Part shown: piece after piece, positions 1 to 64,000 of the stretch
Position numbering within the stretch: the stretch's first letter is position 1
Layout of the letters: every line of letters begins with the position of its first letter
Source: Strigamia acuminata
Taxonomy: Eukaryota
Direction: 5' to 3'
DNA length: 64,000 bases
Assembly (NCBI GenBank): GCA_949358305.1
Contig: OX442314.1
Coordinates: 7,378,001 to 7,442,000 of the forward strand
Translations under genes and position numbers: made by a program
Notes under the pieces: model-generated
What the model was told of the DNA's origin: nothing
Databases searched by the model: none
Seen by the model: the letters and a program-made list of their open reading frames with translations, nothing else

Positions 1-3000
1 GTTTCCACCTAAAGAAGTAAATTGTTTGTTGGAGCGTTTTATTCAAACAAGATTTTTTTCTGATCAATGAGAATTAGTGGATTCTCCGGTTGGATATTCC
101 TCACCCGAAGCTAAAATGCGTAATGAAGATCGGTCGTATTTTTTAACCCAGCTGTCGCCATGTTTGATTAACATGCGAATAGCGGTAGGAGCGCCGTAGA
201 AATGAGTTAACTTTAGACGTTGAACAGTTTCCCAATAGCGACCTATTAGTAATCTAATTCAATGTGATACAAATTACAACTTGATAATTATTTGCACCTG
301 GATCTGGATACAAAGGAGTGCTTTCAAACAACAATGTGGTGCCACCATTACAGAGCGGCCCATATATGACATAAGAGTGCCCTGTAATCCAACCAATGTC
401 TGCAACACAACCAAAAATGTCTCCTTCTCGAAAATCAAACACATGCTAAATAAATAAGTTTAAATTAATCATTATTAATTCATTATTCAAAACTGACATT
501 AACTCACTTTGTGACTGACAGCAGCATACAACAGATATCCAGCTTGGCTGTGAAGCAACCCTTTTGGCTTTCCTGTACTACCTGATGTGTAGAGCATGAA
601 GAGGGGGTCATTAGCTGCCATTCTCGCAGGCGTGTATGTGAGAGGAACATCAAGCATTTCCTGTGTAACAGAAATTGACATTAAGTGCGTTCTATTTCAA
701 ATCAAAAAACTGTTTCTCTCAATTGTCTCGATTTTCTCAGACACCAGGTACTTTTCCCTTATAAAAACCCCGTTAAGCCTATAAGTATAGTGGAAAACTT
801 ATAACTCTACCGGAGCTTACACTACAACTGAAAATAGCGTAGCCAATACTATAACTATAACTTCAAAATTTTAACCGGAACCCACTTTTACCTTACACTA
901 AATATAATATAAAAAATGTCATAATTGTAAGAAAAAAGTACCTGCCGTAAACTGTGTAATTGGTGAATATCGTACGGCAATCATTGCGGTGTTTGACGGA
1001 TGCGGCATTGCGTTATACCGCACTCATTGCGGTGTTTGGTGAAGACCGTACCGCACTCAAGAGAAAAAATTACCGCACAAACCTACTGTTCACCACCAAG
1101 ATGCCCAAAAAACCCTTCTGCTGTACCGCATCGTATACTTACACTTTGTAAGCAGCGGTCTCTAGGACCCATTGGTACTTTGGCACTCGTCCGTCGTGCC
1201 ACTAGAACGGTTTGTAGATCAGGACATAGTTTCACGGCTTCGTCAACTGTCGATTTCAGGTCTATTATTTTTCCAGCTCGCACAGCTTGATTCGTAGTTA
1301 TAAGAATCTTGGCACTGGCTTAAAAATGATCAAACATTTTAAATTGATTTTTGATTACAATTTTTTTTAAAACCTATACATACCGTCATTTACTCTTGAT
1401 GCTATCGCTTCAGCGCTGAATCCGGCAAATATGACATTATGAATTGCGCCAATTTTGGCACAAGCCAAGATGGCGGCCACAGCAATTGGTGTTGTTGGCA
1501 TGTATATGGCCACTGGGTCGCCCATTATCACACCATGATTTCTTAGTACATTTGCCACTTGGTTGGTTAAATGCAAAAGCTGCCTGATAATAATAATATT
1601 TTAAATAAATTTACTCCAGAAATGTCATAATACAGTCTTAATGGTCGTAAATTATTCACTCCCCATCATTGACTTATTTTGCCCCCATTACTCCTAACTC
1701 TAAACTGTATACTACCAGTAGGAGAAGTAGTTTTTATTTTTATTTATTTTAGTCATTAATATGACCATTTAAATTGATATAATTTTGATTGTTTTTTATT
1801 ATAAAATATCTTTTCCATTTATAAAATAAAATTGTATGCACTTTTTAATTTAAAAATCTTGTTTGTTCTGTTTATTGGTTGTTTTGTCAGGAAAGCAAAC
1901 AATTTCCTAACAATAAGTAATCGATTACAATGTCTGTACATTGTAATGTAATTCTGGCGGTTGGGTCTATTTTTTGGATCACTACACCAGTAAAATGGCT
2001 CGGCCAATGGGAGAAAGGACTCTTTTGAATCGAACAAGAGTATATTTCACTTCGATCCATATATCCATGTGCCAATGTGTTAATAATTAAGATTAACATT
2101 ATCATAAAATGTGATATCGAAACCAAATTTTAAAGTGATATTGATAGGAACACACTCATATTGGATTATGATCATTGAACAATGGATATGACTAATATGA
2201 TAACAACTACTCAGGTGACAAAGTGAAAGTAAAAATGAGTTGTTTTTATTAGAGAACAGTTGTGCATGGAATCTTGTACGAGAAGGGTTAGGCTGTTTGG
2301 GGTGCTGAGCCCCATACCTAAGTGTTGTATTGTGCTAGTGATTGTGCCATGATGTAAGAAAGGCTGAAACCACCCAAGGATCCACAACCAGAGTCCAGCA
2401 ACTGAACAGTAATTATTGAATGGTCATTAAGCTCTATGTTAAGTGATTCTTTTACCTTCTATTTATTGTAAATATTGTCACTTCTCTATTATTGTTAATG
2501 TTTTTTAAAGGAACACTTAAAATTTGAGTTAAATGAAGAGTGATCTCTGTGACGCACCGTATCGCTCGGTTTTGCGGTGTACATAACTCGAAAAATGAAC
2601 CGCAGTGGTGGTACGTCGTGGCATGTCCCGGGCCAAAAAGTACCGCGGTACAAGTACACAGCTAACCCATAAGTAATGCGGTAGTGCATATTTGTAAAAC
2701 GATACTGGCTGCGGTACAGTACGGTATCTGCATTACTGTACTGTATACCGTGCCCAACAAATCACAATGGCCTGTGCTTAATAAAATGTACAGTCGTGTT
2801 CAAAAAAACTGGACCCTCACTCTATGCTGGCAAAGTCGCGATCTCGTGTTTTCTCGTGGACCGCGAGATGTACCGCAAAAGCGGTCCGCGGTCCACGAAA
2901 TTTTAAAAGGAACGCGGTCCCGGTCCGCGGTCCAGGACCGGCCTTTTAAAAGTACCGCGGTCCCGGTCCGTACTTGCCGCAAAAGGAACGCGGTCCCGGT

Positions 3001-5626
3001 CCCGGTCCTGGATCGCCGGTCCAGGACCGGAACCGCGCACAACACTGTCAACGGGTGATAATACTTGTATACCCTTGTCTGCAATACAAGTATTATCACC
3101 TGTTGATGATAATACTTGTATACCCTTGTCTGCAATACAAGTATTATCACCTGTTGATGTCTAGTGTTTCACCTAGTGACAAAACACGAAATTACTCACA
3201 ATTTCAATTGCCAGCGTAGAGTGAGGGTTGAACACGACTGTAAATTTGCAATCCCACATCAAAAATATGGTTGTTGTACCACCAGAGGCAAAAACACCAT
3301 GAAGGAAGCCTATCAAAAGCTAAGGGAGCATTGTATTGACAATAAAAATAAAAAAGAGAATTTCGTTATATTTGGCAATAATTGGGGTGAATATGTTTGG
3401 ATGTAAAACCTCTAATGTGGGAGGTAAACATTAGAATAGAATAATAGATTTCTTGGAAGTTTTTGAGTTGGCGGATTTTAAGTCATTCTTGAGTGGAAAA
3501 TGAGTCAAAGATGAGAGTGATTAAAGCAAGTCCGTTTATAAATGCTTTAGAACTATCCTATACATGTCTAAATTCTGCAGAACTATCCTATACATGTCTA
3601 AATTCTGCAGAACTATCCTATACATGTCTAAATGCTGCAGAACTGTCTTATACGTGTCTAAATGATTTACAGAACTGTCCAATTCATGTGTAAATGCTTC
3701 ACAACTGTCCTAAACAGGTCTAAACACCTCACAGAACTGTCATATAATTGTCTAAATGATTCAGAACTGTCTTATACATTTGTTTTCATGATACAGAAAA
3801 TATTTTTAAATGTCTAAAATGTTCCAAATATGCATGTAAAATATTTTATTAATATTTTTAGCTGTCTAAAATATTTCAGAGCTGTGTATAAAATGTCTCA
3901 GGAATGCCATAACATTACCTAGGTGATCATTATTTGATATCTTTCAGATATGCCTTATCATCTGTCATCATATATGATAACAATTATCACAAAAAATTGT
4001 TACGTAAACATAGCAGCACGTTCTGGTACATTCTCAGATAACAACATTGATGTTTATCAATCTAATGTTCTGTCCCAAAATTAACCAAAAAATAAACTCA
4101 TCTAAATTCTCTTTTGGGCCCCCTAACACCATGGAAATACCACCCCACATGTAGGCTTACAACTAACTTATTTATACAGTGAGTCCCACACAATGAACAT
4201 TCGAGTTATGTAAGAACTTTCAGAGATAAGAATTTCAATCTTTGTGGCAGCACATGAGTTAACTTGCGTGCCGGTTGTTGTTCTTTTCAAAGTCAGATTA
4301 AAAATTTTCTTTTAATATGTACTTTTATTAATTTCTAATAAATAATAAAATATAGGCCTAACACCAACACAGATTCACCCTCACTATTACGGACAGGTCA
4401 GAGGACTTGTGAACGGGTTGTCAGAACGGAAACTTATTACTATATACCGTAAAACACCGAATTGTGGCCCAATCCATTTAGTTTTGTGCTTTAATTTCCA
4501 GTTTTGAGCCTAAAAACTAGTTTTGTGCTAAAATTCCATTTTTATGGCAAAAAAATAGAGTTTTTCCATGAAATTTCAGTTTTGTCCATAAAATTCCTGA
4601 TTTGTGCATAAAATTCCACTTTCGTGCATAAAATCCCAGTTCTGTGCATAAAATTCAAGTTTTGTTCATAAAATACAAATTTTGTTCATAAAATTCCAGT
4701 TTTGTTCATAAAATTCAAGTTTTGTTCATAAAATTCAAGTTTTGTTCAGAAAATCTCAGTTTTGTTCAGAAAATCCCAGTTTTGTTCATAAAATACAAGT
4801 TTTGTTTATAAAATTCCATTTTCGTTCATAAAATTCCAGTTTTGTTCATAAAATTCCAGTTTTGTGCATAAAATTCCAGTTTTGTGCATAAAATTCCACT
4901 TTTGTGCAAAAAATCCTACAAAAATAAGTTTATTTCTAATTAATCTAATTAAATACTTAGATCACGTAATTGGCTTAGTTCAAATACATCCCTGGGGAAA
5001 CAAGTCTCAAAAAAGATTAAACGTCCGAGTGTTTATTCAAACCTTTCCGTGTATATTCATATCCCACTAACCCTCTTTCAGCTCTAAACATCACTTAACA
5101 TTAGTTTAACACTAGTTACACTACTGCAATCACCCTCAACCAACATTTTTCCACCTGTAAGTAATTTTTTCTTCCTGACCCGGTTCATCTTTTTCCCATA
5201 TCAAGGCCACGCGATCAGGATGCTTCTCTGCATGGCGATCGACACAGTTCACTATCAAACAGGAAAAAAAATATCATAAATAAAGGTCAAAGATAACACA
5301 CACAAAAAAAATATTAAAATCAAAATATTATTACCAGCAACGTTCAACAAACCGCCGTTAAACCACTTGAATTTCCCCGTACGCATATCGCAGTCCGTAA
5401 CCTTATCGAAACGTTTAATCCACGTCAGCCTCGATTTGGCCAAAGTGCCCCAGAAACGGTCGGGATGTTTCAAACTGAACTCGTGCAAATCCCGGTGCGT
5501 TTTCAACGCTCTATCAGTCACCATGTCGTCGATTTCGGGCATTGCCGTGCTGGTTATGCGACGACAACTCCACGGACGACTCTGGCCGACGTCAACACGG
5601 CGCAGGAAGCGAAACACGGTCAGCAT
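1..5626 (-). CDS. ACSS1: Acetyl-CoA synthetase, mitochondrial type (5' exons; gene continues beyond the left edge)
   Basis: Exons approx. 5626-5335, 5252-5155, 1584-1384, 1318-1143, 661-509, 445-298, 243-9 with GT-AG ends. Motifs [33 protein letters not shown] (AMP-binding), [19 protein letters not shown]; Arg-rich N-terminus resembles a mitochondrial presequence. Confidence 0.93.
2791..3240. mobile_element. Tc1/mariner-like MITE (TIR CAGTCGTGTTCA..., TA flanks) with a GC-rich insert
   Basis: ta|cagtcgtgttcaaaaaaactggaccctcactctatgctggc ... gccagcgtagagtgagggttgaacacgactg|ta; shorter sister copy at 30439-30710. Confidence 0.75.
3545..3780. repeat. 30-bp minisatellite (cagaactatcctatacatgtctaaattctg)
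   Basis: Visible tandem units, degenerating rightwards, in ACSS1 intron 2. Confidence 0.85.
4490..4915. repeat. about 20-bp minisatellite (aaaattccagttttgttcat)
   Basis: Roughly 20 tandem units. Confidence 0.85.
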
Positions 5627-5923
5627 GTCGGAAAACAAGTGGAAGACAAACTGAACTTACGCCACGCATGTGGAAGAGTCCAATCACGATCCAGGTAGTG
5701 ACATTGCTTGTGTTTATTTACTATTTGTGTGGGAAAATCACACATTTCGACATTTTCAAACCCAAAATTTTGCACGTTTATTTTCAGGAAGGATAATAAA
5801 ATATGACTACATGTTTGTTTTGTTTTTTTTCAAATAACAATCGAGTCGTCCATTACAAAGTTTTTCCGTTTTTCAACACTAGACGGCGGCGATTGTTTAG
5901 TTCCGACAGTGCCCGCGCGACGA

Positions 5924-8498
5924 CTATGGCGTGTTTATTGTTTGGTTAAGACTATCGTCTGTTAAGAATTCGTCCAAACGGAGAGCTAGTGGGATTTGTT
6001 TGATGTCTAATGGTAGGTTTCCTCCTCTGGTGCTGCCGCAGAACGCAAGAAGTGTTTGGCGGGCTGCAAATAGTGTTTTTTGACGATCCAATGGCGTTCC
6101 AATCGCAGCGTTGACCTCGACCAGATCCAAACCGGTCAATAAACCTGTTGGGATTAATTTATTGTTTATTAAAACGTATCAGGACAACAAAACACAACAA
6201 ATGATTGCAAAATTATGACTTAATGCATTTGGCTCCACCCATAATAATGTTAACAATGTTAAAATGTAATTTTGCAATGGTTTATCTCCAACAATTGTTG
6301 CGATCACATGATCATATCACCTGAACTCATTTTACTAAAGTTCTTTTGAGCCAATATTATATTTTATATACAAATCAAACATGTTTGCGACCGGTGAATG
6401 TCTCACCTGTTTTAAATATTTCCTCAGCTAGGGTTAATCCTTCTCTCAAGGTGAGTCCTCCAGGAACTGAAATTTTAAAGTATTTTAAGTCATTCAATGG
6501 AATATTGTTGAAGATATTATACCACTGGTTCCTGTGCTTGGTGCCACAGTGCTATCGTATGCATCGATGTCGAAACTAACGTGGATCGGTCGATTTCGTC
6601 TGCGAAAATAAAATCAAGATTAAATTTTTGGCTACGCCACTGAAGTACAGCCGCGGCTACTATTCGAGGGCGACTCTTAAGGCTCGTTTACATTGTTGCG
6701 AAATTGCGTTTGAATTGATGCGAACGCGACAATTTCGCGCGTGAAAGTTCGTGTGGCAACCCTTCGCATGCGAAATTTCAGAGTAGACTTAAAGTCTACT
6801 TTTTCGCTTCGCATGGAAAGTTTGCACGTGTTGGCCAATGACAGACGATAGCGTATGTCGTCACCAACTTCACAATTGATTCAAAATGGCAGCACCACGT
6901 AGGACAAGTGAAACGAGACTTCACTTCATCACTTCTCTTTGCTTCATTGAGAACATGAGAAGCAAATTTCTTCATGCGAATTTTTGGGCGCAACCATTTC
7001 GCATGTAAACGAGCCTTTAATCGATAAAATACGGTGTTCATTACAATAGATTTCTTACTTTGGATTGACGGCATCCATTGCTCTTTTTGTAACCTCTAAA
7101 ATCCCCAATCGGTCAACATCCTGCATGGCGAAGACTTTAATGCCACATTTATCAAGAATCAACCTGCAATAAAATTATTCATATACTTCTGACAAAAGAG
7201 CCCTCTATTGACAATAAATGGATAAATTAATAGTACGCTACCTTTCTAATGGTTCCACATCTCTCAGACCAATGTAAACAATGTCTTTTCCTGTTAAACT
7301 GAAATTAATTTAATTTGGTAGACCAATTTGCATAAATTTATACGTTTGTTACCATGGTTTAATCCAGTCGAAACCAGGCAGATCTACTCGGTAAGGTTGC
7401 AATTCGTGTAAATGGAATGAATTGACCATTCCATGCATGTTGCCGGTGTTGGTGGTCGTGGCGGTGTTGATGTCCGCGTGCGCATCTATCCAGATTAAGC
7501 ACATGTCCGGCTGCACTTGAGCGTGGCCGTGGACAGTTCCGATGGCAATGCTGTGGTCGCCGCCTAGCGTCAACACCGGATCCCCATTGTGGAGAATATC
7601 TTGAACCTTTTCGGACACCTGCAAAAAACTCCCCAAATTAAAAAACTGTTTCAAAACTAGACTGGAAAAAAATCAAATCTGATTTGGTAATTCAGAACTT
7701 AACTGGAAAAAGTCAAATCGTAATTTGTTAATGGCAGAACTAGACTGGATACTAAATTCGTAATGCGCATCCATTCTGCGCACACGATTTTCTATTTCCA
7801 GTTGTTATTTAGCGGTATTAAGCTAAATATTAGGCCTAATAAAAATATTTTGCTACCAGCTGTAAATTACTTTTAATAAATAATCCTATTACTTTATTTT
7901 AGCATTATTAGGCCTAATATTAGGCTTAATACCGCTAAAAAACAACAGAAATTAGAAAATCGTCTGCGCAGTACGAATTCACGTCTAAACCGATTCAAAT
8001 TGCAATTCGAAACGAAAATTCAACGTAATTCAGTACCTGTTTACAAGTGTAACCAATAACTTGAGGATTTCGAACTTTCTTCACAACCAATTCTTTATTC
8101 GTATATTGGGCTTCAATATTCCCATAATCAGTAACCGTATATCCTATAAATATAAAATCAGACCCGCAGAGGTCAAGTTTATTGGACTCCCATCCAAATA
8201 ACACGCATAAACAACAAAATGAACTCACTTTTGATGTTTCCCACATCGTTTTCGAGCGTTTTAATGAAATTTGTCGATCGAATGACATCGGGACCGTTGC
8301 CCACGCCGAATTTTGGCTTTAAAATGATAAATAAATATTTTAGAATAATTTTTTGTTAAAAAATTGCTTTGGAAATACCTGTCCTTTCGACAAATTGACA
8401 CCTAGTACGCCTAATCGGGGCCCGGTTATGCCCGTTGTGTGCAGTTGAAGGTGTTGACATATTCGGTGAACTGATTGGTATCTGGTGGAAAAATTCAT
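5924..8498 (-). CDS. Arginase, catalytically canonical paralogue (9 exons)
   Basis: [64 protein letters not shown] all present; GT-AG introns. Start codon 8498 is the first in-frame ATG (uncertain). Confidence 0.92.
6680..7016. mobile_element. PIF/Harbinger-type MITE inserted into a fragment of another MITE
   Basis: tta|aggctcgtttacat ... atgtaaacgagcct|tta: 3-bp TTA TSD and TIRs; the flanks match the ccgtatttt MITE family at 30146-30359. Confidence 0.75.
7776..7971. mobile_element. Foldback MITE in arginase intron
   Basis: ctgcgcacacgattttcta...gcggtattaagc..aatattaggcctaataa mirrored by ttattaggcctaatatt..gcttaataccgc...tagaaaatcgtctgcgcag. Confidence 0.6.
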
Positions 8499-8785
8499 GC
8501 TGCAGTATTTGGTGACACTAGAGTGACTGCAACAAGATTTCAAGTTTATCTTTAAGATGTTGTTTGCAATTGATAGTCATATGGTGATTCATCATCAGCT
8601 TAAATAGAAATAATCGGAGAATGTTCATATCAATTAAAGAGGTGTGTTATTGGTCATTTTTATCGAAAATGTAGTTGGTTTTTATGGGATACCGTAGTAA
8701 TTAATTTGTAAACATCCATCTTATGAATTTTAATTTTATAAACTGGTGTGTAAGGTATACCAGTAACCTTTGCAATAATTGTAAA

Positions 8786-9630
8786 GGTGTATAAAAATGT
8801 AAAAGTGTATAAAATGTAAAAGTGTATAAAATGTAAAAGTATATAAAATGTAAAAGTATATAAAATGTAAAAGTGTATAAAATGTAAAGGTGTATAAAAT
8901 GTAAAAGTATATAAAATGTAAAAGTATATAAAATGTAAAAGTGTATAAAATGTAAAGGTGTATAAAATGTAAAATGGTATAAAATGTAAAAGTGTATAAA
9001 ATGTGTGTACAAAATGTCCAAAATGTATAAACTGTAAAAGTGTATAAAATGTAAAAGTGTATAAAATGTAAAAATGTATAAAATGTAAAAATGTATAAAA
9101 TGTAAAAATGTATAAAATGTGTGTACAAAATGTACAAAATCTAAGTCTGTACAAAATGTAGAAAATGTAAGTGTACAAAATGTCCAAAATGTATAAACTG
9201 TAAAAGTGTATAAAATGTAAAAGTATATAAAATGTAAAAATGTATAAAATGTAAAAGTGTAAAAAATGTAAAAGTGTATGAAATGTAAAAGTATATAAAA
9301 TGTAAAAGTGTGTAAAAGGTAAAAGTGTATAAATGTGTGTACAAAATGTACAAAATCTAAGTCTGTACAAAATGTATAAACTGTAAAAGTGTATAAAATG
9401 TAAAAATGTATAAAATGTAAAAGTGTATAAAATGTAAATGTGTATAAAATGTAAGTGTACAAAATGTAAAAGTGTGTAAAATGTAAATGTGCATAAAATG
9501 TAAAAGTGTATTAAATGCAAAAGTGTATAAAATGTGTGTACAAAATGTACAAAATGTAAGTCTGTACAAAATGTAAAAAAGGAAGTGTGTACAAAATGTA
9601 CAAAATGTATAAAAGGTCAAAGTGTATAAA
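8786..9630. repeat. 17-bp minisatellite (tataaaatgtaaaagtg) between the two arginases
   Basis: Dozens of tandem units; source of spurious F/Y/H/I/L-rich ORFs. Confidence 0.92.
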
Positions 9631-9745
9631 GATGTTCGAGTGTGTGTAAATATTCAAGTTAAAAGACATACATTTATTAGTGCAAAATTTACATATGTCT
9701 ATTTTATTATCACAACAGCGGTAAATTTGAATTCGAATAATTTTT

Positions 9746-12700
9746 TCAGATGTTGGCAAGTTTTGAAGTCTGTGACTCAATTGGAATAGACTTAATGTCG
9801 AGCGGTAAATTTCCTCCTCGGGAATTGCCACAGAAGCCAATAATTGTTTCGCGAACAGCACAAAGGGTTTTCTCTTGATCCAATTTTGGTCCCACTTTCG
9901 TGTTCACTTCAACTATATCCAGCCCAGTCAATAATCCTATTGTAGATACACAAACAAAATTATACCTTAAGGTGGCCAGAAAGGCCTTTTTTACAAGACA
10001 AATGCATTTTTAGGCGAATAAAAGGCTTTTCTAGATACAAAAATGCTTTTTTACGTACAAAAAGGCTTTTTTTAGGTACAAAAAGGCTTTTTTTACGTAC
10101 AAAAAGGATTCTTTTAGGTACAAAAAGGCTTTTTTAGGTACAAAATATTAATGTGAAAATATTCAATTCTCAACCTGTGTTAGCAATTTCCTCGGCAAAT
10201 GTTAAACCTTCTCTCAAAGTCAGTCCTCCAGGAACTTTTAAATAAAAAAAATTAAAATAATTGCCATTCATTTGAAAACAAATTAAATAAAAAAAAAACC
10301 TACATCCAATTGCAGTGCTGGGTGCAACAGTAATGTCGTAAGCATCTATATCAAAACTCACATGAATCGGACGATTTCGTCTAATAAATACGAAAGCAAG
10401 ATTAATTCTCACGAATACGAGAAAACACCCAAAAATAACCGCAATTCTCTTTTAGTACAAGCTTCCCTCACCAGTACTACGTTTACATGCACCGAATATT
10501 TCGAGTGAGATGAAATATTGAGTGTGCACAACTGTCATGTAAACAGGGATGACATGGATTATTCGAGTAGTGAATAATCCCTCGCAGGAGGTTGTTTAAT
10601 TCGAGTGAACTCCAACCATTTTTATTGCGCATGGGCGCACAACGGTGTAGGACCACATTTGCGATGGCCAAATTTGCGATCGCGAAAATTGGTCTCAAAA
10701 TTGGGACGTTTTGAATTTGCGGCGAATTAAAAATAAAATTAAATTAAAAAAAAAATAAAATAAGGAATGATCTCGCATTTTCGATGGACCAAACTTGCGA
10801 TGGACCAAACTTGCGATGGACCAAACTTGCGATGGACCACATTTGAGATGGTTCCAAATTTGTTCCCAAAATTGCAACGAATTAAAAATGATCGCAAATT
10901 TGCGACAAGTTTTAGCTGTTACACCCGTCGTAATTATTTCCATATTACATTCTGTCCAAAAACGTATTGAAAATCACTAAAAATGACCAAAAATGTGCCC
11001 ACAACTTTAACCTTAATCATTAAAAAATTTCACACTTGATTTGCTGTTATTTTCTGTTATATTCGATACATTTACGGCCATTTTAGGTCGTTTTCGCCAC
11101 GTTTTCGGTCATTTTTGGGGGCGGAGTTCATTTCTGCCAGAATCAATTCCGCCGGTTCCAAAACCGCCCCTCTCTGTCAAAAAAAGTTGAAATTCCGCCT
11201 CAATGCAATTCAAATCCGCTCGTCCCAATTCTGCCCCGAAATTTAAAAAACGACCCACCGCCCGTGCCCAGTCCGCCGGACACTTCTGACACGCTGCACG
11301 CGTTCCGGTGCGGTCCACGGTGCCGGTGCCGACTCGCCATGGGTTTGGTGAGGCGGTCGTGCAGCGAGAACATCTGGCCGCACACGGGACACACGTACGC
11401 GACGTTCGAGACCGGCGGCATGTCCTCGATGACGGGGGACACCTCGATGGACGCCAAGTTGCTCTCCGAATCGCACAACAAATTGAGCAGTTTGGCCAAC
11501 GGGTCGGACGACGAGTCCTGTTTCTTCGGCCACTTTGGAAACGAGAGCAGCGGCGAATGATCTCCCCATCCGAGTGGCTCCTCCGTCGCATTTCGAGCAG
11601 GGACACGCGAAGCTGTGCGCGTGGTTTGTCTAGGTTTCGACGGCGGTGGATGAGGTGGACGAGTTGGAGTCGTCAAAGGAGAAGGTCTCAAATACCGCTT
11701 CGTCTAGGTCGCCTTCTGACATGGCCATGCGTGGAGGAGGAGGAGGAGGAACTGCTGTACGGGTTGCTCGAGTCGGCCCACCTGCTCCTGCCTTTCGAAG
11801 GGCTCATCATATCGTTTTTGTTGGCACCGATCTGACTTGACAGCTTGTCAGGCGCAAATTTGGGAGGTCGCAAATTTGGTCCGCGCAAATTTAGGATCGA
11901 AATTTTAGCGATCGCAAATCTGGCCATCGCAAATTTGGAAAGTAATCACGAATTATTTTCTTCGTGTAAACACAACAATTTGATTTTTTCACCACTCGAA
12001 ATATTCTGTGCATGAAAACATAGTGTAGGTGAATGTTCTAGGAACCTACCTGCCATTAACAGCATCCAGCGCTCTTTTGGTCACTTCGATTATCCCCAAC
12101 CGATCGACATCTTGCATTGAAAAAAATTTAATTCCACATTGTTCAAAAATTAGTCTGTAAAAATCACCCAGTATTGTATTATGTACACTTTGATTGCACA
12201 TATATTGCTTACCTCTCTAAAGGATCCACATCTCTTAAGCCTATGAAGCAAACTTCTTTTGCTCTAACACTAAAATTAGATTTAAACAACGTCTTGATTT
12301 AATTTCTGTGGATTATTAGTTCTAACTCACGTTGGTTTCAACCATTCAAATCCCGGTAAAGCCATATTGTTATTGAACTTTTCCAACTCGTACACATGAA
12401 AAGAGTTAGCCATCCCGTTCATATTGGATGTTTTACTAGTCGATGTTGTGTTGATGTCTGCATGTGCGCCGACATTAATCAAACACACATCAGGCTGAAC
12501 TACAGCGTGGCCATTTATGGACCCGATTGTGACGCTGTGGTCGCCACCTAGTGTCAAAACTGGGTCACCATTTCTAAAAATCTCCTGCACCTTCAGAGAA
12601 ACCTAGAAAAACCAAACAACAAAAGAAATAGTTTAGAAAATGTTAAATATATATTTTAAATAAAAAATTTGTTGTTAAATTTAAATTTACGTCAGTAAAA

Positions 12701-13387
12701 TTCCGTTCCGTTAATTTAATTTCATCCCATAAAATTAATTCAGGGATTCCCACGAAAATAAATCGGGGAATTATGAAAATAATAATTAAAAATAAAATTT
12801 AACATTTTTTTTGCAATAAAAACAAATTTTTTAAATAAAAATTGTCGGTTTTTGCGTCTTTTGGTCTGACGAATCTTATTTTTCACAAAACATGGCGCGT
12901 ACAAATTTAACATTTAAAATACCGGAAACTCACTAACCCTTTCACAAATATGGCCAACCATTTCAGGATTCCAGACATTCTTTACTAGAATATCACGTGT
13001 ATTTACCGGTGTCTGAATGTCTCCATAATCAGTTACAGTATAACCTGCAAATGGAATAAAATGGAATCAAATTATAGGATTTGTTTTGTGTTTTTTACCC
13101 AGCTCGTCTTCCAGTGTTTTAATAAAATTGGTTGTTCTAATTGCTCCTGGTCCATATTCCACACCAGCGTTTGATTTCTAGCAACGTTTTAGTCATTAAA
13201 TCAGTCTGATTGACCGATAAATGTTTATATTTACTTGTCCTTTGGCTAACCCCACTCCGAGAACTCCAAGTTTGTGGCTGTTGTTTGATGTGCTTAGGTT
13301 TAAGGCCTCGCTTGTGATTTTTTTCAGTCTGCGAAATTTGTTGGTGAAACTTAAGACAGAAGATTCTCTAATGTTCATTGTAGACAT
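9746..13387 (-). CDS. Arginase-like paralogue with degenerate active site (9 exons, ORF intact)
   Basis: Same exon layout as the neighbouring arginase; [36 protein letters not shown] kept, but NVGAHAD replaces WIDAHAD, SNMNG replaces GNMHG and PSTAI replaces PSTGT. Confidence 0.9.
10475..12025. mobile_element. Composite TIR element in arginase-like intron 6 carrying a captured C2H2 zinc-finger gene fragment
   Basis: Outer IR actacgtttacatgcaccgaatatttcgagtg / cactcgaaatattctgtgcatgaaaacatagt; inner IR atttgcgatggccaaatttgcgatcgc (about 10657) / gcgatcgcaaatctggccatcgcaaat (about 11935); GC-rich core. Confidence 0.7.
11270..11840 (-). pseudogene. Decayed C2H2 zinc-finger transcription-factor exon fragment
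   Basis: IEVSPVIEDMPPVSNVAYVCPVCGQMFSLHDRLTKPMASRH: C-x2-C-x12-(H->P)-x4-H; GC-rich island in AT-rich surroundings. Confidence 0.65.
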
Positions 13388-13887
13388 GTGGAGTTTGTTT
13401 TTTAGTTAATTGAATTCGTAGAAATCGTCCAGCCAGAATAAGACGAAGGTATCTTTCGGACACTGTTTGCTTTCCATTTTACAATTCTTTTGCTTGGGAA
13501 TTTTTTATTTCACACGAGTTTCAGGTGGAGAATTTGGTGTTATTATTATTATTATTTTTTGAAAATGAAAACATAACGTGTTTAACAATATTTATTTGCT
13601 ATTGTTGATGAATTTGTCTAAATTGAATATTCGGATTTGATTTTAGGTAGTTCATCAAAGCTGTCGTTGGGTGTCTCTTGAAGTTGTGTGTTTATCAAGG
13701 AATCACAAATTCCAGCATAGTTGTGAATACTAATAAACGTAGGTCAGAAGCATGTTTACATTCACAACTATACTGGAAAATGTAATAATTAAAATTTAAC
13801 TTTGGTTTGTTGGAATTGGTTGTATGATATTAAACAGAGGATGAAATAAAAAGACAATTTTTATTCTGATTTATATTTTATTATATT

Positions 13888-16686
13888 CTATATATCTTGC
13901 TTCCAGACAAACTCCGGATGATAGGCAGAACCGTCGTTGCAGTCTGCACTGCACGTGTAAACGGCTAAGACGCCCCAGTCGATGCTTTCGTTTAGCTTAT
14001 CCAATTTTAAATGGTTTAATAATTGTGGCATCACCTGGAAAAAGGAACGAGAAACTATTTTCAGTATAATGATGTGGTGAATAAAAAAATTATGAACATG
14101 AGTTAACAAATTGAGAGGAAAAAGAGTTTTTACCTGTCTTAAAGGACAGATTTTGTACTTAAAATGCATTTTAACATCTAAAAATGCACATTTTCATAAA
14201 AAAAAAATTATTTTAACATAAAAACATGCATTTTTGGTCTAATAATGTCTAGATAATGCACATTTTCATAAAAAAAAAAAATTATTTTGACACAAAAACA
14301 TGCATTTTTGGTCTAAAGTCGTCTAGATAATGCATATTTCCATCAAAAAAAATTATTTCAACACAGAAACATTCATTTTTAGTCTGAAAATGTCTAGAAA
14401 ATGCACATTTTCATCAAAAAAAAATTATTTTAACATAAAAACATGCATTTTTGGTCAAATGATGTCTAAAAAATGCACATTTTCATCGAAAAAAAATTAT
14501 TTTGACACACAAACATGCATTTTTGGTCTAAAAATGTCTAGAAAATGCATAATTCCATCAAAAAAAATTATTTCAACACAAAAACATTCATTTTTAGTCT
14601 GAAAATGTCTAGAAAATGCACATTTTCGTAAAAAAAAAATTATTTCAACATAAAAACATTCATTTTAAATCTGAAAATGTCTAGAAAATGCACATTTTCA
14701 TCGAAAAAAAATTATTTCAACACAAAAACATGGATTTTTGGTCTAAAAATGTCTATAAAATGCATATTTCCATCAAAAAAAGTTATTTCAACACAAAACA
14801 TGCATTTTTGGTCTAAAAATGTCTAGAAAATGCACATTTTTATCAAAAAAATTTATTTCATTACAAAAACAAGCATCTTTAGTCTAAAAATGTCTAGAAA
14901 ATGCACGTTTTCATCAAAAACAGCCACATTATACTTGAAACTCGAATTTTCGTTCGGCTCCGCACGGACACTTGGGTATATCGCCTTCTTTCGGCATATT
15001 TTCCAACGAAATCCAAAGCGGCTCTGCATTCTTGTGGTACCTCAACACCTACACCAAAAACAAACATTTAAACCAAAAAAAAATTTAATTACTCTAAATT
15101 CATTCAAATTCACTTGTTGCGGCTCCATTTGCGTGCGTTGCAGAAACTTCTGAAACGTTTTGTCTTCTTTCTTCGCCAATTCCTCGAGCACGTGGTTGCT
15201 GTCGCTGCTCTCGGGCAGCATCGACTGCGCTTTTTCCGACGCCAAAAACGTTTTGTACTCGTTCAAAACGTCGTCTTCCGATTTCTTCGGCCTGTCGCCG
15301 GCTTTCGGTTCTTCCTCCATCACGATCTCGTACTCGGGCAGCAAAAAATCCTTCCAACCGGTCGATTCGACCATGATGGCGCAATCTTAAAAATACACAA
15401 AAGAATTAATTAATCGATGCAGAAATTGATTTAAAAATGAAAGAAAAAAGAAAAAGAAAATCGATAAAGTATTGTATAAAACAACGAATAAAATCGGTTT
15501 TAAAAAATCATTTAAACACAAAAAAATGATAAAATTAATAAAAAATTCCTTTAAAACACAAAATATCAAAAAAAATCTCATTTAACACATGAAAACTCGT
15601 TAAAAACATTAATTTAAACAAAAAAAACTGACAAAATCGTTAAAAATTCCTTAAAAACACTAATTTAAACACAAAAAACTGATAAAATCGTTAAAAATTC
15701 ATTAAAAACATTAATTTAAGCACAAAAATCTGATAAAATAGTTAAAAATTCATGAAAAACATTAATTTAAAGACAAAATACTGATAAAATCGCTAAAAAT
15801 TCATTAAAAACATTAATTTAAACACAAAAAAACGATAAAATCGTTAAAAATTCATTAAAAACATTAATTTAAAGACAAAATACTGATAAAATCGTTAAAA
15901 GTTCATTAAAAACATTAATTTAAACACAAAAAACTGATAAAATCGTTAAAAATTCATCAAAAACACAAAAACTCACAAAATCGATAAAATCAAATCATAA
16001 AAACCATAAAAACCCTAAAAAATCGATAAATAAATCCATCAAAAACCCAAAACATCGATAAATACATCAAATCAAAACCCAAAAAAAACAAAAAAACTAA
16101 AAATTAAAAAAAAATTCAATTTCAGCCGAAAAAAAATTTCAATTTCACCTTTTTTGACCAAACATTTGCATTCCTTATTGTGCCCGGCCTTCCAATCGAT
16201 CTTCTGGTGCCCCAACGAACAATATTGTTTGACGTGACACTTGGAGCAGCGCAGCGGGCCCAGGCAGCCGCAAACACAGCACAGCGGTTTCAGATCGGCG
16301 GCGCTGGGTGTCGTGTCGTTTTCGTCCTCTTCGTACGGCTCGTTATCGAAAAAATCATTCATCCTCGCCAGTTGACATCGGAACACTAAAATGTTCTCGT
16401 TCGTGTTCTTTTTGGAGCAGTTTGCGTTCTTGCAAACGAACAACAAAACGGACCTGTGGTAGCACTCGTCGCGCTCGTCCACGGGCGCGTAGATTTGGAG
16501 CAGAAAAACGCACGGATTTTCGCATTTCGGACACGATAGCTGCTTGATTGACGGGAGATTTTTCAGGTCGAGCCATGCGGGTTTGCCGCCTATTTTGCTA
16601 GGGAAATATTTGCTCGTTAACTTCCATGAAACGCATTCTTCGGCGAATCCTAATTCCACGTTGTTTGGTCGAGCGGAGGCAGCCAT
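13888..16686 (-). CDS. PDCD2: Programmed cell death protein 2 (Zfrp8 orthologue), 4 exons
   Basis: Exons 16686-16149, 15385-15114, 15048-14935, 14034-13888 join in frame. [26 protein letters not shown] finger [15 protein letters not shown]...[11 protein letters not shown]...H...C, C-terminal [26 protein letters not shown]. Confidence 0.95.
14160..14920. repeat. about 63-bp tandem repeat in PDCD2 intron 3
   Basis: Recurring aaaatgtctagaaaatgcacattttcatcaaaaaaaattatttcaacacaaaaacatgcatttttggtct units. Confidence 0.85.
15590..15960. repeat. about 49-bp A-rich tandem repeat in PDCD2 intron 1
   Basis: Recurring ctgataaaatcgttaaaaattcattaaaaacattaatttaaacacaaaaaa. Confidence 0.8.
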
Positions 16687-16749
16687 TATCAAGGTTGAAA
16701 GAGTTGTTAGGTTTGGCCGCTTGGGCAAAATTACGTCAATGCATTAAAT

Positions 16750-16795
16750 CGAAGGGGCGGAGCTATTGCTGCTCTGACGTCTCTGACGTCGATAG
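16750..16795 (-). promoter_or_regulatory. Putative PDCD2 proximal promoter (GC box plus two TGACGTC CRE-like sites)
   Basis: ggggcgg at about 16754 and tctgacgtctctgacgtc at about 16773-16790, 70-105 bp upstream of the ATG. Confidence 0.3.
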
Positions 16796-17177
16796 GCGCC
16801 CATTCAAAGCGACACTTCAATCATCCGCCTATTACCGATCGCCGCCGCTGCACCAGACATTGTAAGCGATCAATGCCTTTTCGCGCTCATTCATATGTAT
16901 TGCATGCCAGGAGGTTTGTGATTTCAAATTTTAATATTAACCTCCTCTTACAAATAACCTAGCCTAACCTAACATAACATAACCTAACCTGATAATTGCG
17001 CGCAGGAAAATGTTGGTTTTCAGGCCAAACATATTATCAATGCAATATAGATTCTAGCATCTTATCTATTGTTATCGGTGTTTCAATGTATTTATATAGT
17101 ATTTGTAGTAGTATTTGTATAGTGTTTTCTAGCATGGAGCAACATGCTCTGATTATCTGTTAAGCTTATTTCGATAT

Positions 17178-20100
17178 TGTATTGTTTGTTGCTTAAATCA
17201 GGAGGCTGATGAAATCATGTGAGACATCCATTGTGGTAAAAACAACAACTATCGCCACCTTTTAATAACATTACTAACTACTAATACAAGAACGCCATCT
17301 GGCGTGATAAATACACAACACATCACACATCCCCCTCCCAGTTACAAAGTTATAATTGGAACGAACTAAACGAATTAAATGAATCGAATGAAAAGAGTTC
17401 TTTAACACTCTTCGATCAGCCGACTTGGCTTGTTGACCGCTCTTCCGCTCCTTGTAACCATCGGTCTTGGAGATGTTCGCATCGTCTCTGGTGATTGTCG
17501 AACCGGAACTGGAATCTCGGCCGCCGCTGGTGCCTGTTGTTCCATTGGTGGTTCCTCGACCTCACTGGACTCATCTGCTTGGCTGTCCCCTGGATCAATG
17601 TCGTCCGGCTTGCCCGAATCGTCCTTCAGTGGGATGAGGTGGAATCGATTGCGTTGCACCGTTCGCTTATCGGTGTTAACGACGTATGAGCGTGGTCGTC
17701 CCGCCTTCTTCTCGATGACGCCCGATCGCCTCAAATCGATGATCCAAACCCTCTCGCCTGGTTGTAGATCTGGAAGATCCCTCGCTCGATGTCGCTTGTC
17801 AAAATTCCTCTTTTGGTCCGCTATTCTCTTCTCCTCCTTTCCCCGAAGAAGTTTCGCATCTGGAGTCTTTGGCATCAGTTGGGTTGCGGCGATCGGAACT
17901 TCGGTCCTGATTTTCCGCCCCATCAGCAGCTCCGCGGGTGAGAATCCGTTTGCTAGTGGAGTCGCACGATAACTCTGAAGTGCTTTAAAAGCATTGCTAG
18001 ATTTCTTCAAAATCCGCTTGATGACTTTGACCCCGGCCTCTGCAAACCCGTTACTCTGAGGATATTTCGGACTCGATGTAGTGTGGATGAATTTCCAGTC
18101 CGCTGCGAATATGGAAAACTCTGATTTCAATAGAGTCCCAAATTGCGTTCCATTATCGCTGACCACTTCTTCTGGCGTACCGTGTCGTGAAAATATCGAT
18201 TTTAGAAATTGAATCACTTCGCTTTCCTTGAGCGATGTCAGCGTCTTGACTTCTGGATATCGTGAGTAGTAATCTTCAACTAGCAAATACCACTGACGAT
18301 CCAAGTAGAAAAGATCCATGCCAACTTTCTGCCATGGCCGTCTTGGGAATTCCGCCGGCATGAGTGGTTCGTGAGGATTTGAGGATTCCTTTATACATTC
18401 TGTACACGTGGAAATGCGTTTTTCGACATCCTTCGAAATCCCTGTACACCAAACCGCAGACCTTGCCCTGGCTCGACATTTCGTGATTCCTAAGTGTCCC
18501 GTGTGGATCTTGTCCAGTATGAATTCACGTAATTCCGCTGGGATCACAATCCTTGACCCTTTCATGAGTAGTCCTTCTTCTATGGCTATCTCATCTCGGT
18601 ATTGCCAAAAGTCTCCTAACCCTTGTGGTAATTGATCTTTGGCTGGCCATCCATATTGACTGAACTGCCGAAGCTTGATGCAAATCGGATCCCTGTTCTG
18701 GACATCAATGATTTCACCCAAGCGTTGGTCAGTTGCTTGAAGATGCTTGGTAATCAGCTGCACATAAGCTGTCACGCAACCCTCGAGCCGTTGCTCAATG
18801 TCGCCATCTTCTTCAGTGTCTGGCAATGGACGCCTTGACAAAACATCAGCCGCGCCTAACTCTTTGCCTGGAATGTGCTTGACCGTGTAGCAGTATCGCT
18901 GAAGTCGAAGTCGCATCCGCTGCAATTTTGGAGTGATCTCGTCGAGCTCCTTTGTCATTAAGATGGGTACTAACGGCTTGTGGTCAGTTTCCAGACAGAC
19001 GGGAATTCCAATGACGAAGTTCTTGAACCTCTCACATGCCCATACGAGAGCATATCCCTCTTTCTCTATCTGTGCCCAATTCTTCTGACATTTCGTTAAG
19101 GTTTTACTCGCGTAGGCAATCGGCCTGAATTTGCCGTCTTCTTGCTTTTGTTTAAGCACCGCCCCTACTCCGTACGAAGACGCATCTGCTGTGATCACTG
19201 TCTCTCTCGTAGGATCGAACCACGCTAATGTTGGGGCCTTTGATAATTCCTCTTTAATGGCGTCAAACGCCGCTTCTTGCTGCGTCCCCCATCGGAATTC
19301 ATTCTTGCCGCCCAATAGTTCATTTAACGGGTGTGCTTTTGTTGCCAAATTCTGGATGAATCTACCCAGGTAATTGACTGAACCCAGTAGACTTCGTAAT
19401 TCCGACACATTTTCGGGTTTGCCCATTTTTCTAATGGCTACTATCCGGTCGTCATCGACATGAACTCCGGCTTGATCAATGATGTGTCCCAGGAATTTTA
19501 TCTTGGTTTTTCCAAACTCGCATTTCGCTACGTTCAACGTTATTCCCGCTTCTAGCAAGCGTTGGAGAACCGCACGTAAACGTCTATCATGCTCCTCGAT
19601 GGTGTCGCCATAAACCAATATGTCATCAACGTTGACTTGCTTGCCTTCCAATCCTTCGAGAATTTCGCTCATCCTCTTCTGAAAGAATTCAGGTGCTGCA
19701 TTTATGCCGAAAGGAAGCCTCTTGAACATGTATCGGCCAAATGGAGTGATGAATGTTGTCAACAGCCGTGATTCGGCATCCAACTGACACTGCCAAAAGC
19801 CATGATTGGCGTCGAGCTTTGAAAAATACTTCACTTTTCCTAGTCGACCCAACACGTTCTCAGTAACGGGCATCGGATGTGTTTCTCGCATTACGTAGCG
19901 ATTAAGCCTCACATAATCCACGCACATGCGAATCGATCCGTCGGGCTTCGGTGCCAAAACCAGCCCAGAACACCAATCTGTTGGTTCTTCTACCCGTTCT
20001 ATTACTCCCAATAATACCATCTTGTCGAGGTTTGCTTTTATCTCATTTAGCAGAGGAATCGGAACTCTTCGAGGTGTCATTAACGCATATGGACTTGCAT

Positions 20101-21948
20101 CAGGTTTCAGTCTAATTTTGTACGGTATTTCAACGCGTCCCAGACCGCTGAATAGCTTCGGATAAGCTGTCTTCGGATTGAATGACATCTTCGGTGTCTT
20201 CTCCGTTTTCACCGCATCAACTCCGCTCCGTCTGATAATGTCCAATTCTTCGCAGGTGTCGCCATCCAGTAATGGCTGCATTAAACCTTGAACAACGTAG
20301 ATTGCCGTTAATTTCGACCGTCCTCGGTACTCGATTTTCTCCCATAGCATTCCTAATGTTTCCATTTTGCCTTTGGTCGCATTGTGCAAGTTCAGCTCGG
20401 GTTTCCGTAATTTTCTATCGGAAAAATAGTCCTTATAGACTTCTTCGGGAATGCACGTTGTTTCGGCGCCGGAATCTGCCTTGAATGTTATTCTTGCGTT
20501 CCTGATCTCGACCGACACATGCCATCTTCCCTGTCGACTGGCAACTCCGTTGACTGATTCAATGTAAGAGTCCGTCGCTTCGCCGACCCCTTGAACTGCT
20601 GCGCTTCGGCATACTCTCGCATAATGCCCTTTGCGATTGCATTTGTGGCATGTCGACTTTGCTGCTGGGCAATCCTTCATTGGGTGAAATCCACCGCCAC
20701 ATCTGCCGCAACTACTCGAGTTTTTCGATGCATTCCTCGGCTGCGTCTTGGGACCGCCGTCCGGTTTGCTCGATTTCCCGCTGTCGTCCGGTCGTTCAGT
20801 CTTCTTTTTCCAGAAGTTGGATCGTTGCACCTTCTTGGAGTCAACTCGATCCACGGACCTATTGGTCGATGACGCTTCCAGCAATGTTTTCGACTGCGAA
20901 TTGACCTGTTCAGACTGTTTCGTCATCTCGATTGCTTTCGCCAATGTCAAGTTGCTTTGAAGCTGAAGCTTCTTTGCCATCGCCTTGTCCCTGATGCCAT
21001 TTACTATCTTGTCGCGGATAAACTCGTCATACAACGCATCAAATGTGCAGTGTTTGGCTGCTGTGTGTAATGCCGTGATGTATTTGTCCATTGTTTCCCC
21101 ATCCTTTTGCTGGCGGTTGTAGAACATGGCTCGCTCATAAATCACGTTTGTTGTCGTAACAAATTTTGCCTCAAAAGCTGCCTTCACTTTCGCGTAATCG
21201 TGCTTGTCCGGATCCGCCAATTTGAATGAAGTGTAAATGTCATTTGCTGTGTCTCCCATGTGGTAAAGGAGTGAAGCCACTTGCTTTTTCCCCGGTTGGG
21301 TGTCTAAATCCACCATGGAGCGAAATAACTCAAATCTGGCAATCCATCTTGGCCAATCCGCCGCATTTTTAAAGTCAAATTCGTCCGGTGGCTTGCAAAT
21401 GCTGTGCTCCACTTTTGCCGCCATCTTGTGAGGAATGTTTGTACTAACCACAGTATCAGTATCAGTTTCAGGTTTTAGGCTGTTAGACAATTTTTCACAC
21501 AATTCTTCAATATTTCTTTCTAATTCCAACTTATCTTCATCTATTTCCTCTAGGTCTGCCAGTGCTGACTCAATTTTGAGCGAAATAATGAGCAAATAGT
21601 GTCAATTTTGATCAATCACGGGTAAACTGCTTGCTGCCCCTTGTAGTTGGCTTCCCACGATGCACTCCACACTTGTTTTTCTGGCTATTTTCGATGCCTG
21701 GGTGCTTGGTTGCCACTTCAGTTGGGGTTTGCACAGTCCTTCCCATCAATATCAATCAACTGACCAGTTTTTTTAGGTGTTTCACCGCTGCCACCATGTA
21801 TTGTTTGTTGCTTAAATCAGGAGGCTGATGAAATCATGTGAGACATCCATTGTGGTAAAAACAACAACTATCGCCACCTTTTAATAACATTACTAACTAC
21901 TAATACAAGAACGCCATCTGGCGTGATAAATACACAACACATCACACA
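17178..21948 (-). mobile_element. Full-length Ty3/Gypsy LTR retrotransposon, Mag-like
   Basis: 152-bp TG..CA LTRs at 17178-17329 and 21797-21948 that look identical; 5-bp TSD gatat; PBS TGGTGGCAGCGGTG (complementary to a tRNA-Leu 3' end); PPT TGGGAGGGGGA; single gag-pol ORF. Confidence 0.97.
17402..21424 (-). CDS. Gag-Pol polyprotein (1340 aa from first ATG): gag with two Zn knuckles, protease, RT, RNase H, integrase
   Basis: CGRCGGGFHPMKDC and CHKCNRKGHYARVC; ADSGA; LPFGINAAPE, NVDD; DASSYG, ETDHKPL; H-x-GH...C-x2-C; GMDLF, SDNGTQF, SNGFAE; PR-RT-RH-IN order. Confidence 0.95.
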   Translation of the reverse strand: MAAKVEHSICKPPDEFDFKNAADWPRWIARFELFRSMVDLDTQPGKKQVASLLYHMGDTANDIYTSFKLADPDKHDYAKVKAAFEAKFVTTTNVIYERAMFYNRQQKDGETMDKYITALHTAAKHCTFDALYDEFIRDKIVNGIRDKAMAKKLQLQSNLTLAKAIEMTKQSEQVNSQSKTLLEASSTNRSVDRVDSKKVQRSNFWKKKTERPDDSGKSSKPDGGPKTQPRNASKNSSSCGRCGGGFHPMKDCPAAKSTCHKCNRKGHYARVCRSAAVQGVGEATDSYIESVNGVASRQGRWHVSVEIRNARITFKADSGAETTCIPEEVYKDYFSDRKLRKPELNLHNATKGKMETLGMLWEKIEYRGRSKLTAIYVVQGLMQPLLDGDTCEELDIIRRSGVDAVKTEKTPKMSFNPKTAYPKLFSGLGRVEIPYKIRLKPDASPYALMTPRRVPIPLLNEIKANLDKMVLLGVIERVEEPTDWCSGLVLAPKPDGSIRMCVDYVRLNRYVMRETHPMPVTENVLGRLGKVKYFSKLDANHGFWQCQLDAESRLLTTFITPFGRYMFKRLPFGINAAPEFFQKRMSEILEGLEGKQVNVDDILVYGDTIEEHDRRLRAVLQRLLEAGITLNVAKCEFGKTKIKFLGHIIDQAGVHVDDDRIVAIRKMGKPENVSELRSLLGSVNYLGRFIQNLATKAHPLNELLGGKNEFRWGTQQEAAFDAIKEELSKAPTLAWFDPTRETVITADASSYGVGAVLKQKQEDGKFRPIAYASKTLTKCQKNWAQIEKEGYALVWACERFKNFVIGIPVCLETDHKPLVPILMTKELDEITPKLQRMRLRLQRYCYTVKHIPGKELGAADVLSRRPLPDTEEDGDIEQRLEGCVTAYVQLITKHLQATDQRLGEIIDVQNRDPICIKLRQFSQYGWPAKDQLPQGLGDFWQYRDEIAIEEGLLMKGSRIVIPAELREFILDKIHTGHLGITKCRARARSAVWCTGISKDVEKRISTCTECIKESSNPHEPLMPAEFPRRPWQKVGMDLFYLDRQWYLLVEDYYSRYPEVKTLTSLKESEVIQFLKSIFSRHGTPEEVVSDNGTQFGTLLKSEFSIFAADWKFIHTTSSPKYPQSNGFAEAGVKVIKRILKKSSNAFKALQSYRATPLANGFSPAELLMGRKIRTEVPIAATQLMPKTPDAKLLRGKEEKRIADQKRNFDKRHRARDLPDLQPGERVWIIDLRRSGVIEKKAGRPRSYVVNTDKRTVQRNRFHLIPLKDDSGKPDDIDPGDSQADESSEVEEPPMEQQAPAAAEIPVPVRQSPETMRTSPRPMVTRSGRAVNKPSRLIEEC

Positions 21949-21954
21949 GATATA

Positions 21955-22538
21955 CAGTCGAAACTCTTTATAACGAATCGCGATATAACGAATTATCGCT
22001 ATAACGAATTGTTAAAAATGACTTGGTTGGCCAGCCATAGAACACCATGTTAAATATTTTCGTTATAACGAATTTCGATATAACGAATTTCGATATAACG
22101 AATTATTCGTTATAACAAACAGGTTTTCAGGTACACTGTAATACCAACAAGCCCTCGTTATAACGAATTTTCAAAACTGATCACATGACTCACAACATCT
22201 TATGCCTATGTTAAGAACACATTTAGAAAAAATGAAAGATTTTCTGTTTTAAAATGGCTGCCAAATGAAAAGAAATTTTGATTTAGGACAAGTTGAACAT
22301 TTTTAATGCCATTAACAATGGCAAGACGCTACCAATTGTAGCAGTTGAGTTTAATTTGTCCCGTTTTAACAATTTCAACAGTTTTTAAAAATCGGATCAA
22401 ATTAACATGATTTTATGAATAAATAATGTTGTTTATGATGACATTTTATTTTTTTCAGCTAATTCGTTTTAACGAATTCTCGTTATAACGAATCGATTTG
22501 TCCGGTCCCTTGCGATTCGTTATAAAGAGTTTCGACTG
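21955..22538 (+). mobile_element. Internally deleted pogo/Tigger-like DNA transposon
   Basis: ta|cagtcgaaactctttataacgaatcgc ... gcgattcgttataaagagtttcgactg|ta; repeated ataacgaa subterminal motif; decayed CENP-B-type HTH at about 22254-22400 (DKLNIFNAINNGKTLPIVAVEFNLSR/TISTVFKNR). Confidence 0.85.
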
Positions 22539-23649
22539 TATTTTCATTGTGTATTTCCGTATACTGACACTAGGTGTCATATCTATCATGTCTTGTATCC
22601 AAGATGGCGCCGCACAGGTGCACATGTCATCTCTATGATTTTTCACATGTTTCAGCGATGAAATGGAACCATTAGTGAGTTATTTTGTTTCTAATAAATA
22701 GTTTATATTCTTTTACATTGCTGTCTTTCCTTTTCGCACGTCTATTATAAGTGCATTTGACCGTGCGCGTCGTGTAGACGTTGCCCCGTGCGTACGAGCA
22801 GTGCGCCGCCCGAACTTCGTTATTTTCGGCATTTAGCACGACGTTTCATGCATATTTTTCATCGCTCTGCTACAGAAAATTGTGATGTTCGCAAGCAATG
22901 ACTGGTGCAGCGGCGGCGATCGGTAGTGACACTGTATAAAATCATATGAGCGTTCGGGACCAAACGAACATTCGACCGGATGTGGCCCATGCAATAATGG
23001 CGAACGACGAGGGACGAACGAGCCGAACATTGCGATTGAATTGAATTATTTGATTGGATTAGCCATTCGACGGTAGGACAACTTGTTTATTAAATTTTTC
23101 AAAAATGAAAAGCGTCGCACGAAATGTAATAAATAAATTAATAATTAATAATAATTAGAATCGAATTGAATCCAATCCAATCCAAATTTTTTTTAAATAC
23201 CGGTAAGAAGTTTAATGCTTTGTTTAGAAAATTTGATTAGAGAAAGTGTGTACGTATATGGACATCCAGCACACATACTGAACACTAACTGGACCAAGGG
23301 AAATTATGGATACCGAAACACGTTACATTTGGCTTGTGTTTAATCACAGAATTGATGTTTGACTCTGTGGCAAAGGAAAAAATGTTTAGAAGGACCTGTC
23401 ACCTGTGCATAAAACCTTCATGTTTCTGTCATGTGATACATTGAATGAACTATTAATGTTTTTCAACTACTTTTTTATTTTGCCATTTGAAAGTACAGAG
23501 TACATTTTAATAACTATTCTAAAAACAAATTATTTTAAACGAGGTACACCAGAAGGTTAAAATACAACTTTGAACATTTGATAAACATCTACACAGCGAA
23601 AAGCTGCAGTCAATTACGGGCTGTGTTAATCCGCCTCAAGTTCACCAAC

Positions 23650-23856
23650 TATACTCTAGCCATGTGTAAGTTTGGCCTAACTCCGAGCCTTTTCTCTGGT
23701 GTAGTGATACAAGAAAATAGATCCAAACACCAGAAGCAAGCAATAAACTCTGAACTATTTTCCCTGGTGGCAGCACAGAGCACAGTATAGAGACTGTGGC
23801 ACAGAGTGAGTAATGAGGCTCGGAGTTAGGCCAAACTTACACATGGCCAGAGTATA
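23650..23856. mobile_element. TATACTC-family foldback MITE
   Basis: tatactctagccatgtgtaagtttggcctaactccgagcct mirrored at the right end; absent from the paralogous region near 57880. Confidence 0.75.
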
Positions 23857-24360
23857 ACTATAATGTTGCGAGCGCAAAAAGACCGATTCAAGTTCTCGTG
23901 CTACTTATAAATTATAAGTAGCATTTATAAAATTTTAGGGAGTTGAATGGTGAACACAAAAGATCACACTGGTGCTGATAGACCAGGAACCATTGCACTA
24001 ACTTTTAAGATAATGACTCTTTCTAGTGCACGTCAAACTAACAATTCGTGTTCATTAAATATAGACCTTTTTAAATGTGTGATGCACAAGATTTAAAATA
24101 TTTTATGTGAATAGCTTATTGAAGTAATATTTTATGTCTAGGAAAGATCAAAACAGTTCACACGTGCACATGATTTTAAGGATAGTTCCATAAAGAGAAA
24201 TTACTTTAATTTTTTTTTTATATAATAAATGAAGTAAACTTTATAACAAATGTAACTTTTAAAAACTACTGTGCATTTTATATCTTAAAAATATAGGAGC
24301 CAGACTATTATCCTTCTTTAAACTTAGGACTAATATGTGACATGTGGATAGCTTTAACGT

Positions 24361-24550
24361 AGCTATATTTTATTGCTTCTTATACCAATTAAAAGTGTTT
24401 AAAATGCAGAGATAGAGAGACAGTAATGACATTACCAAACCTAATCCAACAATACTGCGGACATCGCTTAACAATTGAGACATTGGATAAGCTCGTTGCT
24501 CTTCTATACTCTCCAACAATGTATCGGAGAATTCCATACTTATATTGTTG
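24361..24550 (-). pseudogene. Decayed extra copy of the ENaC last exon (TM2b)
   Basis: MEFSDTLLESIEEQRAYPMSQLLSDVRSIVGLGLVMSLLSLYLCILNTFNWYKKQ*; key Gly to Arg/Val changes; the upstream Cys-rich part is missing. Confidence 0.75.
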
Positions 24551-24775
24551 CAATTCTGATGTGAAAACTCAATCAGAATAAAGAGTTGATTTTGAAGTGC
24601 AAAAGTAGCAAACTTTACTACACCTTAACGTTGTAAAAATTTTTGAACAAGTTCTTATTCTTATAGCCTTTAAATTAACAACTGTAAACTATTAACAATA
24701 CACTTAAGTTTAGAACTAACATTTGAAAAAGATTTAAATTGTCTTGTGCATAGATAGCTTTAACAATTTCATATT

Positions 24776-27700
24776 TTATTTCTTCATTTGGAACCACGTC
24801 GAAAACCTTTTATTCTGATACCAAGCATAAGTGTTTAAAATGCAAACGTAGAAAGACAGCAAAGACATTCCTAAATCTAATCCTATGATGCTACCGACAT
24901 CGCTTAACAATTGAGATATCGGATACGCCTGTTGCTCTTCTATACTCTCTAAGAAAGTATCAGAGAATTCAATAGCTATTAATGTGACAGAAAAAGGAAA
25001 TAATTTATTCTCATTGCCATGAAAAACAAATTTGTGAAAAGTATTTTCGCAAGGCAGTCTACATTTGCATTGTTTTTGATTTGAGTCAAAATTCTTTAAA
25101 TATGTTAAATGAGCGGTAGTAATTTCTGCTGTTGTGTTACAAACTGGCAAGTCCGGCTTCCAGAAATAAGGTAATCTGAAACATTTATAAACTGTAGCAT
25201 GTAACTTAACTGACACAGCTAGGTGTTTTTTTATAAACAACTGGTGTATGCGTATTTACAGTTACTGTATGTGTTGCAAACAGGATAAAATCGGAATTGA
25301 TATGTGTAAAAAGTGAAGTGTCTGGATTAGCGTACCTGCAGTTAACAGTTTGAAACAGATTGTTTTGGATGCAAGCATTTTTACACTTGAGATAAGAACT
25401 TTTGTTCTGCTCACATGGATTTTGCTTTGTATTTCTTCGTATAGTCTATTTCATAAAATCGAATTAAGTTTAAATAAAAGCATGTAAGTATTGTTTGTTT
25501 AATTTATTGCCTTAAGTGCTCGAAGTGCTACTAAGTTTCCCCAATCATAGTTTAAAGTCAAAGATGCCAAAATGTTAACGTCTTCATCCAGATTATTTAG
25601 GAAAATCTAAATATTATTATTATTATTCACAATGTGTAGAGTATTTATCCATAATTAACAAAATGTTCTTTGACTAATCTTTGCATTTAATTACTCCATT
25701 GGAGTGTTGAATGCAATAAATAATAAATAAATATTACCTTCAGATCCTGGTCACATGGTTTGTGAGGAAATTCATTAGATAATGAAATAAGAAGGTAAGA
25801 ATTTAGGTCCTTTGATTTTTCTGAAAAATATTGGAAAGGTCAGGATAAAAACGTCAGATGCATGAGTTCGTAGAAAGAATTTTTAAAAGACTAATAATTC
25901 AACAACATTTGCAGAGTTTTGTGAAAATTATGCAGAATTTTGTGAAACATATGCAGAATTTAGTGTAACATATGCAGAATTTTGTGAAACATGTGCAGAA
26001 TTTTGTGAAACATGTGCAGAATTTTGTGAAACATGTGCAGAATTTTGTGAAACATATGCAGAATTTTGTGAAACATATGCAGGAGTTGATGTTTCATTCA
26101 AGGCAATTTCACCCCAAGTCATTAATCACCTACCAGCAAAAAATAGATTTGGTGATTGATGTAAATCATACAAATAGTGTTGAACACCATCAGGTCCATC
26201 CAAAATAAATTTATTCTCTTCACTTTTTTGGCCAGTTACGTGTTGTTGGATCAGCAATGATGATTTGGGGTAAAATTCCCTTGCATTTGGTCTCAAACTT
26301 TTTTCCAGCATTTATTTCCACGGGATTTATTTTCACGGGATTTATTTCCACGGGATTTATTTCCACGGGATTTATTTTCACGGGATTTATTTTCACGGGA
26401 TTTATTTCCACGGGATTTATTTCCACGGGATTTATTTCCACGGGATTTATTTCCTAGGGATTTATTTCCACGGGATTTATTTCCACGGGATTTATTTATG
26501 AGCCACAGCAACGCATGTCCGGGCACAGCTAGTACGGGAATAAAAGTGCATCTTAGAATCGATGAAATACGGTAATCAGGTGCAGATCTAGCATAGGGCT
26601 AATGGGGCTTGAGCCCCGGGCCCCCAAATTCTAGGGGCCCCCCAAGACACAGGGCAATGTACTAAAAAAAAATAAAAAAAAGGTTGCTAAAAATAAGAAA
26701 AACTAAGAAAGGTCGCTATTAAAAATTTCGATAAAGGTGCCCCGAAAAAACCTCAAGCCCCGGGTTCCCGAAAAGCTATATCCGCCCCTGACGGTAATGC
26801 TGTTAATAAATGCCATAATAAAAACTAAGGGTGAAGCTGGGTGGTAAAGAGTGACAATAATAAAAACATAAATTGAACGCAAAACCACATTACAATTACC
26901 TATGTTAACTCGTGAACAATTACCGAAAGGAAGTGGAATAGTATGCTTTGATATATTTAATTTAATTTTATATCCATACAACACCTACAAAAATAATAAT
27001 TTTTATTCATTGTCATTTGTTTTTGGATAATATAAAATACTAGAATACCTCATTCTCAATATCAATGATATCATGGACATTGAGTGTTTCCCAGATTTCT
27101 TCCAGTGACAATTCGTTGCTGAACAATTGCCAGGGCGATATTTCGTTGCAAGTTTTGTTGGTTTGTTTCAGTAAGTTTGATCTGGCTTCGTCCATGGCAT
27201 CATTTTGGTTTTCACCACAGACCGTGACTGACTGAAATTCTGTGTAGCGACGTTGAACTATTCTAACCATTGTTGTTACTGGTTCATCAAAGTAGTAGTT
27301 GATACGAATTTGCAACCAATATAAAGTGAATCCCGCAGTCACAAATACTAGCATAAACTTAAGTTTTTTTAAGACACCAAATGTCGTAGTTTGCTCTTTA
27401 TTCTCAACGATTTTTTTCTTGCATATCTCGTACAGAGGGCGAATCTTATCAACGGATGTTTTTCGGTGAATGTTTTTTGCAACATAATGTAAATACCAAG
27501 TGAGTTCAGGTAATGAAATTAACGCTAGGCCAAAAAACAGGCCAAGATTGCCTCCTAAATCTGCCAGTAGGGCAATTGCGTCGTACGTGTATCGCTCTTC
27601 ATACACACTAATTTTGTCATTAGCAATTGCTAGAGATACAGATGCAGTTTTTTTATCATCTGCTATGCCTATTTCAGTGGTAGATGTAAAGGTTATTTGA

Positions 27701-30095
27701 TGACATGGACGTTTACAGCGACAAACATTAATGGGATTTGTGGTTTGAATCAACTGCGTTGTAGCAAAATAATGCATCCGTATGTCCACTAAACATTTGC
27801 AAAGCGGCAAATCGATCTTCATGAAGGGAAACCTTTAATGGAAGATTTGTAATCATTATTTTTTTATACAGGGTGGTGCAGAAAGTTTGGTTCACAGTAA
27901 ATAATTCCCAAACTGTTCTAGATGTTGATTCAGCAAAATGATTGTAAGAGTACAGAATAGTATGTCAGGGAAATCCAATTATGACATCCAATCTGAGGTC
28001 ATCTTCAAGGGCATCTATATTGTAACTCAAGAACTGTGACAGTTAGAGCAAAAAAGTGAATTAGAAAGTTGTAGAGCATCATCCAATTAGTCTAGAACTG
28101 TTCTTAAAAAAATTATTTTTTACTGAAAAGTTTTGAAAAAAAAGGTCTGAAACATTAGTTTACTCAGCATTGTAACTCAGCTTTGTAACCTAAAAGTATT
28201 GAGGCAACCAAGCTAATCCTCAATTAGGACACTTTATTCGGTCATACTTGTAAGTGGAAGAGAGGAAACACAAAAGAAAAGAAATAATTTATTTTGTAAA
28301 TACATTCCACATGGTAGTTTTAGGTTACTAACATTTCAAATTTTTTTTCTCAAAACTTTTCGGTAAGAGATAATTTTTTTAAGAACAGTTCTAGACTAAT
28401 TGGATGATGCTCTACAACTTTCTAATTCACTTTTTTGCTCTAACTGTCACGGTTCTCGAGTTACAATATGGATGACCTTGAAGATGATCTCAGAGGTCAA
28501 ATTGGATGTCATAATTGGATTTCCCCCGACATACTACTCTTACAATCATTTTGCTGAATCAACATCTAGAACAGTTTGGGAATCATTTACTGTGAACCAG
28601 ACTTTCTGCACCAATTGGACAGGTATGACATGGGGAACGGAATTGAAATTGGGAATGGAATGTAAAACAAACAACAAACAAACAATGTGATTCAACATGT
28701 GTAGCCATGTTGTCTGTTGACGACACAATACAATCCAACAAAATTAGAACTCAAAGTGCGCGTAATAACAAGAAAACTTTCTGCAGTTGGAACCTTATAC
28801 TAAGTTTAGTAGGTTCCCGCAACCCATTTCTTACTTTTCCCATCACAAACCAATACTCACAGCAAATACAAACAACAACAAAACCAGAAATGACACTCAC
28901 AAATTCCCCCAACCTCATCTAAACACACAACACAAACATTCCTTCATCTCTGGACGTAGTTGTACGTTTGGCATAGTAGGGACTCTGCCCCTTTGCAATT
29001 TGTTTGATTTCTTACCTGCATGGTAGCTTCTTCAATTTCTTCAATAGACACTTCCGATAGCATTCTCTGTATTCGTCTTCACCGGAGCATTCATTTATTG
29101 GTGAATTCAGAAAAATAAACTAAAATTTTTGAATAAAATAAGGTGATGCATAGCAATTTTCGTTCTTTGATAAAATTTTACTTTGTTATAACTTAAATAA
29201 ACTTTTGTTGTTCCACCGGCATATTGTATTCCCACCCCAAAACTTTTTCCAAAATCGTAGAGATGAATGAAAATCTAAGGGCAAAAGAAAGAAAAGTAGA
29301 GAACAATTATTTTTGCAATTTATTAAAATTACACTGTATATCGATACAGGGCATATGTCATCATAACTTGCTATTTTAACTGTTACGACTTGTCCAACTA
29401 AAGATTCGCTAGATGTCTTAGCTATATATCAATAAATAATAAAATGCTTTGAAATTGATATTGGTAAATTTTTTATTATACTTACAAAATTGAATTGATG
29501 AGCATATACCAAGTTGATTGATCATTTCTGTCGAAACAAATGTTTTGTTTGAATTAGAATATCCCTATGCAAAATAAAGAAATTTAAATAATTTTTTTAA
29601 CTTATTAGAAATTACTTAATTCCATCTTTTTACTTTAATTTTTACGCTCACTACTTCTTTAGTCAAATTACTCGCTTTCCAAATTTCCTCTAGATTGTAA
29701 GTTGGGATTTCCATCAGTGCATTCACCATTTTCATGCAGTCGACACGTGAAGGTTGGGATTTTGCGTTAGTTTTATTCCAAAGTCCGGCTATTTCTTTCG
29801 TATTGCTACCGCATATCGTCAAACTTGGTAAAACGACCTCTTCCGACCTACTCGTTACATCAACAGCCGTAGGATAACTTAAGTAATGCATTATCCTATC
29901 GTAAGTCTGATAAGTGAGCATGCACGTGCAAAATGAGAATAAAAGTAGCCAAATGGTGTGACGCTTTGTCCAATGTTTTCTGCTGTTAATGAAATCATCC
30001 AAACCAACTAAGTTGCATCGAAGTGTATTTGCATCATCCTTCAACAATCGATGAATTGCAGGACGTAGTCTCCTCACCAAATTATTATTCCGCAT
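24776..30095 (-). CDS. Tandem two-repeat DEG/ENaC channel, copy A (11 exons, 794 aa)
   Basis: Exons 30095-29634, 29564-29486, 29421-29333, 29274-29182, 29119-29016, 27832-27049, 26984-26900, 25820-25738, 25606-25511 (GC donor), 25445-25336, 25175-24776 join without stops. TM1a WLLLFSFC..YLSYPT, GIC, CRCKRPC, TM2a LLADLGGNLGLFFGLA, TM1b, GNC, CKCRLPC, TM2b LLSDVGSIIGLDLGMS. Confidence 0.88.
25910..26080. repeat. 21-bp minisatellite (gcagaattttgtgaaacatat)
   Basis: About 8 units; only about 3-4 in the paralogous intron at 59637-59703. Confidence 0.85.
26310..26495. repeat. 15-bp minisatellite (tttatttccacggga)
   Basis: About 12 units; shorter degenerate array at 61010-61095. Confidence 0.88.
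26577..26790. mobile_element. hAT-type MITE
   Basis: 8-bp TSD acggtaat on both sides; imperfect TIR caggtgcagatctag / ctatatccgcccctg; empty site in paralogue D near 61170. Confidence 0.85.
27869..28613. mobile_element. Long-TIR foldback Tc1/mariner-like MITE (right tip lost) in ENaC-A intron 5
   Basis: ta|cagggtggtgcagaaagtttggttcacagta...; about 270-bp inverted arms; shares the gaaagttgtagagca motif with 35858-36609. Confidence 0.75.
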
Positions 30096-30145
30096 TGTAT
30101 CTTATTTAAATCCAAGGTTTATTCTGGAATGACAATTGATGATTA

Positions 30146-30359
30146 CCGTATTTTGTCGATTAATAGCCGCGGCTTTTATTCAAAACTGCCATTTTTGTCA
30201 GCATATACAGTTTCGGTTTTTCATTTGTTACATTTGTTTAATGTAACAAACGAAGTCTGAACGTCACAAACAAAGCGTACATTTATCGTTCGTAAGGTTA
30301 AATACTACTATTCGAGGGCGGCTACAATTCGAGGGCGACTCTTAATCCGTAAAATACGG
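30146..30359. mobile_element. TA-flanked MITE (ccgtatttt TIR) just upstream of ENaC-A
   Basis: ta|ccgtattttgtcgattaa ... ttaatccgtaaaatacgg|ta; paralogous copy at about 63769-64000 upstream of ENaC-D. Confidence 0.7.
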
Positions 30360-30438
30360 TATAAACAATTTAATTATTGAATAGAATAAGTGTAGATATC
30401 ATGATCTTTTTACCTGCTTTTGGTGGTGTGAAAAGGTA

Positions 30439-30710
30439 CAGTCGTATTCAAAAAAATTGGACCCTCACTCTAAGCTGGCCATTGAGATTGCGAGTACTTT
30501 TGTGTCTTGCCTTTAGGTTAAACATCAGACATCAGCAGGTGATAATAAGTTACTTGCATACCCTTGTCTGCTATGCAAGTATTATACTATGGTAGTACAA
30601 GTATTATCACCTGTTGATGTCTGGTGTTTCACCTAGTGGCAAAATATTAACTTACTCACAATGTTACTTGCCAGCATAGAATGAGGGTCCAGTTTTTATG
30701 AACACGACTG
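30439..30710. mobile_element. Tc1/mariner-like foldback MITE
   Basis: ta|cagtcgtattcaaaaaaattggaccctca ... tgagggtccagtttttatgaacacgactg|ta; same family as 2791-3240. Confidence 0.8.
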
Positions 30711-31104
30711 TAAAACATACATATCTGCATGTTATTTGATGTTTCTCTGTGCTGTGAGTTTAGAATTGACTGTAAATTCTTCTTTCTCTTGCTAATTTGT
30801 ACCACTTTTTTCCACATAACTAAATCTTGTTAAAACCTTGCGAAATATGTGAAATAAATCGAAAGGCCGATCATACAAGAGTGGAGAAACTAAACGACAC
30901 CAATTATCGTACAAGGAGAATGCAGCTCCGAGGCGCAATGTGCGCAGGAGAACTTTGGGATATAGGTAAAACAAAAATCCCTCGACCCGTTGCAGTACCG
31001 GGTGACGCCGATTCGAAAGTCAAATTGGCCGACTGGATTAAAAAAAACCAGTAAGGCCGAAAACGATATCGTGACATTGGTTGGATTAGACGAAATGCGT
31101 TATA

Positions 31105-31535
31105 CAGGGTGGAAGAAAAGTCTGTTCTCCTCAAATATTTCCTGAGCAATTGCATCTAGGCCAACTTTGATGAAGCGATCATACAGAAAGTTGGGTGAGA
31201 GCAATCCAATGATGTCATCAAATTTGACCTTGAAGGCCATTTTCAAAATCATTCACTTGCTAACTTCTAAACCAATCAGGTTAGAGCGAAATTTTCAATA
31301 AGAAAGTTGTAGAGCACCATCAAATTAGTACTATCCAATTTATCCTAGTCACCTTAAGTTAACTGTTTTTTTTTTAAAAATAAGGAAAACAAATAAGCAA
31401 ATTGAAATTTTTTTCTTCTCATGAAAATAAAATAATTTAGATATAAAAAAAATGTGGTTTTTCTTGTTTACTTGCATAGTAATGCAAATTTGAATACATT
31501 TATTACAGAAATTCAGTACTTTTGCAGTAGAAATC
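31105..31535. mobile_element. Truncated half of the long-TIR MITE seen intact at 35858-36609
   Basis: ta|cagggtggaagaaaagtctgtt...; near-identical to the reverse complement of about 36180-36609. Confidence 0.8.
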
Positions 31536-31549
31536 TAATGCAATCCTGG

Positions 31550-32162
31550 TGTTGTGACCGCTTGGCCACCCAAGCGGTGACCTGCGTCACTGCAACACAT
31601 CGCCCAGTGGCCCTAAGGTCATCCCCTTGGTGGGTGGACTGACCCAGAGTAGGGAAGGACGGAGCTGAGTGGTGTGATGAGAGAGAGAGATTGTCACCAA
31701 CCGTGACATGAGGGAGAGCATGAACACTGTAGAAAGAAGACGTGTTAAGAAGGTCCTGATGCCAGCAATGACAACCATGCCCGGTGCTGACTCTGCTCTC
31801 CTCACCATTCACCATTAAGACGCTCAGTAGTATGGTGATTGGTCTGCTATAGCCTCCATGAGTGACTGCATGGGTCGTACACGGGTATGTACGATACGAA
31901 TGTTATGTTTAACCGACCTCATCATACATGAGGTTTACACCCTGTATGTGACACAGCATGATGCATTTTGTATGGACCACCCACTGGTCACTCCCCTTTC
32001 CCTTTTACCCTTCACTTCCTATTCAACTAGAATAAACGTTGGTCGCAGCACACGTTGCTCTGCGACTATACTAAAGCATATCTACCTGAATTTATCACAT
32101 CCACCATCAAAACCTAACAAACCAGTCCCCATGTTACCTTGACAAAGACCATACCAGTCACA
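31550..32162 (+). mobile_element. Solo LTR (TG..CA, 4-bp TSD ctgg)
   Basis: ctgg|tgttgtgaccgc ... ccagtcaca|ctgg; aataaa at about 32030; related copy in the opposite orientation at 45826-46417; empty-site-like sequence at about 46607-46645. Confidence 0.75.
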
Positions 32163-33070
32163 CTGGTTTGGCCTACTTTTTGTATCACAATTCAAAACAC
32201 AAGTGAGATAGCTTGGCCAATGGGAGTTTGGCTACACTTGGAGTGGGTTTGAGTATATATTAGTTTCTTACCTGCTTATGATCGTGTGGAAAGGTGCCTG
32301 CAAGTTATTTCACGTCTACCAGTGCTATGAGTTCAGAATAGACTGTTTTTTCTTTGTTTACTGTAATTTTATATTTTCCATAGTAACTCTTTGTATGGTG
32401 ATTATTGATTTCCATTAACGTGTCTTTTGTGAGTGAAAATCCAATTAAGCTTTCTTAAGAAAGCTTAATTGGATTTTTCGCACCGTGTATAATTATTTAC
32501 GGTTAAAATTCTGTTGAAAAGAATTGCAAGATTAATATACCTAGAACCGCCTATTTCTAGCACGGACAAGCTACAGTAATTTGACGAAGAGGAAAATGAA
32601 TTATTAATTACAATACAATCAATTTTTGAAGTAAACTTCTTTGGCGCAGCAGAGACGCCAAACTGGAAATGACAATGACATGAGGGGTTAACACTGGAAA
32701 AAAATATCGCTTTACACGTTTTTTAATTGCTGAAAAGTTAATGTAAATTTGAACTTTCGGCTTTGTAAAGTCACATTTACAAAGATTGTAAATTTTTGTT
32801 TTAAACAATAACTTTACAAAATTAAAACGACATTTTACAATGAACACGCACAATAACTTAACAGTTTGTAAATTTCGAATTTGTCAGATTTAACAATAAA
32901 TTTATTTTAAATTTATTTTTAAATTTGTCAGATTTAACAATAAATTTAATTTAAATTTAATTTTAAATTTGTCAGTTTTAACAATTAGGCATGTGCGAAT
33001 TTGCGATTAATCGCAATGGGATTTTTTTTGGATGAATATCGCAGCTACTTAACTGTTGTTATAAAAACCA

Positions 33071-33140
33071 TAACTATAACTATAACTATTACTATAACTA
33101 TTACTATGACTATAACTATAACTATAACTAACTAACTATA
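33071..33140. repeat. (TAACTA)n microsatellite
   Basis: Direct reading. Confidence 0.85.
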
Positions 33141-33686
33141 ATGTTGCGAGCTTAAAAAGACCGATTGAAGTTTTCGTGCATTCAAATACGATGTCTACGT
33201 CACAAAACATGTGCTTTAATATATTTATAAGTAGGATTTGTAAACCTTTAAGGAGTTGAATGGGAAACACAAAAGATCACACTGGTGCGGCTAGACCAGA
33301 AACCATTCCATTAACTTTTAAAATAATGACACTTTCTAGTGCACGTCAAACTAACAATTCGCGTTCATTAATTATAGACCATTTTTTAATTTGTGATGCA
33401 ACAGATTTCATGTGGATAGCTTTATTGAAGTTATATTTTATGATCAGGAAAGATCAAAACAGTGCATATGATTTGAAGACGAGTTACATAAAGATAAATA
33501 ACTTGAAAATTATTTTTATAATAAATGAAGTAAACTTTATGACAAATGTAACTTTTAAAAACTAATATGCATTTTATATCTTAAACATATGGTAGCCAAA
33601 CTATTTCCTTTTAAATTTAGGACTAACATGTGACGTATGGATAGCTTTTACGTAGCTATATTTCATTGCTTCTTTTAGAACCAAAT

Positions 33687-34472
33687 TTACTCAATCCTAA
33701 TCTTATACCAATTATAAGTGTTTAAAATGCAAATGTAGAGAGACAGTAATGACATTCCCAAACCTAATCCTACAATACTACCGACATCGCTTAACAATTG
33801 AGACATTGGATAAACTTCTTGCTCTTCTATACTCTCCAACAGTGTATCAGGGAATTCAATATTTATCATTGTCACATAATTAATAAATTTTGATCCGTGC
33901 AAAACATATTTGTAAAAACTATTTTCACATGGTAATTTACATTTGCATTGTTTTTGATTTGAATCAAAATTCTTTAGATACATTAAATGAACAGAAGTAG
34001 ATTCGTTTGTTGTGTTACAAACTGGCAGATTCGGCCTCCAGAAATAAGGCAATCTGAAACTAAGCTTGAAATTTACTTACAACCATGCATATAGTTTATT
34101 TGCTGAATGAACTAGATGTGTTCATACTGTGTATGTACTGTATGTTGCAAATACAATTCAATTAGAATTGAGATATTAAAAAGTGAAATATCTAAACCGA
34201 CATACCTGCAGGTAACATTTTGAACTAAATTGTTTCTCATGCAAGCTTTTTTACACTTTAAATAAGCACTTTTGTTCTTTTCACATGGATTACGCTTTGT
34301 ATTTCTTTGAATAGTCTATTTTATAAAATCAAGGTAGTTAAGTTTAGGCATTTATATAATTTGTTTAATTTTCTACCTTAGATTCTCTAAGTGTTACCAT
34401 GTTCCACCAATGATAGTTTACAGCTAACGGTGCCAGAATATTAACCTCTTCTTCTAGATTATTTGGGAAAAA
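33687..34472 (-). CDS. Orphan block of ENaC exons 9-11 (copy B): partial gene or alternative 3' module of copy C
   Basis: Exons 34472-34377, 34315-34206, 34053-33687 have intact GT-AG sites, correct phases and no stops (..CKCKLPCE..LLSDVGSIVGLGLGMSLLS); no matching exons 1-8 found between 34472 and 40315. Confidence 0.7.
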
Positions 34473-34979
34473 CTAAATATTCAAAAGTAGGTGAATAAGT
34501 ATGTACACTTATCCATAAATCACAAGATATACAGGTTTGGACAATAATACAGTAAACCAGAAGTTTGAATAAAATTTATCTTTGGGAACAAAAACTCCCA
34601 CAGATTGTGTTCACAAATTGCAGGGCCGCTGCTGAAATGTATGGCGTTTTTACGCAAAGACTAATATGGCGCCTTCCCCCTCCCTTGATTTTTTGGTACG
34701 GCGACGTTTCATCGCGGCTAGGTAATCGCACGGACAAGTAATTGCGCGGGCATGTAATCGCATAAAAAGTAATAGCGTGGTCAACTTATCAGGGCGACTA
34801 TTGGGCGGTTGTCAAGTAATTGCTTGATTCATTGCGTAATTCATCGCATTCCAAAAACCTTTCAAAAAGATTGCTGCAATCCGGGTTATTTCGAACAAAT
34901 TAAAAATTAATCTGCTCGAGTTACCGCAGGTGAATGCTATGAAAGACTTATATCGCGGCCTTAAAATTATCTAGGGTTA

Positions 34980-35750
34980 ATTTACGGAAATAAAAGACAA
35001 GTTTTATTAATTCAAATGCACACTTTTTATATACGGTTTTATACAATGACTAGTAATAAAAAGAGGAATAAAATATGATTAAAAGCGACAAGTCACTTTA
35101 TAATGTTAAAGAACAATGGAAAGGCCTGCAACGACTGTTGCAAGCTAAAAGCGCTAAAATGGCGCTTAAACAACGAATGTTGTTAGAAGACTAAGTCTTC
35201 GCGGGAAACTCACGAACGATGGTCGGCAACGATGGTTCTCGTGAGCTCTTCTGCAGCACGTACGACGGCTCGGTGGCGGTGGTTCACGACTACAGGCGTC
35301 CGGTCAGCGTACGATGGCGTCGGCGGGTGTTCGCGCACTCGTCTCGGCGATGGTTCACGTTGAGCGGGAACTTCTTACTACGATGCGGGAAATTAGCTGC
35401 GGCTAATTCTCGCAGATAAGCTGGCTTTGCACGGGTTGCACAAAGTAAGCTTGGTGAAACTTAAACGACTCACGGTCCTCTGTCAATACTTTTCTTGGTG
35501 AAATAGCAGTGATGGTGAGGGTTGTGATGTTTGTCTAAGAGTCCCGATTGAAGCTTGGGCGCGAGCCCGGCACGCTTCAATATTGCGCAGATAATCTGCG
35601 CAATTAGCTGAAACTGGTGCAACAAAGGATTATTACATCGTATTGCACCATAACGGCTAATCGCCGTTTTCACCCCAGCCAACCTGAGGTGATATGTGCC
35701 TAGGGAAGATTTCTCCCCTTAGTCACATGATCTGACTTGGCGTGTGCCAC
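34980..35750 (-). mobile_element. Possible solo LTR or retroelement remnant
   Basis: GC-richer non-coding island that starts TGTGGCAC on the minus strand, with polyA-signal-like motifs near the other end; no clear TSD. Confidence 0.3.
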
Positions 35751-35857
35751 AGTCAAATTACTTAAAAGACAAATAAATTTATCTTCTAAGTGGTGAAATA
35801 GTTTGAGATCACCACAAGATTCTATATACATAAGTTCTGTACAGGTACTAAGTTATA

Positions 35858-36609
35858 CACGGTGAAAGAAAAGTCTGTTTCCCTCAAATATTTCCTGAGC
35901 AATTGCATCTAGGCCAACTTTGATGAAACGATCGTATAGGAAGTTGGGTGAGAGCAATCCAATGATTTCATAAAATTTGACCTTGAAGGCCATTTTCAAA
36001 GTCATTTACTTGCTAACTTCTAAACCAATCAGATTAGAGAAAAATTTTCAATTACAAAGTTGTAGAGCACCATCAAATTAGTACTATCCAACTTATCTGA
36101 GTCATCTTAAGTTAAATGTTTTCGTTTTAAAATGAAAACAAATCTGCTGAAATAAAGCCAGTCATTGTGTAAAAATTAAATTTCTACTGCAAAAGTACTG
36201 AATTTCTTCAATTAATGTATTCAAATTTGCATCATTATGCAAGTAAACAAGAAAAAAAACTGTTTTTTTTAATGTCTAAATTATTTTATTTTCATAATAA
36301 GAAAAAATTTCAATTTGCTGATTTGTTTTCCTTATTTGTTTAAAAAAACAGTTAACTTAAGGTGACTAAGATGAATTTGATAGTACTAATTTGATGGTGC
36401 TCTACAACTTTCTGATTGAAGATTTTGCTCTAACCTGATTGGTTTAGAAGTTAGCAAGTGAATAACCTTGAAAATGGCCTTCAAGGTCAAATTTGATGAC
36501 ATTATTGGATTGCTCTCACCCAACTTTCTATATGATCGCTTCATCAAAGTTGGCTTCGATGCAATTGCTCAGGAAATATTTGAGGGGAACAGACTTTTCT
36601 TCCACCCTG
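35858..36609. mobile_element. Long-TIR foldback Tc1/mariner-like MITE
   Basis: ta|cacggtgaaagaaaagtctgttt ... aacagacttttcttccaccctg|ta; about 260-bp inverted arms. Confidence 0.85.
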
Positions 36610-38469
36610 TATAAGTCGCCAAATTAATCATATTGTTCTTCGCAGCATGGAAACTTATTTAGTAGCACTCATGGGCTCCCATTTTCAGGGGCTCCCAAAC
36701 TCCAAAAAAAAATATATAAAAAAAAAAATTTTGTTTGTCAATATTTCCCAAGAAAAAAGGCTACAAGAGTTGTGTCCTCTGAGTACATAGTTCTACGTCA
36801 AAAGAGTTTTTATGTAATATTAAATGGCGGATGGAAGTGTCAAAGTTTCCCTCGATGGTTTCACGACCATCGTGACTGTCCCCGCCCATAAAAATAATAT
36901 CTAACTTTTATTTGTTGCATTTTTATAGTTCTAGTTGTATTTGAAGTCCGAATCATTCGATTGAATGATCGGCAGATTAGATCTTGGCCAATGCGAAGGA
37001 TTTTTCGCATTCACGGTCGATCGAGCCACGGAGCCGAATACGTCTCCGTAGCGTTCGTTGTGACGATGCCACAAGTCAGTCCCATCCCTCTGGCTTCGCC
37101 AGGATCCTCAACCAGTTGATGCCGCCCGTTTACACGTGCCCAGAACCCAGATCCAGTTGTATCTCGTTAATAAACATGTAAAACTGTAAGTTAGTTGATA
37201 TTCGTTACACATTCATTTTAGCGTACATTTCTTAGCTTATCTTGGTCAGGTTATTGTTAGGTTTAGCAATGTCTTGTTTCAACCGATTTATCTCGTTTAT
37301 TTGGCTAATAATTCAGCCAAAAGTAGAATCGTCACAGGCGTTGCATCCGGTTGAATCCGGTTTGTCACGTGTGTGTACAGTATGTAGAGCAACCTAACAC
37401 CAATCCAAGATAGCGTGTGAAACAAAATAAATGACCTTATCTCGCCGAAAAAAAGACCGTAGAAGATGAAAATATTGTTTAAAGTGCCATCCAGAATCTC
37501 AAAATGCCCTGTAAAATGCGTTTCTCAAAATCGGATAGTTTGTCGATTGTTACGACCAATCAGAGCGTTCGGTTGCCAAAACTGGCTTAAATTGCAACAA
37601 CAAAAAAATTGCAAATTTAATAATGCAATCCAAGAATAAAAATTATAAAATACAATATTATTTTTTAAAAAAAGAAGGCAATATTTTATTTCTATTTACA
37701 CAAACAGTTATTGATTTATAATTACAGAAATAACATGAACTGCAGAATGACAAATGGCCACCAAACTACAAATACGTAAACCACGAACACAATAAACCTA
37801 CCAGGACACGGCGCAGGGGCGAATAACATGTGGAAGGCGGTTTAACAATTACACCACCAGATGGTGCTGACCGTAAGCGCGCAATGCATGATATCCATCA
37901 GCTCTTCGATCATAACGTAACCACAACACTAACAGCAAGTACAAGACGGTAGTTTTGCCCAGTTGCCAGAAAACATAACATTTCATTATGGATCCAGTTT
38001 GGAATAATGACTTGTTTGCCATATTAGAGCCAGAAAATAAAGTAAGATAAAATAATAAACTTATTATAATGAATGAAATAATAGTTTGCATTGGTGTTTT
38101 GATGTCAAAATCACATACACGATTAAAACAATAACATTAGAATTAATGACAGATAATGAAATAATTTCCATTGTTTTTAATAAGTAATTATTGAATCGCG
38201 TGATTAAGTACTGTGCAAATAGTGTTAGAATTTTTTATCCAAATACCGAATGCAAACTATAAAATTCTGAAATACAAGGGTAAACAATTATTGTAAACAC
38301 ACGTACATATGTAATTACGAAAGTTTAAATAAATTTATGTTTATTTCATTTTTATTATTTCTTCATTGACTAATATACACAATTATATTTATCAGTTTAA
38401 ACTTCATACTAATTATTATTAAAGGGGGAACACGAAATAATTACAAAAATTAACCAGATCTTTGGAAAA

Positions 38470-39350
38470 ATGAATGTTGGGTCCAGTAATGTATTCATTT
38501 CCAACATTTTCAAAGATCTAGGATTAATTAAAATAACCGAGACCAGTGCCGAACGAATGAAAATGGCAATAGCAAATTGCTTAAGTTCTCTTAAAAAAGA
38601 TGAACTTTGCTTTGAAAGAGGGAGGCGAAGTGGTGATTTTTATGAAATTGCAGTGAACATTTTTAGCCAATTGCAGGTAATAGTAGGCAATATACACATT
38701 TTATAACACTTTAATAACTTTCGTAATTTACAGAGTTTCCAAATTGCAAATGAACATGTACAAGGTTTTATTGTACAAATGTTTCTCCAACACATTTGGG
38801 ATGAGATAAATGAAAAACCATTGCTTGAATGCACGGTTGAAACAGCCTTTCATTCGCCTTCAACGAACGATATTGACGATGAAGCATCCTTCAGATATGT
38901 GGCAGGGTTTATTTTTCGTTCCTTGTGGAACCTGTATGGGAAAAAGGAAAGCTGTCAGTGTTTATTGTGTTCGTGCGTAAACACATCATCTCAACGAACC
39001 AAATATGACTCAAAAGTCGCTAGGATAACTACAGATCGTCATAATATCGATGTCTATCAATTCCCCGACAGAAATATATCGCGAGTATGTAATTTGATTT
39101 TTTATCCCACTAACTTAATCTAATCGAATTCCATAGACCACAACCGGAAAGCAGTTGCCGCGCGAAGCGATTTCTAAAACATGGACAGAAACCGCACTAG
39201 GAAGCCTCCGACACAACAATTCCTGGAATTTTTTAATAAAAAAGTAAAAACCATGAATAAAAAAACGTGACAATACAGAATTTATTCCAATTCCTTTTAA
39301 TATAGTGAACCAACCATGCAGAAAGTGTCGAGGAGCCAGACATGTCAATC
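38470..39350 (+). pseudogene. Decayed transposon-like ORF
   Basis: Broken ORFs containing DEASFRYVAGFIFRSL...CQCLLC; a Y(V/I)AG(F/Y) plus Cys-pair motif is typical of C-terminal regions of P/THAP-associated and related DNA-transposon proteins. Confidence 0.35.
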
Positions 39351-40314
39351 AGGTGATGTCGTAATAAACTGTGTGGAAATTTGATTTGAACACTTCAATT
39401 TTTTTCCCCAACAATTTTACTAGATCTGTAATTTATAGTGTTGAAGTTTTAGTGAAGAATTTGACTGAGGGACGAAAATTACGATAGAATGAACCCATTA
39501 ATGTTTACGAATTATTTTTTATTAATTCTCTTAAAAGATGCAGTGTACATTTTAATTTAGTCATAACAACAATTTTTGCTCAATAATTTGAAATGTGTAC
39601 ATCAATAGGTAAAAGTACAAACTTACACAAGTTACCCAACTAAATATGGAATATAAAATTGGAAACAGAAATAGCTTTAGTTTTATTTTGCATTTAAACA
39701 AATATACGACGTCTTAAACATGTGTTTTTAATTCATTTATCAATACAATGTATAAAGTTCGTAGGGTGTTAGAAGGGCAAACAAAAAAACGCACTGGGTG
39801 GACAATAATGATTTTTGCTGGTTCATGTTGAACTTACAATTCCTGATGATTAAATATAGATTTATTTTTTAACCTGTGTCAAAAGAAATTTTAAATGTTC
39901 TTACATGTGCTTAGCTAATATTAGTAATGCTTTATTTAAACCCATTAGAGTGTAAATCTACAATCAATATTTTACTTTCGATACCAATTATAAGTTTTTA
40001 AAATGCAATCGTACAAAGAGAGTAGTGACATTCCCAAACCTAGTCCTACAATGCTACCGAAAAGTAAGTTATATTAGCAGTTGCTGTTCTTCTAACTGGA
40101 CTACTAGTACATGTGCACATGATTTTAAGTTCCATAAAGGTAAATTACTTTAAATTTTTTTTAATAATAAATGAAGTAAACTTTAAGATAAATAAAACTT
40201 TTAAAAACCAATGCGCATTTTACATCTTATACAAACATACTGTAGGAGCCAGACTATCCCATTTAAACGTAGGAATAACATGTCACATATGGATAGCTTT
40301 AACGTAGTCATAAT

Positions 40315-43300
40315 TTATTGCTTCTGTTGTAAACAAATCAACACAATCCTAATCTTATACCAGTTATAACTGTTTAAAATGAAGATGTAGAGAGACAGTA
40401 ATGACATTCCCAAACCTAATCCTAAAATGCTACCGATATCACTTAGCAATTGACATATTGGATATTTCAATTGCTCTTCTATACTCTCTAAGAAAGTATC
40501 AGGGAAGTGAATAAGTATTATTGTGATAGCATTATATAACACCTTATTCCCATACAAAATAATTTTGTTAAAACTATTTTCGCATGGGAGACTACATTTG
40601 CATTGTTTCTGATTTGAGTTAAAGTTCTTTAAATACACTAAATGAGCAGTTGTAATTTCACTTGTTGTATTGCAAACTGGCAAATTTGTTCTCCAGAAAT
40701 ATGGTAATCTAAAACAAACAGTAAAATGGTGAAATTGTTGTCGAACCACGTATATCTGTTGATAAAACTAGATATGTTCAATAACATACTTGCAGTTAAC
40801 AGTTCGAAATAAATTGTCTTGCATGCATGCATTTTTACACATGAAATATGCAGTTTTGTTTTGTTCACAGGGATTACGCTTTGTATTTCTTTGTATAGTC
40901 TATTTTTAAAAAAAAATCATGGTTTGTAAGTATTAGCGTGTGTAATTTGTTTAATTTATACCTCAGATCTTCGAAGTGCTACAGCATTCAACCAAAAATA
41001 ATTTAATTCCAACGACACCACGATATTAACATCTTCGTCCAGGTTATTTAGGAAAAACTGAATTCAAAATTATGTATATGAGAATTGTGTATACTTATAC
41101 GTAAATAACAAATATACAGGTATACCATAGCTTAGTACATTTAGAAACTGTTGTAATTGAATGGAGAACGATCGCATTGATTGTTGAAGATAAAGTTCGT
41201 TTATTCGCGCACACACACTGAACACGAACCGCACGCTGTAGTCACGATACAAGAAGTGACTGGAAGTCATGTGACGTGATTGGTGCGTGAGATTACACCC
41301 AACTCCCCCTGGCGGTGGGAGACCCTCATTCGAGATTTACAATACAATAAGCCAGGTGACATAAAATACCAACAGAAACTTCTGTCTCAATTTGTTCAGT
41401 TTTAAGTTTAAATCTTAAATTTGGTTTTACGGCATTATTAGTGCTCATCACAAGTAAAACAAAAGAGTTAAAGTTGTTAGATCTGATCAGTATACGTTTT
41501 TGTTTTCATTCTATACTCTGGCTCACTATAAGTTAGGCCTATTACCCATTGGCTAAGCTTAATTACTCACTGTGTGCTACCACCAGGAAAAGTAGTTCAC
41601 TTTTGTTTTATTTTGTTAAACTAATGGTGACAGTCTTGTCTAGTTATGCTGTAAAGGCAGGCTGTCTCTTTGTCATTATATTATAGGATATATCTCCTAT
41701 TTTTTACATTTGTCCTTTACTTTATAAGTTTGTATCATGTGGTCTAATACTCTCTGGCCACTCACTCATTCTAAGTTTCAACGGAATAAACATGGCGCCC
41801 CTTTTGGGACCTTCACCGCATATCAAAAAGTGATTTTCTCTCGATGAATGTAGCGAACAATCCGATTAAAGTGGCAAAATTTAATTTTTTTTGTTTTTAT
41901 TTGTGATGAGCGGCAATAATGCCATAAAACCAAATTTTAGATTTATGTTACCTTTAGATGCTGGTCACAGACTTCTGAAGGAAACAGATTTTGAAATGTG
42001 ATTAAAAGTGGAGCATTTAGGTCGATTGTTTTTTCTGAAAAGTGTTCGAAAGGTTAGACTCAATTTTCACACCCATCTGGTGGAAAGGAGTTTTCATAAG
42101 CAAAAAACCCATTGAGTTGAGTGTAAGTTGAGTTTCTTAAGAATAACCAGATAATGAATGAATGAATGAATGAATTATATTTGTAGATTACCTGTGTTTA
42201 TTCGTGAACAATTACCAAAAGGAAGTAAAACAGGATTCAGTGATATGTTTAGGGCTGCTATGTATCCAAAAAGTTTCTACAAAAACAATAATTTCTATTA
42301 CCGTATTACTGTTTCTTTTTGGAATATAGTGTAAGCCGTGTACCTCATCCTTAATATCAATTGTTTCGTGGACATTAAGTGTTTTCCAGATTTTGTCTAG
42401 CGACAAGTTTTTGCCGTACAATTGCCAGGGTGATATTTTATTGCAGGTTTTGTTAGCATGTTTCAGTTCGTGTAATCTGGCTTCATCCATCTCATTATTT
42501 TGTTTTTCACCACAGACCGTAACTGACTGATATTCTGTGTAGCGGCGTTCAACTATTCTAACCGTTTTTGTTACCGGTTCTTCAATGTAGTAGTTGAAAC
42601 GATTGTGCAAACAATATAAAGTGAATACTGTCATCACAAATACCAGGACAAACTGAAACTTTTCTGAGACTCTTGCTGTCAGGGTTTGCTCTTCATTCTC
42701 AATGACTTTCTTCTTGCATATCTCATACAGACAGCGTATCTTATTGACGGATGTTTTTTGCTCATTTTTTGTTGTGATGTAATATAAATACCAAGCAATT
42801 TCAGGTAATGAAAGAAATGATAGGCCGAGAAACAGGCCCAGATTGCCTCCTAAATCTGACAATAGAGCAATAATATCGTACGTGTAACGTTCTTCATACA
42901 CGCTAATTTTGTCATTAGTTATTGCTAAAGACACCGATACACTTTTTCTATTGTCTGCTGTGCCTGAATCAGTGGATTGTGTAATAGTTATTTGCTGACA
43001 AGGACGTCGACATAGACAATCAGAAATTGGATGTATTGTTTCAATCATCTTCTTTACAACAACATATTGCACATGTGTGTTGTTCGAACATTTGCAAAGC
43101 GGTAAATCAATTTTCATGAAGGGAAATCTTGTAAAGAAATTTTTTTATCATTGTTTTTTTATCCAATGATTACATCTCATATATTCTTCTTACCTGCATG
43201 TTAGATCCTTTTTAAATTTTTTCAATAGACAACTCCGATAACATTCTCTGTATTCGTCTTCACTGGAGCATTCATTGATAGGTGAATTAAGAAATAAAAA

Positions 43301-45594
43301 CTAAAAAATTTAAAACATATTAATGTATACAGTAGTATAAAATTAAGTTTTGGTTAATACTTTACTTTGTTATAACTGAGATAAGTTATGGATTTTGCAC
43401 CAGGGTAGAGCACTGCCACGCCAATTGGTTTTCCAAAATCATAGAATGAAAGTGCAACCTAAGTGCAATATAAAAAAATATATATTTAAATATAAATTTT
43501 ATTGATTAAAATTACCCAGTATGGTGCTGAAAGGCATATGGAATCATGAGTTTTTTCCAGTTTTACTGTCAGTACTTGCCCAGCAAATGAGTAACTAGAA
43601 CCTTCCACTATGATAAATGATAAAATGTATCAATGTATACTCTGGCTCACCATAAGAGTATGACCTCGGTCGAGCCTGTTTACTATCACTGTTTTAGTTA
43701 ATCTGATTATTTTAGATGTTTGAAGTAATGTAAAATGACTAATATTAGTCATATTAGTCAATATTAGTCATTTTACATTATTTCAAACATCTAAAATAAT
43801 CAAACTAATTAAAACCACAACAGAACTACTTTTCCTAGTGAAAGTATACAGGTACCTATATACGTAGCAGTGATGAGTAAACAGGCTCGACCGAGGTCAT
43901 ACTCTTATGGTGAGCCAGAGTATAGGTAGTGCTAAATGTTTGTTTATACTAGTATACTCTGTCTGACCTTAAGAATAGAGAAAACTCCAGCATTATTACT
44001 CCTTGTGTGAACCCACAAGCGAAAGTAGTTCCTTTCTATACTCAGGCTCACCGTTAAAGACACACTACTAACGCCAGTTCCTATTTGCCGAGCCTATTTA
44101 CTCCTTACTGTTGCCTGTATTATTCTACCAGGAAAAGTAGGTTTGTTTTAATTTTAATTACTTTGATTATTTTAGGTGTTTGTAATGATGTGAATTGTCT
44201 TATATGTGATAATAAAATATTTTAAAAAGTTTGGAAGGAATGTTTTATGTTTTAACTTCAAAATACATGATTGTTTAGTTCGTTAAATTTATCGGTTGCT
44301 TTTTCCAGCTGGTTGTTTTCAAATGTATGATCGATTGTTATGTCTGGACACAAAATGGCTTCCCGTAACTCAAGCGTTTGTATTTTGGCCTACTTTTATG
44401 TAGCCCTACACCAGTGAATAGGCTCGGCCAATAGGAACTGGTGTTAGTAGTGTGTCTTTAACGGTGAGCCTGAGCATAGTTTGAATTTTTCAAATTTTTT
44501 TATTACTACATCAGTTTAAGTGGTGTGGTTTTGTGTATATTAACTAATAAAATGTTGTTTCTCATTATCCAGTTAATGTGTAGTCTGTTTGTATTAACAT
44601 TCGCATATTTTTACACTTTATACTCTTTCCACACTCAAAATGCACCCTCTGAAGCTTGGCTCCCATTGGCCACCAATCAACTGCAGTTCTAAGGATTAGT
44701 ACACCAGTGATATGGTGGCCAATGGGAGCCAAGCTTCAGAGGGTGCATTTTGAGTGTGGAAAGAGTATAAAGGATAATTTTTCAGGAAATCAACAACCTT
44801 TGAAATGGTTATTGCTTGTCAAACAACTCCGGTAGTTGTTGTGTTGTTACTAAAACCTGGTGTTTTATTATAACCTGGTGTATTGTTCTACTTTTCGGTA
44901 TCACTACACCAGTGAAAAGGCCTCAACCAATGGGAGTTTTCTCTATTCTTAAGGTAAGACAGAGTATAGTTACGAAATTTAATTGTTGAGCATATTCCAT
45001 AGTGTCCAACAGCTTGTGTCAGAACAACTGTATTGTTAGAATATCCCTGTGCAAAATAAAGTGTATTTAAATTATTTTCCCTTGTGAATTAAGAAATACT
45101 TTTGTCATTCTTTTTACTTTTCTTTTTATGCTCACTATTTCTTCTGTCAAATTAGTCGCTTTCCAAAGTTCGTCTACATTGTAAGTTGGGTTTACCATCA
45201 GCGTTTGCAACATGTCAGCACATTCTTCAGTTCCAGCTTTGACTTTTCCATAAGTTTTATTCCAAAATCTAGTCATTTCTTTCGTATTGCTACTGCATAT
45301 CTCCAATTTTGGTAGAACGACATCTTCCGGTCTATTCGTTACGTCAATAACCGTAGGATAACTCAAGTAATACATTATTCTATCGTAAGTAAGGTAAGAG
45401 AGCATGCACGTGCAAAATGAGAATAAAAGCAGCCAAAATACGTGACGTTTTCTCCAATGTTTTCTATTGTTTACGAAATCATCCAATCCAATTAAGTTGC
45501 ATTTATGTTTATTTTCGTCATCTTTCAACAAGCGATGAATTGCCAAATTTAGTAATCTTTGACTCTTTCTTCTCATTAAATAATTATTCTGCAT
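40315..45594 (-). CDS. Tandem two-repeat DEG/ENaC channel, copy C (11 exons, 797 aa)
   Basis: Exons 45594-45118, 45046-44974, 43607-43516, 43458-43366, 43300-43194, 43127-42344, 42276-42192, 42034-41952, 41057-40962, 40899-40790, 40708-40315 join in frame; TM2a LLSDLGGNLGLFLGLS, TM2b LLSDIGSILGLGLGMS. Confidence 0.88.
43636..43924. mobile_element. TATACTC-family foldback MITE
   Basis: tatactctggctcaccataagagtatgacctcggtcgagcctgtttact perfectly mirrored at the right end. Confidence 0.85.
43953..44968. mobile_element. TATACTC-family MITE containing two nested family members (44037-44478, 44619-44769)
   Basis: Three distinct, properly nested inverted-repeat pairs, each starting TATACTC. Confidence 0.85.
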
Positions 45595-45709
45595 TTTATC
45601 TCTTGCAGAATTCAAACTATGGATTAAACAAAGATACATGTACCAAACTGTAAGACCAATTTGATGACTTCTAAATAATTTTAAAAAGTTTTTAATACAG
45701 AGTTAGATG

Positions 45710-46716
45710 TATACCCAAATCCACTCCAAGCGTGGTCTAACTCCCATTGGCTGTATCTTATTACCCCTAACTACAGACTGTGCACTACCACAAGAAAAAG
45801 TAGTTTTATTTATTTTTAATTGTTTTGCGACTGGTGTGATCTTCGCCATGGGTGCCATGGGACTGGTTACCATGGTTTGGGACGCATACTCATGTAATAA
45901 TGACGAGAGACTCCAGATTGTTGGTTGATGGCCTTTAATCGTTAGTCTAGGGGTTGGAGACTCGCATCACCCGGGTGTTGGCAGTGCCGCGAATGCACGG
46001 CCACACCGGCAACCGACCCGCCACACACAGAGCAAGAGTCTCATGTATGACGTGGTCAGTGAAACATTACCATTCCATCGTACTTACCTGAACGACCCAT
46101 GTAACTGCTCATGGAGGCTGTAGTGGACCCATCACCACAATACTGAGCATCGCAGTGGTGAATGGGGAGGAGTGCAGAGTCAGCAGTGGGCACAACTGCC
46201 CTTGCTGGCACAGGACACTTGTCTTGGCTGACACCAAGCACTCTTCCTTGTGACCTTTCTCTACGGTGGTTGCTTTCCTACTTTCTACTCCCCAGACCAG
46301 TAAGCTCCCTCCTTCCCTCACTGGGTCAAATCACTCCGCGAAGAAAGGATGACCTTAGGGCCACTAGGTGGTATGTAGCAGTGACGCGGGTCACTCTTGT
46401 GTGGCCCAGCGGTCACAGTTTTGAGTATTTTAATTATTAGAATCATGTAATTTTTTTGATTTTTCAAAAAACTGTTTATATCATTTACAAGATAAGGTTT
46501 TATATTGTTTTTCCTTCAATAAGCATTCTTGTTTAGTTTATTGGTTGCTTTGACAGGAAAGCAAACAATTTCCTAACAATAAGTAGTCGATTACAATGTC
46601 TGTACGTCTAATGCAATTTTGGTGTTTTGGCCTACTTTTTGTATCACAAAGCAATACACAAGTTAAATGGCTTGGCCAATGGGAGTTAGGGTTCTCTTGG
46701 AATGAGTTTGAGTATA
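45710..46716. mobile_element. Old TATACTC-family element interrupted by a solo LTR
   Basis: tatacccaaatccactccaag..ctaactcccattggc / gccaatgggagttag..cttggaatgagtttgagtata; internal part matches 1860-2044 and 32163-32257. Confidence 0.6.
45826..46417 (-). mobile_element. Solo LTR (4-bp TSD gttt), same family as 31550-32162
   Basis: gttt|tgcgactgg ... gcggtcaca|gttt; reverse complement aligns to 31553-32162 (tgtgaccgc..gtcactgc..agtggccctaaggtcatcc). Confidence 0.75.
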
Positions 46717-47452
46717 TATTAGCTTCTTACCTGCTTTTGGTTGTGTGGAAAGGTGCCTGCAAGTTATTTCATGTCTACCAGTGTTGTGAGTTCAGAATTG
46801 AATGTTCCTTCTTTGTTTACTGTAATTTCTTTTTTTCCATAGTAACTCTTTGTATGAAGTTGATGATTATTGATTTCCATTAACATGTCTGTTTTGAGTG
46901 AAAGAAAGCTTAATTGAATTTTTGAACCGTGTATAATTATTTACAGAAAATGTTCTGTTGAAAAAAATTGATCATACAATGCGTACAACTTTGCAAGATA
47001 TATCTAGGACCGCCTATTTTGTACCACGCACAAGTTACAGTAATTGGAGACCGAGGAAAATGGAGTTATTACAGAGTAATTACAATACAATCAATTTTTG
47101 AAGTAAAACTTCTTGGGCGCAGCAGAGACTCCAAACCGGAAATGATAATAACTGATGGAAATGATGTAACAGTTAGGGGAAAAGCAAAGCACAATAACTT
47201 ACAAGCAGTGAAAGGAGGGGCGCAGACCACAGACCAATACAAAATAATTGACAAACACAAAACACAAAACATTAGTTAATTTGTAATAAGTAGAGATGTT
47301 TCATGTGGTTTTAAGCACACTCTTTGTTGTTCTCTTGACGTGTTGTACCAAGTTATGAGCCTCTACCTACCATTTACCCATTTACGTTGTGGCTCACCAA
47401 AGTGGTGGCCAATGGCACCACCACAAACCCCTCTTATTCACTCGACCTTAAA

Positions 47453-48073
47453 CCCTAGCAGCCCCCACCTAAAAAAAAATCCCTACTCACCCATCCCGGG
47501 TCATTTTTGACCCCAAACAAAATGGCCGCCGCAGCACATGGACGCATGTAGTGTCCAAATGATTCGATCATTTTTCTGTTTATATGACATCTAACTTCAG
47601 TTATTTTGGTATTTTTAGTGTGTGATAACATTAGAGTTAATAATAGCAAAATATTTCGTTGTAATAAAGGTTAAGCGGCAACAATACCGCACCACGAAAT
47701 ACCGCAACACACGGACGGTACGGTACCGGCGGCCATGCACCAGTTCGTCCTAGCAGACGTAACGAAAAATCGATCGTTTTAGTTAAAATATTGGTTGTTT
47801 TAGAAAAAAATGATGGTTTTAGTAAAAATAAATATTAGTTTGGACCAAAAAATGACATTTTCGACCTTAAAATTGTGTTTTTAGCCCAAAATCGAAGTTA
47901 TTAGCAAAAAAAAAAAAATTAAAGTTATCAATCCCCATATTTTTTTTATTGTTTTAAATGATAAAAAAGCAAAATACGAAAAAAATCAGAAAGAAAAACA
48001 TTTTTTTTAATAGAAAAAAAAATAAAAAACACTTTCCAGGGTCAAAATTGACCCTAGGTTGGGGTGGGGAGGG
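47453..48073. mobile_element. piggyBac-like MITE
   Basis: ttaaa|ccct ... aggg|ttaa; subterminal gggtcatttttgaccc / gggtcaaaattgaccc; empty site cctttaaacggcag in the duplicate at about 48821. Confidence 0.7.
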
Positions 48074-48941
48074 TTAAACGGCAGTTTTAACAAACAGCTT
48101 CCGGAAAGCAAACAAGTGCAGTATTACAGTTTGTTAGATTTTCCCCGAAAACAAAACATATTTAAAGGCGGGTAAAGTTATTATTTCGTTTTCAATACAA
48201 ATATAGTCAGTTGAAAAATATAGTTTTCAATTTTTAATTTTTTCTAATTTTTCAGCATTTGTTGAATTCGTTTAATTTAATCGATATAAAATATTTTCTC
48301 CAGAGTTATGATTATAGATGGGTTAATTTTAATAAAATTGGGACATTTTTACAATGGTAATAATTACTCAAATAATTACTCAGACATTGTATTGGAAATT
48401 AAGTTTTATTTTCTAATTTGTGTCCACAATGTGTGATGACAAACAGAAGACAAAAACAGCGACCGATCTGACCCAAACTCAGAATAGTTGTAATTTCATT
48501 TTAAATTTTTTTAAATAAGCAATCTAACATTTAGCCTTGACGAACTGTGCATGAATCGATGTGGAGAGTGGAGAACCGATCGAAGTGTGTGTGCCAAACT
48601 ACCACCAGGCGTAGTGGCTGTCACGCGCATAGAGAAATCAATGGTAAAAAACTGAGGGTTTCGTATTGCAAATTTGTGTAAATATTTGAATTTACACCGG
48701 ATTAATTAATTAATTCAAATTGAAACAATCTATCAAGATAAACTCAACCTATTTACATTGTGGGTCACCAAAGTGGTGGCCAAAAATGGCACCATCACAA
48801 AACCCCCCTTTTTCACTCGACCTTTAAACGGCAGTTTAAACAAACACCTTCCGGAAACCAAACAAGTGCAGTATTACAGTTTGTTCGATTTTCACCTAAA
48901 GCAAAACATATTTAAAGGCGGGTAAAGTTATTATTTCGTTT

Positions 48942-49331
48942 GGGGCCGTCCATATATTACGTAACGCCTGGAGGGGGGGGAGGGGGTTTCAAATTTTGTT
49001 ACGGGTTGTTACGACGGGGAGGGGGGGGGGGGTTCTTAATAATGTTACGTAACAAAATTTTTTTTAACATTTTTGAAAATTTTTGAAAAGTTTTGAAAAT
49101 TTTTGAAAATTTTTGAAAATTTTTTGTAATTTTTTTTAAATTTTTGTAAACCTTTGTATTATAAGCTTGTATCAATTTTTTTTTTTTGGGGGGGGGGGGT
49201 GGTGGTGAGTTTTGTTACGTAATATAATATTCTAGGGGGGGTTTGTGGATTTGTTACGACCTTGTTACAAGGGGGGGGGGAGGGGGTCTAAAAATCGAAA
49301 AATCAGCGTTACGTAATTTATGGACGGCCCC
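48942..49331. mobile_element. Harbinger-like MITE
   Basis: TIR ggggccgtccatatattacgtaacgc / gcgttacgtaatttatggacggcccc; empty site in the duplicate at about 48190. Confidence 0.8.
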
Positions 49332-50084
49332 TTTTTAATAAAAATATAGTCAGTTGAAAAATATAGTTTTCATTTTTTAATTTTCTCTAATTTTTCAGCA
49401 TTTGTTGATTTTGTTTAATTTAATCGAAATGGTTGGAGACTTTGTTCCCTTCAGCGCTGGTTTCCTTCGCTTTCTAATAATTAAGGATAAAGGAGGGTGT
49501 ATATCGACTGACATTTCATAGTTTTGATGGAATTTTGAAAATATCAGTTTTTTTCATTGGCTTTTTGTACTTACAGTTTCCAAGTTACATTTCGTGGATC
49601 CGTAGTACTCGATCTGTTTCGTCTTGCCACAGCAATGCATTATATAGATGTTGTCTGTTGGGAAAATAATTTAAAATTAATGACAGCTTAAATAAATTAT
49701 CACTATGGCACGAATCATTGAAAAGGTGGTTTCCCCTACCGGTAATCACCAGTTGAATGTCAGGAAACCTATCATTAAAAATTTTTTGAAAGACCTTTTT
49801 TCAGAAGAAATAATGATGTTTAATTACTATGTTGTGCACGTTTCTTCTCCAAACATGTTGTTGAAAATTTCTATTGACATTTTTCGTGTCAGCATATTTG
49901 ACGAGGCAAAATGCTATTTTGCCATTTTGTGGATTTCTGATAAATTTATTAAATTTTGTTAAGAAATTATGAAAAAAAGGATTGAAATTTGTACGTTTTT
50001 GTTTGGGACTTTGTGCTCTACGATTTAAATGTCAACGGATATTGAGTCGCGTGTCAAAAGTGTCTAAGTGTCAAAAATATAAAT

Positions 50085-51545
50085 AAAATATAGAAATGAG
50101 ATGCAAAAATAAAATGTAGAAATGACATGCAAAAATAAAATGTAGAAATGACATGCAAAAATAAAATGTAGAAATGACATGCAAAAATAAAATGTAGAAA
50201 TGACATGCAAAAATAAAATGTAGAAATGACATGCAAAAATAAAATGTAGAAATGACATGCAAAAATAAAATGTAGAAATGACATGCAAAAATAAAATGTA
50301 GAAATGACATGCAAAAATAAAATGTAGAAATGAGATGCAAAAATAAAATGTAGAAATGACATGCAAAAATAAAATGTAGAAATGACATGCAAAAATAAAA
50401 TGTAGAAATGACATGCAAAAATAAAATGTAGAAATGACATGCAAAAATAAAATGTAGAAATGACATGCAAAAATAAAATGTAGAAATGAGATGCAAAAAT
50501 AAAATGTAGAAATGACATGCAAAAATAAAATGTAGAAATGACATGCAAAAATAAAATGTAGAAATGACATGCAAAAATAAAATGTAGAAATGACATGCAA
50601 AAATAAAATGTAGAAATGAGATGCAAAAATAAAATGTAGAAATGACATGCAAAAATAAAATGTAGAAATGACATGCAAAAATAAAATGTAGAAATGACAT
50701 GCAAAAATAAAATGTAGAAATGACATGCAAAAATAAAATGTAGAAATGAGATGCAAAAATAAAATGTAGAAATGACATGCAAAAATAAAATGTAGAAATG
50801 ACATGCAAAAATAAAATGTAGAAATGACATGCAAAAATAAAATGTAGAAATGACATGCAAAAATAAAATGTAGAAATGAGATGCAAAAATAAAATGTAGA
50901 AATGACATGCAAAAATAAAATGTAGAAATGACATGCAAAAATAAAATGTAGAAATGACATGCAAAAATAAAATGTAGAAATGACATGCAAAAATAAAATG
51001 TAGAAATGAGATGCAAAAATAAAATGTAGAAATGACATGCAAAAATAAAATGTAGAAATGACATGCAAAAATAAAATGTAGAAATGACATGCAAAAATAA
51101 AATGTAGAAATGACATGCAAAAATAAAATGTAGAAATGACATGCAAAAATAAAATGTAGAAATGACATGCAAAAATAAAATGTAGAAATGACATGCAAAA
51201 ATAAAATGTAGAAATGACATGCAAAAATAAAATGTAGAAATGACATGCAAAAATAAAATGTAGAAATGAGATGCAAAAATAAAATGTAGAAATGACATGC
51301 AAAAATAAAATGTAGAAATGACATGCAAAAATAAAATGTAGAAATGACATGCAAAAATAAAATGTAGAAATGACATGCAAAAATAAAATGTAGAAATGAC
51401 ATGCAAAAATAAAATGTAGAAATGACATGCAAAAATAAAATGTAGAAATGACATGCAAAAATAAAATGTAGAAATGACATGCAAAAATAAAATGTAGAAA
51501 TGACATGCAAAAATAAAATGTAGAAATGACATGCAAAAATTAAAT
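50085..51545. repeat. Highly homogeneous 26-bp satellite (aaatgacatgcaaaaataaaatgtag), about 56 units
   Basis: Direct reading; a single C>G variant unit recurs. Confidence 0.97.
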
Positions 51546-52159
51546 GCACGCATGAATGAGCAGATTAAAACAAGACCAGGGAATTATCAAAGGATTTCTT
51601 TTTAATCTTTACCTTCGAGTTTAATTTTTACCATTTTTCATTGTTATCTAAGCCTACAGGTCTAATCTGTTAGAAAACAGGAATGTTTTCTTTTGTGTTT
51701 GGTGTACCGGTATCTGATTGATTTTCATTTGATCATTTTAGGTTTGGGTTTAGCTGTTTATCATTTATGTTAGCCAGAGATTTGGAAAGGTTCAAATGCC
51801 TGGTGTTATATTTTATGTTTATAGCTGTGATATTGTATTTCCTTGTTTGGTCTGGTTTTGTAGCAATTATAACACTAGACACTTTACCGTGTATTTACAT
51901 AGGATAAATCTCCTATTTGTTATTGTTATAATGATTTGTTCTCTTTTGGCTATGGCAAGAGAATATACTCTTGTCCCAGTGCTTTTTCAACATTTTAAGT
52001 TTGCATTAAAAATGGCCGATGCATGTGTATCAGATTGCACACTCTTAAATAAAGTTATGGTTCCTTCTTGGTCGCACACAGGCGTTAAATGGTCAGCAAA
52101 TGACCAACATAATCTTGGTGTCATTTTTGAGATTCGTCCTTAGAAACCTATTCTTACAT

Positions 52160-53170
52160 TTCCAATGGCGAATCTAGGAAAATTCGCCATTGGAAATGTA
52201 ATTGGACCTTTCTAATGGCGAATTGGTAAACATTAAAACCAATTCGCCATTAGAAATGTAATTGGACTTTTCTAATGGCGAATTATAATAAATTCGCCAT
52301 TGGAAATGCATTGTAATTGAAGGAATTGGGGCCAGGACATCCACAGGACATCCACAGTTATTATTCAGCTGTTGGAACTCTTCTTGCTTGCATTGGTAAG
52401 AAGAATGAGTAATTAACGCATACAACATGTACACATAATAAAGGGGAAAAGACTCTGTGTTGTCTGCAGGAACTGATATGACCTGGCTCGACCCAAACTG
52501 ACTTAACATGACCTATTTCTAGGCCAGGTTAGGTCAGTTCAAGACAGATTAGGTCAGATCAAGTCTTTGGAATAAATTCATATCTTCATGTGAAATCTGC
52601 ATCCAATTGACATCAACAATGTCACTTGATCACATCTTTTGGATGTAAACCGGATGTCTCTGTTTTGTTGTGTTGTGTGGGTTTTAGGCTCATTTCTTTG
52701 CTACAGGTACTTTAATTTGCTTACCTGTGTTTGCAAACAAACTGAAATTATCTGATCCTATTATTGAATTAATTGGAAATGCCGCCACAGTTGTCAATCC
52801 AATCTTAGTGGCGTTTAGCACACAAACTTGGATGTAAATAAGTTGGAAACGTGAGAACGTTAATTTTACACCGAACGTTTAATTTTACACCGATTCGCCA
52901 TTGGAAACGTGTTTGGTCATTTCCAATGGCGAATCGGGTTTAAGTTTACACCAATTCGCCATTAGAAAGGTCAAATTACATTTCTAATGGCGAATCGGGT
53001 TTAATTTTATACCGATTCGCCATTGGAAACGTGTTTGGTCATTTCCAATGGCGAATGTGTGCAAATTCGCCATTGAAAATGTTTTTGGCGAAAAAATTTA
53101 TTTTTTCGCCATTAATCACTATGGCGAAATTCGCCCTTAGGCGATTCGCCGTTCGGACGGCACCCCGACT
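52160..53170. repeat. Foldback-like element built from aattcgccatt(g/a)gaaa / tt(c/t)caatggcgaat motifs
   Basis: Clusters of the motif in both orientations at 52160-52310 and 52890-53150 flank unrelated spacer DNA. Confidence 0.55.
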
Positions 53171-54462
53171 ATAAGAATGAACGTATTGAATTTGAAAACG
53201 TGTTGATCTAACACCAATATTTCAGTTGCTCCAAATAATAATCCAGAACTAAAGCAGGAATGCGTAAGTTTTAATAAAATTGGGACATTTTTACAATCGT
53301 AATAATTACTCAAATAATTACTCAGAAATTGTATTGGAAATTAAGTTTTATTTTCTAATTTGTGTCCACAATGTGTGATGACAAACAGAAGACAAAAACA
53401 GCGACCGATCTGACCCAAACTCAGAATAGTTGTAATTTTATTTTAAATTTTTTTTAATAAGCAATCTAACATTTAGCCTTGACCAACTGTGCATGAATCG
53501 ATGTGGAGAGTGGAGAACCGATCGAAGCGTGTGTGCCAAACTACCACCAGGCGTAGTGGCTGTGTTGGTTGGTCTGCGACGCATACGGGAAGTACTAGAT
53601 TTACTAAGGGGGATTAGGAAACACAAACTGCTTACAAGCTGGTGAAAATAGTTTTAGAAAATTGGATAAATTAAATTTGTGGTTAATTTCAATAAAAATA
53701 AACTAAATACAGAAAACATTTAAATAAGATATTGAATGTAATGACTGTGAATTAACAATCATTAAAAAGCTTAAATTTTGAATGATAATTTATCATTCAA
53801 AATTTAAGCTTTTTAATACAAATTTATCATTGATAAATTTGTATTTGAAAACTTAATTATGTACACAAAATGTAAATGAAATTCAATTTCAAAAAATTTG
53901 TACCGTTGTACATGTACAGGCTGGAATGTTTGGCGTGCAATCCAATCCAACCTGCATTTGACTCTATGGATTTTACTACGAAAACTTACTCGCGTTATGT
54001 ATCTACAAGTTCTCGAACTCGAAGCGTGTTCCATCATTCAAGATCTGGCTAATTTATTTAATTTAATTCAACGCAAATGAGCGTATTCCTTCGAATGGTA
54101 TTAATGTGAATGAATCTATTAATGTGTTTGTTGAGGGTTGTTTAGATTTCGATTAGGTGCAAAAACATTCAAACACTTTGACTTGTTAGTGTCAAATAAA
54201 TAGAATAATAGTAAATAAAATAAATAAGGCAATGAAAGCAATATTTGAGTGTTTATGCCAGGTTGAAAAGCAAATTTACTAACGTCAACTAATCTCCTTA
54301 CCGTAAGTGTAAATAAAATGGATGCCATGCCAGATTTATCAATTCTTCTTCACATACAAGTAATCTAATCATCCAGTGCACTGTATGTCTTTAAAACGTT
54401 CGCTCAACTGCTCAATCGCGTAACCTCGTAATCCGCCATTACCAGCCATGACCTTGCTGCAT

Positions 54463-57007
54463 GGGACAGGATAATTTGCGGAACCGCGGAACTGGCGGAA
54501 CAGGCGGAACCGATGGGTTTGTGGAAAACCCGGTATCGCCAATTCTGTGGAAACGGCGGAACGGCGGAACTAGATTGTTTCATTGCCAAATTCCGCTGAA
54601 CAAGCTGAAATATTGTAATCAAAATATCAAAATTAAACAAAAGTTTAATTAAATAGAAATAACCAAAAACAAAAATAAATAAAAATCAACAAAAATAAAA
54701 ATAAATAAAAATCAACAAAAATAAAAATAAATAAAAATAACCCAAAATAAAAGTACGATTGAAGTTTTGATACTAAATAATCTTATTTATTTATCATTTT
54801 ATCACGAGTTTTGTGCCTAAAAAATTAGATTTTACGCCCAACTTTTGTTTTTTACAATAAAAATGGTTTTTCCGTTTGATAAATTCGTTTTACACCGATG
54901 CAAATTAATTAATTGAGACAAAAAATTGATTTTGGCCAAAAAAATGAATTTTTGGCCAAAAAAATGAATTTTTGGCCAAAAAAATGAATTTTTGGCCAAA
55001 AAAATGAATTTTTGGCCAAAAAAATGAATTTTTGGCCAAAAAAATGAATTTTTGGCCAAAAAAATGAATTTTTGACCAAAAAATTCATTTGTGGTTCGAA
55101 AAAGGGTTTTTTGAGTCAGAAAATTGATTTTTGAGTCAAAAAATTCAATTTTGACTGAAAAAACTTAAATTTTGACAGAAAAAAATTAAATTTTGACAGA
55201 AAAAAATTAAATTTTGACAGAAAAAAATTAAATTTTGACAGAAAAAAATTAAATTTTTACAGAAAAAAATTAAATTTTGACTCAAAAAATTGAATTTTGA
55301 CAGAAAAAAATTAAATTTTGACTCAAAAAATTGAATTTTTTTACCAAAAATGAATTTTTTCACCAAAAATGAATTTTTTCACCAAAAATGAAATTTTTCA
55401 CCAAAAATGAAATTTTTCACCAAAAATGAAATTTTTCACCAAAAATAAAATTTTTCACCAAAAATGAAATTTTTCACCAAAAATGAAATTTTTCACCAAA
55501 AATGAAATTTTTCACCAAAAATGAAATTTTTCACCAAAAATAAAATTTTTCACCAAAAATGAAATTTTTCTCCAAAAATGAAATTTTTCACCAAAAATGA
55601 AATTTTTCACCAAAAATGAAATTTTTCACCAAAAATGAAATTTTTCACCAAAAATGAAATTTTTCACCAAAAATGAAATTTTTCACCAAAAATGAAATTT
55701 TTCACCAAAAATGAAATTTTTCACCAAAAATCAATTTTTTTGCCAAAATCAATTTTTAGTCTCAATTAATAAATTTGCATCGGTTTAAAACGAATTTATC
55801 AAACGGAAAAACTATTTTTATTGAAAAAAACGAAAGTTAGGCATAAAATCTAATTTTTTAGGCACAAAACTCGTGATAAAATGATAAATAAATAAGATTA
55901 TTTAGTATCAAAACTTCAATCGTACTTTTATTTTGGGTTTTTTTTATTTATTTTTATTTTTATTGATTTTTATTTATTTTTGTTTTTGGTAATTTTTATT
56001 TAATTAAACTTTTGTTTAATTTTGATATTTTTTTGGCCTGATCACAATATTTCAGCTTGTTCAGCGGAATTTGGCAATGAAACAATCTAGTTCCACCGTT
56101 CCGTCGTTTCCACAGAATCGCCAATTCTGCGGAAACGGCGGAACGGCTGAACAATAGCTATGGAGGTCAGGCAAAAATTAATTAAAATTAAAAATTAAAA
56201 TTTACAAAAGCAATCTTACAAAATTACAAATTCCAAGGTAACGAGTTGGATATTCTTTGTTTTCGATGTTTTTGTTTCAATTTGATAAGTTATGACTAAT
56301 TTGATACATCAATTTAAATGCCCTACCAAAAGCCCCAAAATCCAAAATTCAGAACTGATTTGTTGAAAATATTTTAACACTTAATGTGAAAAACTCCCCA
56401 TGACATCCAGCAGTTATAGTCTCAGTGAAATTAATCAACTACGAGTATTTTGTAAGGTTTAAAAAAAAATAACAAGAACTACATAAAATTTATCTACTTG
56501 CAACTGCAAAAAGATTTACAACTTTTTAAAATTAGCTTAACACGTAATTACGGTTGCTTTTTTAAAAAAAATTTAACGTAAAAAGCTTAAAAAATTAGGC
56601 GTTTAAACGAAATCAATTTCAAACATGAGCTCAGTGTGAATATGGCATTCTCTAATAAATGATTTATTCCTAGCAATTAGTATCTATCTGTTTAATGGGA
56701 GATTTTTTACAACATAGTGGTACATTGTTTTTTTCAAATCAAGAAAAATTAATACATTAAAACAAAACCCACTCGTTTATTTATTTTATTTTTTTGTTCT
56801 AATATATATTTTTATATATATTTCTACGTGCCAGTATCCAACCACGAACACAACAGTAATTTACAAATTTTATTTTCTCCCGATCAGCTTGTTCAGCTTG
56901 TTCCGCCGTTCCGCCGTTTCCGCAGAATTGGCGATTCCAGGTTTTCCTCAAACCCATCGGTTCCGCCTGTTCCGCCAGTTCCGCGGTTCCGCAAATTATC
57001 CTGTCCC
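54463..57007. mobile_element. Non-autonomous Mutator/Foldback-like element
   Basis: 9-bp TSD ttgctgcat; about 110-bp TIRs gggacaggataatttgcggaacc...; internal about 400-bp inverted repeat (54540-54935 vs 55740-56120) enclosing 19-22-bp minisatellites. Confidence 0.85.
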
Positions 57008-57959
57008 TTGCTGCATCACTTGCGGGTCGACTGGTTCCGACCGGTCGCTAAACCGCTTGCTTTCCGCCTAGCGTCAAAATTAACAAAACGACAAAAATGA
57101 TGAACAAATGATGACAAAATGATGACAAAATGATGACAGAAGAAGTCGAACAGAACGTGTTGTTGTTTGTTTGTAAACCGACCCGATGCGACGTGGATAT
57201 GCAATCTACAAATCCAGCCGGTTCGGTTCGGACTCAGCATTCGACTGGATCTGGCCCATCCGGTAATGGCGGAACGACGACCGATGAACAAGCCGAACGT
57301 TGGGATTGGATTGAATGATTTGACTGAATTAGCCGTTCGACGGTAAGACAAACTTGTTTATTAAATTTTTCAAAAAGGAAAGGCGTCGCACGAAATGTAA
57401 TAAATTAATTACTAATTAATAATAATTAGAATCGAATCGAATCCAATCCAATCCAAATTTTTTTAAAATAAGAAGTTTAATGCTTGGTTTGGAAAATTTG
57501 ATTAGAGAAAGTGAGTATATGGACATCCAGCACACATACTGAACACTAACTGGACCAAGGGAAATTATAGATACCAAAACACATTACATTTGGCTTGTGC
57601 ATAATCACAGTATAGATTTCTGAATCTGTGGCAAAGGAAAAAATGGTTAGAAGGACCTTTCTACTGTTCAAAAAACCGTATTGTTTCTGTCATTGAATGA
57701 ACCTATTAATGTTTTAAAACAACTTTTTTATTTTGTCATTTGAAAGTACAGCGTACATTTTAATAACTATTCTAAAAATAAATTATTTTAAACGAGTTAC
57801 ACCAGAAGGTTAAAATACAACTTTGAACATTTGATAAACATCTAACTTACATAGAAGATAAGCTACAGTCAATTACGGGGTAACTTTTAAAAACTACTGT
57901 GCATTTTCTATCCTTCTTTAAACTGAGGACTAATATGTGACATGTGATAGCTTTAAGGT

Positions 57960-58140
57960 CGCTATATTTTATTGCTTCTTACACCAATTATGACTGTTTA
58001 AAATGCAGATATAGAGAGACAGTAATGACATTCCAAACTTAATCCTACAATACTGCCGACATCGCTTAACAATTTAGACATTTGATAAGCTCGTTGCTCT
58101 TCTATACTCTCCAACAATGTATCAGGGAATTTCTTACTTA
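57960..58140 (-). pseudogene. Decayed extra copy of the ENaC last exon downstream of copy D
   Basis: Paralogous to 24361-24550 (DTLLESIEEQRAYQMSKLLSDVGSIVG...), with an indel in TM2. Confidence 0.7.
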
Positions 58141-58506
58141 TATTGTGGCAATTCTCATGTGAAAACTCAATGAGAATAGAGAGTTTATTTTGAAGGGCAA
58201 AAGTAGCAAACTTACTGCACCTTAACGTTGTAAAAATTTTTGAACAAGTTATTATTGCATGTTAAGAACGTTGCTAAGCAACTTTAACAATAATATGCGG
58301 TAGGGGTCTGAGTAACAACAATATTTCGCTGCATTGTGTACAGAAGTTTAGTGCAAAAATTAGTGCAACAATTTAATTTCGTGGCATTATAAACTAGCCT
58401 TTAAATGAACAACTGTAAACGATTAACAATACACTTAAGTTTAGAAGTAACATTTGAAAAAGTTTTAAATTGTCTTGCGCATAGATAGCTTTAATAATTT
58501 CATATT

Positions 58507-61500
58507 TTATTTCTTCTTTTGGAACCACATCGAAAAGCTCTTATTCTTACACCAAGTATAAGTGTTTAAAATGCAAACGTAGAAAGACAGCAAAGACATT
58601 CCTAAACCTAATCCTATGATACTACCGACATCGCTTAACAATTGAGATGTCGGATATGCCTGTTGCTCTTCAATACTCTCTAAGAAAGTATCAGAGAATT
58701 CAATAGTTATTAATGTGAAAGGAAAATTGAATATTTTTTGCTTATTGCCATGCAAAACAAATTTGTGAAAAGTATTTTCGCAAGGCAGTCTACATTTGCA
58801 TTGTTTTTGATTTGAGTCAAAATTCTTTAAATACATTAAATGAGCAGTAGTAATTTCTGCTGTTGTGTTACAAACTGGCAAGTCCGGCTTCCAGAAATAA
58901 GGTAATCTGAAACATTTACAAACAACTGTAGCATGTAACTTAACTGTCACAGCTAGGTGTTTTTTTTATAAACAACTTGTGTATGCGTATTTACAGTTAC
59001 AGTATGTGTTGCAAACAGGATAAAATCGGAATTGATATGTGTAAAAAGCGAAGTGTCTGGATTAGCTTACCTGCAGTTAATAGTTTGAAACAAATTGTTT
59101 TGGATGCAAGCATTTTTACACTTGAGATAAGAACTTTTGTTCTGCTCACATGGATTTTTCTTTGTATCTCTTCGTGTAGTCTATTTCATAAAATCAAAAT
59201 TAGTTAGAATGAAAGCATGGAAGAATTGTTTGTTTAATTTATTGCCTTAAGTACTCGAAGTGTTACTAAGTTGACCCAATCATACTTTAAAGTCAAAGGT
59301 GCCAAAATGTTAACGTCTTCATCCAGATTATTTAGGAAAAACTAAATATTATTATTATTCACAATGATGTGTATAGTATTTATCCATAATTGACAAAATG
59401 TTCTTTGACTAATCTTTGCATTCAATTACTCCATTGGAGTGTTGAATGCAATAAATAATAAATAAATATTACCTTCAGATCCTGGTCACATGGTTTGTGA
59501 GGAAATTCATTAAGTAATGTAATGTAAAGGTAAGAATTTAGGTCCTTTGATTTTTCTGAAAAGTATTGGAAAGGTCAGGATGAAAACTTCAGATGCATGA
59601 GTTCGTAGAACGAATTTTTAAAAGACAACAACCAATGCAGAGTTTTGTGAAACAAATGCAGAGTTTTGTAAAACATATGCAGAATTTTGTGAAACAAATG
59701 CAGAAGTTGATGTTTCATTCAAGGCAATTTTGCCCCAAGTCATTAATCACCTACCAGCAAAAAATAGATTTGGTGATTGATGAAAATCATACAAATAGTG
59801 TTGAACACCATCAGGTCCATCCAAAATAAATTTATTCTCTTCACTTTATTGGCCAGTTACGTGTTGTTGGATCAGCAATGATGATTTGGGGTAAAATTGC
59901 CTTGAATGAAACATCAGCTCTTGCATTTGGTCTCAAACTCCAGCATAGATGGCATTTTTTGAACAATTTTTTTATTTCTTTAATTTGATTTGAGCTATTG
60001 TCATATAATTTTACACAATGCTTTATTATCATGTATTATTATCATGTAAGTCAAAATTTGACGTACAACCAAGACACTTGGAGTAGTCTCAAACCTTTAA
60101 ATGGGAATTAAACACATCTTAATACTTATCGGAATACATCCTACCAGAATGGTGGTGGAAATGTTAAGGTTTGAGGTGCATTCAGCTATAAGGGAAAGAC
60201 CACCCTTGTCTTTATTTCTGGTAGGATGTATTCCGATAAGTTTTAAGATGTGTTTAATTCTCATTTATAGCCCTGGATGATAAGAATTGCTGGACAAAAG
60301 GCCATCTTTCAACAGGTAATGCTCCCATCCATGTATTCAAGGCAACATTGTTGGGAAGAAATTGATCAAATGGTTCTTCAAAAACTAATTGATGGGATGA
60401 AAGATTGAATTTGTAGACTAATTGAACATAAGGGAAGTTTCACAGGGTATTGAAAATGTATAAATCTGCAATTTTCACAATAAGAGATAATAATTTTGTG
60501 CAAGTAAAAATCTACAAATGCCAGAAATTTTAATATTTAAGTAAAATATTACTGCATAGCAGTGTAAATGGAAATATTATTTAATAATAAATATGATTTC
60601 ATTGTAATTCCTAGGCATTATCATTCCCAACACAACAATTGGAGAAATTTTAACACCGTGATAATTCTTTTGTGAGCACCTTATACGAGGTAGATTTTGG
60701 GCGTTTTGCGCATTGAAAACTGCATGTAAACATTTTTTCGTTCTAAGATATCACCGATTATAAGACGCACCCTGCTTTTAAAGGTATTTACTGTATTCTG
60801 TATAAATAAAAATGTATGTTTGTTTGTTACTGACCTCAAATCTCCAAAGGTTCTTCAACGATTGCTTTGAAATTTTGACAGAACATTGCATTGGAATAGG
60901 GGACTGTTGTTGTTAGGTTTTTATATAGATGTCACACCTGTGACAGGTAAAAACATGCTTTTTTGGATAAAAAGGGCCATCTAGTGGGCGTAAATACAAC
61001 ACACAACTCCACAGGATTTATTTCCCGGGATTTATTTCCACGGGAATAATTTCCATGGGATTCATTTCCAAGGGATTTATTTCCACGGAATTTATTTATG
61101 AGCCACAGCAACGCTTGGCCTGGGCACAGCTAGTATGGGAATAAAAGTGCATCTTAGAATCGATAAAATATGGTAATGCTGTTAATAAATGCCATAATAA
61201 AAACTCAGGGTGAAGCTGTGAGGTAAAGAGTGACAATAATAAAAACTAACTTAAATTGAACGCAAAAGCACATTACAATTACCTGTGTCAACTCGTGAAC
61301 AATTACCAAAAGGAAGTGGAATAGGATGCTTCGATATATTTAATTTAATTTTATATCCATATAACGCCTACAAAAACAATAATTTTCATTGATTGGTTTG
61401 TTTTGGGAATATAACATACTACTAGTACAGACATACCTCATTATCAATATCAATTGTGTCATGAATATTGAGTGTTTCCCAGATTTCGACAAGTGGAAAT

Positions 61501-63714
61501 TCGTGATTGAACAATTGCCAGGGCGATATCTCATTGCAGGTGTTGTTAGTGTGTTTCAGTAATTGTAATCTGGTTTCGTCCATGGCATCATTTTGATTTT
61601 CACCACAGATCGTAAAGGACTGATATTCGGTGTAGCGACGTTGAACTATGCTAACCATTGTTGTTACTGGTTCATCAATGTAGTAGTTGATACGAATTTG
61701 CAACCAATATAAAGTGAATCCCGCAGTCACAAATACTAGCGCAAACTTAAACCTTTCTAAGACTCCATTTGTTATGGTTTTCTCTTTGCTTGCAATGGCT
61801 TTCTTCTTGCATGTCTCGTACAGGGGACGAATCTTATCGACGGATTTTTTTTGGTAAATATTTGTTGCAACATAATATAAATACCAAATGATATCAGGTA
61901 ATGAGATTACGGAGAGACCTAGGAACAGGCCCAGATTTCCTCCTAAATCTGACAGAAGAGCAATTGCGTCGTACGTGTATCGTTCTTCATACACGCTAAT
62001 TTTGTCATTAGCAATTGCTAGGGATACAGATACTGTACTTTGATCATCTCCTTTGCCTATTTCAGTGGAAGGTGTAAAGGTTATTTGATGACATGGACGT
62101 CGACAGAGACAAGCAGTAATGGGATTTGTGGTTTGAATCAACTGCTTGGCAGCATTGTAATGCATCTGTATGTCCTTTGAACATTTACAAAGCGGCAAAT
62201 CGATCTTCATGAAGGGAAATCTTTGATGGAACATTTGTAATCAGTATATTTTTATGTAGAACTACATCTTTCTCTCTACTAAGCGGGCTGCAACAATTGG
62301 ACCAGAATGTCATACACTCATAAGGAGCGGAAATGATGTAGGGTACGGAAATGACGTAGGGAACAGAAATTACGCAGAAAACGAAAATCACGTAGAAAAG
62401 AGAAACACCGTAGGGAACGAACGGAAATCAAGTAGGAAACGAACGGAAATCAAGTAGGAAACGAACTGAAATCAAGTAGGAAACGAACTGAAATCAAGTA
62501 GGAAACGAACGCAAATCAAGTAGGAAACGAACAGAAATGACGTAGGACATGGTAACTCAAACAAACAATGTGATTTATCATGGGCAGCCACGCTGTCTGT
62601 TGACTGTTTTGATTTCTTACCTGCATGTTAGCTTCTTAAATTTCTTCAATAGACACCTCAGATAACATTCTCTGTATTCGTTTTGACCGTAGCATTCATT
62701 TATAGGTGAATTCAGAAAAATGAACTAAAATTTTTCAATAAAAAATAAGGTAATGCATAGGAATTTTCGTTCTTTGATAAAATTTTACTTTGTTATAACT
62801 CAAATAAACTTTTGTTGTTCCACCGCCATATTGTTGTCCAACCCCGAAAAATTTTCCAAAATCGTAGAAATGAAGACCAAGCTAAGGGCGAAGGAAAGAA
62901 AAGTAGACTAGAATTATTTTTGCAATTTATTAAAATTACAAAGTATATCGGAGCAGGGCATATGTCATCATAATTTGTTTCTATTTTAGCTGTCACGACT
63001 TTTCCAACAAATGATTCGCTAGATGCCTTAGCTGTATATCATTATATCAATAAATAATAAAGTGCATTGAACTTGATGGTGGTAAATTTTGATTATGCTT
63101 ACGAAATTGAATTGATGAGCATATACCAACATGATTGATCATTTCTGTCAGAACAAATGTTTTGTTTGAATAAGAATATCCCTATACAAAATAAAAAGAT
63201 TTAAATAATTTTTTTTTAACCTATTTAAAATTACTTTATTCCATCTTTTTACTTTTATTTTTACGCTCACTACTTCTTTCGTCAAATTACTCGCTTCCCA
63301 AAGTTCCTCTAGACTGTAAGTTGGGTTTCCCATCAGTGTATTTACCATGTTCACGCATTCGTAACGTGATGGTTGGGATTTTGAGTTAGTTTTATTCCAA
63401 AGTCTCGACATTTCTTTTGTATTGCTACTATATATCAACAAATTTGGTAGAACGACCTCTTCTGACCTACTCGTTACATCAACAGCCGTAGGATAATTTA
63501 AGTAATGCATTATCCTATCGTAAATCTGATAAGTGAGCATGCATGTGCAAAATGAGAATAAGAGCAGCCAAAAGGTGTTTCGCTTTGTCCAATATTTTCT
63601 ACTGTTAATGAAATCATCCAAACCAACTAAGTTGCATCGAAGTTTATTTGCATCATCCTTCAACAATCGATGAATTGCAGGACGTAGTCTCCTCACCAAA
63701 TTATTATTCCGCAT
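58507..63714 (-). CDS. Tandem two-repeat DEG/ENaC channel, copy D (11 exons, 795 aa)
   Basis: Exons 63714-63253, 63181-63103, 63031-62940, 62881-62789, 62724-62621, 62220-61437, 61367-61283, 59555-59473, 59341-59246 (GC donor), 59180-59071, 58906-58507 sum to 2388 nt with no internal stop. Confidence 0.9.
59710..59914. mobile_element. Small TIR element in ENaC-D intron 7
   Basis: gatgtttcattcaaggcaatttt..cccca mirrored at the right end; eroded counterpart at 26088-26280. Confidence 0.55.
60150..60453 (+). pseudogene. Tc1-family transposase remnant in ENaC-D intron 7
   Basis: GGGNVKV*GAFSYKG..LVFISGRM...FQQ(fs)NAPIH and C-terminal WEEIDQMVLQKLIDGMKD*ICRLIEHKGSFTGY*, matching Tc1/Tc3 DDE motifs; stops and a deletion. 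Confidence 0.8.
62330..62550. repeat. 17-22-bp tandem repeat (gaaatcaagtaggaaacgaac) in ENaC-D intron 5
   Basis: Direct reading. Confidence 0.8.
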
Positions 63715-64000
63715 TGTATCTTATTTAAATCCAAGGTTTATTCTGTAATGACAATTGATGATTGATTACCGTATTTTGTCGATTAATTGCCGCGGCACTT
63801 ATTCAAAACTGCCATTTTTGTCGGCATTTACAATTTTGGTTTTTCATTTGTTACATTTGTTTAATGTAACAAACGAAGTCTGAACGTCACAAACGAAGCG
63901 TACGTTTATCGTTCGTGAGGTTAAATACTACTATTCGAGGGCGACTACAATTCAAGGGCGGCTACAGTTTGAGGGCGGCTACAATTCGAGGGCTACTCTG

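What the first reader, a model, noticed from the sequence alone, without database searches (positions are those of the whole stretch)
24776..63714. Family of naturally concatenated two-subunit (4-TM) DEG/ENaC channels
Seen: three paralogues (A 24776-30095, C 40315-45594, D 58507-63714) splice into intact ORFs of about 795 aa that contain two full ENaC repeats. TM2 of repeat 1 (LL[A/S]DLGGNLGLF[F/L]GL[A/S]), a basic linker of about 45 aa and TM1 of repeat 2 all lie in one stop-free 784-nt exon of identical length in all three genes, so this cannot be two neighbouring genes merged by prediction. Known: DEG/ENaC/ASIC/pickpocket subunits have two TMs and assemble as trimers. Inference: a covalent dimer cannot fill a three-fold pore alone. 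It would need a single-domain partner (2+1), three chains forming two linked pores or leaving repeats outside, or cleavage of the linker. I do not know of a described family with this architecture.
Basis: partly seen in the sequence, partly recalled or inferred. Interest (0 to 1): 0.93.

Follow-up and report, generated by a model that had tools for sequence, protein, structure and literature searches.

The report
Centipede double-subunit ENaC channel family
Three neighbouring genes each carry two sodium-channel (DEG/ENaC) subunits joined in one reading frame, a layout also seen in many centipede database proteins, and because such channels are built from three subunits the predicted double protein likely needs a separate third subunit to complete its pore.

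Summary
Confirmed. Genes A, C and D are intact 11-exon genes (794-797 aa), each with two DEG/ENaC repeats. TM2 of repeat 1, a 40-aa basic linker and TM1 of repeat 2 share one stop-free 784-nt exon. The repeats are 23% identical and repeat the same five intron positions and phases, so this is an old duplication fused head to tail. Both repeats show dN/dS below 1 and keep the pore-lining TM2 residues. The junction recurs in 20 hand-picked database proteins; all 12 that I looked up are Strigamia maritima models, some only about 27% identical. So this is an old, expanded centipede family, not a prediction artefact. The closest solved proteins are the single-domain centipede sensors BRTNaC1 and PDPNaC1. 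The same search exposed three-repeat, six-TM relatives in decapods, apparent single-chain trimers. Ten literature searches found no description of either. Most likely the dimer fills two adjacent positions of a trimer and a separate single-domain subunit completes it (inferred). Rivals: monomers by exon skipping or cleavage, or partner-free assembly into two linked pores. No RNA evidence or usable structure model was obtained.

The parts
58507..63714 (-). Gene D, tandem two-repeat DEG/ENaC, 795 aa. Exons 63714-63253, 63181-63103, 63031-62940, 62881-62789, 62724-62621, 62220-61437, 61367-61283, 59555-59473, 59341-59246, 59180-59071, 58906-58507
61437..62220 (-). Gene D exon 6 (784 nt): thumb and TM2 of repeat 1, linker (61871-61752), TM1 and finger of repeat 2
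40315..45594 (-). Gene C, tandem two-repeat DEG/ENaC, 797 aa. Exons 45594-45118, 45046-44974, 43607-43516, 43458-43366, 43300-43194, 43127-42344, 42276-42192, 42034-41952, 41057-40962, 40899-40790, 40708-40315
42344..43127 (-). Gene C exon 6 (784 nt) with the junction; linker 42778-42659
24776..30095 (-). Gene A, tandem two-repeat DEG/ENaC, 794 aa. Exons 30095-29634, 29564-29486, 29421-29333, 29274-29182, 29119-29016, 27832-27049, 26984-26900, 25820-25738, 25606-25511, 25445-25336, 25175-24776
27049..27832 (-). Gene A exon 6 (784 nt) with the junction; linker 27483-27364
33690..34481 (-). Remnant B: only exons 9-11 of a fourth copy (end of repeat 2); no exons 1-8 detected upstream
24373..24543 (-). 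Partial extra copy of exon 11 downstream of gene A (not a third repeat; lies after the stop)
57972..58141 (-). Partial, frameshifted extra copy of exon 11 downstream of gene D
39975..40073 (-). Short extra fragment of the exon-11 TM2 region downstream of gene C

Best explanation
Each gene holds two different DEG/ENaC subunits in one reading frame, predicted to make a four-helix membrane protein whose two halves likely take two neighbouring places in a three-subunit cation channel, with a separate single-domain subunit likely filling the third place. Shown: the open frame across the junction, two full repeats, shared intron positions, conservation of the junction across a large family, and pore-lining TM2 residues in both repeats. 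Inferred: an ancestral six-exon centipede-type gene duplicated in tandem, the copies diverged into two partner subunits, and loss of the first stop codon and the intergenic DNA fused them once; the fused gene then multiplied. Inferred: the basic, amphipathic linker lies in the cytoplasm and is not cut. Inferred: the channel is a fixed-order a-b + c heterotrimer, like ENaC alpha/beta/gamma with two subunits pre-joined, probably sensory, by analogy with the antennal channels BRTNaC1 and PDPNaC1 and with the fast-changing outer domains.
For: Junction in one stop-free exon of equal length in 3 of 3 genes. At the substitution and indel rates of the genes' own short introns, a non-coding 120-nt linker would stay open and equal in length in 1e-4 (D to C) or 0.065 (D to A) of 20,000 simulations each. 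No Met in 3 of 3 linkers, so repeat 2 has no start there. Repeats align at 23% over 349 columns, probability 98.7, with 11 aligned Cys pairs; introns 1-5 match introns 6-10 in phase (0,1,0,0,2) at offsets of 3, 0, 1, 0 and 0 codons. dN/dS is 0.44-0.59 for repeat 1 and 0.47-0.61 for repeat 2, with 95% intervals below 1 in 6 of 6 pair-by-repeat tests. On PDPNaC1 numbering (PMC12714832, passages and section 10; alignments) both repeats keep Asp372, Gly378 and Gly382-x-Ser384, apart from Ala for Ser in repeat 1 of gene A. Linker net charge is +3 to +9 with an amphipathic stretch in 7 of 7 close relatives. TM2-to-TM1 spacing is 92-93 residues in those 7 and 88-116 in all 23 junctions listed. Repeat 2 copies form one group (SH-aLRT 92 in a quick IQ-TREE; 0.86 in FastTree, where repeat 1 copies also group at 0.89 bar one partial row). 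Single-domain relatives exist near the family in both trees, including BRTNaC1 and PDPNaC1, which are solved as three-chain entries. Decapod three-repeat proteins with only 33-36 residues between the centres of TM2 and the next TM1 suggest that joined repeats can sit side by side in one pore.
Against: No transcript, protein or current was seen; the exon chain is a DNA model. No partner subunit was identified: the window holds none and no whole genome is held. An engineered ASIC1a dimer gave currents when expressed alone, with cleavage by-products (PMC4529235, passages), so a partner may not be needed. Constraint is modest: dN (0.094 D-A, 0.22 D-C) is close to short-intron divergence (0.073, 0.30), and the linker's own dN/dS interval includes 1 in 2 of 3 pairs. 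Repeat 2 differs at the lower gate (Ser or Asn for Gly375 in 9 of 10 rows printed) and lacks the usual acidic residue after the G-x-S motif in the window genes; gene A has an Asp inside this helix. Gene A has an AATAAA inside its linker. The S. maritima models are automatic and often partial or garbled. Repeat 1 is not resolved as one clade in the quick IQ-TREE, and the careful tree did not finish.
Confidence: 0.45

Rival explanations
1. The dimer assembles without a partner. Three chains would give six repeats and two pores (for example a2b plus ab2, tied by one linker), or two chains would give one trimer with a repeat left outside.
For: An engineered ASIC1a dimer is functional alone (PMC4529235, passages). 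Both repeats keep pore residues. A 40-residue linker could span two adjacent trimers (inference from chain length). No partner gene lies in the cluster.
Against: The engineered dimers shed monomers, which may explain their currents. The linker is nearly constant in length among close relatives (92-93 spacing), which fits a defined neighbour contact at least as well. An unpaired repeat would likely be retained in the ER (general knowledge).
Confidence: 0.22
2. The gene supplies its own third subunit. Skipping five consecutive exons, or cutting the linker, would yield a two-TM subunit that joins the dimer or forms ordinary trimers.
For: 14 of 15 possible five-exon skips are in frame and stop-free and give 408-414 aa two-TM proteins, for example exon 5 to exon 11. 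Engineered concatemers are partly cleaved in cells.
Against: The in-frame skips follow automatically from the duplicated intron phases and are no sign of use. The linker is predicted cytoplasmic, out of reach of furin-type enzymes (inference), and shows no conserved cleavage motif across the 23 junctions (by eye).
Confidence: 0.18
3. Two chains form a pseudo-four-fold pore (a-b-a-b), as two-pore-domain potassium channels do with their fused subunits.
For: Uses every repeat with no partner. One study argues for tetrameric ASIC1a at the cell surface (PMC4529235, passages).
Against: Solved DEG/ENaC structures are trimers (PMC10148893, passages), including the nearest centipede relatives. The 11 shared cysteines point to an unchanged fold. 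Decapod relatives fused three repeats, not four.
Confidence: 0.05
4. The halves are not made as one working chain: the genes are decaying copies, or transcripts end or start inside exon 6.
For: The cluster holds a remnant and partial copies. Amino-acid constraint is modest. Gene A has an AATAAA in the linker. No RNA was seen.
Against: No stop after TM2 of repeat 1 and no Met before TM1 of repeat 2 in the linker; 0 frameshifts in about 2,390 coding bases per gene against 23 gap events in 384 aligned short-intron bases (D-C); junction kept in proteins only about 27% identical.
Confidence: 0.1

Closest known systems
BRTNaC1 (Scolopendra subspinipes mutilans; PDB 8YMR/8YMW/8YMX; PMC9974506)
   Same: Top solved-structure hit for both repeats; compact centipede DEG/ENaC of 431 aa; 31% identity over 112 aa of thumb and TM2.
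   Different: Single domain, two TMs, three identical chains, seven exons. Not an orthologue in either tree. Heat and proton gating were not tested here.
PDPNaC1 (Scolopendra; PDB 9JF7; PMC12714832)
   Same: Next solved hit; shares the TM2 Asp, Gly378 and G-x-S, and also lacks the HG motif.
   Different: Single-domain homotrimer of 421 aa. Its proton-block Ser376 is Asn in repeat 1 and Ile in repeat 2 of the window genes.
ENaC alpha/beta/gamma and other obligate heterotrimeric DEG/ENaC channels
   Same: Different subunits in fixed places around one pore, as inferred here (ENaC heteromer: PMC10148893, passages).
   Different: Their subunits are separate two-TM chains from separate genes.
Engineered ASIC concatemers (PMC4529235, PMC10329638)
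   Same: Head-to-tail joining of TM2 to the next TM1 through a cytoplasmic linker gives working channels.
   Different: Artificial, with flexible linkers. Here the joining is natural, old, heteromeric and two-fold.
Unnamed Strigamia maritima UniProt models (T1JEH2, T1JEG4, T1JGJ4, T1IYF0, T1JD34, T1ITL7 and others)
   Same: Same TM2-linker-TM1 junction; 46-56% identity over exon 6 for the four closest; T1JD34 and T1ITL7 are full two-repeat models of 791 and 805 aa.
   Different: Listed as uncharacterised; many are partial; no description found in the searched literature.
Naturally fused channel subunits in other families (two-pore-domain K+ channels, two-pore channels, Nav/Cav; recalled, from no call)
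   Same: Fusion of duplicated subunits fixes order and allows an asymmetric pore.
   Different: There the repeat number divides the four-fold symmetry. Two does not divide three.

Membership tests
DEG/ENaC superfamily (each repeat) | Pfam ASC PF00858 above the curated cut-off | tested here: met
   10 of 10 exon translations score 35-63 bits against a cut-off of 23.6; two ordered domains per protein
DEG/ENaC superfamily (each repeat) | Two hydrophobic helices flanking a large extracellular domain | tested here: met
   By homology for both repeats; hydropathy alone found 3 of 4 helices in D and A
DEG/ENaC superfamily (each repeat) | Cysteine-rich thumb | tested here: met
   30-33 Cys per chain, 11 Cys pairs aligned between repeats
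DEG/ENaC superfamily (each repeat) | TM2 with Asp at the gate and G-x-S | tested here: met
   Asp in 6 of 6 window repeats; G-x-S in 5 of 6, G-x-A in repeat 1 of A
DEG/ENaC superfamily (each repeat) | Pre-TM1 His-Gly motif (common, not universal) | tested here: not met
   Val-Gly or Ile-Gly in repeat 1, nothing equivalent in repeat 2. Also absent from functional PDPNaC1 and present in only 43.4% of insect PPKs (PMC8438182), so not treated as defining
Canonical DEG/ENaC subunit (whole chain) | One repeat and two TMs per polypeptide | tested here: not met
   Two repeats per chain; the whole chain is therefore not filed as a canonical subunit
DEG/ENaC channels | Three repeats around one pore | not testable with these tools
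   Both structure models were unusable (pLDDT 31.9 and 38.1)
DEG/ENaC channels | Voltage-independent cation current, amiloride block | not testable with these tools
   Needs expression
BRTNaC1 / PDPNaC1 orthologues | Grouping with BRTNaC1 or PDPNaC1 in a tree | tested here: not met
   Neither groups with the window repeats as sister; they are more distant relatives
BRTNaC1 / PDPNaC1 orthologues | Proton-sensing residues (BRTNaC1 D217/E218; PDPNaC1 S376) | tested here: inconclusive
   S376 position is Asn or Ile; D217/E218 region was not aligned
Strigamia-type tandem DEG/ENaC family (defined here) | Collinear TM2-linker-TM1 junction with repeat-specific TM2 motifs | tested here: met

The most novel reading that the evidence does not exclude
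Arthropods have concatenated DEG/ENaC subunits more than once: centipede dimers that assemble without a partner into a double-barrelled channel with two tethered, differently composed pores (or, less likely, a four-repeat pore), and decapod single-chain trimers whose three pore positions evolve independently. That would be a new architecture for trimeric channels.
Probability: 0.25. Interest if true: 0.95.

Novelty: new variant of a known kind. Interest (0 to 1): 0.82.

Why it matters
DEG/ENaC subunits are described as two-TM chains that trimerise. A natural two-repeat chain breaks the arithmetic, so whichever way it assembles is informative. A 2+1 channel would show how an obligate heterotrimer with fixed subunit order evolves. 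Partner-free assembly would give the first tethered or non-trimeric member. It offers an evolved, apparently stable linker for a stoichiometry question so far probed only with engineered concatemers that shed monomers. The family is expanded in a centipede lineage whose single-domain relatives sense heat and acid, so it may be an unrecognised sensory receptor repertoire. The decapod three-repeat proteins would be natural single-chain trimers, ready-made tools for subunit-by-subunit study of the pore.

Tried and rejected
Whole-genome search: no genome is held, so no partner gene or copy number could be sought outside the window. RNA evidence: none obtained, so splicing and expression stay open. 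Structure prediction: P0001 alone gave pLDDT 31.9 and exon 6 with a six-row alignment 38.1; neither was used, and no fold search was run on them. Complex prediction was not sent: dimer plus monomer exceeds 1000 residues, and two halves would likely pass by likeness to solved trimers. ESM Atlas returned only single-domain ASC clusters of 376-584 aa; it covers only clusters of 50 or more members. Word-indexed protein searches found only 1-5 Strigamia relatives; the full HMMER search found the rest. A third repeat up- or downstream of A and C was sought with an HMM over 2,283 six-frame pieces and not found; only remnants. Gene D's upstream region is cut at 286 bases by the window end. Two-gene merge by prediction: rejected (one exon, no stop, no Met). 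Multi-repeat models from midge, spider and leech (P0040, P0051, P0094) were set aside as likely merged neighbours, because their repeats are each other's closest kin; not tested further. The careful IQ-TREE run did not finish. Earlier scan notes held nothing on this family. The species of the window was not determined.
Full report
Observation. The window is eukaryotic DNA with short AT-rich introns. Three minus-strand genes, D (63714-58507), C (45594-40315) and A (30095-24776), each resolve into 11 exons with AG acceptors and GT or GC donors, and translate to 795, 797 and 794 aa with one terminal stop; they are 63-82% identical. Exon 6 is 784 nt in all three, open in one frame only. Pfam ASC hits 10 of 10 exon translations tested, and an HMM built from 52 single-domain-length relatives plus the window repeats finds two ordered domains in each spliced protein. 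A hydropathy scan found 3 of the 4 expected helices in D and A and 4 plus one extra in C; the four-helix count rests on homology. A fourth copy survives only as exons 9-11 at about 33.7-34.5 kb, and partial exon-11 copies follow A, C and D. No third repeat was found among 2,283 six-frame pieces.

Origin. The two repeats align at 23% over 349 columns (hhalign probability 98.7) and share 11 aligned cysteines. Introns 1-5 and 6-10 have the same phases (0,1,0,0,2) at offsets of 3, 0, 1, 0 and 0 codons. Exon 6 is therefore the last exon of one ancestral six-exon gene fused to the first exon of its duplicate (inference).

Is the junction translated? The linker is 40 aa in 3 of 3 genes and has no Met and no stop. 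Simulating it as non-coding at the rates of the genes' own short introns keeps it open and equal in length in 1e-4 (D to C) and 0.065 (D to A) of 20,000 runs each. dN/dS is 0.44-0.59 in repeat 1 and 0.47-0.61 in repeat 2, with intervals below 1 in 6 of 6 tests. Against a strong-constraint reading, dN is close to short-intron divergence, and the linker's interval includes 1 in 2 of 3 pairs. Gene A has an AATAAA in its linker, C has one further down in exon 6, and D has none. No reads could be examined, so transcription is not shown.

Relatives. Word-indexed searches gave five Strigamia maritima models, four with the same junction at 46-56% identity over exon 6 and the fifth covering exon 1 only. 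A full HMMER search with the exon-6 product gave 250 hits, of which 150 were listed. Of 168 proteins then held, 49 showed two or more ordered repeats, some of them spurious. I picked 20 database proteins with a junction like the window's; the spacing from the TM2 Asp to the Pro after the next TM1 is 92-93 in the seven closest sequences and 88-116 over all 23 rows (one row is probably mis-picked by the pattern). Twelve of the 20 were looked up and all 12 are S. maritima; 8 were not looked up. Two are complete two-repeat models of 791 and 805 aa, one of them 27% identical to exon 6 across the junction. In FastTree, repeat 1 copies group at 0.89 (one partial row outside) and repeat 2 copies at 0.86. 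In a quick IQ-TREE of 59 rows, repeat 2 is one group (SH-aLRT 92) and repeat 1 falls in two groups beside it in an unresolved fork. One ancient fusion followed by expansion is the simplest reading. The window's three genes form their own branch, and no identical protein was returned, so the organism is likely a centipede related to Strigamia, species not determined.

Closest characterised proteins. For both repeats the best solved hits are the Scolopendra channels BRTNaC1 and PDPNaC1, single-domain channels of antennal neurons gated by heat and protons (PMC9974506, first two of five parts and passages; PMC12714832, passages and section 10). On PDPNaC1 numbering both repeats keep Asp372, Gly378 and Gly382-x-Ser384, except Ala for Ser in repeat 1 of A. 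Repeat 2 has Ser for Gly375, and A has an Asp within that helix. In the 10 repeat-2 rows printed, the G-x-S/C/T motif is kept in all, but position 375 is Ser or Asn in 9. Both repeats lack the His-Gly motif, as PDPNaC1 does. The linker is basic with an amphipathic stretch in 7 of 7 close sequences, fitting a cytoplasmic position (inference).

How it likely works. DEG/ENaC channels are trimers of two-TM subunits (PMC10148893, passages). Both repeats look pore-competent yet differ consistently, so I infer they were partner subunits that became joined and now occupy adjacent positions, with a single-domain subunit completing the trimer (0.45). Single-domain relatives exist near the family in both trees, but none is shown to be the partner. 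Rivals: partner-free assembly into two linked pores or with a repeat left out (0.22), since an engineered ASIC1a dimer conducts alone, though with cleavage products (PMC4529235, passages; PMC10329638, passages); a self-made monomer, since 14 of 15 five-exon skips are in frame and give 408-414 aa subunits (0.18); a four-repeat pore (0.05); no working fused chain (0.10). Structure models were unusable.

Beyond the window. One search also returned three-repeat proteins from decapods: a 1001-aa cluster with five Logan members on 3.4-4.0 kb contigs and Penaeus vannamei XP_069977668.1, a 1029-aa unnamed Logan cluster of the same type, a Halocaridina rubra model, and Petrolisthes models that appear similar. 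The 1001- and 1029-aa proteins show six hydrophobic segments, a reduced middle repeat, and only 33-36 residues between the centres of TM2 and the next TM1. Their repeats group by position and apart from the centipede repeats in FastTree, less firmly in IQ-TREE, which points to an independent single-chain trimer. Two S. maritima models (T1IU28, T1IZL2) also span parts of three similar repeats and may be a younger concatenation or merged neighbours.

Novelty. Ten searches of the held library listed no paper on natural multi-repeat DEG/ENaC proteins; I saw listings and abstract starts for most. Passage searches in the S. maritima genome paper (PMC4244043), DEG/ENaC and PPK surveys (PMC9822975, PMC8438182, PMC5203786, PMC10148893), chelicerate surveys (PMC5952958, PMC5381604), decapod transcriptome papers (PMC7067487, PMC7510291) and a P2X review (PMC4460280) showed none either. 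PMC8438182 notes that 46 insect PPKs (8%) have three to five predicted TMs, without calling them fusions. No supplements were read, and they or subscription journals could hold a mention. The sequences sit in UniProt as uncharacterised. Verdict: a real, old and expanded tandem DEG/ENaC family, a new variant of a known kind, with assembly untested. Interest 0.82.

Noticed in passing
P0055/P0160-P0164, P0049/P0159, P0139, P0157/P0165, P0153, P0056: Three-repeat, six-TM DEG/ENaC proteins in decapods (Penaeus vannamei XP_069977668.1, Halocaridina rubra, Petrolisthes; several on 3.4-4.5 kb Logan contigs), most with very short linkers and a reduced middle repeat: apparent natural single-chain trimers, independent of the centipede dimers. 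Worth its own follow-up.
   Followed up: partly
P0013, P0014, P0015, P0018 (S. maritima T1IU28, T1ITG7, T1IZL2, T1IL99): A second Strigamia group with two or three similar repeats per model, close to single-domain P0022 and P0031; a younger concatenation or merged neighbouring genes.
   Followed up: partly
P0040, P0051, P0094: Multi-repeat models from Polypedilum, Oedothorax and Helobdella whose repeats are each other's closest kin; likely merged tandem genes, not checked.
   Followed up: no
window 17178-21948, minus strand: Young LTR retrotransposon: identical 152-bp terminal repeats (17178-17329, 21797-21948) around an open 1399-codon frame (21601-17405). Type not tested.
   Followed up: no
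window 13891-16743, minus strand: PDCD2-like gene (zf-MYND and PDCD2_C hits).
   Followed up: no
window 10173-12602 and 1086-1600, minus strand: Arginase exons and an AMP-binding (acetyl-CoA synthetase-like) gene. A GC-rich stretch with a partial zinc-finger-like motif lies at 11203-11703 between arginase exons and has no Pfam hit.
   Followed up: no
window 59246 and 25511 (intron 9 donors of D and A): GC-AG intron in D and A where C and remnant B have GT.
   Followed up: no
window 63719 and 30100: An acceptor-like AG five bases before the start codon of D and A suggests a 5' untranslated exon upstream.
   Followed up: no
window 50081-51546 and 8780-9535: Long tandem arrays: 26-bp unit in 56 copies at 98% match, and 17-bp unit in 45 copies. 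Their long open frames are repeat artefacts.
   Followed up: no
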